A stretch of 64,000 bases of DNA, from the NCBI RefSeq assembly GCF_964204645.1, contig NC_134032.1, forward strand, positions 7,676,275 to 7,740,274, written 5' to 3'. Below, piece by piece: positions 1 through 64,000 of the stretch. Both the position numbers and the translations under genes were made by a program. A model generated the notes under the pieces. The model did no database searches. It worked only from the letters and a program-made list of their open reading frames with translations, and was not told the origin of the DNA. Numbering within the stretch: position 1 is the stretch's first letter; every line of letters starts with the position of its first letter. Origin of the DNA: Tubulanus polymorphus. Lineage: Eukaryota; Animalia; Nemertea.

Positions 1-1879
1 ACAAATGATTACCCAGCTTTTAGAAATTTGGAGCACTTATTGAGATGTGAAGAATTTGAATGTCCAGCTGGTACTGTAAAATGTACAGCATCGTATTGTA
101 TACCTATCAGACAGGTGCGATGGTCGATCTGATTGTCCCAATTCAGAAGATGAGCAAAATTGCGAGACATTGTCATGTCCAGGAATGTTTAAGTGTGGCC
201 ACGAAAATCGATGTATTCCACAATCCGAGGTTTGTGATGGAATTGTACATTGTGAAATTACTACTGACGACGAGGCTTTCTGTAACGTCACGTGTCCTAA
301 CCGTTGTAAATGTCAAGGACACTCTGTCGACTGTAGAAATGTTGGTCTCACTGATATCAATGACCGTATCACTATATCAACTCGACTTTTAATGTTGTCA
401 AATAACAGAGTTATTTTCAATGTGTCGACGTTTTCTTCCTTTGTTTACCTTCGTATGCTCAACATTTCCTTCAATAGATTATCCTACGTTTTGCCCAATT
501 CGTTCTCCAACCTGCGTAACCTACGCACGTTAGACCTTACGTACAATAATATAACATCCATATCCGCGATTACATTCTTCGGTTTGAATAGTTTAAAGAA
601 ACTGCTCATTACAGGAAATCCAATTCAGTATTTAGAAGAAGGTAGTATTTATGGTGTAAAGTCACTGCTAACGTTTGATCTTCATGGATTGAGCATTTCG
701 GTACTTGGCGCAAATGTAGTCAAAGGCCTATCCTCAATAATTTCATTGAATATCAGCAGCAATAGAATCAACTTCATATCTAAATATGCTTTCTCCAGTT
801 TAAACGAACTCGAGTATCTCGATTTGGCCAATAATTCAAAGTATATTTCAACTGAGAAATCAATTTTCCACAACCTGACATCATCAGTCTTCCTTAAATC
901 TGACGCTTACAAATTTTGCTGCATGGCTCCGAATGTCGACCGCTGCCTTCCCGAAGCTGATCAATTTTCCTCTTGCTCTGACCTGATGGGTAACTCAGTC
1001 CTCAGAGCAATCATCTGGGTCATCGCTGCGTTCAGTTTCTTCGCTAACAGCATTGTCGTTTTGCTTCGCTTTCAACTTTCATCATCCGAAACGCGCAGCA
1101 GATCTTCTGACATCCTCGTCATGAATCTTGCAGCTTGTGATTTCCTAATGTCAATATATTTGTTTTTGATCGCGGGAGCCGATAAAGTTTATGAAGGCGT
1201 TTATTTCCTACATTCTGAAATTTGGACAAGTAGTTCGTTGTGTCGTGTTGCCGGTATTTTAGTAACTGTTTCTTGTGAAGGCTCTTTGACATTCCTGCTC
1301 GTTCTTACACGTCAGCGATACTCGATTGTAATTGATTTATTTTCCGACCGTTTTTTCGCATCCCCAAAACACGTCAGCGGTTGTTTTTGCTGGCTTATTT
1401 TAAGTTTAATTTCTCTTTTACCGCTTTCACAATTGCTGTACTTCGGTCAAGATTTCTATGGCACTACCGGAGTTTGTTTACCTATGAATTTTCTGACAAA
1501 TGGCGTTCACGCCTGGCAATATTCTCTGGGTATTTTTGCTGTGTCAAACTCGGTCATACCTGCTACGATAATGGTGACTTACGCACAGATGTACAGACTC
1601 GTTTCTGGGAGCAGGTCCAGCTCGGGAAGAATTAATCCTACCGAACTAGTTTTGGCGCGCAGGAAATTGGTGATAAATCTTTCTAATCTATTTTGCTGCC
1701 TACCAATAATTACCGTTCAGTTTTGCGCGGTGTTTCGAGTAGAAATACCGAATTAGGTGGCGGCTTGGTTGGCGGTTCTTTTCTTGCCCATCAACTCGTC
1801 CATCAATCCCATTCTTTACACTATACTGACTATTGATTTGAAGTCCATACAAGCAAAATATAAACGTCATCGACAGTAA
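1..1879 (+). pseudogene. GRL101-like LDLa + LRR + 7TM G-protein-coupled receptor, disabled; 5' end outside the window
   Basis: LDLa repeats (CPAGTVKC..CIP, CDGRSDCPNSEDEQNC, CPGMFKC..CDGIVHC), LRR array, hinge FCC..DQFSSCSDLM, TM motifs NLAACDFLM and GVCLP. Frameshift at about 115 (CAGGTGCGAT, 2 nt short of QVCD). In-frame TAG at 1754-1756 is followed by an intact TM7 (VAAWLAVLFLPINSSINPILY) to TAA at 1877-1879. Confidence 0.9.
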
Positions 1880-4595
1880 ATTACCAAAATATGGCCTAGG
1901 CGGTTCGACGCTCGCAAACCCCCCTAGGATACGTTTTTTAGACAGAGAAGCAACTACGGAACAGCTTTCTCTTCAAAAATAACGGAGTTTAAAAAAAAGC
2001 CATTTGTACATAATCTTTAATATCAATCAACTTTTATTAAGCTCTTCTGGATACATCAAATTCGCATTAATCACAATTTACATACACAAGACGCATGAAA
2101 AATCCAAAGCCAGAATATGCATAATGTGTATCTGTTTTCGTCTGACACCGTTTATTTTGGGATATTTCTCTTGGCCGGATAAGAACATACTTCATCAGTC
2201 TGGTCTTAATATGACCAGTGAAACAGAGCGGTCTGAATAAACCATCGTTTTTATATTTATTTTACAACGCAGCATTTTTTAAATTAGTCTAAGGTTTATC
2301 AATGGTAACTCGTAGATGCGGTCTTGGGTACTGGCCGGATGCACAAGTTACTGTGATGGGTCAGCAGTCAATCTTGATAGATTAATTGCCTAGGTTCTCC
2401 AGGTACCGGTAACGGAAACATGCGTCCAGTGCCTTGTCCGACAAGGGTTATCAAGTGGAAAAACACGGTTACTATATATAGTAAAAATTTAGAAATTCCG
2501 TGTTTTGGAAAATTCCGCGCTTCCGCGATATGACAACACCGCTTAATTGGCTATAGAATCAAAATATGCGTAGACTGGTGTCATTATGTTGGATTCCGTA
2601 TAGAACTAAAATGAGCTGAGGATAGTTTTAAGTTGTTAGATGTCTAGAGATAAAACTGAGCTTAGATTGGTAATAAGTTTTTAGATTGGCTAGGGTCCAA
2701 AATGAGCTTAGACTAATCTTAAATTGGTAATTTGGCCATGACACCAAAATGAGCTGGTCTTAACTTGTTATAGAAATCTATATATAAGGAAATGAGTGTA
2801 GAGCTAGAATGGCTATAGAAGTAAGAGGTTGACTTAAGTCTATGACTGTCCACTAGCTGCCTGAAAGTGAAATGATTGATGAAGTATGGGTGATCTGATT
2901 TTTCTTGCATGTGGTGGATTAAATACACATGGTAAAAATGACAGGATCTGATGGTCAGTATTTTTTATGGATGAGCGAGGGTGGTACCAAGAACGGTAAC
3001 CAACTTACCTGATATTTATACACGTCACGCCCTTTTAGCTATCAATGTCAGTACATGTACTCCTATTTATGCCTGCAGTCTTTCTGCTTAATCAACACGA
3101 ACACCTGGCATGTATACGAAAGTTGTAACTGAAATTCAGTTCTCTGCTAAAATTAAGCATGAAATATCTTTACTTGCTGATCAGTCTTCAATGCGGCTTC
3201 CTGTGGATATAATCTGGTTCATTATTTCTAAACGGTCTGGTTGGTCTGCAACAGTTCTCTGAAACTATTATCTCAATTTAAAACATACGCATTAGTTCCA
3301 ATTTTAATAATATGTTTAGAGGTAGAAAATCTTGCACGCAAACTTACGAGGTTAGTAGTATGAACAATTTAATTAGGCTTTCACATTCAAATCTTATACA
3401 GGAATTAAGTTCAGGACCGAAATCGTCAGAATTCACAAAGTAAAGTTTTCAGCTAAAAATATTCACAGAAAATAGAAAATAATAGAGTTGGATGGAGTCA
3501 GATACACAGAATAAGTTCTGAAACCAACAAAGGTCGACCGGATTAAGCATTTTAGGGCCGACCACCTGCGAGTCTCGAGTTCTTGATTGTAAAGGTCATT
3601 GGCACATTGAGTTTTATGAATTCGGTTTATGTGCTTCTATGGTCCTTATGCATATTTCAAACAACTTAAATAGTTTTTAAACTGATATTCAAAAAGTTTA
3701 TTAAAAAAAACACTTTTATTCTTCGTGATAATCTCTGTTCGTTTCGCAGTCCCGACGATAGGAAGCGCTAGTCTCGAAGTGCTAGAAGTGCACACACACT
3801 CGTTCTCCAATTATACATATTTCATTCTCCTATTGTTACGTTTTGTCGCGCTAGCGTAAGCGCTCATAATGGTTACTGTGTCGCCGGGAATTGTAATAAC
3901 TATTCCCATAGCATTCCGAGCGCGGAATCGTTTCACACGTTTCCTAAAGATAAATATTTAGCTGGTGTTTTCAGTACCGGTGCGGTGTAATCTTCTGGGT
4001 GCAAGACTGGTTAAAACTGATACGGCAATACTTCCCATTTGCGAATCGACACTTCAGGTATTGCATCATCAAGGTCGCTACTAGAGATCGGACGACATTT
4101 CGAAATTACCGGGAAAATATGCGATTACACTGACGATGGAGAGCTTGTTTGTAATGAATCATACTTGCGCTTCCGAATCAAATGACGTCACTTATTATCG
4201 GTGATTTCGGAAATCCCCGATGTTGGCATACAGACCTAATAATGGAAAACAATTCAAAAGAGACTTAGATGCATTTATTTGAAAACGGAGAAGAGAAAAC
4301 ATATACGTCAGAACCGCGTCATTCGAAAGTCACGTTTTAACGACAGTATTCGTATGTCCCTAAAAAATGTGGTACAGGTTACTTTATGTGGTAAAAACAG
4401 TTCACAATGAATACGATGATTCCAAAAATACGTTAAAAACGATGAATTATTGCTATCTGTGACTCATTTCCCTAGTAAATCGATCAGGTCAATCAGTGCG
4501 AAAAACATATACAAATTGGAAGGCTGCGGTTTATCCAAGGGAGAGTGGACTTGTTCCAGAGCTTCAACCAAACTTCAGCCAATCTCGGCATCACC

Positions 4596-4914
4596 CATCT
4601 TCACCCGTCAAGGGATTCGAACCCACTATGCTAAAGCTGTGCGCCGAACCCCTTGACCTCACGAGTCGTTGGAGTCGTAACTAGCCGACCAGAATCCGGT
4701 CGCAGCGCTTGTAACAAACCGACAGTAGACTTCCGTTGGTTTTCCCGTTAAATGGACCAATCAGCAAACGTTTTACCGAACAAGGAAGTATTTCGCAAAT
4801 CGATATATGACGTCATGCGCAACAGCGCCAGTAATGAAATCACGCTTCGTGAGGCCAGGGGGCTGGTGGAAGCGAGTTCGGGAGTGATACTGGACCCCTG
4901 GCAAGCGAGGATGG
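4596..4914 (+). repeat. Dispersed ~320-bp repeat, copy A, with a short ORF resembling a DEK C-terminal domain
   Basis: Near-identical to the reverse complement of 45212-45539; ORFs 4752-4940 and 45075-45374 share about 54 aa. Confidence 0.85.
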
Positions 4915-5104
4915 GCATCACCATGCTTTTCGAAAATTAGTTTTTTCAATCACCTGGTTTCCTTTCTCAATCATAAATTTTAAAAAGATAAGAAAGATTT
5001 TAAGTAAAGATTAAGAAAAAAAATCACTCAACAACATAAGCATAAGTTAAGAGACTTGGCGAAATTACAGCTATCATGGACGTTAGCCGTTCAAAATATT
5101 AGTA

Positions 5105-6000
5105 TATTTCTTTTTTGTCTAAGGCATTTGATACGGTAAACCACGAATCTAACGACGAATCTTTTATAACAACTATACCATCACGTCATCAAAGGTGTCC
5201 CCCAGGATGGTTGAGGAATTATTAATTTTTCAACGCCGGATGTCGACAAATTCACTATCTGGAATTTCTCGTTTGGTGGCGCTAGTCAGAACCGGATATT
5301 GGAACTTAAATCCGCCATGTTGTTCATTTACAATAAAAATCTCGCGCTTCAAGTTTTTAGTAAGCGTTATTGTACTTACTATACATCGTTTCTACTTACT
5401 ATACGAGTTATCCTTTAAGTATGATATCCTGATCATGTGTTGGATTCGATAAAACTTCTCTTCACACGAAAAAGAAAACTCACAAATTTAGCGATGACGC
5501 TCGAAACAGCTGACGAAGTAGAGACTGGTGCTAGGTCATCACTTAGTTGTTTAGTGCAAGACTCTGAAGGTGAAGGTGAATGTGATACCCGGCAACCAGT
5601 TGTAACATCCTCAACTAGTCTTTACATCGTCAAGCGTCGCCAATTTTTTTGTAACTAGGACATTTACAGTGATTTCTAGCCTTTGCGATGTGGATTTATC
5701 GTAACCAACGTAACGTGAGGATATTATATTAAAAGGACTAATAATCATGACGTGAATAAAAATGCTCATCAAAAACTTGAAGCGAAAAATCATTATTGCA
5801 AATGTACTTTTTATTGTTCTATTTATTGAAGATTTTTATTTAAGATGTAAAGTAGCTATACCAATAACAAATTATACATCGATTGAAAAAAGAATCAAAC
5901 AGGTCCAAGTGACACATTTTCTGTGAGTTTTAATCATCGACGATAAGTTCATTTGGAAGGATCATATCAAATTTGGTGGTAAAAAAGTTGCATGCAGTTA
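5105..6000 (+). mobile_element. Degenerate non-LTR (CR1/L2-group) reverse transcriptase fragments
   Basis: KAFDTVNH at about 5121-5144 and IKQVQVTHFL*VLIIDDKFIWKDHI at about 5894-5970 match LINE RT motifs; interrupted by other sequence. Confidence 0.6.
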
Positions 6001-6504
6001 AGGCTATATTAGCGGGCACTAATATTAGCTGACACTACTACTGAGACGAGGTTTTAGTAAAATGACTAAAACTTTGTATACCACGAATATTAACACGAGC
6101 CTAGAGGTTCGCGCTGGCTTGAATTCATCGTGTAGCCCCTATTACGTCATCGTTAGCGCCATCTACATGACGAACAACGTGATGTGAAAATACCTTAAAA
6201 TATACAATTTACAATCATATACATGTATTTCAGGAATCCATCACTTTGTCGAGAATGATTTACGTATTTGTGTAACATTATCTTCCATTAAAAACAAAGA
6301 CGAATTGAATTGATCATCACTACGGGTCAAACTGGCTCTAGCGGACAGCGAGTACAGCTCTATTCCATATATAAATATCTAACCTTGCTGCAAATGTTCC
6401 TCATAACATTCAACAATTCTCAACTAAATTATACTAGAAAAGTAAAGTATAGGGCGTGTCCACGGAGTCTCCCATTGCTATTGCGAAGTTTCCCCAGCAC
6501 TGAA

Positions 6505-6686
<182 letters not shown>

Positions 6687-6780
6687 TTTCTAGCGTTTAT
6701 AGCTCGGCGATTAGTATAACCACGGTAATTTTACCATTCAGATTCTTTATCCGCAGACGTTGCTTTACAAATTCATCGCC

Positions 6781-7947
6781 ATGAATTATACCTTGAGGAC
6801 ATCGACGATAGCTACGACAACCATCGCTTACTGTGACCGGCCTTACCAATTTAGAAATGTGCTTCTAGTCAGCGTGCGGCTAGCCGGCAATCTACCACTT
6901 ACCGTTGCCGGTATCGTCCTGAACACGTTCAGTATTTCGATTCTACGCCGTCAGTCGTCGGATCACATATCTCTATATCTACTGCGCTATTTGGCTATGG
7001 TCGATATTCTGTTTCTTCTATCCCGGGGTATTCAGGAACCGGTACGCTTTGTCGCTTCCTGGCTGACACAAGGGCGCCATCTTTTTTGGACGCCGGGTAT
7101 GAGCTGGCGCGTTCGACCGTGGTTCTATAAACTAGCGTGGATACCGCGTTATTCGGCGCAGCTAACCCGCAATTGGTTAACCGTACTGGTAGTTCTAGAG
7201 CGATGCGTGTCGCTGACGTATCCCTTTTTCTCCCGGTCCCAAATTACTAAACCCAAAATTAGAATCGGGATTTTTTTCATGGCTTTCGGTTTCGCAATTC
7301 TCTACTGTCCGTTCGTGGTCGGCACAAGTATAGGCGTAAAGTTTTTCGACGCTTGCAACAATGCCTTCATTCTACACTTCACCGTGGCGAAGAGTCCGGT
7401 ACGCAAACGCTTTTTCGACGGCTTTGTATGGATCGACCAATTCATCGGACCTCTAACGAAAGAAATCCTACCTGCCCTCTTACTTTTCATTCTTAACTGT
7501 TACCTTATATGGACGCTACGAAAATTAACAGCAACACGCAAAAAAATGACTAAAGAATCGGTCACAAGTCGCCTAGACGTGAAAGCTAGTAAAATGGCTA
7601 TAGCTATCGTTATTCTATTCATCGTATGCGAGGTCCCTCCATCTTATCGTTCGTTCTATGATTTTCTTTCTCGCTTTATAGAGCTCCCGACAATCATGAG
7701 CTCCGAGGAAGCCTACATTGCTCAAATGATGTTCGGCGATCTTCTGCCGACTCTAAATTCCTCGGTGAATTTCTTCATTTATTACCTGGCAAACGATAAT
7801 TTTAGAACGACCGCTAAAGATTTGTTAATGGAGATGAAATGCGGCCGGAGATGGCGGTTAATGGTAAATGCATCGACGCCAGGACCGTCTGCAGGTAGGT
7901 CGTCCGATCGAACAGGCGGCCATATTCGCCAAAATGCCCTACTTTAA
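6781..7947 (+). CDS. Class A GPCR, FMRFamide/sex-peptide-receptor-like, single coding exon
   Basis: Open frame with seven hydrophobic segments, [12 protein letters not shown] (TM2), [12 protein letters not shown] (TM3), FIVCEVP (TM6), [11 protein letters not shown] (TM7). Candidate splice acceptor TTTTACCATTCAG ending at 6740 suggests an upstream non-coding exon. Confidence 0.88.
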
Positions 7948-8904
7948 TATAACAACATTTTGAGGCGTGTCGTCGAAACTTCGCAATTAGTGCACCTTTC
8001 ATTTTCATAATTAGGTAAATGTGTAAAAACGTATCAGATTTTCATAAAGGATATTCATTCTACGTGTAGAACTTTTAGGGCATATGGCAATAGTAAAATG
8101 AAATTGATATAGTTGTTCTATGATAAGTTAAGGCTGGTCATTACGTCGACCCGCGATTCGATGCCTGCACCGCAAAATTTTGGCACATACGGTACATTTT
8201 AACGTGGCCAAACCGTGCCAAATCAATCCCGCACTCAAAACGTGCTCTATTCGTGAAACGGGATTTTTCTGATCTTTATGCGTGCAAAAGTGTTACGAAT
8301 ACGATGGGCCCGGAAAATCGACGTTTTAGCACATTAATGTCACGGATTGAGCACGGTATTATCACAGATACGTTTGCCGCAGATGCATGAAGATAAAGAA
8401 GTTGTCAGAAATAACGTCTTACATATGCTTTGAATTTCAGCATTTGTCATTACCAAGATTACTGAAACAAACGCCGGTCAGCCCACTTTCTAGATTATGT
8501 TATATCCGTCTTTGATTTTCAAGATGATTCAATTCAATGAACCTTCTTATATGAGGCTTTGGCCTTAACGTTACTGAAAAATCATAGCCCAGTTGACCAG
8601 AGCAGTTAGTTATTTATGTATCATCTCGTGTTCTAAATAAGTAACATATATTGTACCGGTACCCGGAAAAAAAGTAGGTTTTGATTTCGATTGAAGAAAC
8701 CCCGCTTCCGGCCACCACACGACCACGTATCCGTTGGTTAGGCCTATACTAGAATTCTCCAAATGAGTCTACAGCAAATAATGTCTTATTTGAATTGTTG
8801 TAAGGAGTTATGACGGGGAAATATTAAAACGCGGTGAAAAAATAAATCGACTGGAAAGTAACGAGTTATTAACGAGTTGTTAGAATTCAAATCAATTTTT
8901 GATA

Positions 8905-9082
8905 TTAAAATTGTGAGTAAAGTGTGAGTAAAATACTTTACTCACACTTTTTATGTTTAAAATTGATTTTTCATCATTCGAAATCTATATTTGGTCTTAT
9001 TTATCTAGATTATTATGCTAACACTTTACTCACACTTTTAATATATGGGGTTCATATCAAAGGTTGAAGGGGCGAGCTCATA
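8905..9082 (-). repeat. Orphan Polinton-like terminus fragment (half hairpin plus AAAGTGTGAGTA repeats)
   Basis: ATATGGGGTTCATATCAAAGGTTGAAGGGGCGAGCTCA (about 9043-9080) matches one arm of the hairpins at 10323 and 38424; the AAAGTGTGAGTA motif is shared with 10494-10680. Confidence 0.65.
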
Positions 9083-9135
9083 GAAAAAATAAATTTGAGC
9101 GTGCGAGAATTTATTTTTTTTTCGTGAGCCACCAT

Positions 9136-9200
9136 ATATGTGTGTATGTATGTGTGTATGTGCGTGTGCGCGCGTGTGCGCGTGTATGTATGTATGTATG
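9136..9200. repeat. Compound TG/TATG/CG microsatellite
   Basis: Seen directly. Confidence 0.85.
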
Positions 9201-10112
9201 TCCAGCAAGACAACTATTTTAAGAACCACTTCCATTTGCGAAAGCCTGTTGAAATATGTCTTGATCAGAAGTTTATCAAGAAGTGGGAACAAAATATAAA
9301 GGTCCAATGGCCCTGAGGTTCGCCATCAAATCATTGAGTGCATATATTGCCAAAAATATTATACTAAATATGAATTAATTTGGATTGAAGATGTTTGACA
9401 CTGAAAATATGCGCCTGCAGAGGTGTGAGAATGCTGTGTAAACTATCATCGCCGAGTCAAATAGCCTACTCGGTTATATTCATCACAACAAACAAATTAT
9501 ATACGAACGTGCGATACCTAGTCGGATGATATGCTGGCCATTTTGTTTTGGGTTACCAAAACATTAGGCTTTCCCGATAGGCTTTCCCAATTGCATCAGC
9601 AGCGCCGAAATTCCCAGAATTTCCCGTATACCCAACAAGCAGCCTATCCCATTGTTTGTAGCTCAGGTAACAAGGTCAAGTCAAATAAATAGAAGAGAGA
9701 AAATTAGGGGGTTGTTAAAGTGAGGCCCTGTCGGTCGAAAAGTATAGTTGTACAAAAAACGGCAACCCTTCCAGTTGTACAAAAAGCGGCAACACTACCA
9801 GGAGGGGGAACTTGTATATCTTTCAGTTCAAGTATGCAGATTGTCATATGTAAAAACGTGCCATTGCTTAATGCTAAAAAGCAGGGTTTTTGCGTGTTTT
9901 TCAGGAATAAGTCCCCTAAAAATAACTCAATCACTATGTCATTTATGTGGCCTCGAGAACTCATTAAGCCGAACCATGACATAACATCAACACTATTGGT
10001 TAACAGCCAATGTTTGTGCCTTGTTGACACACTGGTACTCTATTCATTTTCAATGAAAACTGCCTGCTCCAGACCGTTTGCATAGGCAAACCTACGGTTC
10101 GCCAAAATTGAA

Positions 10113-10322
10113 TTGGTACCTGTTGATAGGAAAGCATATTATATACCACTAATCCAATGTTTGCAGCAATTTCTATCCCTTCCAGGTGTATTAGATGAAG
10201 TTATAGGTAGCCATTGGACATACGCGGATGAATTTATGCATGGCCCCTCTGATGAGTTTCATTTTTGGCAACATGACTTGTTTAGGCATCACCCCTCTTC
10301 ACTAATCTTAGCAGACTACATC
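10113..10322 (+). mobile_element. EnSpm/CACTA-group transposase fragment, cut by the Polinton terminus
   Basis: YYIPLIQCLQQFLS...HDLFRHHPSSLILA resembles the segment preceding the catalytic motif of animal CACTA-like transposases; similarity stops at 10322. Confidence 0.55.
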
Positions 10323-10418
10323 AGTAATAGGGATAATGGGGGTTCAAGCCAAAGGTCGAAGGGTCGAGCTCACTCTCCCCTTCAACCTTTGACTTGAAAC
10401 CCCATTATCCCTATTACT
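10323..10418. repeat. Left terminal hairpin of the Polinton
   Basis: AGTAATAGGGATAATGGGG...CCCCATTATCCCTATTACT, imperfect palindrome of about 96 nt. Confidence 0.9.
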
Positions 10419-10722
10419 CCTAATAATTTCATATAAATGAACATTATTTACATGAATTTCATATATTTTAAAATCATTTATATGTTAATTACAAAAGTGT
10501 GAGTAATAATTCATATTTTAACAGATTTCGAATAAAAATATAAGTAAAATAAATGGATAACTAAAAGAGTATAAAAGTGTGAGTAAAGTGTGAGTGAAAT
10601 AGTTTATATTTTAAACATATTTCAATATTTATATTTGTATGAGTTAGATTTTTAAACATTAAAAGTGTCAGTAAAGTGTGATTGAAATATTTCATATTTT
10701 AACATTGAATATTTATATTTGA

Positions 10723-11382
10723 ATGAGTTTTAATGAAAGTTTTGTTATAAAAATGAAGACAGAAGAAGAACCCAACTTCAAAATCGAAATAAAAGAAACC
10801 AATAAATCATTTTCACAGTTTAACATTGGAAATTATATTTCAGCAACAAATTTAGTGCCCGCAAGGTATTATAAAATTGATAACATTACTATGATTAATC
10901 AAATATCATCAAATGAAACATATTTAATTACTGAATTAATTGATACTTTTGATAATGGAGTTAAAAATCCTAAAATATTTAATACAGTTTTCAATTTTTA
11001 AGGAACTTTAGATGAAAACATAATAAACATTCTTAAAACTCCTTTCAATGAAAGAAAAAGTGATATAATACTTTCTAAAGATTACAATGATTTGATTAAC
11101 TTAAGAATTGAAAAAAGACAATTATATTATTACAATTTTGATAATAAACAAATCATCTATAATGAAAATTCATCAAATATTGGCATTCAATGTGAATTAG
11201 ATAATGAAAAATCATATAAAGATGTTGCAGTTCAATGTAATTCAGATGATGAATTTAGAAAATTCAATCCTAATGAAAAAGTGTATTGTTATTGCGGTGG
11301 TAAATATCAAAAATCACATAAATCAAAACATTATCAAACAGTTAAACATATCAATTATGAAAAAATAATAAATATATATTGA
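10723..11382 (+). pseudogene. Polinton accessory gene with C-terminal CxC...HxxxxxH zinc finger, broken
   Basis: ORFs 10723-11001 and 11092-11382; YCYCGGKYQKSHKSKHYQTVKH; homologue at 37960-38383. Confidence 0.6.
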
Positions 11383-11554
11383 AATAAGATTAAGCTGTAT
11401 GTTTCAAATATATAGTAGTTAAAGCATTGAGAAATTAGTTAATGAATAACTGTTAGGTAGTAAGTTTAATTGTTATTTGATTTGAAACATATAAAAGTTA
11501 AATATTTCTAAAATATTAAATATTTATCAATTTAATAATTTTTTTCTGAAATAA

Positions 11555-11763
11555 ATGTATGATTTCAACATACCAACCGGAAGTAGTGATTTGAAGCATT
11601 ATTTAGTGCAGGAGGATTAATTTTGGCTGCATTATATTTTTACTATGAGAATATTTCTAAAGATTTGATGAATGATAATAATAAATTGAAGAAGTTAAAT
11701 GGAAACAATCACAGAAAAAATAACAATAAAAAAGTTAATTTAGAAAATGATTTAGAGGATTAA
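11555..11763 (+). pseudogene. Small Polinton membrane-protein gene, frameshifted
   Basis: ATG sits inside the 22-nt conserved motif at 11536-11557; hydrophobic GGLILAALYFYY segment in a shifted frame. Confidence 0.4.
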
Positions 11764-11801
11764 AACAGCATCGTTGAATTTCATATATTTTGACTATAAA
11801 A

Positions 11802-12807
11802 ATGAGTGAAAATAAGGTATTAGAAATATTGTGCTGTTTTCCCTTAGGTTAGGTCCTCGACAAGACTACAGACACGAACTCTGGTATAGACTTGATATAT
11901 AATATAGATTTTATTTGCAGTTTGGGTACTTATAGTACGTACAGTCATGCTCATTGAACTATGTTACAGAAAATCAGTCAACTACGCAAAGCAGTTACAA
12001 CTGTGTATAATACATGAACATATGATACATAAATCATAATACATACATCCTCAACATTCTCCGGACCAAAAAAATAGAAGTAACAAATGCTTTTAAATCA
12101 ATATTTAAAGAAGCTATTCCAGATAAGATACAATTCGATGAAGGTAAGGAATTCTATAACAAACATTTTAAAAAACTATTATCTGATAACGATGTAAAAT
12201 ATTTTTCAACACATTCAGATAAAAAAGCATCTATTATAGAAAGATTTAATAAAACATTGAAAACTAGAATGTGGAAATATTTTACTGATAATGAAACATA
12301 TAAATATATCGATGTATTAGATGATTTAGTGAAAGGTTATAATAATTCTAAACATAGTTCTATAAATATGAAACCTATACAAGCTAGAAAAGAAGATAAT
12401 TCAGAAATAGTATGGAATAATTTATATGGAGCATTTGTTACACATGATTTCGGTGAACCTAAATTTAAAATAGGACAACACGTTAGAAATCTAAATATAG
12501 AAAAACATTTTATAAATGTTATACCCCTAATTTTACAGAAGAAATATTCAAGATTAAAAAGATAATATTAACTAAACCTTTTGTTTATAAATTAGAAGAT
12601 CTAAAAGATGAAGAAATATTAGGTTATTTCTATGAACAAGAATTATCACTTGTACCAAATCCAGATGAAATAGAATACAAAATAGAAAAAGTATTGAAAA
12701 CAAAAACTCTTAAAGGAAAAAAGTATTCTTTGGTGAAATATAAAGGATATGATGATAAATTTAATGAATGGATTTCATCTAGTAAAATTAAAGGAATAAA
12801 TGAATAA
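11802..12807 (+). pseudogene. Polinton retroviral-like integrase (rve) with C-terminal chromodomain
   Basis: IQFDEGKEF, KASIIERFNKTLK, YNNSKHSSINMKP, KFKIGQHVR, GYFYEQEL and chromodomain YKIEKVL..LVKYKGYDDKFNEWI. N-terminal part replaced by an LTR; frameshift at about 12487. Confidence 0.93.
11830..12068 (-). mobile_element. LTR (BEL/Pao-like 3' LTR with polypurine-tract remnant) inside the integrase gene
   Basis: Minus strand reads TGGTCCGGAGAA then TGTTGAGG...CAGCACA (227 bp, TGT...ACA) with an internal AATAAA; composition differs from the Polinton. Confidence 0.6.
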
Positions 12808-13411
12808 AGATTTATTTTTATTTGAACCGCATAATATGTTAGTTACTGGAGTAACCAATTGTGGTAAAACACATTTCATATTAGATTTGTTAGAAACTAT
12901 TTATAAGAATCATTTTGATAATATAATATTATTCTGCCCTACTTATGAAATGAATAAAACATATAATAGAGATATAGTTAAGATAAAAAAGTTTATTATA
13001 TTAAATCCTAAAACAGTAAAAGAAAATTTAGATAACTGTATAAAAATAGCAATTGATACTTATAAAGGATCAAATACATTATTCATTGTGGATGATTGCG
13101 CAAATTTACATGATTCAAAAGTGAGAGAAAGTGAGTTATGTTATTTAGCTTTCTCTGGGAGACATTTTGGGATAACAACATGGGTTTAAAATCAAAAATA
13201 TAATTCAATTGTTAAAGACTTTAGGGAGAATATAAGATTTCTAGTTTTATTTTATAACAAAGATAAAAAATCTATGCAACAATCATTGGAAGAAAATCAA
13301 ATTATACCTACTGAATTACATGATGAATATATGAATAAATTAAAGAATAATAAAGGTTCAAAATTATTACTGAGATTACAATTTCCATATGAATATAAAT
13401 TTATAAAATAA
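12800..13411 (+). pseudogene. A32/FtsK-like genome packaging ATPase with a premature stop
   Basis: Walker A GVTNCGKT, Walker B LFIVDD, SGRHF motif; TAA at 13187-13189, then the frame continues (NQKYNSIVKDFREN) to 13411. Confidence 0.93.
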
Positions 13412-13424
13412 CTATTTATAATTT

Positions 13425-14050
13425 GGAATATTATAGAAACTAATTTATATATCTATATACTAGACGTACGAGTAAGAAAGTAAGATTCTTGCCAAGAAAG
13501 TAAGAAAGTAAGAATCTTGGTAAGAATTCTTACGTACGTCTAGTATATAATTATTATAAATTAGTTTTATAATAATTATTCTAAATTTAAATTATAAAAA
13601 TGAATAAATTATATGTTTTCTCTTAATAAAAATAAAAATAGATTATATTATAACTATTTCTATACTTAGATTAATAATTTTATTTTTTTAATTTTTATGA
13701 AAACTAAATTATATATCTATGTACTAGACGTACGAGTAAGAAAGTAAGATTCTTACCAAGAAAGTAAGATTCTTAGATTCTTACGTACGTCTAGTACATA
13801 GATATATAAATTATTAAATGAATTATATAAAAATGAATAAATTATATGTTTTCTCTTAATAATAATAAAACTAGATTATATTATAACTATTTCTATACTT
13901 AGATTAATAATTTTATGTTTTTAATTTTTATGAAAACTAAATTATATATCTATGTACTAGACGTACGAGTAAGAAAGTAAGATTTCTTGGATTCTTGGAT
14001 TCTTACTCGTACGTCTAGTATATAGTTATATGAATTAGTTTTATAATAAT
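13425..14050. repeat. Three tandem palindromic units between the convergent gene blocks
   Basis: TACTAGACGTACG...CGTACGTCTAGTA cores at about 13458-13545, 13722-13796 and 13955-14020 with variable AAGAAAGT/AAGATTCTT interiors. Confidence 0.92.
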
Positions 14051-15191
14051 TATTCTAATTTTGTTTCTAATATAATTATAAAATCATCTCTGTTTATATC
14101 TAATTCACCAAAAGTCTTAGGTAGATTTATTAATTTTAATTGAGCCATCTTAACATAATAATTAGTAGGAAAATTAGCTTTTTCTCTTAATTTTTCTAAG
14201 TATTCATCAAAATCATCAAAATCAAAATCAAAATGATGTCCAAAATTATTTATCAGATAACTTAAATCAATTTTTCTAAAATATAATAATTTATGTATTT
14301 GTTTAGGATTATCTTCTGCATAAGCTAATAATTTATCAAATAACAAGTTATAGAATATATAATATTGGTTAGTTTTAGGATTAAAATATTTGATAAATTT
14401 ATTTGGGTTATTTAACAATGGTATCATACTCACCATTTTATAAACATTAATTAGATGTAACTTTGATTTATAATGAGTATTTTCATCAACAGGTTCAATT
14501 TTCTTATTACAATATTGGCAAATTTTATTTCTTTCTATTTCTTCTAATTTCTTTTCATGTTCTTCTAACTTCCTTTCATTTTCGATATGCGCTTGAGATT
14601 TTTTATGTTTAGAAAAATTACTTTTAGAAATATCTAAATCACAAATGTTACAATGTTTTTAGAATCATCAATTGTTTCATTATAATTAGTTTCAATTGTA
14701 TCAACATTATCTGTTATATTATCTATGGTACCATTTGTTTCAATTGTATTAACATTATCTATGATATCATATATTATATTATTATCAGATATATTATTAT
14801 AATTATTCTTTTCTTTTTCTATATGTTTATTTGATTTCTTATGTGATGCCCAATTTTTATATGATATATATTTCTTACATACATCACAATATTTTTCATT
14901 TGTCTTTTTGGTTTTGATATCAGGTTCAATCTTATCATTATTAGATGTAGAAGGTATTACATTATTAGATGTAGAAGGTATTACATTATTAGATGTAGAA
15001 GGTATTACATTACTTAAATTATCAACAACACCACTTTTATTATTATCTATTTCTATTAGTTTAGTTTTATAAATTTTGAAAATAGGATCAAATATCAAAG
15101 CTATATTACAAGGTATTACATAATATAAACCATCATTATTTTCATGTGTATCGATGTATGGAATATGTTTATACACTTTACCTCCTTCCAT
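14050..15191 (-). pseudogene. Polinton multi-zinc-finger protein, frameshifted
   Basis: YCDVCKKYISYKNWASHKKSNKH, then CNICDLDISKSNFSKHKKSQAH and CQYCNKK...H...H in a shifted frame; internal 24-bp repeat (NNVIPSTS)x3 at about 14938-15012. Confidence 0.7.
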
Positions 15192-15236
15192 TTATTATAC
15201 AAATTTTTATTAAAGTTAAAATTTTAATACATAACT

Positions 15237-16467
15237 CCATTTAATTGAGAATTTACAATATTTAATTGCACGTCAGATATAATATAAATGTGCATTTTGA
15301 AATTTAGGCTTCTTTTTTCTTTGTCATGAATAATTGTATTCCATCTTTAGTGTTTTGTAATTTTTTTCCAGAACCATATAATGAATTATCCTCTGTTGTT
15401 CTAAAATCTAACCATAATGCATATTTATTACCGGTATAATAATCAATTTGATTAATATTACAATTTTCAGATGATTTTACTTTTTCATTCATAAAATGTT
15501 TTCTAATTTCTGGCCATTGATCAATCATTCTCATTCCTTGACAAAATATTTTATTTGCTATTCCTTCGATAGTTATTTCTACTTTTGTTATTTCAGAATT
15601 ATAATAATTATCAACATTTATTGCGCCATAAGTATATGTTGCAATGGTAAAAAATATTAATAGACCTTTAATAGATCTTCTTGGGAAGTTAATATTCTCA
15701 TTAATTATTTCATCATTTGCATTAATAGTTACAGTTTTAAATTTATCAATATAATCATATAATAATGAAAATCCTTAGTTGTATTTAGTTTGAATTATAC
15801 TTGAAATATTTTCATCAGTTACTGTATCATATTCTAAACATAGATTCGATAATCTATAACTCATATCTTTATTAACGCTAGATATTACAATTTCATTTAC
15901 AGGAGCAAAGGTTATTTCGAATATAACATCTTCTTGAATTGCGTATCTATATAAAGGTGCATTATTATTTATCAATTCAAAGTCTAATGGAATTTTATAT
16001 TTGCTTCCATATATACTTTTTATCAATTTATCTACAGCATTAGTTAATATTGCATTATGTGCTTCTGATCTTAATTTATTTTGGTTTTCTGATTGGATGC
16101 CTTAAAATATATTATTTCTATTTTCTTTAGTTAACCATAAATCTTTATAATGCATAAATAAATTATAATCATCTAATGAGAAAACTGTTTCTGGACCAAT
16201 CTTTATAGTTAATTTTTTAATCAAATATCTTCCAACATTATCAACAACATAATTATTATTATTACCGATTACTTTTATATCGGCTGATAAATAAATACTA
16301 TTTGGAACATAAAAAGTATTTTGTGTTAATCGAGGAATTCTAACATATAAAGTTTCATCGGGATTAATATTAGAAGGGTTATGAGTAATTATATGATGTG
16401 ATCTTTCTGCTTTAATAGCATTAGATATTCTATGATTCTTAGAAGGATTGATATAACTCCCACTCAT
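15237..16467 (-). pseudogene. Major capsid protein (double jelly-roll, hexon-like) with several nonsense codons
   Basis: ITHNPSNINPDETLYVRIP, VVDNVGRYLIKKL, LEYDTVTD, PRRSIKGLL, YALWLDFRTTEDNSLYGSG resemble invertebrate Polinton MCPs; stops at 16102, 15775 and near 15304. Confidence 0.85.
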
Positions 16468-16935
16468 TTATTTAACAAAAAAATTAATTATTTATTTTTT
16501 ATCATGTTTACTAACCCAAAAATAATAGCACTTACAACTGTAATTAAAAATAAAATAATATGTTCAGCAGCAAAGTTAATAATGTTTCCTGCAGATTTCA
16601 ATATAAAACCAACAATTGATGCAATAATTCCTGGTAAAGCTGCAGCAGATTTTTTAGATAGTTCCCATAAATATTTTGCTAATTTCTTTAAACCATCTTT
16701 AACTTTATCTTGTATAGAATTATTATCATTCGGGATCCGGTTCCACAGTTCTTGATTAAATCTGACTCAGAGTTAGTTTTTAACTCAGGGTCAGAAACGA
16801 ACTCTGAGTTAGCTGACTCCGAGTTAGTTTTGCGTTCCACAGTTCTCATTTAACTCAGAGTTTACTTACTCAGAGTCAAAGTCATATCTCCATAGTAACC
16901 ATCTTAATTCAGAGAAGTAATTGGTAATTCTCAAA

Positions 16936-17462
16936 ATGGCAACGTGCAGCAACGAAAAACAGCTTAAAAAAGAAGTCCTAACTTTACTAAAGACGAGATG
17001 GCCGTTCTCACTGTCGTTGTAATGAAAAATGGTGATGTGTTATTTTCAAAGTTGAATAACGATGTCACAAACAAGCTGAAAGCGAAGAAATGGGGAGAGG
17101 TGGCTAGTGCAGTAAACAGCCTAGGGCACTGTGTGAGAAAACCAGATGAACTTAAATTCAAATGGAAAAACATGAGCGCTAAAGCAAATTGTATGAATTC
17201 GGAAAGAAGGAAACTAGCACACAAAACTGGAGGGGGGCCACCACCGGAAAATTTGATAAAGAACGTCGACGAGACTATGGAGAAAATTATAAGCGCTAAC
17301 GAAAACAGAGAAGCTTGGGTCGGAATAGATGCAACACTCCACTTAGATCCTCCCATTATCATGTCACTAAGTCCAGAAAGTAATATATATCTTTATTCAC
17401 TGACAGGGTCAATCATTTTTGTTTTTAACTTTGCTTTCACCCAACAGCATATCGTCAAATGA
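16936..17462 (+). pseudogene. Harbinger Myb/SANT-like DNA-binding protein, N-terminal part
   Basis: KRSPNFTKDEMAVL...KWGEVASAVNS...ELKFKWKNM...TGGGPP; apparent frameshift near 16965. Confidence 0.82.
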
Positions 17463-18176
17463 TAGCTTGATGACGTGCTACACTTTGACCTTTGACACAC
17501 ATGCGCAATGGCGTCTAAATATCTCCCTGGAACCGAATCCAAGAAAATATAAGATTATAAAACTTACATGTTACGGCTTGGCAGTTACATCACAGACCCA
17601 GCGTTGCAAATTACTAATGCACATATAAATCCCATCATTCTGATAATCCAGTTGGTCTCGTGCTGCGATTATTTTCCGCACATTTCGGCTTAAAAACGAT
17701 AGTTTAGCAGACACCATGTGCAGAAAAAATGGCTCATGTCCGGCTAATTTATGCACCGTCATAGACGTGGACTCGTTAGGTTCGAATCCCAATTTTGAAC
17801 AACAGTCGGGAGCATTTTAAATTATGATGTATTGATTAATCAATCACTTTTTTCTGTTAAATTTAAGTATCAAAGATTGAGACGTCACCGTCGAACGCGA
17901 TTACTCTAATGGGGGATGACGGGACCGTATACGAAGTCACCGAATCATTTTTGCCATTACCGGCAACTGAAACCAACGTTTCTGAGATGCATGTTCAAGA
18001 TATAAGCACTTCCGATAATATTGGAACAATTCCCAATACCGGTACGTATAAATGGGTTTGCATTTGTTTCTGACAAATTACTTAGATGGTACACTGCATT
18101 GAAAAGAAAAAAAGTCACTACGCGCAGAACATTGCCAAATCGGACAGTATCCTGTTAATTTCCGGCCTTGAACTTA

Positions 18177-18721
18177 CCATCGGCATTACACACACCCTGT
18201 GCATTTATCGAATGAAAACTTTTTCGGTTCACAAAGTCTCTTTCAATTTCATTTCTTGAAGCTTGAATACGTATATGTGTTCCATCAACACAACCAATAA
18301 CACCGGGTAAATTTCCGACTTCATAAAAATCAGATTTCGTTTTTGCCAGTTCTGCTGGGCCTCTCGGAAACTTGATAAAATCTGCTTTCTTCGAGCAAAG
18401 TGCGTCGGTTACACGAGTAACAGATCTCGAAACTGTTGATTTCGATACACCAAAACTATCTCCGATTACCTCCAAAAATGAGCCACTGGCATAAAATCGA
18501 AGTGCCATAAGAACTTGCAGTTCGACAGTCAAAGGCAATCCACGATTGCACGTTTTTTCTGCCATCAATGGTCTACATATTTCAACGATTCTCTGCACAC
18601 CCGTTCTTGTAAAGCGATATCTATTATAGCATTCGACATCCGTGATTTCGAGTTGATTTGTAATCCTTCGATATTCTTTATTCTTGGCTTCTCTACCCGC
18701 TAATAAGTAGAATGCCGCCAT
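18177..18721 (-). pseudogene. Harbinger (HARBI1-like) transposase exon 1 only
   Basis: YRFTR, LQVLMALRFYASGSF, GVIGCVDGTHIRI, NRKSFHSINAQGVC then GTAAGT donor; no downstream exons found. Confidence 0.88.
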
Positions 18722-20399
18722 TTTAAACTCTGAGTTAAGCATTTTAATTCAGGTCTGACCCAGAGTTAGAATTTCACCCTGAGTTAAGGAATTTAACTCT
18801 AGAGTTAAATTTAACTCACCACTGTGGAACCGGATTTAACTCCGAGTTACTTTTAACTCTGAGTTAGGGAATTTAACTCTGAGTTAAAAGTTAATCAAGA
18901 ACTGTGGAACCGGGTCCTGGGGTTTATCTGGTTTATCGGGAGTAGGAGTAGATTTCAAAGCATTTGATATAGCTAAACCTATCGTTGTAAATACCATAGT
19001 TACAGATGTTAGAATTGAAAGAATTGTTATTCCTTCTAATTTAAATAATAATGTTATTCTATCTTTCAATGATATTTTTAGAATCTGGTTTTATCAACAA
19101 ATCTTTAACAACAACTTTTAATTTTTTAATATGATTTTTTAATATAATGTATCTCTTTCTTTTTCCTGTAATTCTTTGTTATATTTTAAATCATCTATTT
19201 CTTTTTCTAAAGCTAACTTTCTGCTTTCATAATCAGCTTCCTCTATTACTTGAAGATTTTTATTTAATTCTAATTGTTTTAATTCTTCATTTGCATTAGC
19301 TAATTCTTTTTCTAACATGGTTATTTTAGAAAATCTCATCTTAATATTAGCAATTTCACCAGCTGATATTTGTACACCTTTAATTTCTCTACGTGATTTT
19401 TCAGGAAATTGTTTTAATTCTTCATCAGTTAAATCAAGTAATCCTTTTTCTAGTAAAGATTGTATTTGATTTATTCCAGTTTCAGCACCAGATGTATCTG
19501 ATAAACTATTCATCTCTTCTTCTGAATCTCTTAATCTATCAATTTGTTTTTCTAATGTTAATTGTAATTGACTTGAATCATTATCAATTGGTTGAGTGTC
19601 TCTTCTCGATGTTTCTGGTGTTGAAGTTCTTAATTTATCTAATCGATTTGCAAAATATTCATCAGTTTCTGGATCAACATCAGTAGGATTTGGATTTGGA
19701 TTTTTAAATGGTGAATATTTGTTTATATCAATATTAGGAATTGGTTCTTCTTTATTTATTCTATCGAGTGCATTCCATATAATTCTGAGAAATTCTCTAC
19801 CACCTTTTGAACCTTCAATTGTAGATAATGCTCGCATTCCAGGTTCAAAAATATTTTCTTGACCCATTCTAGATAATTGAATTGTTACAATATTCCTATT
19901 TAATTCAAGATTTTAATACCATGAATCATTTTTAAATTCTAAATTATTCATGAAAAATGGGTCATCTTTTAAAATTTGTTCTACAACACCTTCTGAATCA
20001 ATTTCATCTATTACAACTTTTGGTAATAATTCGTTAACAATTGTATCTGTTACTCTAGATTTCATTCTATATAATTCCATAGGTTCATCAGGATATTTTT
20101 CTTGTTGTTTTTCTAATAGTTTCATAAATTCTTTTCTTTCTGTTCTAGTTGAAATTCTACCACTTACAGGAGCTTGTAAATATCTAATTAATTTTTCACG
20201 TAATTCGGAATTAATTCCATCATAATCATCATCATAATCATCATCTTCAACTAAATTAGTATTATATGCCGTTTTATCATCATTACTGAAACTCGTTTCA
20301 TCAAAATTAGGTGGTTGTTCATCACTTATACCGGGAGCGTCACCAAAAGTATCAATTCCAATATCTTCTCCACCTTCTGTCATTTACATAATAAAAAAA

Positions 20400-21723
20400 T
20401 TAAAATCTAAAATATAATATTCCTCCGATTACAATTCCTATACAAGTTAAAGCTAATTTAGTATTTTCATGGGATTTATTATCATCATTTAGTTTAATTA
20501 TTTCATGTTGAATATTATCAGTTCTAATATTTTCTGATGTATTGTAATCTTTTATTTTAGAATCATTATTTAATTTAATATTATTAGTTTTAGTTTCTGT
20601 TGATTGAATGTGTTATTTATTTCTTTCACCTTCCATTAATTTTGGAGCAGTAATAATCTTTTTATTTATATCATTCAATCCAAATGAATTATTTATTGTT
20701 GCAGTTTTAATTAGATTATTATAACCAATTATATTTCCCATCTTAATACTAAATCATTAGAAATAATTAATAGATTAGGGCTTATACAATAATTTAATCT
20801 AATATGAGATTTATCTAAATAATTTTGATATCTTACAATGTTTTCCGGAATCGATCTATTTTTATCATTATGAATTGAATCTTCAAATAATACTTTCAAT
20901 TGTTTCTGCGCATCGAATGAAGTGTTATCATTTCCAATTATTGGGGATCTTGTTTCAACTTGCGCACCTTAAATACATATCAAATAAGTTCTAATAGATT
21001 GATTTATTCTTTGTATACCAGCTTTAGTAAAACCTTCACCATTTTCTAAAATGAAATTAACCCAACCATTATTGTTTTGTTGTTGTATATTATTATAATA
21101 TTTTGGTAATTCATTCCAATTTAGTGTTCTTATATCTGAATTTGTCATTATTTTTCCAAATTCTTTAGTATATAATATTCCTAATCCACTCATTGTTCCA
21201 ATTTTTGCTCTAAAATCTTTATTTGAATTAATATTAAATTCATTACATATTTTATAAAACTTAGAAAAATTAATATTATTATTCAATTCTTTAAAATATT
21301 TTGAACCTGGTAAAGGACATTCTAATTCATCTAATATTAATTTTATTTGAAAATATGTATGAAATCTAAAAAGTGATAACATCAATGGTAAACTTGGCTT
21401 GTTTAAATGATCATTCCAACTAATTCCACATCCTGTCGTTGCACAATAAACAGCAAAATTTAATTGGTTCTGCCAATACTTCATATTAGATTTTAATAAC
21501 CATTGTTTTGCCTCATTTAAATTTTTGAAATTAATTGTATACACATGAAATATATTTCCATCTTTACATGAAAATTATTACTTTCAGTAACATAAATATA
21601 TAAATCAATTAATGAATCTAAAACTTCATTTCTATATGTAATATCTTTATTAAAATCTATTGCTGAAATATTATATTTAATTGATTTATTATATTGGAAA
21701 GCTTTTGGAAAACTATCTGCCAT
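20400..21723 (-). pseudogene. Conserved Polinton gene of unknown function with C-terminal TM helix
   Basis: WQNQLNFAVYCATTGCGIS, FRFHTYFQ, GFTKAGIQRINQSIRTY, ends HENTKLALTCIGIVIGGILYFRF; frameshifts and stops present. Confidence 0.7.
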
Positions 21724-21739
21724 TTATATAATTGAAAAA

Positions 21740-22174
21740 TTAATAATTAACTAATTCTTTTAATAATTTATCTTGTTCTTCAACTGTTATATGACCATTT
21801 AAACTTATTATATAATCTAGTGTATTCTTTAATTTATTAATTTCTTTTATATTAGTTTTAATTTTTTCTTTATCACTTTTTATATTCAATTTTGAACTTA
21901 TACCAGTTAAAACACTTGAACTTAATCCTAACACACCAATTGATATAGCTAAAGGTATTAATGGACTGAATATTGCTAGAAATGTTATTACAGAACTAAT
22001 TGTAACCGAACCACTTATAATCAAATAATATATAATTTTGCTTTTTAAATATTTTTTCTTTTTTATCTTTAAGTCACTTTCAAATTCTAATATTTGTTTT
22101 TCTAAAAATATTTTTAATTTAGTTTTATTTATATCATGAGGAATAATATCAATATTATCAACTTTATCTTCCAT
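21740..22174 (-). CDS. Polinton small two-TM membrane protein, 144 aa
   Basis: Intact ORF; basic patch followed by two hydrophobic segments; 22-nt motif at the start. Confidence 0.7.
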   Translation of the reverse strand: MEDKVDNIDIIPHDINKTKLKIFLEKQILEFESDLKIKKKKYLKSKIIYYLIISGSVTISSVITFLAIFSPLIPLAISIGVLGLSSSVLTGISSKLNIKSDKEKIKTNIKEINKLKNTLDYIISLNGHITVEEQDKLLKELVNY

Positions 22175-22193
22175 TTATTTAGCAAAAAAATTA

Positions 22194-22615
22194 CTAATTA
22201 GTAAACTTATATGCTACAAATATAACAATAACAGTTCCACCTAAAATCAAAATTATTTCATATTTCTTCTGTTCATTACTTGGGGTATAATAATCTGATA
22301 ATTTTGGTTTGTATAGATGTAATTTTTCTTTATTTGTTACCGCGTTATATAAACTCATTGCATCATCAACTGATTGCAAATCTCTGTGTGAAATCTTCTG
22401 ATCATATAATTCCTTGTTAATATAATCCATATAGTTTTGTCTCTTTTCTCTATATTCTTCAGCTGCTTTATTGTATTTCTCTAATGCTAAGTTATGTCTT
22501 TTTTGTTCTGTTAATGATCCATTTTATCAATATGCTTAAATAAATATCCGCCACCAGTAAATGCTAAAGCGTTAACAATTGCCGATCCTATAATAGTTAT
22601 AACTGCAGAAGCCAT
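22194..22615 (-). pseudogene. Polinton small membrane protein with N- and C-terminal hydrophobic segments, frameshifted
   Basis: MASAVITIIGSAIVNALAFTGGGYLF...EQKRHNLALEKY...ILILGGTVIVIFVAYKF; frameshift near 22520. Confidence 0.7.
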
Positions 22616-22639
22616 TTATTTAGTAAAATAATTATGCAT

Positions 22640-22861
22640 TTATATGGGAGGAATATATTTTTGTTTTTCTAAATAATCAATAGTTAAATTAGATAAAGTA
22701 ACTGCTAACGTTAATTTTAAAATATCATTTATATCAAATCTATCAACATTAACACTTCCCATTTTAAATACTTTTTTTAATACCATTGAATAACAAACAG
22801 TTCCAACTGATAGTAATGCTCCATTATATAATCCAGTTATTATCCACTTATTATCACTCAT
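22640..22861 (-). CDS. Polinton small hydrophobic protein, 73 aa
   Basis: Intact ORF with two hydrophobic helices, ending DYLEKQKYIPPI; 22-nt motif at the start. Confidence 0.7.
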   Translation of the reverse strand: MSDNKWIITGLYNGALLSVGTVCYSMVLKKVFKMGSVNVDRFDINDILKLTLAVTLSNLTIDYLEKQKYIPPI

Positions 22862-22965
22862 TTATTTATCAAAAAAATTACTATCTTCAAAATATTTAGT
22901 TAACTTATTTATGATTAAATCAACATTTATTTCATTACTAGTTTCATTTGTATATATTTCAATTA

Positions 22966-23217
22966 TTATTTTTTTAATATCATCGATGATAAAAATTCAT
23001 CTAATTCATAAAATCTTAAAGATTCTCTAATTAAATTAGTAATCTTTTCTACATTTAAAGTTTCTTTATCTATTGTTGTTTCATACTCAAATGTTGTTTC
23101 ATTAGAAAATGTAATAATTTTGATATGTGTAATTACATCATTAATGTTAAATTTCATTTCTTTCTCATGTTTAAAATCAAACCCAAAACATATACTCGGT
23201 CCAACAGTTATATTCAT
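22966..23217 (-). CDS. Polinton hypothetical protein, 83 aa
   Basis: ORF whose ATG lies in the 22-nt conserved motif. Confidence 0.55.
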   Translation of the reverse strand: MNITVGPSICFGFDFKHEKEMKFNINDVITHIKIITFSNETTFEYETTIDKETLNVEKITNLIRESLRFYELDEFLSSMILKK

Positions 23218-23233
23218 TTATATAATGAAAAAA

Positions 23234-23994
23234 TTACTCTTTACATCTTATAACTAATTCATAAATTACAGGAAAGTTATTCAAATCAATTAAATATCCA
23301 TTATGATTTCTTATTTCTAATTTAAAATTATTAAATTTAGGAATGCAAGGTTTAAAATCACATTCTGTTAAATTATAATTTATTTGAGTTCCAAATTGTT
23401 TAACATTTTTTAGCGGTAAAATATCTAGTATACTAGAACTAAAAATTAGTTTCTTTAGTTGCTTCGAAAGTTTTTGTAGGATCGATTAAATTGCAATAAA
23501 TATTAAAGTGTGTAAAAGGTATTATATTTGAATTACCATCTATGTTTCCTGTAACAGTATCTGGTGCAATTCCTAGCAATTTAGCCAATGGTTTTTTTTG
23601 CCATAAATGCATGTTGACTTTCATCATATACCTTTATTTTAATTTTATTTGTGCTATCGCTTTTTATAAATCTAATTAAAAATTTATCATCTCGTCGAAT
23701 TTTCAACCGTGCTCTTCGATTAATTTCTTGAGCTAATGTTTCTAAATTATATAATCCTGGTTTCAAAATTATATGAAACCATTTATCTACATTTCCAATA
23801 TGAATTAAAAAAGTATTATCTTCAATAGTTTTATCCGTTATATTATAAAAAGAATTACATAAACTTATATTAACTAATTTTAAATCTACACAATTCTTGA
23901 ATTCTCTATCTAATTGTACTAGTAAATTATGAGATTTATAATTAGTAAGTTTTCTTGAATCAACAAATATTCTGTATTCTTTTAATTCCGCCAT
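23234..23994 (-). pseudogene. Minor capsid (penton-like, single jelly-roll) protein, frameshifted
   Basis: IFVDSR, LVNISLCNSFYNI, LKPGLYNLETL, LAKLLGI, FNIYCNLI, C-terminal LEIRNHNGYLIDLNNFPVIYELVI are typical of Polinton/PLV minor capsid proteins. Confidence 0.78.
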
Positions 23995-24011
23995 TTATTT
24001 TACATATTTTC

Positions 24012-24364
24012 TTATTCGAAATCAATTTCATGGTGCCCCTTTTCATTCTTACCTTCGTATACGAAATAGAAATCTCCAGAACATAATTCTTCTAATCTTC
24101 ACTTGATAATCTATGAAATCTATCTGGTAAATATGTTCTGAATTTATGTGTATTTCCTTTTAATCCTTCATATTCTAAGTGTATAACTAATTTATCTCCA
24201 TAGTTATTAGTAACTGTATCAATATTTGTAATTAGATATTTCTTATGGATTGTTAATTCCGTTAACTTTTTGAATTTATAATCTATAGATTTTACATTTG
24301 TTATATCTTTTATTCTATCTAGAAATAATTTGTTGTTCTCACTGTGTGTTTGTTTACTCTCCAC
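24012..24364 (-). pseudogene. Small Polinton protein, possible OB-fold ssDNA-binding protein
   Basis: FKKLTELTIHKKYLIT...NYGDKLVIHL...YLPDRF; start codon reads GTG, TAG at 24092 then continues to 24012. The fold is an inference. Confidence 0.5.
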
Positions 24365-24393
24365 TTATAATACATATTTTTATTAAAATTTGA

Positions 24394-25023
24394 TTAACAC
24401 GTTAGAATTCTTTTCATTATCTCGTTCTCTTTTGTTTCTTCTCTTTTAAATTTTAAGTATTCATCTAAATTGCAACCATAAGCAACTGTATGAATTCCAT
24501 CATCTAAAATATATCTTTTATCATCAAATGGGTTTAGACTTATCTTTTCAATTTCTTCAATAAACATTTCATGATCTTCAGATCTTAAACATCTCATCTT
24601 GTTTTCTAACTTCTTCATTGAATATACAATTGATGTAATCTTTGAAATGAATATTCTTTTCTACTACATTTTTGGTTATTCCTTTTAACTTTTTAGCTTC
24701 ATGTTCTTTAGTTTTATATGAATACATTTTAGATCTAATACCTATGAACTCTATCATTTCTTCACCGCCTAATTCATCCTTAAACTTCCCTTGAACTTTT
24801 TTATTATCATTGCTAAACAATTCATGATCTTTAGGGTAGTTACTAAAATCAAAATGATGTTTTAATGTTTTTAAATCATCTGTTATGTTATCAGTTTTTA
24901 TCTTTAATATGTAACTGTCGGTATCAAAATATAATATTTCTATATGTTTTTTTCCAAAAAGTGGTTGTAATACATTATAATAGAATTCATACATTAGTAA
25001 TTTTGATAATTCTAAAACTGAAG
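24394..25023 (-). pseudogene. Family B DNA polymerase of Polinton type, C-terminal part only
   Basis: SVLELSKLLMY, LYFDTDS, FDFSNYP, GKFKDE, GIRSKMYS, KLKGI, SLNPFDDKRYILDDGIHTVAYG; frameshift near 24600; upstream part absent beyond the Harbinger junction. Confidence 0.94.
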
Positions 25024-27140
25024 CGCCCAGTTTCACGAAAAAGTTAAACTCAAAAAATTAGTGTAAACTATTAATCCAGTTTAAATATTCGGTGTAAAAT
25101 TTTCAGTCAGTTTCATGAAAAAGTGTAAAATAAAATTGGTGTAATTTTGGTGTAAATTTTAAACTACATCACAAATGAGGTTAAAATCCTTAAACCAGTT
25201 TAAGGTTGCTAATGAAGATATTAAGATGGCGGAAATACTTGGTAATTTAATGTTTCGGAGAAGATACCTTCGCAGGCCTCAAGTATTTCGGCGTTTGCCA
25301 AATTCCCCGATGGATTTATATAATGATGACGAATTTTCCAGTAGATTCAGATTCAGCAAGAACTCAGTTCGACAGATATGTGACATATTAAGGGATCAAC
25401 TTGAGCGTCCTACCAATCGCTCAAAAAGCCTTTCGGTGGAGCACCAAGTGATTATAACGCTCCGATATCTAGCCACTGGATCGTTTATGTCAACGGTAGT
25501 AGACACAATCGGTGTTTCGAAAGCGACTGTTTCTCGAGTCGCATATTCAGTATGTTGTGCGCTCGTTAGTGTAAAAGATAGGTTCATTGTTTGGCCTAAC
25601 TCGGAAGTAGAAATCAGTGCGACCAAGCAGGGTATCTATGAATTAGGCCGGTTCCCAAATGCTATTGGATTGATTGATGGAACTCACATTAGAATCATCC
25701 GGCCATCAGTTGACGAGCCGGCTTTTATCAACAGGAAACGATATCCTAGCATAAACGTTCAGGCTGTCTGTGACCACACAGGTAAAGAATCATAAAGATA
25801 GTACGTTTTATGCAGTAGGCCTAGTTATCAAGATAAGATCAACAAGATATTAGTTTCATTTCAATTCTATTTTTCATTGGTCATTCAAGGGGCCGGAAAC
25901 TTTTGTGCTTTATAAAATGTTCGCTATAAATATTCTTTAAAGGAAAATTCACTAATGTTGTTGCGAAATGGCCTGGGTCTGTCCATGATTCCCATATCTT
26001 CAGAACTTCAGCTCTTGGTAGGTAAGTACAAGACTCCAGTCAGTCCATGTAGATCAATCATCTCGAATTCACTTCATCCAGGTTGATTAGATGTGGTATT
26101 TGATAGTTTTGAATGTATTATATATATATCAAGGAAAATATTTACAATTCTATTAAAATATGGTTGAATCTTATTTTCAAGACAATTATTGTGGTAGCTT
26201 GCGCGCGCCGCAATGAGCTGTTTTTGCAGTACCGTACTCTACTCGGTTAATTGACGCAACTCTCCGGTAGTTTTCAATTCTGCTGTCATAACATCACACA
26301 TTTTGTTACACTATAGACACCTAGAGGCTACACATCGAGGCTTAACTGATGGCGTTTTACTGGGAGATTCCGGATATGCGTTGAAGCCATACTTAATGAC
26401 TCCATTTCTTCAACCTGTTGGAGATTCTCAAATACGGTAAATAGAAAATATATTTGAATTTATCTCCGCTTTTATTTCCCTTGTACTATTATTTCTGAGG
26501 AATTAGTTTTTCTTGCAGATATAATATCTCACACAAGAGAACTCGTTCAGGAGTGGAGCGATCGTTCGGAAGATTGAAAGGACGTTTTGCAATCCTGCAC
26601 GGAGAGGTACGCTTAGCACCGGAGAAAGCGTGTACTATTATCATGGCTTGCTTCGTATTGCATAACATGGCAATTCTGTTTAATGAACCAGAAATTGGAG
26701 AGATTGGAGTGGACGACGACCCTGGGGAGGTCCACGCTGAAGAACCTCAAACAGGAAAGCTAATGCGCGACTATTTTGTGAACACCTTCTTTGCGTAACC
26801 TTTCTATTCGCAAAAAATGAAAAAGATAACATGTTAACAATAAATTGAGTAAAATTTGAATTGCAATAGAATTATTCGAAATTTTCTATCAAATCGTGGA
26901 GCACTATTCTTCTTGATTTTTCATTTCAATTGTAACACCCGTCGAATTTTGCAAAGCAAAAATTTCTAGTTGTAGCTTTGCGTTTTTTAGTATGAAGTTC
27001 TCTTTCTCCAACTTCAGACAATCGACCCTAAGCTGCAACCGTTCACAGTCCAATTTAATGCGTTTTCGATCCTCAAAAAGATTTTTGTACTGCGCTGCGG
27101 TGATGTCTGCAGAGGATATCTTGGCTGCGGGTTTCAAGGA
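25024..27140. mobile_element. Second PIF/Harbinger transposon abutting PolB; right end not found
   Basis: Left end GCCCAGTTTCACGAAAAAG with GTGTAAA subterminal repeats; transposase (+) and the 3' coiled-coil exon of the partner gene (26904-27137, -) converge. Confidence 0.85.
25226..26798 (+). CDS. Harbinger (HARBI1-like) DDE transposase, four exons, apparently intact, 344 aa
   Basis: Exons 25226-25781, 25943-26021, 26317-26436, 26519-26798 with GT-AG introns that keep frame; [36 protein letters not shown]. Confidence 0.88.
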
Positions 27141-27904
27141 GTTAGTTTAACAATACCTATTTTTCTTTACCGAATTAACCGTGTATTTACTAAGATAAAT
27201 CTTTAGTGTACCGGGGAATCGTAGGCCTAAACTAAACACGCCGAAGAGATATAGCGGAGAAAAGCTGTTATGTCGACGAGGTATCAAAATAAAAGAATAT
27301 ATTACTTTATTCGGCCGCGGGCTTCAACCTCTATATCAATACCATCAATACTCTATATTTCCTACAGTACATACCGATCATTGTCAAATGCACAAGGTAT
27401 TTACTAAATACAAGTATATAACACAATCCTTTCCGTATGCTGGACTCACACTTGACATTCGGAGTAAGCGTTCGCTGTGGGGGAAAGGGATCGTTCGCTG
27501 TGTCGCTTGAAGTGTTTATCGAGTTTGACGCGGCTTTAGGCTTACCGGTACTGAGCTTTACTGTCTCAAACAAACACAGTTTAATTGTTGCGTTTATTAA
27601 CGGACTCATTGGATTGAACTTTAAACAAAATTTACGATATTTAGGTGGGTTGTTATTCAATAGGCCTACGACCAATCTGTCCGGATGTTAGGCCTACATA
27701 GGCTAGTAGCCTCTACTAGGTTAAGCGTTCGCTGTGGGGGAAAGGAGATCGTTCGCTGTGTCGCTTGAAGTGTTTATCGAGTTTTACGCGACCTTAAGGC
27801 TTTAGTATGGTAGCTGATAAGGCCCATGCGTAAAAAAAACACGTATATGCAAATGAGGGCGACATTATGACAAAACGACAAAACTAAAATAACGCGACAA
27901 AACA

Positions 27905-29836
27905 ATAATTTTGGTTTTGTCGCCCGGGACAATTCATTATTTTGGTTTTATCGCCCGCGACAATTCATTATTTTGGTTTTATCGCCCGCGACAGTTCATT
28001 ATTTTGGTTTTGTCGCACGCGACAATTCATTATTTTGGTTTTATCGCCTGCGACAATTTTTTTTTTTCGCGGTTTTATCGCCTGCGACATTCAATATTTT
28101 GGTTTTATCAACAGCGACAATTCATTATTTTGGTTTTATCGCCCGCGACAATTCATTATTTTGGTTTTATCGCCTGCGACAATTCAATATTTTGGTTTTA
28201 TCACCAGCGACAATTCATTATTTTGGTTTTATCGCCCGCGAAAATTCATTATTTTGGTTTTATTGCCCGCGACAATTCATTATTTTTGTTTTATCGCCCG
28301 CGACAATTCATTATTTTGGTTTTATCGCCCGCGACAATTTTTTTTGTCGCGGTTTTATCGCCTGCGACAATTCAATATTTTGGTTTTATCGCCCGCGACA
28401 ATTCATTATTTTTGTTTTGTCGCACGTGACAATTCATTATTTTGGTTTTATCGCCCGCGACAATTTTTTTTTTGTCGCGGTTTTATCGCCTGCGACACTT
28501 CAATATTTTGGTTTAATCGCCTGCGACAATTCAATATTTTGGTTTTATCACCAGCGACAATTCATTATTTTGGTTTTATCGCCCGCGACAATTCATTATT
28601 TTGGTTTTATCGCCCCAGCAATTCATTATTTTTGTTTTGTCGCACGTGACAATTCATTATTTTGGTTTTATCGCCTGCGACAATTTTTTTTTGTCGCGGT
28701 TTTATCGCCTGCGACATTCAATATTTTGGTTTTATCACCAGCGACAATTCATTATTTTGGTTTTATCGCCCGCGACAATTCATTATTTTGGTTTTATCGC
28801 CTGCCACAATTCAATATTTTGGTTTTATCACCAGCGACAATTCATTATTTTGGTTTTATCGCCCGCGAAAATTCATTATTTTGGTTTTATTGCCCGCGAC
28901 AATTCATTATTTTTGTTTTATCGCCCGTGACAATTCATTATTTTGGTTTTATCGCCCGCGACAATTTTTTTTTTGTCGCGGTTTTATCGCCTGCGACAAT
29001 TCAATATTTTGGTTTTATCGCCCGCGACAATTCATTATTTTTGTTTTGTCGCACGTGACAATTCATTATTTTGGTTTTATCGCCCGCGACAATTTTTTTT
29101 TTGTCGCGGTTTTATCGCCTGCGACACTTCAATATTTTGGTTTAATCGCCTGCGACAATTCAATATTTTGGTTTTATCACCAGCGACAATTCATTATTTT
29201 GGTTTTATCGCCCGCGACAATTCATTATTTTGGTTTTATCGCCCGCGACAATTCATTATTTTTGTTTTGTCGCACGTGACAATTCATTATTTTGGTTTTA
29301 TCGCCCGCGACAATTTTTTTTTTGTCGCGGTTTTATCGCCTGCGACACTTCAATATTTTGGTTTAATCGCCTGCGACAATTCAATATTTTGGTTTTATCA
29401 CCAGCGACAATTCATTATTTTAGTTTTATCGCCCGCGACATTTCATTATTTCGGTTTTATCGCCCGCGACAATTCATTAGTTTCGTTTTGTCGCCCGCGA
29501 CAATTCAATGTTTTGGTTTTGTCCCACGCGACAATTCAATATTTTGGCTTTATCGCCTGCGACAATTCAATATTTTGGTTTTATCGCCAGCGACAATTCA
29601 TTATTTTGGTTTTATCGCCCGCGACAATTCATTAGTTTGGTTTTGTCGCCCGCGACAATTCAATATTTTTGTTTTGTCGCCGGCGACAATTCAAGATTTT
29701 AGTTTTATCGCCCGCGACAATTCATTTTTTGGTTTTGTCGCCCGTGACAATTCAATATTTTGGTTTTATCGCCAGCGACAAATGATTATTTTGGTTTATT
29801 GCCCGCGACAATTAATTTTTTTGGTTTTGTCGCCCA
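27905..29836. repeat. ~31-bp tandem satellite (TTTTGGTTTTATCGCCCGCGACAATTCATTA) with higher-order blocks
   Basis: About 60 units seen directly; diagnostic variant blocks recur near 28461, 29090 and 29311. Confidence 0.97.
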
Positions 29837-29926
29837 CTTAATTAGCTTTTGAATAATTAGGCCAATTAATAACGTAATAAAGACTTATGCTTTCGCCTAT
29901 TTTAAGTCGAATAATCTGATATAGTA

Positions 29927-30338
29927 CGGAAGCGATAAAGGGCCTCGAGTTGTCGCGTTCAAACTCGACAAGTCGCCATATTTATGTCGATATATCGCGA
30001 TATATCGCGTCAAGTCCACATGAATATGTCTACATATCGTGACGTTTTCACAACAAATTTCGCTTTTTTGCTCATTTTCCACGGGACAAGCCGTCATTTG
30101 AAGACATGTCTAAATGTAAGATGAGGACGCTAGTAATATGACGACTGAGTTTCAAGTCGTCATGAATATGTCGACTTGTCGCGAGGAAAATGGTCGAGAA
30201 AACGAAATATGTCGTCTAAACGTCACGATATATCGACATATTCATGTCGACTTGACGCGATATATCGCGGTATGTTGACATAAATATGGCGACTTGTCGA
30301 GTTGGAACGCGACATCTCGAGGCCCTTTATCGCTTCTG
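29927..30338. mobile_element. MITE with ~110-bp TIRs and TA flanks; partial second copy from 30440
   Basis: TA|CGGAAGCGATAAAGGGCCTCGAG...CTCGAGGCCCTTTATCGCTTCTG|TA; the same left end recurs at about 30440-30560. Confidence 0.8.
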
Positions 30339-30829
30339 TACATATAGTGTCGAATATTAAGGTCATTTTGGCAGATTCTTTTTTTTTTAAAGTGATATTA
30401 AAGCGATCATTCAAGTAATCCTACTTAATGAAAGATCTACGGAAGCGATAAAGGGCCTCGAGTTGTCGCGTTCCAACTCGACAAGTCGCCATATTTATGT
30501 CGATATATCGCGATATATCGCATCAAGTCAACATAAATATGTTGACACATTGTGACGTTTTGACGAATTTAAACTCAGTCGTCATATCACTGGCGTCCTC
30601 ATCTTTCAGCAACGCCAGTCACATGGAGTCGTACGTGTTCTACTTTCTGCGACGCGACACGACTGTCACAACCAACCGACGCGCTCTTGCGACTGGCAGA
30701 AACTAGTCGCACACAATCGTATTGCAACCGACTTGCACTGAAACTTGCGATGCAACGCGAGGATCGCATCGTGTCACAAGACCAACCTACATCCGGCTTT
30801 AAGTTACTTCGGAGCACCAGAAATATATT

Positions 30830-31330
30830 TTTTTTCGTTCAAAAGACCTTTCGCTTGAAAATTCTTTCGTCGGAACAAAATTTATTTCGTTCGAACCAAT
30901 AATATTCTATACGATTGAACCAATTTGAAAAAATCGTGAGAACAAAGTTGAACAAACTTTTTTTTGTCCAAACGAAAGGTTTTTCGTTCGAACTATCGTT
31001 CAATTGAACAGAATCTTTTTTAATTTGAACAGAATTTTCTTGTCAGAACATTAAGTTTTTCGTTCGAACAAGTATATTGAAAAAAGTTCAATCGAACAGA
31101 ATTGTTTTCATTCAAACATTCGTTCGAAAAAATTGTTTTCGCTCGACCAAATTTTTTTGCCGGGAAAATTTCATTTCAACAATAACATAGCTTTTTATTC
31201 GAACACATTTTTTGTCAGAATGAAGAAAATTTTTGGTTCAAGCAAAAAGCGTATTGTTCGATCAAACAGAATTATTTTCATTCGAACAAGATTTTCTTGT
31301 TGGAACATTAAGTTTTTGGTCGAACAGCGT
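30830..31330. repeat. Degenerate TTCGTTCGAACA-motif repeat array
   Basis: Repeated TTCGAAC/GAACAGAA motifs with A/T runs. Confidence 0.6.
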
Positions 31331-31369
31331 GTTAAGGTCGATTTGGAAATTTACTCGGTCTGGTATATG

Positions 31370-31675
31370 TTGGATTACTGTGTATGTCATTTGTCAGGAC
31401 ATTAAACAGAAGACAACTTAGGATACTACCTTGCGTGACTCCACTAGTTTGACCGACTTATTCCAAGATGAAGCGTTCCGTTGATTTCGGCTACAAGTTT
31501 TCGTTCAGAGATAACTGCTGAGCCATTTGGGCGACCTATAATTGATACTGTTTCCTAATAGCCTGTTTAGTAATGGCTGATGTTGTGCCTTATCAAATGC
31601 TTCGTCGAAATCCACCGTTGAACGGGATTCTAAGACTGTGCAGAAAACCCGTTATCGCTGCTTTGCAGCTATATT
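31370..31675. repeat. 306-bp dispersed repeat, copy 1 (direct copy at 37185-37490)
   Basis: Near-identical sequence from TTGGATTACTG to GCAGCTATATT. Confidence 0.9.
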
Positions 31676-32288
31676 AATTATTATTATTTTCTTCCACACT
31701 TTTTTTACTAAAAGAACAAAGGCTTTGTTACCTTGACGCTGTTGTCGATACAATCCATCTGATATCATTCAGCTCACTTCGATCTACAAATACCCCGTGC
31801 GTATTTGAAAAATCGTCGTTACAAAAGCACTGTCGGGCCGTAGACATCGAAAATTGAGCCCCATTCAAAAAGCCGACATGTTTTTCTAAGTCCTCTATCC
31901 GAAATCTACCGCACGTTTCTTGTCACATCAATTATCAATTCAAGCATAAATTAACAAATTTATTACCCAAAGATTGCACATTCTGTCGCGGTTTTTAAAA
32001 ACTAATTTTAAAGGGTAACTGACAGATATTTTATTCTGGCATAATTTCCTTGGAAAAAAATATATAGAATACGGATTTGTGAAGGTTTTTTGCTCTAAAA
32101 GTCATAGATCTATTAAAAATAGTACTTTAGTAACTGCATTTTCTTGCGGTGTGTTGAACTAGTTTCCGCAAACAAACATCGGCAATTTCCGGAATTCTCA
32201 AGTGCGTGACGTCACTACATGTACCAGGAAGTCTTTTGTCTCAGCGTTCATCTATACAAATGATTATTTACATGTTTACTTTTCCAAA

Positions 32289-35200
32289 ATGGGACTTCGC
32301 TGTGTCGCTTATGGGTGCAGTCATGGCAGTGCTGACAAAGCAAGTACATTCTACTGGCCAAGTGATGATAAGACGAGGGCCATGTGGACGAAATTTGTAT
32401 GCCAGAAGCGTTTAAACTGGACAGGGCCGACCCGGTATTCGGTCTTATGTCGGTATCATTTTGAAGAAACAGCTTGTGCAAATAAGATGATGTTTGACGC
32501 AAATTTCGCGAAAAAGTAAGCTTCATAATAAAACCCTTGAAATATAAATGAATAAATCCAGCCCATATGACTGGAACCTCCTGATTTAGGTGTATAGTAT
32601 AGGATTTGGATGATACTGAAGATTTATTATTATGATGAGATGGTCCCCGGACAACCTGGCCTGTAAAAAGCTACAATAGCGCTTTCATCATATGCAGGCA
32701 TCGTACTACAAAAAGGGACCATTTCACAATATTAAATCTATGAATTACTGAGTGAAAAGTATCTTTATCTTATAATAATAGACTACTCCATTTATTGAAA
32801 ACAAGATTAAACATAGCTGTCCTAAAAGGTCATAGGTAGCACAGGCCACAAATCAAAATGAATATCAAAATGCAACATATAATATCATTATGAGAGCTTT
32901 GCCAAATGAACTGATTTCTGAAGAAAATGTTTTATTTATTCAGTTTACTGCTAAAGTCAGGAGCTGTACCAACAATTCATATGCCGGTACAGCCAAGTCA
33001 ATTAAACTCAGCTGACGAAATGCTTTTTTCACCCCCCAGACCAAAGGGCAGGGCTGCATATGAAAAAAGAGAAAGAAAAAGAATATTTAACAATGTGGCG
33101 AACCCTCAAAAAGCCTCAGCTGTAATTCCCGATGATGAAGCTTCGTTTCAAGACCCGGACTGCCTAGTTGAGTCCAACATTGCCGCCAAATCTAAAGAAA
33201 TTGGCATACAAAGTGCACCAGATTGTGTGTCGAAAGGTGAGTATCTTTTTCAGTAGTGCCTTTTTCATTGTTGATACTGGTTTTTCACAGAGCAAAAGTT
33301 TAATTATTGATCTTTTGATAAATTCAGCTATTCAGACGCTTAAGACACCAGCAAAACCGAAAGTAGTAGTAACGTACAAAACAAAACCTGTTTATGTATT
33401 CAAAAAAGTACGCCAAACCTCACGGGGGGTTCAGATAACTCCTGCAACAAAAAGTAAGCACTGCATTTAGGAAATATTTTCAATATAATCAATGATTGAC
33501 TAATTTCTTATCAGATTTGATCACAATCCTATATCAATACTTATAATGAAAAAGTAAAAAAACTTCATTTAGGCCTATAGACTATTTTAAAGTTTTCAAC
33601 CATGCATTTCAGCGATTGCCACAGGGGTAAATATGAAGAGGAAAGGTCGGCCCCTTGGAAGCAGCAGGAAGACCTTTGTTGTTGATAGCAGTTCGTCTGA
33701 GGATAATGATTCTGATGATGAATACATTCCATCTGAATCTGACTCGGGTAGTGATAATAACTATGATTCTGATGAAGAAAATATTATTTTTGATGAAATG
33801 AGGTAACTTTTTTATGAGTATGTCTCAGGTAATGCTTATTGCTGATGATTACTAGTGCCACCCTACAACGATCTATCTATCCAATTTTCAGAGATGACAG
33901 CCAGCTAGATTATGGGAAACAAGCTAAAGTAATCGTTTTCGAGCATAAACTATTTGAACTTTTCCGTCATTGTAATTCTTGCGGTGGTTATAACAAGATA
34001 GAGAAAAGAACCAAAGGCACATTACTAGTTGTTCAAACAACATGCCAGTTGTGCTGGAAACAGAGTAGTTGGCAGAACCAGGATTTCATTGCAGGGAAAC
34101 AAGTTTTGAATATTTTGATAAGTGCGATGATCTTGCTTACTGAAACTGGCCAACAAAATCTATACGGTTGTTCGAGTAAGTCACCAGAGATGTGAACTTC
34201 TGATATTGTTAAATATTCAAAATTGTGTCCTAAATTCATTTAGGCCTAATATCCTCTGTTTCGATAGTTGAAAATTGATAGTGGGAACATAATTTTTTTC
34301 CAGGTTGCTAAATATTGCCATTCATTCAACGAGATCGTTTTTCCGCTATTAACGAAATTTCTTTCATGGAGCAATTAACCGGGTTTGGGAAGTCAGCAGA
34401 AAAACAATTTTGGATGGTTTAAATGGTGAGCGATTACTCGGTGGTGATGGGAGATGCGACTCCATGGGACACTAAGCCAAATTTGGGAGTTACTCCATCA
34501 TGGACATCGAGGCGAAGAAAGTTGTTTCACTGCAACTAGTGCAGGTAGATATACTGACGTAAAAGTTTTCAGATTGAAGTTGTGAGTTAAAATCTATTTT
34601 TTTAATAGCCATTGATTAAAAATGCCATATTGTGCAATTCCTTTCTAGTCAACTGAAGTTAAAAACTCAAATGCCATGGAGTTGGAGGGCCTAAAACGCT
34701 GCACAACAGAATTAGGGAATATACCGGTAAAGGCATTTATATCAGATATGCATTTGCACATTGGAAAATGGATAAGGACAGTATGGAAAGTTAGTCACTA
34801 TTATGACTGCTGGCACGTTGTCAAAAGTAAGTTAAAAAAATCTTTGCATAAATGTCTGTATAAATTACAAATGCAAAAATACAAATTTGACTCAAATCTA
34901 TGATTTTCAAAACTATTTGATTGAATTGATAGATCAGTTTCGAAAATTGCGCATAGAATTGAGTCAAAATGTCAAATACCCTCTTAGTTTTTCTTCACAT
35001 TTTGGGTCTTTCAGCAATCACTTTTTATATCGTTGGATAGCTTGAAAAATCTAATAATCTATAATTTCAGGTATAACAAAAAAGTTAGAGAAATTAGCGA
35101 AGACCAAAGCCTTTGTGGACATTCAAGACTGGGTGAAATCATTAAAATATCATCTATACTGGTGTGTTTCGTCTTCCCCGAAAGACGATAAGGAATCAAT

Positions 35201-36085
35201 CAAGAAAAAATGGCTCTCAGCTGTGGAACATGTTCAGGGGGTACACGTCAATTGTCAACACAAACCTTATGTAGCTCAGAAAAAGTGGTTGTTACCAGGT
35301 ATTTAATTGAAAACCATGTACTAGATAGAATAGTTCTATACCCAATCCTGATTTAGAAAAATGTGGAAGTAATCTATCAATTTAATCGTCTAGGTACGCC
35401 AGCAGGTGACAAGATTGAACAAGTTTTGAAAGGAACAAGATTAGTGAACAAGGTCACCAAAATGTCACCATATGGACAGACAAGCCAATTAGAATGTTTA
35501 CATTCTGTCTTCAACCATTTTGCCCCGAAAATGCTTCAGTTTTCATACAGAGGACTCCTCTCAAGGTCAGGCAAAAGCTCAAAACTGAATTATGGTATTA
35601 ATTCTATTCTAATATGCTATTAACATATTTTAATATCATTCTAGGCTCCACATTGCAGCAATGCATTTCAATGAAAACAGCTCCAGGATGCAAAAACTAA
35701 AAAACGATGGAACTGGTCGTGTGTCATTGATATACCCAAAATATAAGAAACGTCATGTGCTTCGATTTTTGCTAAATGATGCAACTTATGGTAAGAAATC
35801 CATATTAGATTTGCACTGACGTCTGCAGTTAAATGATTCAAGATAACTTTGTCACTTAAGGTGTCTTAATGTCAATTGAATAGCATATTTTAAATCAGTA
35901 TTCTATTTTCTTCAGATTATGTCAATGATTGTTTGAATGAAATCATAGGAGATATCAAAAAGAAACAACATACTAAAAAAAATATTGTTAGAGCTCCTCA
36001 AAGCCTGACCAGTGGTCGAGAACGAGTTTCAAAGGAAGAGGCGTTGGAACTGCATCGTAGTAGATTTGTAAAGAATATGAAATGA
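32289..36085 (+). pseudogene. THAP-domain KolobokP transposase, multi-exon, with stops
   Basis: THAP CVAYGC...W..F...LCRYHF...AVPTI; GDGRCDSMGH*AKFGSYSIMD; MELEGLKRC; HYYDCWHVVK; HLYWC; TSQLECLHS; AAMHFNEN. Nonsense codons near 34349 and 34473. Confidence 0.82.
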
Positions 36086-36190
36086 GTTGAAAATGAAATG
36101 TAGAAAGATGAAAAATTTTTATTCTGTGATAAAATTTCATATAGAAAATTTAATACTGAGGTTATTTAACTAAATGAAATGCTATGGCAA

Positions 36191-37083
36191 TCAGTCTTCT
36201 TTTTCTTCTTCTAACGCTGGCCATCGGAAACCTTTGTACAAATCCTCATCCCCATCTTCAGAAGGAAAATGAGCCCGGATGCAGGAAACGACACAGGACG
36301 GCAAAATAACACGATTTTTTCTGCCACAGTATCCCAAACACCATCGGGTAAATTGTCGATAGGCTATGTGTCTACACTTCTCTTCGATGGGTCCTTCAAA
36401 CGCTTTATTTCCATATTGTTGTTTGAATGTTAACCAGGCTACCTGCAACACCCATTTATCTGTACAAACAGAGGCAAATGCATTAGTGTCAGTAATGCAT
36501 TTAGGAACGGCCTCGTGGTGTTCAAATTCCAAAATTTCTGCCAATTTTTGAGTGACCTCTGGACTCTCCTGGCAACAGCAACATTCTGGTTCTGTGGGCA
36601 ACACCTGGCAGTGAGTACACGAACACCTTAAAATAAAAACAATAATTGCGAAAATTAGACTTGGGTTCTAGAAAGTGTCCATAAGTTCAGCTCGGCCCTA
36701 ACCTTATAGATTTCTACTGACAAGAAAATAACAAGCAACCCAGTACGGACACAGTACACGACGACGGTACAATGCTATGAAAATTTATTTTTGGTCTTAT
36801 TGTTATTGAATTGCATGGCATGCATCAATGATAAAAAAACAGGGTAAGTTTCTATCAGGGTTGGTTATTTAAACCATAAAATGTGCATTATCAAAAATGC
36901 ATTTATATATTAAGATACAAACACATATTAGCAAATATAAAACCCACCATTCGTGTAAAATATCCAGGTTCAGCCTATTGAGTCTGTCGGGATTGTTCGA
37001 CGGAACAATGGATTCATTTGTCTCATCTGGCTCCGGTTCGTATAGATACGGCCCAATGACTTCTTCATTTTCTGAATCTCCAG
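36191..37083 (-). CDS. P2X7 cytoplasmic ballast-like Zn-binding protein (KolobokP second gene), 5' end truncated
   Basis: Exons 36948-37083 and 36191-36626; PYLYEPE, W|CSCTHC...ECCCCQE, CIT..AF..VC, RHIAYRQFTRW, RVILPSCVVSCIRAHFP, YKGF. Confidence 0.85.
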
Positions 37084-37173
37084 GGTCCAGTTCCACAGTT
37101 CCGAGTTAAGATTTAACTCCGAGTTAACTCATCGAAAATGAACTAACTTTAACTCAGAGTTAACTCTAACTCA
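37084..37173 (+). mobile_element. Isolated Harbinger end related to the 16734 element
   Basis: CAG|GGTCCAGTTCCACAGTT followed by TAACTCNGAGTTA palindromes. Confidence 0.75.
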
Positions 37174-37184
37174 CAATTTTTATT

Positions 37185-37490
37185 TTGGATTACTGTGTAT
37201 GCCATTTGTCAGGACATTAGACAGAAGACGACTTAGGATACTACCTTGCGTGACTCCACTAGTTTGACCGACTTATTCCAAGATGACGCGTTCCGTTGAT
37301 TTCAGCTACAAGTTTTCGTTCAGAGATAACTGCTGAGCCATTTGGGCGACCTATCATTGATACTGTTTCCTAATAGCCTGTTTAGTAATGGCTGATGTTG
37401 TGCCTTATCAAATGCTTCGTCAAAATCCACCGTTGAACAGGATTCTAAGACTGTGCAGAAAACCCGTTATCGCTGCTTTGCAGCTATATT
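37185..37490. repeat. 306-bp dispersed repeat, copy 2
   Basis: Direct copy of 31370-31675. Confidence 0.9.
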
Positions 37491-37960
37491 TTGGTTTTGT
37501 CACCCGCGACAAATCAATATGTTGGTTTTGTCGCCCATGACAATTCAATATTTTGGTTTTTATTGCCCGCGACAATTCATTATTTTGGTTTTATCGCCCG
37601 CGACAATTCATTAATTTGGTTTTATCGCCCGCGACAATTTTTTTCCCGGTTTTATCGCCCGCGACAATTCATTATTTTTGTTTTATCGCCCTCAACAATT
37701 CATTAGTTTGGTTTCGTCGCCCGCGACAATTCAAGATTTTGGTTTTTCTGCCGCGACAATTCATTTTTTGGATTTGTCGCCCGCGACAATACAATATTTT
37801 GGTTTTATCGCCAGCGAAAATTCATTATTTTGGTTTTATCGCCCGCGACTATTCATTAATTTGGTTTTATCGCCCGCGACAATTTTTTTTTTGTCGCGGT
37901 TTTATCGCCCGCGACAATTCATTATTTTTGTTTTATCGCCCGCAACAATTCATTAGTTTG
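37491..37960. repeat. Second array of the 31-bp satellite
   Basis: Same unit and orientation as 27905-29836, about 15 units. Confidence 0.95.
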
Positions 37961-38530
37961 GAACTTATAGATACTTTAGATAATGGCGTCAAAAATCCTA
38001 AAGTATCTAATACAGTTTTTATATTATAAAGGTAATTTAGATGAAAACAAAATAAATATTCTTTAAACTCCTTTTATGAAAGAAATGATGATTTGATACC
38101 TTCTAAAGATTACAATGATATGATAGAGTTAAGAATTGCGAACAACGACAATTATATTATTTTAATTTTGATAATAAACAAATTATCAGTAATGAAAATT
38201 CATCAAATATTGGAATGTGATTTAAATAATGAATTTAAAAAGTTAAATCCTAATGAGAAAGTGTATTGTTATTGTGGCGGCATATATTTAAGATCACACA
38301 GATCAAAGCATTATAAGATAATTAAACATATCAATTATGGAAAGAATTATAATTCTATATTGAAAAGAGATTCATATATATGATATTCATATAAATAAAG
38401 TTCATTTATGTTAATATTATTAGAGTAATAGGGTATATGTCTTTTCATATCAGAGGTTGAGAGGGGCGAGTGAGTGAAAATGAGCTCGACCTCTCGACCT
38501 CTGGTATGAAAGGACACTTACCCTATTACT
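37961..38530. mobile_element. Terminal fragment of a related Polinton (zinc-finger gene remnant plus hairpin terminus ending ACT)
   Basis: ELIDTLDNGVKNPK and YCYCGGIYLRSHRSKHY are homologous to 10723-11382; hairpin 38424-38530; reverse complement of 38375-38530 aligns with 10323-10468. Confidence 0.85.
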
Positions 38531-40959
38531 CTCAAATAGGTCTCAATCGAATCTGTAGGGTTGTGCAGTCCAGATAAATCAACTTGCTCATTGCTCAAAC
38601 AATTGTGGCTCATTTCATTAGGAAAATTCGTTCAATTCATAGAAATTACAACGTCTTTTCAGCCACTTAATTTCAGCTAGACACACATGTGCAATCGCAG
38701 AACATCCTTCCTTTGAAATATTTTGTTTTATTACGCCTACAGCCTACAGTATTCCTGCAAATCAGCAGTGGTTGTTTGGTTCTAAAATATCGATATGGCT
38801 GTTTGTTGTTTCTTCCTCATAATAGTGAATGAACCCTTGGGGGAATAAAATGGAAGCCGTCGAATAAGACCGAGTAAAAGTGTAGTTCTGCTGTAATCCA
38901 GAAGCAAGCATTCAGTCGAGGCTGTATGTGATTTTCTGCGATGCCCTGACACTGCACCACCACCTGACAGTCATGAGTTAGTGGAATCTGCAGAAGATGA
39001 ACTTTTAAATCCTGCTTCGTCGGTTACAGGAGCAGTGGTGATGGGCATTAAGACTAGACTCAACATGGTGGCCACATCGTTGAAACTCCTGGTGTTCAAA
39101 GTCGGTGGTGATCCGAAGGGCTTGAACGGGAAACTACAAAAAAATTAGTCTTGAGCAATCCGAACAAGTCCGCCCGCGCTACTGCTGTTGGACTCTATGT
39201 TCAAAAATCTGAGAGCCGACTCTCTTGTGACTCTGATCAGCCATCCATACTTGTCTGAAGGGAGTCCAGGTGAACTGTTCAGCCATCGTATTCAATCACA
39301 GCATGCACCATACGTGTGAGTTTGGGAGACACACCACTATGGACCTCCAGGAGCTACGCAAAGCTCCGCTGTATCACATGGAAGTCCCTGTCCCTCCTTG
39401 TCTCGAAGGGAACACCCATGCTGTGCGGCACATCACAAGAATGAGCCGCAAGGGAAAAGAGGCTGGCTTCATTGAGATACCACATCCGGAGCTGAAACCT
39501 ACCAATTTTAAAGGTATCCATTATAAAGGTCAGGTTCCGGAGTGGATCATGAGGCAAATCCTGTGCCCCAAAGAATGGTTCTGGAGAAGAAAAACCTATC
39601 AATGGTTCACTACCCTTGGCCCCCTTCCCACCCACTGCAAAGCGGCAAACGACTAAGAGTTGTCTTTAACTTAAGTCAACAAAGTATTTTCCATTTCTGT
39701 CTTTTCTTGTTTTTCAGGTCATATATGTATGCAACCTAGATGTCGCACTAGCAGCGGAACTCAACCTGGATACCACAATGCCTGTCGAACACCACCTAGA
39801 CATCAAACTCACGTGTGAATGGTTCTGCGGTCCATCCTACTGGTTGGGATATTTTTCAGATACAACCCGCGTTTCAAGAACTTCGATTCGTTGAAATGAT
39901 GACCTGATGATCCTTGGGCGTTACAAGACAGGAAACCTACCAATGGTTGTTCTTGTCTGTAGCATTCCGTTTAATCTCAATGGACCATGTATATTTGTGA
40001 ATAGACTTAATGTTTGTTGTCGGATAAAACCGACAACATTTAGTGGGGGCGGTGTGATGGACAAGTAAAGTTCAGTATCCGGTTTTACCGAGTCCAAATC
40101 CATTTTTATCCATTTTAGCAACCCCGTTTTGTGTGGGAATTCTTTTGTTCTCTTTTTGGCGTGGTAATAAAAGAAAGAAGACGTTAGCTAAATTTTGGCG
40201 TGATCTTTGGTTAATTTAGAGGTTCCATGGAAACGATTACTCCCCTTACCTGATTGAGCCAATGAAAGAAGAGATTTCACAAATCATACTCTTCTCTTAC
40301 AGGCCAGTAATTATACAGGAGTAAAACTTGAGTCATCTCTAGGCCTATGTGCCATAGCAGCAAATGAGTCTAGAACATTACCATATCGAACACAAGGGAC
40401 TCAAATAGTCATTTTAAATATAATATTGGGACAAGCCAGTTCAGGTTTACTTATGAAAAAGGTTATTTCACAACTAATATCGTTGTTTTAATTGATTTTA
40501 CAGGCCAGAAGTCATAGTGGAGTTCAATGTATATTGAAGAGTGGAAAATCGACAGGCACACAAACCAAAACCAAAGCAACATGATACATTGTGCCAGTGT
40601 GAAATACTGAAACCCCCATAGCTTGAGAAATCGTTCAAGGCATCAGATAATGGTGAATGCGGTGACAATTTCAAGGATGATTCTTTATGGGAACCTGGCG
40701 ATCATGAGTAAGTTTAACAGTGTAACATTTTTAAAAATTTATCTAATTGAGTCGATTTTCATTAAAAATTTATATTACAGTCCTCAAATCAAAAATGCAT
40801 TCAAACTTATAATTGAAGAATTTATTTTTGAATCGTAAAATAGCTGTCCCCAATGTATTATTGTAGATCTACAGAAATTCAAAACCAAGAACTTTGTACA
40901 GATGAAGAAACGAACTACGCTCACCAGCAAACAAAATTTGATTTTTATGAATACTGCAT

Positions 40960-41811
40960 CCTTTCCCTTCTGGCTGTTTGTTCTCTATGTTTGGCTCCAT
41001 GCAAAATAATTCGCAGATGTATAGTCGGTTAAATCGTGGAATATGAAACGAAATGCCAGGGGCCAGAAAAACATTTCAAACGTTGGAGTTCTCAGCCTAA
41101 ACATAAAAGATAACCAGTTGGAAATTTGGACGATGCTGGAGCACTCTTTTTCTCTGGGACCAAGCCATGGACAGTTCCAGGATCCAAGATCTCAGGAATG
41201 TACTCTTTTTCAACTTCATGTATTTTGTTCTTTTCTTAGGTATATATAAAAAAACTAGGGAAGAAGAAATGTCAAGCGTCGATCGGAATGTGGGTTAGAT
41301 CGATAAGTAACCACATGTATTGGTTAGCAGTGATGGGGACGGAGATGGAGCCGTGGCTAAATGGAAATCAATCATGAACCATGTGTGTGATATTCATAGC
41401 GGACATGCTGATGAGAGTTTTACGGAGTGTTTGCATGGTCCAAATGAGCCACGACATTGGATTAAGAAAAGTATAAGATATAATTGAGTTGCTTAACATT
41501 TACCCGCGATCATTATAACCTTCCTCCAATACATAGGGATTTAAACATATTGCAACGAAATCTGGGTGTTCGGTGATACAGCGCACACCTCCATTTTCGA
41601 CCTTCTCTCTGATGACTATTTCTTCCATGCAGCACCTACACTCAATAACAGTTGGCATTGGTATACAGTTGTACTGGTTGTTTTCTGTACTGCAACAGGA
41701 ACACCTGAAACAATTTGAAAAACAATATGTAAATAATGAATTAATGATGTGATCCATGTACATGTATTTCTGAAAATGTGCAAATGTTATTCTATTAAAA
41801 AAAGTTTGCAT
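40960..41811. mobile_element. Second, heavily deleted KolobokP remnant
   Basis: Transposase pieces WVRSISNHMYW and KWKSIMNHVCDIH...CLHG (+, 41290-41470) abut a ballast exon CSC...CIPMPTVIECRCC...CITEHPDF..ICLN (-, 41500-41705). Confidence 0.7.
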
Positions 41812-43685
41812 CTGTGTTCCAGGCTCTTATTAAATTCAGTAGAGAGAAGTTATAAATTGCTCGCTTAAATTCGGTGCGATACGAAAAGATAAACAATTTC
41901 GCAAGTCCCTAGCTGGATGCTTGCGGTAGCGTTGAGAAGATACGTAGATTCGCCGCTAACCTTAACCCATCTCTCGACATTATGATACCTGTGGTCAGTT
42001 TCATGAAATAGTTTAAGCATAAATAAGTTAAGTTTGCTATGTTGTTGATGGCAAATATAAATATCTCATAATTTTGTTAACTCGGTATTTATGAAGATGA
42101 CTATGAGGTTATAGTTGAAACGTCAAATGAAAAAAAAATGATTAGCTTCAGGAAACTTTTCGGACGTAGTCTTTCGTTATATCAGTTGAGATTCTCTACT
42201 GACCACTTCCCTGTAGTAGGCTCAAACAGTGTGTGCTACAGTGCACACATTACCTACCTACCTACAACTATTAGCTCAACAGTATGCTCTGCACTGCAAG
42301 CTTATCTAAGCCAATTTCATCATTCAGAATTATCATCTTTCGAATGTGATCTGCAAAAATATACAAACTTAGCCAGAGTGAAATAGTTGGTCATTTGTGA
42401 TAATTTCTTGCGGTATCTATAACATGTTAGTTTTACCACTAATTATGTGGTAGTTTGTGGGTGAATTTTTTAATTAAACCATCCCAAAATCTCAAAACTG
42501 CTTCACAACGAAGACACTTAAAAATAAAGTTGTTGTAATTGTAGTTGTCACATAGAAAATATAAACCAGCAAATGTAGACTGTAGAGCATTTGCTTTCGA
42601 GGAACCCCTTTATCCAAGCATCTATTCGTGGTATACATACTAATGCTAGATTTGTGTTCATGTTTCCCGTTTCGCTGATCTGGAACACAGTCTGAATAAA
42701 GCGAAACTCCCTGAGTGACAGTGCCATTGCCAAATGTGCCATACTTTCTCATGGTTCCAATCGAGAGTAGCTCAAAACTGCGAAATCCACCCTCCTGCAT
42801 AGGAATGAACATATTGAGTCCCTAGAAAGAGACCTGCAGGATGCTGCAGCTAAAATCGGTTCGCTAAGATGAGGTTCCTTTGCACAAGACCTACCTGCAT
42901 GCCAATTCGGATCCGCGCCCGTTTGTATTGGTCGAGGTATGAATGTCCTGGTGGCGGGTAACTCTCTCACCAAACCACTTAACCCGTCTCGTCACTTCCC
43001 ACAGATGAGAACTCAAAAGTCAAATTGCACACCAACTAGACTATCTGTGGTGCGTTTGAGTTCGTGAAAAACTACCCACACGATGACCACATTCAGTCTT
43101 AGACTCTATCATATTACATGTATGTGAAACACCCTTGCCACCCATTCCGTCGAGGAGACTTCTAAGCAACTGAAAGACCTCATCGACTTCCTTACCGAAT
43201 ACAAAGGTTTACGCGGCGCAAGTGTTGTCTCGTTGCCTCGCTTCTAGCCAGCAAACTAAAGCCAATATAAAATGGCAAAACTATTCAACGCCAATATTTC
43301 TAGCCTAAGCTGTTCCGCCATCACTGCCGTCCGAACTTAATGGGATCTCTGAGGAATTTTTTTGAAGTGACCACATTCACCTGAACCGCAAAGGTGCCTG
43401 GTCCCTAGTTAAAGATTCTGGGTACAAGAATGAACTTTCGTCCAGTTGACCATCCTGCCGGTGCCACTCATAATCATATGTTCCAGCCCACAAACCCACT
43501 TACTTCGATATTCTCCGGTAATAATGTTGGTCATGCACCGAATCTCGTTTCTAACATTGTTCATTCAATTATATGGTCCGATTTCTCCGGTGAAATCGTT
43601 CACCAGATCGGAAATTTGCTGCAATCTGTTATAATATATAATATCATTAAACTCATGTTTCTCATATCATTGTACAACACTGTAT

Positions 43686-44670
43686 TGTAAAGATGGTATG
43701 GGAAGTGCTGCCACCTTACGCTATATTGGAAAAATGAAATTTCTCTTTGTTCTCTTTCTCAATGGACACGGTTCTTTTGTGTTAGTGCCTTTGTTCCTCT
43801 TTGATATTTAAGCTTCATAATCCATCATCATCCGGAGACCGTGACCTGATGATGGCAACAGGTTATGGGCCCAGGACGCGCGCTCCGGTGTTTGACCGAA
43901 AAAACAAACTTTGGGAAGCTATATACATGGGCTACATGACAATACAAAAACTGCACGAGGTTATAACCGGAACTTCCGCCCTACATGGTGATGAGCTAGC
44001 GAGCAAGAAAGCCGAGGCATATGCCGAACTTGTACAATGCCTCGATGACCGTTCTTTGCGGGATCACCTTCTGTCCAAAGTTAAGCCGAAGATAATCAGT
44101 TTATATCACGATCTTACCTCGCTGAAGAAAAGTACCGATGAAAATTTAACCGATTACGTTTTACGGGCAGAAACTGCTGCAGCATTTCTTAAATCGGCCG
44201 AGGAGAATATCAGCGAAAGCTTGCTGGTGGCAATGTTAAAGGCTTGCCCGTCGAATCCAAACCGTTCTGTACCGCCATCAATTGAAGAGAAAAGACCATG
44301 TCTTTTACCGACTTCAAAGTCGCATTGCGTAATTATGAAGAGACCAAGGAGTCCCAATTGGACAATTTTGAAGATCGTATTTTGAGAATTAACTCAGCAC
44401 ATCGTTCATCCAGTGGTCGCGTAAGACCTGGGAATAGCCAATGGGTGGTGTGTTTCCAATACAATAAAAATACCAGGACACATCGCGGCGAACTGTAGAG
44501 AAAATTCGCGTTGGTGTGGAAACTGCAAATGTAGAAAGCATGACACTAAATACTGCCGTAAAACTCACGATAAAGTGAAACTTGCCGACTCCGACACCGC
44601 CAATGACAAAGACAACTTCTACTTCAGAATTACCGTTGATTCTTTCAGCTTCCTACGCAATGTTAACAGT
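43686..44670 (+). mobile_element. Ty1/Copia (GalEa-like) LTR retrotransposon 5' fragment: LTR, PBS, gag
   Basis: LTR ending ...GGCAACA at 43860, PBS GGTTATGGGCCCAG (43861-43874), gag AELVQCLDDRSL..KPKIISLYHDLTSL..DYVLRAETAA, decayed zinc knuckles (GHIAANC, WCGNC...HDTKYC). LTR start approximate. Confidence 0.85.
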
Positions 44671-45211
44671 TTCGTGATTGCTCATTGCCGATTGCTAATT
44701 GCCGATGCCAAACGTTCAAGTTTGCTAATTGCCAATTGCCGATCGTATTGCCGATTCGCAATCCGTTGTCGTTTTAGTTTCAAACTTCCCGTCTACAGAC
44801 GGAAGAAATTTTTTAGTTTTCGAATGACAACTCAGCCAATTATTGATATAATGGACTGTATCTGGGGCTTGGCAAAAAGAATCCCTTTTTGGGCGCTTGA
44901 CGCTGAAGCGGCCGTTACAAGTCAGCGTTATATCCTTACCAAACCGAAAATTAGACTTACTCGACTCGTTCGAACGGCTTATATCGTACAGCATTTCCCC
45001 CACTGAGAGCTCGCTCACCCCTGCGTCGTTCAATCACGATTAATTGAAAATTAGTCTTTTGCATGCAACGCGGTTCACAACCCTAAATTTTTTAGAAAGA
45101 TATTGTTAATGGAAACATAGGCCGTTTTCCGTCCTGCATTTAACGGAATAGAATTCCTTACCCAGTGTTTGACTAAGATGACACATATATTGAAGAGTTT
45201 TTCCATAAAGG

Positions 45212-45539
45212 CCATCCTCGCTTGCCAGGGGTCCAGTATCACTCCCGAACTCGCTTCCACCAGCCCCCTGGCCTCACGAAGCGTGATTTCATTACTGGCG
45301 CTGTTGCGCATGACGTCATATATCGATTTGCGAAATACTTCCTTGTTCGGTAAAACGTTCGCTGATGGGTCCATTTAACGGGAAAACCAACAGAAGTCTA
45401 CTGTCGGTTTGTTACAAGCGCTGTGATTGGTACGACCGGATTCCGGTCGGCTAGTAACGACTCCAACGACTCGTGAGGTCAAGGGGTTCGGGGAACAGCT
45501 TTAGCGTAGTGGGTTCGAATCCCTTGACGGGTGAAGATG
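45212..45539 (-). repeat. Dispersed ~320-bp repeat, copy B
   Basis: Inverted copy of 4596-4914 with a small insertion; contains GGGTTCGAATCCC at 45511-45523. Confidence 0.85.
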
Positions 45540-45719
45540 ATAAAGGCTTGAAAACAGCAGATATAACAGCAGCAATTATGAAAAAGTATGGTGTTATGAA
45601 GAGGTAAGTCACTTAGGACGCGCTGTTGTCACAGATTTCCGTGGGATCCGACCCGCTGTGAACTGTCATCAAGAAATCTCACTCCTTGTCAGATTTACGT
45701 TTTACAGCCAAATCATTAA

Positions 45720-46250
45720 CCCTTTGGTGCCCAATTGCTCCATATGGAGCAATTTGCTTATACTGCATATTTGCCCTTGTGCTCCATATGGAGTACCTAA
45801 ATTCATATCTGCAGGTAACCAGTTAGTGCTGCCACCTCATGGAAAAACTGCTCAAAAACTCGGAGGTAAACATATCATCTTAGATTTTTATGTCATGGAG
45901 AGGAGAACACGAAACATTTTTGATACATTTGGAGATTGTGAATGAAAGCAATGTAGATAGTGAAATAGGCTCAGAAGGCCTGTCAGATGATGAAAATGAG
46001 CCCGAATATGGTGTTAATGAGTCTAGTGACAGTGAATCTCGAAACCTTTCAGAAATATCTCATTCTGATGAAGATGGAAGTGATGATGATGCCCATGGTG
46101 CCCTCCCCCGGGGGCCCCCGACTCTGATGATGAATTTGAAGATGTTATTCTGGGCAAGGAAATATTTGTTTGTAGTACTGTTTGTGATCCTGGATGGCGA
46201 AATAAGAAAACAAAAACCACAAATATTGATCAAAGTCCCGGAATGGTAGT
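45720..46250 (+). mobile_element. piggyBac-like left end with acidic N-terminal ORF fragment
   Basis: TTAA|CCCTTT terminus, duplicated GCTCCATATGGAG palindrome, D/E/S-rich ORF 45890-46249; no catalytic core follows. Confidence 0.6.
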
Positions 46251-46334
46251 CTATGATTAAATAAAAATGGCTTTCATCGTCGACTCGTCGAATATTCCTG
46301 TAAAAACTGTTTTTCTGATTCTTCTCTTTTCAGC

Positions 46335-47398
46335 AGATGACGGTTTTGGGGAATGGAGTATTAGTTAAGAAGTCGTCCCTTGACTCCTGCAGTTGGAAGT
46401 CATACAGTATTTTTACTGGTGATGTCATGGTGGCAATATTTGGCACACAATGTCGTCAGACGTACTGAAGGGTATCGGGCAGTCTACTAAGACAGCTCTG
46501 TCACCAAAAAAAGTTCAAGCAATTGAGAGTAAATCTGAAGTTACTATTTGGTCAACAAGCAATCTTATACAGTTGCCTAAAACTTGGATTAAAACCAATA
46601 AAAATTAGAAGCAATATTGTGAACCTAAAAAAAAACAGGGACAGTAAACCTTGCCAAACTTCCAACAAATTGGGCCCCATATTCATTCCGCAACCAAGCA
46701 ATTCATTCATTACACAATAAAGATTTAAATGCACGATGTATTTCAATCAGGTAATTTTCACTGCATCGCGAAGACGGGTGTTGAGAAATAGTTGCACAGA
46801 CTTTTTAGTAGAAGCAGACTCTCCTCATTTTCCCCTGCAGTGATCATTTATTTGGAGAGCTGCTGAATTTCAATTGGCCCTAGCTTTGATTTAATTATAG
46901 GATTTCTTTCACCATTAATCATCTTCAGGTTGGGCAAGAAGAATATTAGGATGCCTAAATCATGTAGTGTTTTAACATCCTGTTAATAAAATCTTATGAT
47001 TTATTGTTTCAGATTATGTTAGTAGACAATTCCCTGCCGCTGAACGAAGCAATATTAGAGCAGCGATGCGGAAGAAACTCAATAACATCAAGGGGGAATC
47101 ATAAGGGGGATTTCATAAGGGGGAATAAACCTGTTAATTGAAATATGAAAAATATAGAGAAAGTAGTCCATAATCAAACGTGAGAATATTCTGGCTTTTT
47201 TAAGGTTTTCAGGAAGGATTTTCATGCAAGGAAGTGCACTTCCATTTCAAGTTTACTTAAAGTGGACTTTTAAGAGCACTTTTGAGTGTACTCAAAGTGC
47301 ACTTTGAGTACACTCAAAAGCGCACTTTAAAAGTACACTTTAAGTAAACTTAAAGTACAACTTAAGTGTACTTTAATTACAGTTTATTTTCATAAGGG
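46335..47398 (+). mobile_element. EnSpm/CACTA-like right end carrying BEN-domain exons
   Basis: SYSIFTGDVMVAIFG..LKG...KTALSPKKVQAIE and YVSRQFPAAERSNIRAAMRKKLNN resemble a BEN domain; AAGTGCACTT-type subterminal palindromes at 47231-47375; terminus ...TTTTCATAAGGG. Confidence 0.55.
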
Positions 47399-47810
47399 AG
47401 AATTAAGGCGTTTAGAGGAGAATCCAACTGATGAAAGAAAATTTGCTCTACACAACTTTCAGTCATTGGATTTTGTGGATCGGTTTTAAAACAGTATACT
47501 TCGTGTAATTTACCCGAATCATGTGTCGATGAATTCTTGGATTAAACGCGTATGTCTTTAACGTATGTCTAGGGTTCTAAGGCCCGATTTTTTACTGCGG
47601 CGCCCGAGTTAACTCGTTTTTATGCACCCGTTCAGTGGCGACTCCTGTTTTTGGGAAACGGTACCACGGAACTATTATTTGTTCACGAATGCAACTAACA
47701 GGCTTCCATACTGCATTCTAATGTTGATTTCGAATCGATTTTGTTATTGTACGGGTAGGTAGAGGCGCTGAATGTACAGTGCTTATCTATGGGTGAGTTT
47801 CAAAACAAAG

Positions 47811-49694
47811 ATGGCTGCGCCCAGGAGACAAGGTGGTAGACAGCTAACGGACTTAGAAATAAGCGAAATATTTGCCGACAGTGATTCGGAAAATGAACTT
47901 TTCGATGAACAAAATGCTGCAGCAGATGATGAGGAGGCCAGGGTAAGCTCTGAGGCTTCGGAAATTGAATCAAACGGTGAATCAAATGATGCGCATGATT
48001 TGGACTCTGAAAATAATTCTGAGATTTCGGCCAGCGGCAGTGATGAATCGAACGATGATGATATAGCCCCAGTGGCCGCCCCAGCCCCCCCACCAGTTCA
48101 ACGTGGTAGAGGCTTAGTAAGGAGGGGTGCTAGAGGTAGAGGGGCAAATCGTGGACGTGGTCGGGGCCGTGTTCCAGCTAATAGGCCTGATCCGGATGCA
48201 GGATGGAGTGACAATAATGTGCAGCCAGTTGTTGGTGCTTTTACAGGTACACCTGGATTGAATGTAAACATGGACAGTGATGAGCCTATTGATTATTTTA
48301 GGCTTTATGTAAATGATGAACTTATAGACATTCTAGTTACTCAGACTAATTTGTATGCTTCTCAATTTATTAGAGATGCACAGCTGAAGCCTAAATCGAG
48401 GGTCCACGCATGGAAAGATGTTGACGCACAAGAAATGTGGCGTTTCCTTATGCTACTCTTCATGATGGGTATTATAAAAAAACCCACTATAAACATGTAT
48501 TGGTCTAAAAAGAAAACAGTCAGAACTCCATTTTTCAATGAAACCATGCCTCGTGATCGATTTCTGCTGATATTGAAATTTTTTCATTGTAACGACAACG
48601 ATGCTCGTCCTGGTGACAACCAGGATCGGTTATACAAAGTCCGCCCTGTCTATGATCACCTCACACGCAAATTTACCTAAGTTTACACGCCCACGGAACA
48701 TTTATCATTAGACGAAGGGGTGTTGAAGTGGCGCGGGAGACTAGTGTTTCGTTGTTATAACCCCCAAAAGCCCGAAAAATATGGAATGAAGTCGTACATG
48801 GTATCGGAATCCGAATCTGGGTATTTGTACAGTTTTAGTCTCTATTGTGGCATGAACCGGAATGTTCCTACCATATGTGATGATACCCTACAGCCTTTAT
48901 ATGGTAAGAACTATAAAGTTTACATGGATAACTTCTACAATAGCAGGAAGGTATCCCAGCACTTGCTCAATAATAGGACTCACACATACGGAACTGTTCG
49001 TATAAACCGCGGTCTTCCAAAGGCGCTTGTTCAACAAAGCAAAGAACTTCGACGTGGCGATGTCGCTTTCCGTCAAAAGGATGGAATAATGTTTCTGCTA
49101 TGGCTAGATAAGAGACTGGTAAAAATGGTATCCACTTTACATGATTCTTCTATGGCAGAAACAGGTAAACAGGATAAAGATGGAAATCTGATTAGAAAAC
49201 CGCAATGCATAATTGATTATAACCATTTTATGTCTAGTGTGGACCACTGTGATCAGATGTCGCGTTATTATCCGTGTGTTTTGAAAACTGTGAAATGGAC
49301 AAAAAAATTAGTACTATATCTCATTCATCTATCAGCAGTGAACAGTTATTTCCTGTATCAAAAGAATCCCAATAAGGACAAACTTCATCTTCTGGAATTT
49401 TTGGAGCGTATAATTGAATCTATGGCTGAACTTGCGGGTGAAGTTCCCGTGGGACATCAGGCCAATAGGGGACCACAGGGAGATCCAGTTACAAGGCTTA
49501 CAGGAGGGGCAGCTAATCATGCATTTGTTTTGATCCCCCCTACTGCCAAGAAACAAAACCCAACCAGAGTATGCAGGGTTTGCTCAAAAAAGGGCATGAG
49601 AAGCGAGTCTAGATATATGTGCCGCAACTGTGAAACCCCCCTTCATCCTGAATGTTACTCTGCATATCACTCCAAAAAGATTTACTGGGTGTAA
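47811..49694 (+). pseudogene. piggyBac (PGBD4-like) transposase with a single nonsense codon
   Basis: Acidic and RG-rich N-terminus, MPRDRF, SLDEG, YMDNFY, VDHCDQ, C-terminal CRVC..CRNC..C..YH; ORFs 47772-48680 and 48720-49694 are in one frame separated by TAA at 48678-48680. Confidence 0.92.
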
Positions 49695-50678
49695 AATATC
49701 ATAAAACCAAAGAATAAAAGACAAGAGTAAGGTAAGACATTTTTACTACAAAGGACTACACAATTTAACATTTTTTGGAAAAAACGTTAGCACAGGGGTA
49801 TATACGCATTTCTAAAATTTCAGCAGTCAAAGTGTTAGGGAGTTTAAAATTCAAAATTACCATCTTCATTTAGAAAAAAGTTGACCATCTAATCATGAAA
49901 ACGGGTATTCGTTTGTGATACCTGTCAAGTCATAGTTGAGAATTGAAGTCAAAAATGTAACTGTGGTAAAGCAGGCCAGGCCTATCATTACTTTCCTGAG
50001 ATTCTGAGGTTGATTCAAAGAGGTTGATTCAAATGTATGAGACACCCTATTTCGCGAAACTCCTATGTCAGCATCTCACCAAGATTCGCATATATTGCAT
50101 GAAATATCTTGCGTAACGTTGACTGATGTGATGACTAATTCTTTTAGGTTGGAAGTCCAGATTTGTTGTCGATGGAGTCAGAAAATAGGTGTTAGACACC
50201 TACAGTATATGGGCACAAACATTGCAAATAATGAATTTGCCACCAACTGAACGCCAGATGGCAGCAAACTTACTTTTGATCGGTTTAATTCCTCTAGAGT
50301 AATGAATACCTAAGCGTGTAGTTCTAACACTGTAGTATATTTATCTCTAGTTTGGTTTATTTTATATTTTGAAGGTCCAAACCAACCAAAAGGAATCGAT
50401 GTATTCAACAGAAAATTTGTTGATGAAGCTTTGCTATTGAGTAACGATGGGGTGCCAGCATTTGATGGGTTTACATGTACTCACTTTAAATTGGAAATGG
50501 AAATAGCCCATGAAACTCATGACATTCCTGGTGCAGCCAAGGATCGGAAATGGTCCCAACAAGGAGCTATCTATGCATGTCCCTGGTGTATGATTGCAGG
50601 TAATTATGACATGCATTTCGCAGAATTTACTGGAGCAGGTGGTAGAGAAATATCACATTCCGTCAAACGTTCCTATAT

Positions 50679-51255
50679 ATGTTGTCTGTGCCTAGAGTTA
50701 ATCCTCCCATCTGGGATACGATGAAGAAATCGACGCGTATTTTCGATAATTCTATTCAGAAGTTGCATAAGTTGGAGATCAAAGGTTTAGTGCTGGTGCT
50801 GCAGGCATATAATACGATTCAGTCTAATGACAAATTAGAGAAAGCTCTATTAGGAGATCTACTTTCTGATAGCATCCGAATGCTGTCTTCATTGTTTGTA
50901 AAGATGTGTGTTGCGTGGAGAGAAAGCATTAAAGCAGATCTACAGCCTCCATACACCAAACTTTGCAACATTGATCAGCCTATTGGGAAAGAGTTCTTGT
51001 TTAGGAACAACTTTAGTAAAGACAAAAAAGACATATCGGATAGAGAATTACTGTTTAGAAAAGTGAAAGCAAAAAAATCTTGTGGTGACATGGTTCATCG
51101 CTTGCTGCTTACAGTAGAGGAGCAGTTCATTATCAACCGTATCCACATGGTTATCCTAGCTGTGGAGGGGGCCATTTTTTAGGTCAACGGCGCCCATACA
51201 ATTTCAACTTCAACAGAGAACAGTACAACCCAAAGTATGGGAGACGCCAACAAGA
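50679..51255 (+). mobile_element. DIRS-type retrotransposon gag remnant
   Basis: VPRVNPPIW, RESIKADLQPPYTKLC, FLFRNNFSK..KDI and downstream PFFRS/FLGQ region resemble DIRS1 gag. Confidence 0.65.
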
Positions 51256-52570
51256 TAGTCCAGGCTCCAAGACTCAAAAATTGGAATTTCGCTTACCTGG
51301 AATACCTCAAAGCCCAAATTTCCATTGAAGAAAGATAAGATTCTCAAGCTTATTTGGGCAGATTTGTAACCCTGGAAACATGAGCCGGGCCGAGATATTG
51401 CGTTGCTAAGGTAACGTGCTGGTAAAATATATGCTGTAAGGAGGGTTTTTTAAACGGTGGATTATTCAAAAAGTATTGTAGATAAATTGAAAATTCTTAG
51501 ACCTACCTATATATTATTGGGTATGGCCTATCCGATAAAAGCAACAATGAACAGTTTCAACAATGCTATCATGCCGAAATTTTACTTTTTATTCAAAATA
51601 ACTTCATTTTCGCAGTAAGAAGCCCAAATAAGTTGTCAGTGCAGCCCAGTATGATAAAATATTTTACAAATTTATACATGTCATGTTAGCACGGGTCAAT
51701 GGCTATCTGGTAGTAACAACATTTTGGGATACTTCCAACTGTCGCCATGGTGACGGGATGCTTAGGGAAAACCATGAATTTTCATATAGTCATAGCTGGT
51801 TAAATGTTTTATTGAATTAATTAGAATTACCTCGTCTAAAAAATGGAATTGGGATATTTTTACAACATACCTGCTGACATGTTATCTGGACAACAATCTT
51901 AAAGCAATTTTACAAGGGTGTTACTATGGCAACGGTGCACTTTTTTGTATTTTACTGCAATTTGGGGGTTGAATTCTTTTCTAAGGACTTTTTTTTACAT
52001 AAAATTTACAATATCAGTCAGTAATTGAATAAAGTGATTTAAGACCCTCTAAATTAATTTTTCGAATAATTAGTTATCATTAGTTATGGAGCCAGTTACG
52101 ATAGAAACAACAGCCAATAAGTAATTGTTGATGATACCAAACATTCTTTTCTCATTTAAAGTCATTCCATCATATGTTAATGAAATAACTTGATAATTTG
52201 AAAATGCAATGGCTGATCATACTAATACTGACACTTTTTATATTGGTAATGCTGTAACCATGGGATATCAGATTCTATTGTTATTTGAAAATGAAAAATG
52301 AGAGTTGAAAATACAGTTGTAGCACCAACAGATCCGTCTACCATAGTCATTTTTGAGACAAGGGAATTGAAACTGGAATTTGCGATGTTTGTGAATTGAC
52401 GCTATAGGGGTAAGTTGATGCATTTTAGTCTGATTTTAGTTGACTTGTGGCCTAAGGTACTTACAGCGAGTTGAATGGAGGGGCCCATAGGCCTATGGCA
52501 GGCCCTACGCTATTCCCAACTTGTAATTTCATTTCATTGAAACAGCTGCGTCTCACGGTAAACATTATAG

Positions 52571-53195
52571 CTACGTTCACACGACAACTACATGTAGTTA
52601 GACCGGTGTAAATTGGTCCGCACTCGGTCCGGTAAAAATTTAGACCGGACCAAATCTGAGTGTGCGTTCACACACATGTTGCTAAAATTGGCTACAAGTT
52701 GTTATGATTGGGCCCGCAAGATGTCGCCATAAGTATTTTACCCGACATTTATATCTAAATGATGATTGCAGTTTATCATATTATCTGGACACATCAATAG
52801 GCCTATATGATAGATTTTAGGTAATTTTCAGAATAATTAAAACGGATATATACTCCGCGAGCAATGCACGCTGAGATTTTAAGATAAATAATAATTCATT
52901 AGTCTATACATTAATTTTTAGGCAATATAGAAACTATATGAAATCTAAAAACTATAATGCTTGATGACGAATTGGTGACGAGTTTAATACAATTGAATTC
53001 ATACAGCATTGTACCAGTTTCTGTCCACACTTTAGACAGGACCTGGTTCGCTCTTTTAAGTCGGTCCAAATTAGACTGGCCTAAAATGGACCGGACCAAT
53101 TTGGAACAGAATTTTTGCCAATTAGAACACTTGGTCTGGTCTAAAACTGGACCGGACCAAATTTTGACCGGTCTAAACAACATCGTGTGAACCAT
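52571..53195. mobile_element. MITE nested in the Academ arm; mirrored at about 56998-57622
   Basis: GTTCACACGA...TCGTGTGAAC ends with repeated GACCGGACCA motifs. Confidence 0.6.
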
Positions 53196-54058
53196 TTAAA
53201 AAAGATTTCTCCAGGAAGGCCCCCGAACCTCTTGAAAAAAATTGGCGCGAATTTGGCGTCGGATATGAGCCGGGCCAAAGTAAACTTTCTCCCGCCGGCC
53301 CTGTCCCATAGGGTATGATGTGACCCATTGATTCTATTTTCAGCAAGATAGATATAGAACCCATGTGGGCCTATTCGTTATGCCTAGGCCCTATATACTT
53401 ATTTATTTATTATCGTTTAACTTTTTGCAGGTTGAAATGATGGCATGTAAAACAGACATTAATCGTACATGTAAGCGGAAGCTTGTTTATGAAGACAAAG
53501 AAAATCTAACTGGGGAATCAATCAAATTTGACCTATGTTTGTTTTGTAAAAAACGTGCTCACAAAGGCGATAAACGAATGTCCTTTGTCACTAAATCTGG
53601 AATCAACGGAATTTACCAAGCAGCCGTTAGGAAGAATGATCATACTATGTTGGAAATCACCAAGAATTATTATTTACCTGCCAAAAAAGCTCGATACCAC
53701 CATGCATGTCGATGTGTATACACAACTGAGGAAAAACAACAAAATGAAGTTCAAGTCATTTCTCCACACAAGGTGGCATTTCAACAGTTCTCGGAAACTT
53801 TGAACAAATTACTGGTAGAGGAGAGGCGTGTTTTGTAAAATGTCGGAAATTATGGCTGAATTCCGGAGTCACCTTATCTGTGATGTTGACAGTTTGGTAA
53901 AAGTGAACAAGCAAGATGAACACGTCAGTGTCTACGGAGTTAACCAATACTGAAGATGAATGCATAACAGATAAATGTCTAATGATTCTTCCATCAGCTT
54001 CTTCAATATCGCGGCAAAGTTGGGGTTCTTCTTCGATGGTTCCATCTGCGATTTTATA

Positions 54059-56320
54059 TCTGATATATTGAGAAACCCATCAAATATAATGCTCATGGAA
54101 AAACTACAAACAATTCAGAACGGTTTCTTCGAAGAAAACAAAGAATCACCAACATTTGTTTATTGGGAACATAATATCGAAATGGTTACTCTTTTATTAC
54201 GATTCATCGAAGCTGAGAGGGAATCGAACTGGTTGTTACATCTCGAAGTCACAGCAATAATGTTGCCCTATTTCTTTGTCACCAATCGGCATAATTATTC
54301 TAGGTAAGCCTTCTTGTATATATAAGCTAGTTCATATCTTATACACGGAATCTGACATTGATACCCTTGCATCACGGGCATATGATTGGATAGGGGATAT
54401 ATAGATGTATAATCAATTGAATTTGCAGATGGCTACCAGTATATTTGTGCAAGATGAGGAATCTAGAAAAAACAGCACCGGACGTTCATCAAGCATTTCT
54501 ACACGGACAACACACTATAAGCAGGACGGGCACACCATTCAGTGCCGTTTCTACTGACATGCTCTTGGAGCAGACACTGAATAGAGATGCCAAGCGTGGT
54601 TCCAATGGTCTCATCGGAATATCTAGAAATCAAAAGACAGTTAATAGGTAAGTCTAATTTATCATTAAGATTTGCTTCTCTGTGAGTTTTATTATGAGCC
54701 TAGCTGAATTAATACCACTCGTCGTGCGAGTTATTCAGCGCAACTCAAAATTTATACTTTAAAAGTCGAAATTTCGAGTTTATTAAGTCGAGATTTCGAG
54801 TTATAAAGTCGAAATTTCGACTTTCATATGGCCGCAATATTATATGGCCGCAATGCTATTCCATATAAAAACAATTATGGACTGTGTTAATTCATTTCAG
54901 ATGGATTCAATCGATCCACACCAGGGCAGAGATGACTCGCCGTATGAAAGAAATATGTAACAGCGACAGTTGTCGTCAAGAATCGGTTCATCGGGATTGC
55001 CAAAAAGCCCGGATGCAGAGAGATCTCTCAGATGCCGCGAAAATTCGAGATGTTTTTAATTCAGGCATAGCGGCCAATCCGTTTGACTTCAATTCAGAGT
55101 ATCTTATCAATATAGTTACTGGTAAGCAAATAATACGGAATTGAGAATTAGCATACAGAGAATGTAACTGTTGAAAATACAGACCTGCAGTTTAATTTAA
55201 GTGATAATTTTTTGCTCTTTTGATTGTTATTCAAACAGGTGTAGCTACATCAGAAATAGTCTGTAAAAGTCTATTGTCAGTAAGATATACCGGAGAAGAA
55301 AATCTCAAGAAGTTTGTTAAAAGCCGTCTACAGGGAGATGAAAGTCTTCAAAAACCTATCAAACGCAGTGATTTGAAAACGTTTGCCGACTTGAACAAAA
55401 CGGTCAGGACAGATCACAAGTATTCGAGACAGAAAGTAGCAGCTAACAGTTATGAAATTCTAACTCGCTTGTTAGTAGTAGCAAAAAATAGAGAGGTTAG
55501 TAGTAGGAAATATAATATCTTATGACTATCAAAAAAACTGACACGTGACATGGAATTACGCGATAAACATCAAGCTCGTTCACATTTCCAGATCGACCTT
55601 GCAAGGATCGTAACTCATGAACTATCTGCAGTTCCCTTCTCATTGGCTTATCCTGATGGAACCATTACTAAGACAGAGAAAAGCAAGCTACTTCACGCTA
55701 TTGCTGAATCAGTGCCACAATCAGTCGTAACAAAACATTTCGGGTACCAGTGTATCGTATATGATGTGATGGTTATATTGCATGGAATGGACATGAAAAA
55801 GATAGAAACATTCGGTGAATTGGCTTGTCGATTATACAGTTTTGTAACATCAAACTTAAGTAGTGAATGTAATGAAGTACATTTGGTAACTGACCAGTAC
55901 AGTGAGGTGAGCATTAAATCACAAGAACGGAAACGCCGAGAAAAAATGCACGTAGAACTAAGGCTGATAACTGATAAAACACGAATTCCGAAACAATGGG
56001 AGAGATACATCGCAAATAACAACAACAAAGGGACCCTCATGAAATTCTTATTGGGTGTTTTTGAAACCTTAGCTGTGAAAGATACGAGGGGTAGGAAATT
56101 AGTTCTTGGTGGATTTACGAGTAATGGTAAATGTTATAAAATCGCAGATGGAACCATCGAAGAAGAACCCCAACTTTGCTGCGATATTGAAGAAGCTGAT
56201 GGAAGAATCATTAGACATTTATCTGTTATGCATTCATCTTCAGTATTGGTTAACTCCGTAGACACTGACGTGTTCATCTTGCTTGTTCACTTTTACCAAA
56301 CTGTCAACATCACAGATAAG
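54059..56320 (+). pseudogene. Academ transposase central exons and XPG-like nuclease domain, truncated at both ends
   Basis: LLRFIEAERESNWLLHL...MLPYFF...NYSRW, DMLLEQTLNRDAK, HELSAVPFSL, VHLVTDQY, SIKSQERKRR, EEADGRI, SVDTDVFILL; GT-AG introns. Confidence 0.82.
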
Positions 56321-58859
56321 GTGACTCCGGAATTCAGCCATAATTTCCGACATTTTACAAAACACGCCTCTCCTCTACCAGTAATTTGTTCAAAGTTTCC
56401 GAGAACTGTTGAAATGCCACCTTGTGTGGAGAAATGACTTGAACTTCATTTTGTTGTTTTTCCTCAGTTGTGTATACACATCGACATGCATGGTGGTATC
56501 GAGCTTTTTTGGCAGGTAAATAATAATTCTTGGTGATTTCCAACATAGTATGATCATTCTTCCTAACGGCTGCTTGGTAAATTCCGTTGATTCCAGATTT
56601 AGTGACAAAGGACATTCGTTTATCGCCTTTGTGAGCACGTTTTTTACAAAACAAACATAGGTCAAATTTGATTGATTCCCCAGTTAGATTTTCTTTGTCT
56701 TCATAAACAAGCTTCCGCTTACATGTACGATTAATGTCTGTTTTACATGCCATCATTTCAACCTGCAAAAAGTTAAACGATAATAAATAAATAAGTATAT
56801 AGGGCCTAGGCATAACGAATAGGCCCACATGGGTTCTATATCTATCTTGCTGAAAATAGAATCAATGGGTCACATCATACCCTATGGGACAGGGCCGGCG
56901 GGAGAAAGTTTACTTTGGCCCGGCTCATATCCGACGCCAAATTCGCGCCAATTTTTTTCAAGAGGTTCGGGGGCCTTCCTGGAGAAATCTTTTTTAAATG
57001 GTTCACACGATGTTGTTTAGACCGGTCAAAATTTGGTCCGGTCCAGTTTTAGACCAGACCAAGTGTTCTAATTGGCAAAAATTCTGTTCCAAATTGGTCC
57101 GGTCCATTTTAGGCCAGTCTAATTTGGACCGACTTAAAAGAGCGAACCAGGTCCTGTCTAAAGTGTGGACAGAAACTGGTACAATGCTGTATGAATTCAA
57201 TTGTATCAAACTCGTCACCAATTCGTCATCAAGCATTATAGTTTTTAGATTTCATATAGTTTCTATATTGCCTAAAAATTAATGTATAGACTAATGAATT
57301 ATTATTTATTTTAAAATCTCAGCGTGCATTGCTCGCGGAGTATATATCCGTTTTAATTATTCTGAAAATTACCTAAAATCTATCATATAGGCCTATTGAT
57401 GTGTCCAGATAATATGATAAACTGCAATCATCATTTAGATATAAATGTCGGGTAAAATTCTTATGGCGACATCTTGCGGGCCCAATCATAACAACTTGTA
57501 GCCAATTTTAGCAACATGTGTGTGAACGCACACTCAGATTTGGTCCGGTCTAAATTTTTACCGGACCGAGTGCGGACCAATTTACACCGGTCTAACTACA
57601 TGTAGTTGTCGTGTGAACGTAGCTATAATGTTTACCGTGAGACGCAGCTGTTTCAATGAAATGAAATTACAAGTTGGGAATAGCGTAGGGCCTGCCATAG
57701 GCCTATGGGCCCCTCCATTCAACTCGCTGTAAGTACCTTAGGCCACAAGTCAACTAAAATCAGACTAAAATGCATCAACTTACCCCTATAGCGTCAATTC
57801 ACAAACATCGCAAATTCCAGTTTCAATTCCCTTGTCTCAAAAATGACTATGGTAGACGGATCTGTTGGTGCTACAACTGTATTTTCAACTCTCATTTTTC
57901 ATTTTCAAATAACAATAGAATCTGATATCCCATGGTTACAGCATTACCAATATAAAAAGTGTCAGTATTAGTATGATCAGCCATTGCATTTTCAAATTAT
58001 CAAGTTATTTCATTAACATATGATGGAATGACTTTAAATGAGAAAAGAATGTTTGGTATCATCAACAATTACTTATTGGCTGTTGTTTCTATAGTAACTG
58101 GCTCCATAACTAATGATAACTAATTATTCGAAAAATTAATTTAGAGGGTCTTAAATCACTTTTTTCAATTAGTGACTGATATTGTAAATTTTATGTAAAA
58201 AAAGTCCTTAGAAAAGAATTCAACCCCCAAATTACAGTAAAATACAAAAAAGTGCACCATTGCCATAGTAACACCCTTGTAAAATTGCTTTAAGATTGTT
58301 GTCCAGATAACATGTCAGCAGGTATGTTGTAAAAATATCCCAATTCCATTTTATAGACGAGGTAATTCTAATTAATTCAATAAAACATTTAACCAGCTAT
58401 GACTATATGAAAATTCATGGGAAAATGAAGTTATTTTGAATAAAAAGTAAAATTTCGGCATGATAGCATTGTTGAAACTGTTCATTGTTGCTTTTATCGG
58501 ATAGGCCATACCCAATAATATATAGGTAGGTCTATGAATTTTCAATTTATCTACAATACTTTTTGAGTAATCCATCGTTTAAAAAACCCTCCTTACAGCA
58601 TATATTTTACCAGCACGTTACCTTAGCAACGCAATATCTCGGCCCGGCTCATGTTTCCAGGGTTACAAATCTGCCCAAATAAGCTTGAGAATCTTATCTT
58701 TCTTCAATGGAAATTTGGGCTTTGAGGTATTCCAGGTAAGCGAAATCATATTTCTAGAGTGTTTTTGAGACTTGGAGCCTGGACTAAGAGAGTCCGAACT
58801 CCTCTACTGGGAAACTGAAGAGGGCTCTTCAACGTAAATATACTGAGGAAGTGAAAGAT

Positions 58860-60540
58860 GGTTTGCGTGTATCATTTAGTTTTATTGGAGTCCCGAAGAT
58901 CCTCCATTGCGACTACGGCAGTGAATTTTCTGATCGCAAAATGTATGATCTGGTATCGTAATGGCCTTCCAATTGTAAAGTTGTTCATGGACGTCCCCGC
59001 CATCCTCAGGACATCTCAGGGACTTAATGAAGGTGGCCATCATGTCGTCAAAGATAGCTGCTTTGAAGGCATAAGCACATATCTACTACTAAATGTAAGT
59101 TCAACTGATTTGTTCCAACCTGATAGAATGGCTCTCGAGTCTTAATAAATTTATTGAAAATGCTAAATGTCTTCAGACATGATCAATACATCACACTCTA
59201 AAAGTAAAGTGTTCTCCATGTGAGTATGTCTATGGAATGGACTACGCGTTTTTGAATAAAAGGTAGGATTTGCTCCAGACATAGATGAAGACTTAGCTGA
59301 AGTTTACAACAATATGGATCTAATTACTTCATTTACAGGAATGAGTTGTAAATGTCAATTATGACGAATCAATTGTAAATGCTGACGATGAAGAAAAATC
59401 AGAATGTAAATACCGACGATGAAGAAAACCCAGTCAGCCTGGACCCAGTAGATGTACCAGCACAGTCGAGGTGAATAAATGTGTAATGTTTCCCTTTTAG
59501 CCCGCTGGGGACTTTAGGGAGCCAGCTGTTGCGTTCTCTTTTAGTCCATCTTTTCATGGGAAGTTTAGAAGACATTTCAATGGACTGTCTTGATATTTGG
59601 TTAATACTCTAGCTGAAAGGCAGCCATTGTTGTTCACCCATAGCAGCAAAAAAATGTTTTAGTTCCTGGCTACTATAGTTATCACTTATAGCTAATAACT
59701 CATAATGGTTACTCCATGTCCAAACTAGGGTCCAGGGACACCATGCCCACTTGGAAAGTGTTTTTAAATGCTCAACAATCTAGCAATTTCAATATTCAAT
59801 GCCCCCTGGTAACCATATACAAAATCCAAAGACCTTGAAACTCACCACAATCATGGAACATGTCAGCAGCTACAATTTTGAGATTAAAGTCCCAAGTGGG
59901 CTAAAAAAAAGTTGTAAAACAATGACAAACATAAGAAATACCAGTGACAAAGTAATTATAGGTTTACTCAGTACTCAAATCCATTACTCATGGTAGACAA
60001 TCTCTGTCCACTCAGTGAAGGTCACTGTGCATTTTTGGAAGTATTCATTTCATAACAATAGAAATTATTGGATAGATTAAAAAAAGTTATGATGGAAATG
60101 TGAATTCGCTTTAATAGAGATTGATTCTTAATCATGACATTTCGTGCAGAATTGGGCGAGTCTGGTCTATTGTCCTCTGACACCATCAGTAAGTAAGCGA
60201 TGGATATTGTCTGATTTCCAAGCATTCCATGTATACCCAACAAGCATGATGACGCCATGCACCTCCTAACTGCAATTGCTATAATCCAATGATACTTTCT
60301 CTTTTTTTCCAGCAATTTGATTTCAGTAATTTATCTGTTCAGAAAATAAAGATTGGTTCAGATTTGGCAACGCAGCAGAGCCATCAAATGATAAAAAGCG
60401 CTGCAAACATCGCCTCTCTGATCTTGAGGAAGCTCAACGAATGATGGATCGTGGAGCCAAAAACAACGTGACGATCAAAGTTCCACCAAAAGATTGTCAC
60501 AAAATTGACCTACAGCGCATTCCGGAAGTTGCACGTAAAA
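58860..60540 (+). mobile_element. Ginger/KRBA2-like integrase remnants, discontinuous
   Basis: GVPKILHCDYGSEF...VVHGRPRHPQ..QG at 58885-59030 and VTIKVPPKDCHKID near 60467-60510. Confidence 0.55.
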
Positions 60541-60663
60541 AATGGAGGGAAAATCTTTTTATAACAGTTATCTAAACATGCTTATTACCCCTTTTAGTTG
60601 TTTCTGCTTCTGATAAAGCATATCTGGTCCTTTGTTCTTTAGCATAAACATCTTTTTACTTAA

Positions 60664-63001
60664 CTCTTATCTGACAAAGCTCGCCGTTCTGCGAGCAAGA
60701 TTTTTGTTCGCCGACAGACCACGCTCGCATTTCTGCGAGCTGCAACCCGCCGATTTAAAACCTGCAGTTTCGTTCCGCTTAGTTTTCAATTTAGTTGCAA
60801 CCGTGCCAAATACTCGAGAAACATCATACTGAACCCGGAAGTATAATGATGGTCCAGATGATGATGCAAGTGATACTGGGGATGATGCTCCTGTACCACA
60901 CGCCCCTATTGACCCTGGCAGAGGTAGGCCTAGTAGAGCTAGAGGCAGGCCAGCACTACAACAACAGAGAGGTAGATCAAGATCACCATTATTAGGCCTA
61001 GCATCAGCTCAACAAGCTCCAGGTCCTGTTGCAGCTCCAGCTCGTGGCGCCGTTCGTGGTCGCGGTCGTGTTCAAGCTGTTATAGATCCCTGGCATCCTT
61101 ATAATAGAAATCAAGTCAATGACTGGTTACCTGCATATGCCAATGCTGCTGAAGGTGGAAAGCCTGCTGTAGATACTGAGAATCATAGAATAATTGACTT
61201 CTTTACACTAGTTTTTCCAGAAGAAGTCGTGCAGTTGATAGTCGACGAAACAAGTGATACTTTGAACAATATCGTGCGACACCAAATACAAACCGTACTG
61301 TAATAAAGAAATGGTATCCAGTATTCGTTGAAGAAATTAGAGCTTTTTTAGCTCTTATTTTATGTAGTTCTCTGTGCAAAAAAGGTGAACTAAAAAACAT
61401 GTGGAAGCGAGATTCTCTTATTCGTACGCCAGGTATCGGAAAAGTAATGAGTCAAAATCGGTTCTATGCCATAATGAGATTCCTGCATACTGCGAACAAT
61501 TACAATCATGTTCCCTGTGGCGAAGCTGGTCATGATTGCTGTTTTAAACTTTATGACTGCTGTATGTAATGCATGGGAAAATGCATATGTTCTAGAAAAA
61601 GAAATTTCAATTGACGAATGTCTCGTGGCGTATAAAGGACGTGTACTTATGATACAATACCTCCATAAAAAACCAAAAAAGTGAGGTATAAAGAGATTTG
61701 TTCTCTGTGGCAGTAGAACTGCCTATGCCTATCAATGGCAGTTGTATTCTGGCAAAGAGGGGGGAAATGTGACAGTGGATTTAGGGGCTAAAGTTGTGAA
61801 AAGTCTCACAGATGGACTATCGGTTGGACATATACTCTACACGGATAACTATTATACGTCTCTGGCCCTCTATGAGTATATGAAAACAAAACTTATAGGA
61901 GCCTGTGGAACTGTAAAGGCAAATAGAAAAGGCAACCCAGCGTGACTAAAGAGGTTTGTAAAAAAAAACAAAGGTTGATGAACTTTGCGGCATATCTCCG
62001 CTGTTTCTTCATAATGGCAATGTTCTTGCCATTGGTTGGGTCGACAAACAACCGGTGTCCCTATTATCAACCGTGGACACAGCCGAATCAGGGGAAAAGC
62101 GGGTTCGTGATAGAAAGGAGATGGCTATAGAACTGTCCGCAAGCCATCGGCTATATGCAACTAGAACAAATTTATGAGTGGGGTCGATAGAAATGATCAG
62201 ATGAATTCATATTTTACTATAGATCACAGTGAAGTTTGAAATGGTGGAAAAAGGTGTTTATGCACCTTGTGACTACCACTGTTACGAATGCATACATATT
62301 GTATAAATCGGTGACAGATAAGCCTATGGAAGATCGGGACTTCCGCCTACAACTTGCCCATCAGCTGATTGAAGGTTACAAACGCCCTACGAATAATGCG
62401 GGTCGACCAAGGGCATCAATGGACAATGAGCAGAGACTAACTGGTAGACACTTTCTGGAAAAGGCACAGGGTAGGCCAGATTGTAGTGTGCACCCTAAGG
62501 ACGAATGGGAAATATATAAGACGGCATCAGACACAATTCAAATGTGAACAATGTAAAGTCGGATTATGTGTTGTTCCATGCAATGAAATTTACCATTGCC
62601 AAACCGATTATCAACGATTCTACAGGGAACATTACCTTGATGTATAAGGTAGGAACACTTAATATTGCTTTTAATTCCCAGTAACTGTACTCTGTGGGTG
62701 TTGATACAGTGTCATTTGAAAAAAAAATGTTTACTTTTCAGAAATTTGTTGAAAATTCCCAAAATTTTGGGGGTTTGTCAGATATTACCACCTGCATATA
62801 TACCCTTTGTCAATGTTTTTAAATAGAATATTAAACTTCAGAATGTTTCCTACAGCCAGCTTTTTACAATGAAGGTCTATCACTAATACTTTTGGAATTA
62901 TAGAAATTATAGAAATTTAGACATCGAATTTGGGGATTTTTCAACGGGAAATCCGGGTATGTCGGGATACAATTTCAATAGGAAACTTGGTCAAGTAAGA
63001 G
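60664..63001 (+). mobile_element. piggyBac element with both ends and a decayed PGBD4-like transposase
   Basis: TTAA|CTCTTATCTGAC...GTCAAGTAAGAG|TTAA; ISIDE, YTDNYY, GVDRNDQ, KWWKK and Cys-rich C-terminus with many stops and frameshifts (about 60800-62646). Confidence 0.88.
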
Positions 63002-64000
63002 TTAAAGTCATGAAACTCGTCATGGATCTGTGTATTTTCCATTGCAAATTTGTAGACATGTTATGACATGCTCTGTGATGGAGGCGAAATTCAATGTCAT
63101 TTGTTTGTGTGCATTTCTGCCCACTTTTCCAATTGGTTTAGTGTCCCTGGAGTCTTAGTTATATTTGATTTTTAGTTTTTCAGAAATATCAGTGATCGTG
63201 ATCATGGTACTGTTGCTGATCGTGTCGAGTTGTGTAATCTTCAAACTATCATATCAAATACTAGCCGTAGTAAACCAACCAATTTTGAGGAATTGACTGA
63301 GGTAAAGAGTACTTCATAAATGATCACAATTTTGCCTAAGATAGCTTTGAATATTTCATATATTTTTGGCATAAATGTGATATATTTAAATACTTAAATT
63401 TAAGCAACCTAAAATAAAATTGGTTCCGACCAAAGATCTGAGGAACAAGGAAAATGTTTTCTGTACTTATGTTCGTAAAGAAAACAGGTAGGCCCATACA
63501 TCATTTATCTATTTTCAGTTTTATGTTAATCCAACTAGCTACATGGCGAGCTATCGCAATTTTAGTCCATTTGTCATCAAGTAATTTTGGAAATTTTTGA
63601 AGACGTAGGATTTTCTATGTTCACTATGCATCCTCTAATTTAGTATTAATGAACTCTTAATTTGTAGTATGTTTTAATTCAAATAGTATATACTTAGTTT
63701 GTATGCTCATGATAACTTTATGGTGTTCCACGTTAAAATATGAATAAATTGGATATATGTATCAGTAATATGAATTAATTGTCCTTAAGATTGTATCTAC
63801 TCACACTACATTCATGAGGGGGATTTTTACCTACCTTGAAGAATTGGGGATTACCAAGGGGATTTTTACCGCCAACCGTTTGGCCTAACCAGAAACCTCA
63901 GACCAGACTCGCGCCAAATTTTAGCGAAGGCCATATCATTGTGTGTGAATTGTTTCAGATTCCAGAAGTCACTCACTTCACTTTAAGCACTGTTTAGAAT

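Follow-up and report, generated by a model that had tools for sequence, protein, structure and literature searches.

HNH-bearing Maverick/Polinton elements of the pPolB2 type encode an integrase with a chromodomain, an A32 ATPase and a capsid protein, together with a polymerase that holds terminal-protein-like, OTU and EndoVII-like domains (PMC10748475, PMC11161782). The accessible portions of these two papers contain no passage on palindromes or hairpins at Polinton ends, and the handling of the terminal protein at Polinton integration is described as unclear (PMC11161782). In the panhandle origin of adenovirus and PRD1, the duplex end used in protein priming is restored by the displaced strand; direct evidence for the panhandle is lacking according to the available part of the source (PMC11886824). 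Terminal palindromes are known from protist virophages and PLVs, mostly without pPolB. Those of the Halocafeteria elements lie within terminal repeats adjoining the insertion site of rve-integrase elements and prefer non-pPolB replication genes, as far as the accessible text of the preprint goes (bioRxiv 10.64898/2026.07.28.741278). Terminal hairpins with kept mismatches are described, in the available parts of the sources, for parvovirus rolling-hairpin replication (PMC8242256) and for vaccinia telomeres (PMC8956199).

The window analysed here, a stretch of 64,000 nt from the nemertean Tubulanus polymorphus, holds two hairpin ends, termed L and R, which are ends of decayed pPolB2-type Maverick/Polinton copies. 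The family shares with the described elements the integrase with chromodomain, the A32 ATPase and the capsid protein and, in intact relatives, the three polymerase domains. It differs in carrying, behind the terminal sequence, an inverted copy of it; no protease gene turned up among the window ORFs scanned. The palindromes resemble those of Halocafeteria in position; in contrast to the latter, they belong to a Maverick family of an animal, in whose close relatives the terminal-protein serine is retained, and the available text of that preprint does not mention compensatory changes, kept mismatches or a fixed orientation. The duplex proposed below is local, within ~100 nt, whereas that of adenovirus and PRD1 joins both genome ends. 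Unlike in parvoviruses and vaccinia, no HUH Rep and no flip/flop mixture were seen here, and a sharp 5'-AG end marks the integrated element.

Fold and insertion boundary of the hairpin ends

Hairpin end L (10323..10418, + strand) was delimited by DNA folding, pairwise arm comparison and read breakpoints. Its outer arm, 10323-10363, is the true terminus (5'-AG), followed by an apex of 14 nt and the inner arm, 10378-10418; the mismatches are C·A at 10349/10392 and 10357/10384, and G·A at 10342/10399. Hairpin end R (38424..38530, - strand), delimited by folding and arm comparison and probably derived from a second copy, comprises the outer arm 38530-38490, an apex of 25 nt and the inner arm 38464-38424, with both kept C·A mismatches present. 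The first 10 terminal bases are invariant, and the inner arm opens with an exact copy of them. Both hairpins fold at -33.7 to -42.0 kcal/mol (z -11.2 to -13.9, DNA folding of four strands), a stability matched by 0 of 200 shuffles on each of the four strands. The strand bearing the 3' end is the better folder at both ends (-42.0 versus -39.3 and -39.7 versus -33.7 kcal/mol), and its folding sets the terminal 3'-OH onto template with a 5' overhang. Rfam gave no match at gathering score in 8500-39000, which argues against a known structured RNA.

The insertion boundary is sharp in reads of a genome that holds the family (X5; tallies pooled, not per molecule): 1,329 reads leave for unrelated flanks at 10323 and 239 at 10322. 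No target duplication was found flanking either single hairpin. The subterminal segment at 10419..10494 (+) recurs inverted at the R end (38347..38423, -; 72-78% identity) and is entered by 62-81% of the inner-arm read depth; on these two grounds a stand-alone MITE, with the arms serving as TIRs, was rejected. Further inward, repeat comparison revealed ~88-nt repeats with GTGTGAGT units (10494..10729, +), which, judged from sequence, are candidate protein-binding iterons.

Element genes and number of copies

The element genes are decayed to different degrees. Gene X (10723..11382, +) has an in-frame stop at 10999-11001 and a C-terminal Cys/His cluster; no Pfam family and no homologs were found for it, and language-model features of its C-terminal 126 aa gave a weak GIY-YIG lead only (scores 0.83-0.86). 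The Maverick integrase with chromodomain (12026..12807, +; Chromo E 2.8e-6) is 85% identical to the integrase of locus L027, which adjoins a polymerase. The window integrase is frameshifted and lacks its first ~118 aa, and because it is broken at 12074, end L and the core genes may not belong to the same native molecule. An A32-type packaging ATPase broken by a stop (12800..13411, +; Pox_A32 E 3.9e-9) is followed by three tandem AT-rich imperfect hairpins (13414..14052) between convergent gene blocks. The major capsid protein, in three pieces (15304..16467, -; Capsid_N E 0.0014, below cut-off), has 33-36% identity to a protein of the PolB-bearing locus L061. The domain search also identified a nested Harbinger-type insertion with a Myb protein and a DDE transposase (16733..18917). 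A frameshifted C-terminal remnant of DNA polymerase B (24397..25057, -) is 78-84% identical to the relatives P0001-P0003, of which its ~220-240 aa represent about aa 1120-1360; C. briggsae proteins are among its matches (49-50% identity over the remnant). The window lacks the N-terminal ~1,100 aa and holds no intact PolB. No match to an adenain-type maturation protease occurred among the 45 window ORFs scanned, in a copy that is deleted in places. The hallmarks of Mavericks/Polintons found are thus pPolB (remnant and relatives), retrovirus-like integrase, packaging ATPase and major capsid protein.

A single insertion spanning 10323-38530 was rejected, as the ends are only 73% alike and share no target-site duplication. 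The flanks TACATC (L) and CTCAAA (R) mismatch at no fewer than 3 of 6 positions at any offset tried, and neither an alternative partner within the window nor a 100-1,500-bp TIR pair joining L and R was found. L and R are therefore probably the hairpin ends of two different decayed copies, each of which has lost its other end; their failure to pair speaks against one insertion, not against the Maverick family. Composition and domain search show that 13 kb of host-like DNA (25060..37960; 32-41% GC, with a DDE transposase and 31-nt satellite arrays), devoid of any Maverick protein match, separates the side of the polymerase remnant from the R-end remnant. The latter includes a second, remnant copy of gene X (37961..38397, +; 75% identity over 488 columns to 10933-11414), which is in direct, not inverted, orientation relative to the L copy and is cut on its left side by satellite. 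A homolog search found no continuation of the interrupted left flank. A third end remnant, absent from the preliminary description, lies at 8889..9128, with subterminal GTGTGAGT repeats, a self-paired AT-rich apex and a partial inner-type arm (9047-9080) that has the inner-arm letter at both marked C·A sites; its outer arm is lost.

Paired changes, kept marks and arm ratio

L and R are homologous (73% in 169 aligned columns, inner flank counted), and their differences are paired across the stem, as the preliminary description stated with correct coordinates. Comparison of 41 stem positions between L and R gives 26 identical pairs, 9 double-sided changes that still pair, 2 identical C·A mismatches and 4 others. 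Of the 12 positions at which the outer arms differ, 10 also differ in the inner arm (hypergeometric P 6e-7 with all 41 positions counted, 1.5e-5 when the first 10, which are invariant, are left aside). One pair cited there as an example, GTGTCC/AGACAT, contains two mismatches. In the X5 tallies, a mirror change at the partner position is listed for 10 of 12 listed outer-arm stem variants, and the shares of the mirror variants are correlated by Pearson (r 0.71, p 0.02, n 10), by Spearman at only 0.59 (p 0.07); for 5 of the 17 rows of the inner-arm stem, among them a 45% variant at position 28, no mirror is listed.

The kept mismatches occupy stem positions 27 (10349/10392 in L, 38504/38450 in R) and 35 (10357/10384 in L, 38496/38458 in R). 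Their retention agrees with the earlier account; their supposed lack of pairing does not, as the strand bearing the 3' end has a G·T wobble pair at each. This strand bias holds at 4 of 5 sites and is not significant (p about 0.19), position 14 in R being the opposite case. Since pairing is maintained across copies and the positions of mismatches are non-random, a folded single-stranded end, as suggested earlier, is a fair inference.

We tentatively propose that the fold may well allow the 3' end of the displaced strand to rebuild a duplex origin for protein-primed copying. The ~45-nt terminal sequence, with its inverted copy behind it, makes a foldable end. Once displaced as a single strand, its 3' end would fold back locally in vivo, and the folded end would restore a double-stranded origin in place of the long-range panhandle. 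The C-to-T marks of the inner arm would still pair (G·T), yet would spoil the first GGTCGA motif, and only the outer arm would then be read as an end.

In the X5 reads, the outer arm has C at position 27 in 81% and the inner arm has A in 88%, and neither arm has a listed variant at position 35, which together indicate one hairpin orientation. A near-50:50 mixture of flip/flop isomers is not what the tallies, drawn from integrated copies only, contain. Outer arms outnumber inner arms 2.1:1, and about half of the arm copies have no recognisable partner arm; single-arm reads can align to either arm and may make up to 19-38% of the inner-arm depth. On this ratio, perhaps only one element end folds.

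The stem arm is the family's ordinary ~45-nt terminal sequence. Locus L029 encodes an intact polymerase of 1,336 aa, situated 204 nt from a single-arm end that has no hairpin and agrees with the outer arm at both marked sites; the fold is thus not needed at every end. Among 119 polymerase-bearing loci, most of them distant (27-45% identity) and many without ends, the arm is present in L029 only, and a comparable terminal hairpin was not detected in any of them by the hairpin scan (score at least 18, loops of 80 nt at most). L048 opens with a perfect palindrome, of which the nearly identical L049 has only half; it was discounted as probably an artefact of assembly. End-pattern scans found nothing in viral contigs or prokaryote genomes, and a single-protein scan of viral contigs gave no locus.

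The absence of a hairpin at the sampled end of L029, which works without it, is also compatible with a neutral origin, which we consider rather unlikely: one template switch would have duplicated the terminus head to head, arm-to-arm copying would keep the arms alike, and the mismatches would survive by luck or founder effect. Templated copying yields clustered multi-base swaps, and such clusters occur among the paired changes at positions 11-12, 17-18, 25-26 and 38-39; in addition, repair of position 27 is seen in 12-19% of reads. However, conversion tracts fixing positions 26, 30 and 38 would all have had to skip 27 and 35, for which a simple geometric model gives P 0.37, 0.03 and 0.003 with tracts of 2, 5 and 10 nt, respectively, and the marks are identical across the three copies of the window and the majority of reads.

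It is quite improbable that the hairpin serves solely as a recognition signal for the integrase, packaging or a terminal-binding protein, with no part in priming. The apex is free to vary in length, unlike the stem and marks, which are kept; genes for an ATPase and a capsid protein belong to the element; and the mismatches of vaccinia hairpins serve packaging and I1 binding rather than DNA synthesis (PMC8956199, accessible part). Nevertheless, an integrated or packaged linear duplex hides the fold unless a cruciform extrudes, and the partnerless half of the arm copies (2.1:1) is difficult to accommodate with such a signal.

Polymerase relatives and modes of priming

Domain tests were carried out on relatives (70-84% identical over the C-terminus), the window's own N-terminus being missing. 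The first conserved domain of the L029 polymerase resembles the Y-family little-finger/PAD fold (Z 7.8-8.2, rmsd 2.6-2.9, 94-105 aa), the match by which Polinton terminal proteins are identified in the available text of PMC11161782. As modelled, the close intact polymerases keep this terminal-protein-like domain. A conserved Ser lies in the loop before its last strand in 43 of 52 alignment rows, and the OTU protease Cys and His are each present in 50 of 52. The EndoVII-like motif (CxxC, DH.H, CN) is conserved in 47-52 of 52 rows; PF02945 is matched in P0001-P0003 below cut-off (E 0.0002-0.01) and in 10 of 11 relatives scanned, mostly below cut-off. The embedded nuclease of pPolB2 is found in relatives only. 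Foldseek returned no match at E 0.001 or better, with Y-family polymerases as the top rows. The HUH nuclease domain that the earlier account proposed to look for in an intact PolB N-terminus was not seen: no H-hydrophobic-H column occurs in at least 3 of the 52 rows, and the best 50 matches in each of the two wide fold searches, for which the folded part began after the first 100 aa (zinc-finger region), include no HUH protein.

These findings, together with the hairpin-less arm of L029 and the lack of a 50:50 flip/flop mixture, leave the earlier proposal of a rolling hairpin rather than a protein-primed end without support. A self-priming end is an unlikely, though appreciable, alternative. 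In such an end, the folded 3'-OH would prime the second strand, for example after excision without attached terminal protein, and the EndoVII-like nuclease of pPolB2 would cut the closed end open at a cruciform or marked mismatch, so that a single orientation results. The paired 3'-OH at the stem base, with its 5' template overhang, is geometrically a primer, and close polymerases carry the EndoVII-like motif. In the accessible portions of the sources, some mismatch-bubble parvovirus hairpins occur in one form only (PMC8242256), and hairpin priming is proposed for the Halocafeteria elements (bioRxiv 10.64898/2026.07.28.741278). On the other hand, the terminal-protein Ser and the OTU residues are kept, an HUH motif is missing from the 52-row alignment, and the nuclease motif is shared with L029, whose sampled end is hairpin-less, and with distant pPolB2s.

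A Maverick lineage with unlike ends would also suit three observations, namely that outer arms exceed inner arms 2.1:1, that L029 has a single-arm end next to its polymerase and that the marks are fixed; we regard this reading as quite improbable. The ~45-nt repeat would be present at both ends and the hairpin at one; the inner arm with its G·T marks would let the excised strand self-prime before terminal protein is available, and the EndoVII-like nuclease would open the end in one orientation.

No report of covarying, mismatch-marked hairpin ends in animal Mavericks was found in a literature search whose coverage leaves out most subscription journals. With the hairpin described here, terminal palindromes extend from protist elements mostly without pPolB to an animal pPolB2 family. 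The finding touches on how a Polinton restarts from an integrated copy without terminal protein and how its displaced strand is converted. A covarying end of ~100 nt with two polarised marks offers a small defined substrate that separates protein priming, self-priming and cutting by the embedded nuclease in vitro. If the reading with unlike ends is true, the family would be a hybrid of protein and hairpin priming, which would give the pPolB2 nuclease a role.

The Maverick and its surroundings

The window is animal DNA, with an LRR plus 7TM receptor gene at 80-1756 and an Srw-type GPCR gene at 6715-7947. A decayed Maverick/Polinton, mostly 20-28% GC, lies at 10323-25057. It carries an integrase with a chromodomain, an A32 ATPase, a capsid protein in pieces and small ORFs, together with the last ~220-240 aa only of a B-family polymerase. 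Full-length proteins with 78-84% identity to this remnant contain an EndoVII-like domain, and such a domain inside the polymerase is the layout given for HNH-bearing pPolB2 in sections of PMC10748475. The predicted pPolB2 type of the element rests on this domain of its relatives and on C. briggsae matches.

Between convergent gene blocks, at 13414-14052, stand three imperfect AT-rich hairpins in tandem that have a core in common (fold of -126 kcal/mol, without shuffle control). They may mark the 3' ends of transcripts or serve as an internal origin. On the minus strand, TAAATG is found behind an AT-rich run at eight sites (15189, 16465, 20381, 21514, 22172, 22859, 23215 and 23992), most of which are located at ORF starts. 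The sites presumably resemble the poxvirus late-promoter motif, which hints at a candidate promoter, either helper-virus or element-specific. We also note a nested inverted repeat at 51256-58786 (arms of 2,069 nt at 100% complementarity, spacer of 2,076 nt), which is a foldback element, a recent inversion or an assembly artefact. A 31-nt satellite forms two arrays, 27893-29835 and 37487-37961 (62 and 15 copies), and a direct repeat of 310 nt with 97% identity (31366-31675 and 37181-37490) flanks 5.8 kb.

Terminal hairpins and their family copies

The hairpin ends L (10323-10418) and R (38424-38530) fold far outside chance (z -11.2 to -13.9; 0/200 shuffles), and the paired changes and retained mismatches of the preliminary description are both borne out. 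Comparison of L and R over 41 stem positions reveals 26 identical pairs, nine changed on both sides yet still paired, two kept C·A mismatches (positions 27 and 35) and four others; 10 of 12 differences in the outer arm, on the true terminus side, lie opposite inner-arm differences (P 1.5e-5, invariant tip left out). The kept mismatches read as G·T wobbles on the strand bearing the 3' end, which is the better-folding strand in L and R alike; the G·T strand bias (4/5 sites) is not significant. At 8889-9128 lies a third, incomplete end, which shares the inner-arm letters of L and R; its AT-rich apex is longer and pairs with itself.

Four read runs contain the stretch or part of it, and one more bears the same species label. 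Tallies from X5, a run with the family, cover 1,934 million letters, about 12% of the run; arm tallies are pooled rather than per molecule, and single-arm reads can align to either arm. Reads leave into unrelated flanks at 10323 (1,329 reads) and 10322 (239), which identifies a true insertion boundary. The outer arm has a depth of about 2,700 and the inner arm one of about 1,290 (2.1:1). Depth in the nearby flank is about 7, so the arms correspond to roughly 370 and 180 copies provided that this flank is single-copy. A free MITE is ruled out, since 62-81% of inner-arm depth extends into the conserved subterminal segment. The apex varies in length, as 177 reads quit the outer arm and rejoin the inner arm after other letters. 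The region of gene X, a broken ORF at 10723-11382 with a second remnant at 37961-38397, is ~430 deep versus ~55 near the integrase, about 7-8 times, which suggests a non-autonomous derivative family consisting of the end plus gene X.

A mirror change is listed at the partner position for 10 of the 12 stem variants given for the outer arm, and the other two fall at mismatch sites; the 17 inner-arm rows comprise 10 mirrors, two at mismatch sites and five without a listed mirror. The shares of the mirror variants are moderately correlated (n = 10; Pearson 0.71, p 0.02; Spearman 0.59, p 0.07). Neutral templated copying between the arms, an unlikely source of these changes, would leave both mismatches untouched only with tracts some 2-3 nt long (P 0.37 for 2 nt, 0.03 for 5 nt and 0.003 for 10 nt in a simple model). 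Position 27 is C in 81% of outer-arm reads and A in 88% of inner-arm reads. Position 35 is absent from the 40 variant rows listed out of 47, whose lowest shares are about 7%, and varies by less than that if the rows are ranked by share. Flip/flop isomers, expected to give about 50% at both positions, are not seen in the pooled reads. An extra C·A mismatch occurs at position 28 in 45% of inner-arm reads.

The arm was found in one of 119 polymerase-bearing loci, L029, where it starts beyond a higher-GC flank, agrees with the outer arm at positions 27 and 35 and forms no hairpin (z -0.2). An intact polymerase of 1,336 aa begins 204 nt from the arm start. The single arm as an end without a hairpin indicates that the hairpin is the family terminal sequence plus an inverted copy of it. 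In view of the 2.1:1 ratio as well, each element may have a fold at one end and none at the other, although the ratio would come out alike from a subfamily mixture or if diverged arms were undercounted. Hybrid priming from two such unlike ends is rather improbable. In the left copy of the window, the polymerase-side end is the lost end. A distant contig with a polymerase opens with a perfect palindrome (L048:1-167, 74-bp stem), which is probably an artefact, as another locus, L049, has one arm only. Gene order varies in close relatives: the ORF at 24095-24364 is downstream of the polymerase in the window and upstream in loci L025 and L026, and L027 has the integrase behind the polymerase, both genes on one strand.

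Polymerase N-terminus and number of insertions

Models of the L029 polymerase (aa 101-680, pLDDT 83, 52 rows; first domain alone, pLDDT 88, 49 rows) match the Y-family little-finger/PAD domain (Z 7.8-8.2, rmsd 2.6-2.9, 94-105 aa). They also match viral OTU proteases (Z 7.2-7.5); all these Z scores are middling. The same two matches define the terminal-protein and protease domains in PMC11161782. A G-S-G loop ahead of the last strand has its Ser in 43/52 rows, L029 and the three closest proteins among them; the OTU Cys and the OTU His are each conserved in 50/52. No H-hydrophobic-H column occurs in three or more of the 52 rows, which lends no support to the HUH nuclease suggested previously. 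The clade seems to have kept protein priming, and the earlier preference for a rolling-hairpin origin over a protein-primed end is not upheld.

L and R probably belong to two separate copies, each of a different subfamily. Their flanks have no common target duplication at any offset tried, no alternative partner for either end is present in the window, the polymerase remnant is separated from R by 13 kb of host-like sequence in which nothing matches a Maverick, and the gene X copies are in direct, not inverted, orientation with 75% identity, near the hairpin level (73%). Two subfamilies also fit the paired changes, which could not come from post-insertion decay.

A possible fold-back origin

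Tentatively, and with slightly less than an even chance of being right, we propose that the 3' end folds back onto the inner arm and rebuilds an origin-like duplex for protein priming. Strand displacement would come first; the folded 3' end would then form a duplex resembling the origin, a local panhandle. Panhandles have been proposed for adenovirus and PRD1 (PMC11886824, in part), whereas the version here would be local, at one end. The C-to-T marks of the inner arm would leave the pairing in place but spoil the first GGTCGA motif, so that the outer arm alone may be read as the end. This fold-back reading explains why the tip is copied exactly over 10 bp, why the arms covary, why one orientation is seen and why the terminal protein is retained. 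Self-priming, with the end opened by the embedded EndoVII-like nuclease, is doubtful. That the hairpin and its mismatches form a recognition signal, for which the vaccinia mismatches described in part of PMC8956199 offer a parallel, is distinctly unlikely.

In Halocafeteria virophages and PLVs, preferentially in elements without pPolB, terminal palindromes have been described and a role in priming has been proposed for them (10.64898/2026.07.28.741278, main text; its supplements may detail mismatches). The literature searched, with subscription journals mostly outside its coverage, yielded no paper on an animal Maverick that combines a terminal-protein polymerase with hairpin ends of this covarying, polarised kind. 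The hairpin ends in the window are real, and they extend the known terminal palindromes by covarying, polarised ends in an animal Maverick.

Follow-up and report, generated by a model that had tools for sequence, protein, structure and literature searches.

An invertebrate animal genome contains many copies of a decayed polinton-like element, most of whose genes are preceded by a signal composed of a T-run, a 6-nt spacer and TAAATG. The pattern of this signal across related sequences supports the view that it behaves like a promoter with an initiator overlapping the start codon. It is probably a promoter with its transcription start inside TAAAT, and a helper large DNA virus would be its reader. 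The flanks of the element show an invertebrate animal to be the host, as the original prediction had it, and a marine origin was not established.

The element and its eight motifs

All eight of the previously described 22-nt motifs were confirmed as exact TAAT-N12-TAAATG matches in the window (the whole 64,000-nt stretch of DNA analysed), one on the + strand (11536-11557) and seven on the − strand (first T at 16486, 20402, 21742, 22193, 22634, 22880 and 23236), with no further matches across the 64 kb; the positions 20383, 21723, 22174, 22615, 22861 and 23217, given earlier for six of them, mark the A of the ATG and not the motif start. Comparison with a composition-matched background demonstrated enrichment over shuffled AT-rich sequence: the native element (12.5 kb, 23% GC) contains 8 sites, whereas sets of 300 shuffles at k = 2, 3, 4 and 6 averaged 0.52-0.77 and never exceeded 5. 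Scanning gaps of 4-24 before TAAATG gave a peak at N12 only, and a free pattern (any 4-mer, gap 4-24, TAAATG) reached at least 8 occurrences in 0/300 6-let shuffles (maximum 7). The features of the element are as follows.

10323..10418, no strand: left end of the element, beginning AGT; 96-nt imperfect palindrome (z −11.9)
10753..11382, + strand: broken terminal gene with a C-terminal Cys/His cluster; start TATAAAAATG, not TAAATG
11536..11557, + strand: T-core motif 1, before a small broken ORF
11802..12807, + strand: broken rve integrase gene with chromodomain; start context TATAAAAATG
12781..12802, + strand: A-core variant ending in TAAATG before the ATPase gene, overlapping the integrase end
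12800..13411, + strand: A32-like packaging ATPase gene with one in-frame stop (PF04665, E 4e-9)
13415..14052, no strand: three diverged, long-hairpin repeats where genes converge behind the ATPase gene (z −13.2)
14050..15191, − strand: broken gene with C2H2-like motifs; A-core TAAATG start at 15189-15212
15227..16467, − strand: broken double-jelly-roll major capsid protein (MCP) gene
16465..16486, − strand: T-core motif 2 (MCP)
16488..20383, − strand: broken conserved gene, split by a nested transposon
16733..18917, no strand: nested Harbinger-type transposon (Myb/SANT and DDE_Tnp_4)
20381..20402, − strand: T-core motif 3
20400..21723, − strand: broken conserved gene with a W..QLNFA motif; 442 aa in the relative L040
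21721..21742, − strand: T-core motif 4
21740..22174, − strand: intact 144-aa ORF; weak SLATT-like 2TM match below cut-off
22172..22193, − strand: T-core motif 5
22194..22615, − strand: broken gene for a conserved small hydrophobic protein
22613..22634, − strand: T-core motif 6
22640..22861, − strand: intact gene for a conserved 73-aa hydrophobic protein
22859..22880, − strand: T-core motif 7
22966..23217, − strand: 83-aa ORF, N-terminus common to L040
23215..23236, − strand: T-core motif 8
23234..23994, − strand: broken putative penton-like gene (weak DUF5901 match); A-core TAAATG start at 23992-24014
24394..25048, − strand: C-terminal part of pPolB, matching the pPolB of L050, which itself matches PF03175 (E 2e-15)

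Seven of the eight motif ATGs are starts of homologues of family genes, and for the broken ORF at 11555 no homologue was found. At three sites (20402, 21742, 23236) the leading TAA doubles as the upstream stop; at two (22193, 22880) it directly follows a TAG, and at three (11536, 16486, 22634) it is independent of an upstream stop. The earlier observation that it is kept where it is not the upstream stop held at 16486, 22193 (abutting TAG) and 22634, its conservation in relatives being only moderate. AATAAA lies inside 5/8 of the motifs. Among the 40 variable sites listed for the family copies in run X5, three fall inside the three motifs covered and none inside TAAATG, a further 28 variable sites lying beyond this listing.

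The right end of the element was not found in the window; a related end at 38530 is 73% alike to the left end, with no flanking duplication in common, and a second copy of the terminal gene occupies 37961-38397. Before 10323, 963 reads of run X5 show loose, varied sequence. Hairpins occur at the place equivalent to 13415..14052 in L040, L041, L042, L053 and L064, and these repeats may serve as a terminator or origin. The Harbinger-type transposon is foreign to the element and missing from many other copies; the L040 homologue of the gene that it splits has about 485 aa with C-terminal hydrophobic segments.

The polinton hallmarks pPolB (C-terminal part only), rve integrase, A32-like ATPase and double-jelly-roll MCP are present, and no Pfam match to an adenovirus-type cysteine protease was obtained among the ORFs scanned. 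As modelled, the capsid of the element folds most like giant-virus capsids: the best matches in the fold search were large-virus MCPs (SGIV, E 2e-16; PBCV-1), with the MCPs of mavirus (E 3e-11, TM 0.51) and Sputnik (E 1.5e-10) below them and adintovirus/adomavirus entries at ranks 26-34 in BFVD, all of these being fold ranks only. The predicted structure of the 442-aa core protein (pLDDT 75) gave no fold match (Foldseek best E 1.4, VIA best Z 4.2), and it is one of several conserved genes to which no function could be assigned. A search of IMG/VR by ATPase, MCP fragment or MCP alignment returned no relative. For the deoxynucleoside kinase of L040, three homologues and one 37% IMG/VR match were obtained, from which no donor emerged.

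Gene starts across the clade

Among the 11 close relatives forming clade A (GC 20-44%), TAAATG stands at 35/40 gene starts (17/19 and 18/21), and ATGs internal to clade-A genes show it in 32 of 778 cases. The signal is confined to this clade and not equally common in all Polintons, being found at 0/22 starts in sister group B, at 2/55 in other equally AT-rich relatives and at 1/222 in GC-rich relatives. Clade A forms one side of a branch in quick trees of the MCP (10 rows, SH-aLRT 97; 44 of 80 loci, matches of at least 250 aa) and of 40 ATPases (5 rows, 89).

Two upstream core classes were distinguished among 59 clade-A starts, 34 with a T-core and 19 with an A-core, and the A-core signal was reached in 0/2000 column shuffles. 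A restriction to virion-module genes did not hold, since in relatives the signal also heads ATPase, deoxynucleoside kinase and zinc-finger genes and two integrase starts; of the eight genes originally regarded as virion genes, one (MCP) is shown to be such, and the packaging ATPase and penton-like genes carry the A-core version. The integrase, an enzyme that must act in the nucleus, conforms least: in relatives, 2/5 of its ORF starts have TAAATG, of which one belongs to an internal fragment.

In seven divergent gene pairs, separated by 19, 24, 28, 28, 30, 64 and 72 nt, 13/14 starts are TAAATG. Because it occurs on both sides of gaps of only 19-30 nt, neither stop-start packing nor the poly(A) signal of an upstream gene can be its main cause. 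The motif places T at −3, a poor (anti-Kozak) context, whereas equally AT-rich relatives have a purine there in 47/55 cases. Moreover, the motif has been retained across MCPs that are 52-56% identical, genomes of 20-44% GC and a rearranged gene order, which requires ongoing selection.

Comparison with large-virus promoters and virophages

The pox side of the comparison consists of published patterns. The late promoter of vaccinia and mpox viruses comprises a T-rich core, 5-7 nt and TAAATG (PMC5294985, PMC11980589, PMC11423596), tabulated as T-N9-TAAATG (PMC11423596, Table 1). This pattern fits 8/8 window motifs and 45/59 clade-A starts, against 34/93 internal TAAATG and 89/182 iridovirus-like starts; the stricter group I pattern fits 17/59, 1/93 and 20/182, respectively. 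The likeness to the vaccinia late promoter extends to the overlap of TAAATG with the start codon, the 6-nt spacer and compact bidirectional use. The differences are that the signal here stands on a polinton-like element, at nearly all of its genes, that its core is far more uniform, and that the best-kept T in clade A is the 9th base upstream (53/59), not the 10th (45/59). Likewise, the A-core class resembles the vaccinia intermediate promoter, TAAAAA-N14-TAAA (PMC11423596, Table 1), in having a TAAAAA/A-rich core, then T and a TAAA initiator, but identity with it was rejected, TAAAAA lying 9-11 nt from TAAATG in 10/14 occurrences and at 14 nt in none.

That the signal is specific to poxviruses was not borne out. 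In iridovirus-like genomes (79 IMG/VR loci), TAAATG heads 183/718 starts (25%), and it was counted at 14/40, 13/30 and 5/18 starts in the large-virus bins G004, G005 and G003, respectively. Such starts are frequent in several large-virus groups, so no helper can be singled out from the match. The iridovirus-like gene starts (the 79 loci; G004, G005; L169) share with clade A the ATAAATG form, an AT-rich upstream zone, A at −4 (86% vs 81%) and TAAATG at up to 10/13 starts (L254). They differ in that T, at about 50% over −16 to −6, forms no sharp peak (profile r 0.42) and that AAAATG is used equally often; no mapped promoters were found for them. No strong excess of TTTTT-N6-TAAATG was seen in G004, G005 and G003 (13, 5 and 6 vs 6, 5 and 6 for the reversed pattern), and the exact-motif scan of IMG/VR yielded 39 single matches without a cluster, two of which were traced to iridovirus-like bins. 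The Megamimivirinae late promoter ([AT]8 T[AC]T N4 [AT]5 [AG]TA[TG]A, up to 1 mismatch) was rejected as not enriched, with 8 seen vs 10.8 expected in the window, 19 vs 23.6 in L040 and 7 vs 8 in L041 (5 shuffles each), the sole excess being in L042 (16 vs 9.4). The ASFV late promoter has a TATA initiator, an upstream T-rich element and a short variable 5′ UTR (PMC7163114, PMC5294985); TATA adjoins TAAATG at 2/8 window sites, and sister group B fits this pattern better.

Promoter motifs common to a small double-jelly-roll virus and a large virus are found in mavirus/CroV (TCTA) and Sputnik/zamilon, and mavirus, too, carries pPolB and an rve integrase. Zamilon has giant-virus late motifs at 9/20 genes (PMC11464507), and Gezel-14T carries the early motif of PgV (10.1101/2022.07.28.501842). 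As in these viruses, no RNA polymerase was found in the element ORFs scanned; the element differs in its animal host, its motif and the lack of a detected protease. Also comparable, by description, are the animal PLVs found in entomopoxvirus occlusion bodies, for which parasitism on a large DNA virus has been proposed (Barth et al. 2024; PMC11296320) and which encode a cysteine protease; the words promoter, motif, transcription and TAAAT do not occur in the main text of that paper. Polinton-3_NV-like and other PLVs of animals that fall outside the Maverick-Polinton groups, likewise compared by description, share pPolB, integrase and a capsid nearer the large-virus fold, and octocoral, hydrozoan and bivalve ATPases lie near Aquintoviricetes (10.64898/2026.06.19.733378).

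Which machinery reads the signal

Somewhat doubtful is a nuclear alternative in which host RNA polymerase II, together with a VLTF3-, TBP- or TFIIB-like factor of the element or family, transcribes from the promoter, the element being autonomous and its pox likeness due to shared factor ancestry or convergence. The family can bring its own factor, as the VLTF3-like genes outside clade A in L057 (PF04947, E 5.5e-8, over the Pfam cut-off) and L059 (E 6e-4, below it; Atlas features 0.89; cyclin-like fold, TM 0.53) indicate. In L059 (49% GC), TATA lies within the last 30 nt before 11/12 starts, against a 7% background; the sister group therefore combines promoters at individual genes with a VLTF3-like gene. 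Furthermore, an integrase gene is present, tens of copies of the element lie in the host genome (reads of run X5), and the PLV isolate TSV replicates in the nucleus (10.64898/2026.06.19.733378). However, a six-protein VLTF3-like profile found nothing in the window element or the clade-A loci, including L040 with 16 genes (best E 0.14, outside the element), and the window and clade-A ORFs scanned, from incomplete loci, gave no match to RNA polymerase, capping enzyme, TBP or VLTF3. The poor context at −3 also speaks against nuclear reading, and the 19-30-nt gaps are too short to hold, outside coding sequence, both a Pol II TATA at about −25 to −30 and a 5′ UTR. AATAAA is undepleted in the A1 ORFs (135 seen vs 137 expected in 23.8 kb; 5.7 per kb), so that each gene, if transcribed by Pol II, would yield RNA with several poly(A) signals, whereas AATAAA is depleted, by small counts, in group B (10 vs 19) and the L057/L120/L121 group (5 vs 11); other AT-rich relatives are also undepleted (104 vs 105), there being no nuclear control showing depletion.

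That the signal is a relic, left by an ancestor that needed a large DNA virus and kept by translation or packing constraints in a family now living only as a transposon, accords with the decay of the window copy and the multicopy state of the family, but is made very improbable by the retention of the motif over the divergence described above and by the mostly intact genes of L040-L042, capsid gene included. Still more improbable is the absence of any promoter, the pattern then arising from stop-start packing, an upstream poly(A) signal, a T-run terminator or trans-splice tract, or AT-rich DNA. AATAAA within motifs, leading TAAs that are upstream stops, and T-runs following a stop, at which ASFV terminates transcription (PMC7163114), would suit this explanation, and clade-A ORFs contain less TTTTTNT than expected (O/E 0.42 and 0.40). 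However, A-runs are depleted as well (0.59-0.88), and because non-pox controls are depleted too, this depletion was also set aside as a pox link. The spacing is locked to the downstream ATG and not to the upstream stop, equally AT-rich relatives have almost no TAAATG starts, and the divergent starts have no upstream co-directional gene. A trans-splice acceptor was ruled out, no AG preceding the ATG; the T-run may double as a terminator.

The reading favoured here is that of a likely post-replicative promoter, which a large DNA virus infecting the same cell would transcribe with its RNA polymerase, and an element borrowing such machinery would be an endogenous animal virophage. Of this interpretation, as originally proposed, the promoter-like signal stands, given the T at −3, the short divergent gaps, the fit of all eight window motifs to the vaccinia late pattern and the lack of an RNA polymerase match among the clade ORFs scanned, but not as a signal specific to poxviruses. 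A pox-like helper is possible, an iridovirus-like one rather unlikely and another large DNA virus improbable. By analogy with vaccinia, transcription would start in the AAA of TAAAT, the mRNA would have no templated 5′ UTR, slippage would add an A leader replacing the T at −3, and the T-core and A-core would represent two timing classes, which in divergent pairs may be one tract read from both sides. The element would reach the cytoplasmic factory of its helper after excision or co-infection. A more specific version can be put forward only tentatively, namely that a pox-like virus still to be discovered is the helper of this clade of endogenous virophages, the clade copying both post-replicative promoter classes, and that sister clades switched promoter type with transcription partner; the types would then be TAAATG, TTCT..TATAG with VLTF3, and shared divergent promoters in GC-rich clades.

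These results address the question of whether polintons and PLVs of animals live autonomously in the nucleus or parasitise large DNA viruses, helper-matched promoters having been shown previously in protist systems. The promoter architecture differs between sister clades with one gene set, which points to switches of the transcriber. The 30-nt signal predicts transcript starts, non-templated A leaders and the form of the late promoters of the helper. If the tentative version with a pox-like helper is true, the motif would be a search key for the missing helper, and the multicopy integrated form could be an inducible antiviral defence in an animal.

Element, copies and motif sites

The decayed polinton-like element (window 10323 to about 25050) encodes an rve integrase with a chromodomain, an A32 ATPase, a capsid protein, a putative penton-like protein and the C-terminal portion of pPolB, has about eight further genes without an assigned function and contains nested Harbinger-type transposons. 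A natural relative has a capsid protein (P0122, 73% identical) with a predicted double-jelly-roll fold (pLDDT 90), and the best structural matches of this model were large-virus capsids. The flanks carry LRR-GPCR, Srw-type GPCR (presumably invertebrate) and THAP genes, which points to an invertebrate animal as the host. The following features accompany the element:

10323–10418 and 38424–38530: element ends, diverged (73% alike), each an imperfect palindrome of 96–107 nt, AGT to ACT
25050–27100: second Harbinger-type insertion
32289–34900: THAP-bearing element
47772–49694: piggyBac-like transposase
51990–54058 and 56135–58203: perfect inverted repeat of 2069 nt, with further inverted arms around it

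With the Harbinger-type insertion, the THAP-bearing element and the piggyBac-like transposase around it, the element lies in a region that collects mobile DNA; the 2069-nt repeat is a recent inversion, a foldback element or an assembly artefact. Both palindromic ends fold as a single hairpin (z about −11). For an element with a protein-primed polymerase, such ends are unusual, and the outer half alone was present in 633 reads of X5, a raw DNA read run with the same species label. In the 12% of this run that was used, the depth was 400–970 across most genes of the element, compared with about 12 in the single flank bin, so that there are tens of element copies or more. These copies are mostly 90–99% alike, and many lack the nested transposon; among the 40 variable sites listed, with 28 more beyond the listing, three fell in the three motifs covered, none of them inside TAAATG.

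The eight 22-nt sites of the original prediction, TAAT-N12-TAAATG, are all present (one on the plus and seven on the minus strand) and are the sole matches within 64 kb. Against these eight, shuffles of the native 12.5 kb of the element (23% GC) that preserve 2-, 3-, 4- or 6-mers average 0.52–0.77 sites (300 each; maximum 5), and when the pattern was left free (any 4-mer, any gap), eight was reached in 0/300 6-let shuffles. The signal is one of spacing, because TAAATG by itself is not enriched in the native element (33 vs 26–27 in shuffles). At three sites the leading TAA doubles as the stop codon of the upstream gene, at two it comes directly after a TAG, and at three it is independent. The motif is real and stronger than a first reading from sequence only could show.

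TAAATG starts among relatives

An alignment of 56 major capsid proteins (MCPs) was used to obtain relatives, namely 80 metagenome loci, the best of 112, and two genome-bin contigs. Of the 499 ORFs called, the count took in 339, for which an in-frame stop and 40 nt of DNA were available upstream and the N-terminus matched another locus; 11 antisense families were excluded. TAA-ATG starts were found at 17/19 and 18/21 counted ORFs of A1 and A2, which together form clade A (GC 20–44%), the closest relatives of the window element, at 0/22 in the sister group B, at 2/55 in other AT-rich loci and at 1/222 in GC-rich loci, L110 and L082 being tallied with the others although trees put them near A and B. 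Within clade-A genes, TAA preceded 32/778 internal ATGs. A purine at −3 belongs to the Kozak context, and 47/55 starts of the other AT-rich loci have it. Clade A and the window element formed one side of a branch with a support of 97 on a quick MCP tree (SH-aLRT) and 89 on a quick ATPase tree.

The suggested restriction to virion genes did not hold, as the motif runs through the whole clade and nearly the whole element: in the clade-A locus L040, 15/17 ORF starts are TAAATG, that of a deoxynucleoside kinase among them, and by family the counts were MCP 9/11, ATPase 4/4, penton-like 3/3 and integrase 2/5, with misses being mostly internal fragments. The kinase gene (L040 10340–10981, minus strand), of a type frequent in large DNA viruses, has a T-core start. 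A conserved 442-aa family protein (window 20400–21723; L040 2996–4324) is represented by 31 ORFs in 28 loci and has invariant Cys/His residues; a structure search with its predicted fold gave no match. Some family MCPs (P0167, P0198–P0205) and loci (L120, L121) carry bacterial names in public sets, probably due to contamination from animal or environmental DNA.

Seven divergent gene pairs with gaps of 19–72 nt have TAAATG at 13/14 starts. Divergent starts have no upstream gene, so that stop-start packing and a poly(A) signal are both ruled out as the main cause. Two core classes precede the 59 TAAATG starts (48 in relatives, 11 in the window): T-core at 34, A-core at 19 and other sequences at six; 19 A-core starts were never reached by column shuffles. 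In 28-nt divergent gaps, the same tract serves as T-core for one gene and as A-core for its partner, and the A-core also precedes co-directional genes (window 12800, 15191 and 23994). The terminal gene (10753) and the integrase (11802) start with TATAAAAATG, which a short T-run precedes; AT-rich relatives that do not belong to clade A have such starts too, and these possibly form a third class.

Comparison with poxvirus and iridovirus-like signals

Vaccinia late and intermediate patterns were taken from the available parts of PMC11423596 (Table 1), PMC11980589 and PMC5294985. The late pattern published there, T-N9-TAAATG, matched 8/8 window sites, and 45/59 clade-A starts against 34/93 internal TAAATG, in keeping with the poxvirus late promoter likeness first proposed. 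The stricter group I pattern from these sources matched 1/8 sites in the window, 17/59 in clade A and 1/93 internally. Clade A differs from vaccinia late promoters in that its best-kept T is the ninth base (53/59), and its A-core has TAAAAA 9–11 nt upstream, whereas the vaccinia intermediate spacing in the same sources is 14.

The signal is not specific to poxviruses, since 183/718 starts were TAAATG in 79 iridovirus-like loci chosen by MCP alone. Among IMG/VR bins chosen via a motif match, and hence a motif-selected sample, two whose MCPs match that of SGIV, an iridovirus, with E-values of 1e-116 or better had TAAATG at 14/40 and 13/30 starts, and a third at 5/18. In the iridovirus-like loci, the T zone before TAAATG is blurred, and vaccinia patterns fit clade A better than these loci (late 89/182, group I 20/182). 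In IMG/VR iridovirus-like L142/L254, L169, L258 and L273, 54–80% of starts are TAAATG, with compact divergent CATTTA...TAAATG gaps. In that group, TAAATG could act as a late initiator not yet described.

Iridovirus-like particles are on record for marine invertebrates, and IIV-6 transcripts terminate at hairpins, according to the accessible portion of PMC5923455. Long hairpins lie directly 3′ of the ATPase gene in the window (13415–14052) and in clade-A loci L040 (9119–9340), L041 (3757–3822) and L042 (3183–3255), conserved in location and not in sequence. Because they also occur outside clade A (L053 and L064), the likeness to IIV-6 is a lead only; a terminator, an origin or an insertion hotspot are candidate roles.

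Possible readers of the signal

The signal has fixed spacing, is clade-specific, falls into two classes and is fused to the ATG. It is very probably a promoter with the transcription start in TAAAT; that it is a relic we consider improbable, and a non-promoter role, for which packing and poly(A) signals were the candidates rejected at divergent starts, about equally so. As a promoter, it would plausibly, and in our estimate rather probably, be read in the cytoplasm by the polymerase of a helper large virus. Chance-level AATAAA in A1 ORFs (135 seen vs 137 expected) fits cytoplasmic expression of clade A, as a comparison without a clean control; AATAAA is depleted in group B (10 vs 19) and the L057 group (5 vs 11). 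Reading by host Pol II with a factor of the element family appears less likely: a gap of 19–30 nt would be too small for two Pol II TATA boxes and 5′ UTRs outside coding DNA. On the side of encoded factors, Pfam matches to RNA polymerase, capping enzyme, TBP or VLTF were absent from 32 window pieces and 62 ORFs from related loci, except for VLTF3-like late transcription factor genes in L057 (388–933, minus strand) and L059 (6543–7049, plus strand), both outside clade A, and a profile of six VLTF3-like proteins had no match in either the window element or clade A.

Other promoter types occur in the family. Group B carries a different motif, TTCT and, after a further 8–10 nt, TATAG; in its member L059 (49% GC), TATA precedes 11/12 starts and TTCT-N8-10-TATAG most genes. 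Among the GC-rich loci listed, inspection by eye revealed no per-gene motif, only TTGAA/TTAAA...TTCAA tracts in divergent gaps. In L050, L062, L065, L070, L077, L086 and other GC-rich loci, genes 3′ of the MCP are packed or overlapping, and inverted TTGAA...TTCAA tracts occur in divergent gaps of 30–50 nt, a hint that GC-rich members of the same family are transcribed in another mode.

Helper-matched promoters are already known from mavirus, Sputnik/zamilon and Gezel-14T, as the accessible text of PMC11464507 and 10.1101/2022.07.28.501842 describes. The main text of the report on entomopoxvirus-associated polinton-like viruses (PLVs), as available, contains no promoter analysis (PMC11296320). 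PLVs of animals that fall outside the Maverick groups are described in the available parts of 10.64898/2026.06.19.733378, 10.64898/2026.10.13.758929 and PMC8502044, the last with 0 mentions of “promoter” in its accessible text. In the literature within reach, which excluded subscription papers and bioRxiv supplements, no animal polinton or PLV with a TAAATG promoter was found. The signal of the window element and its relatives is likely a promoter of large-virus type carried by an animal polinton-like virus, the helper of which would not necessarily be a poxvirus.
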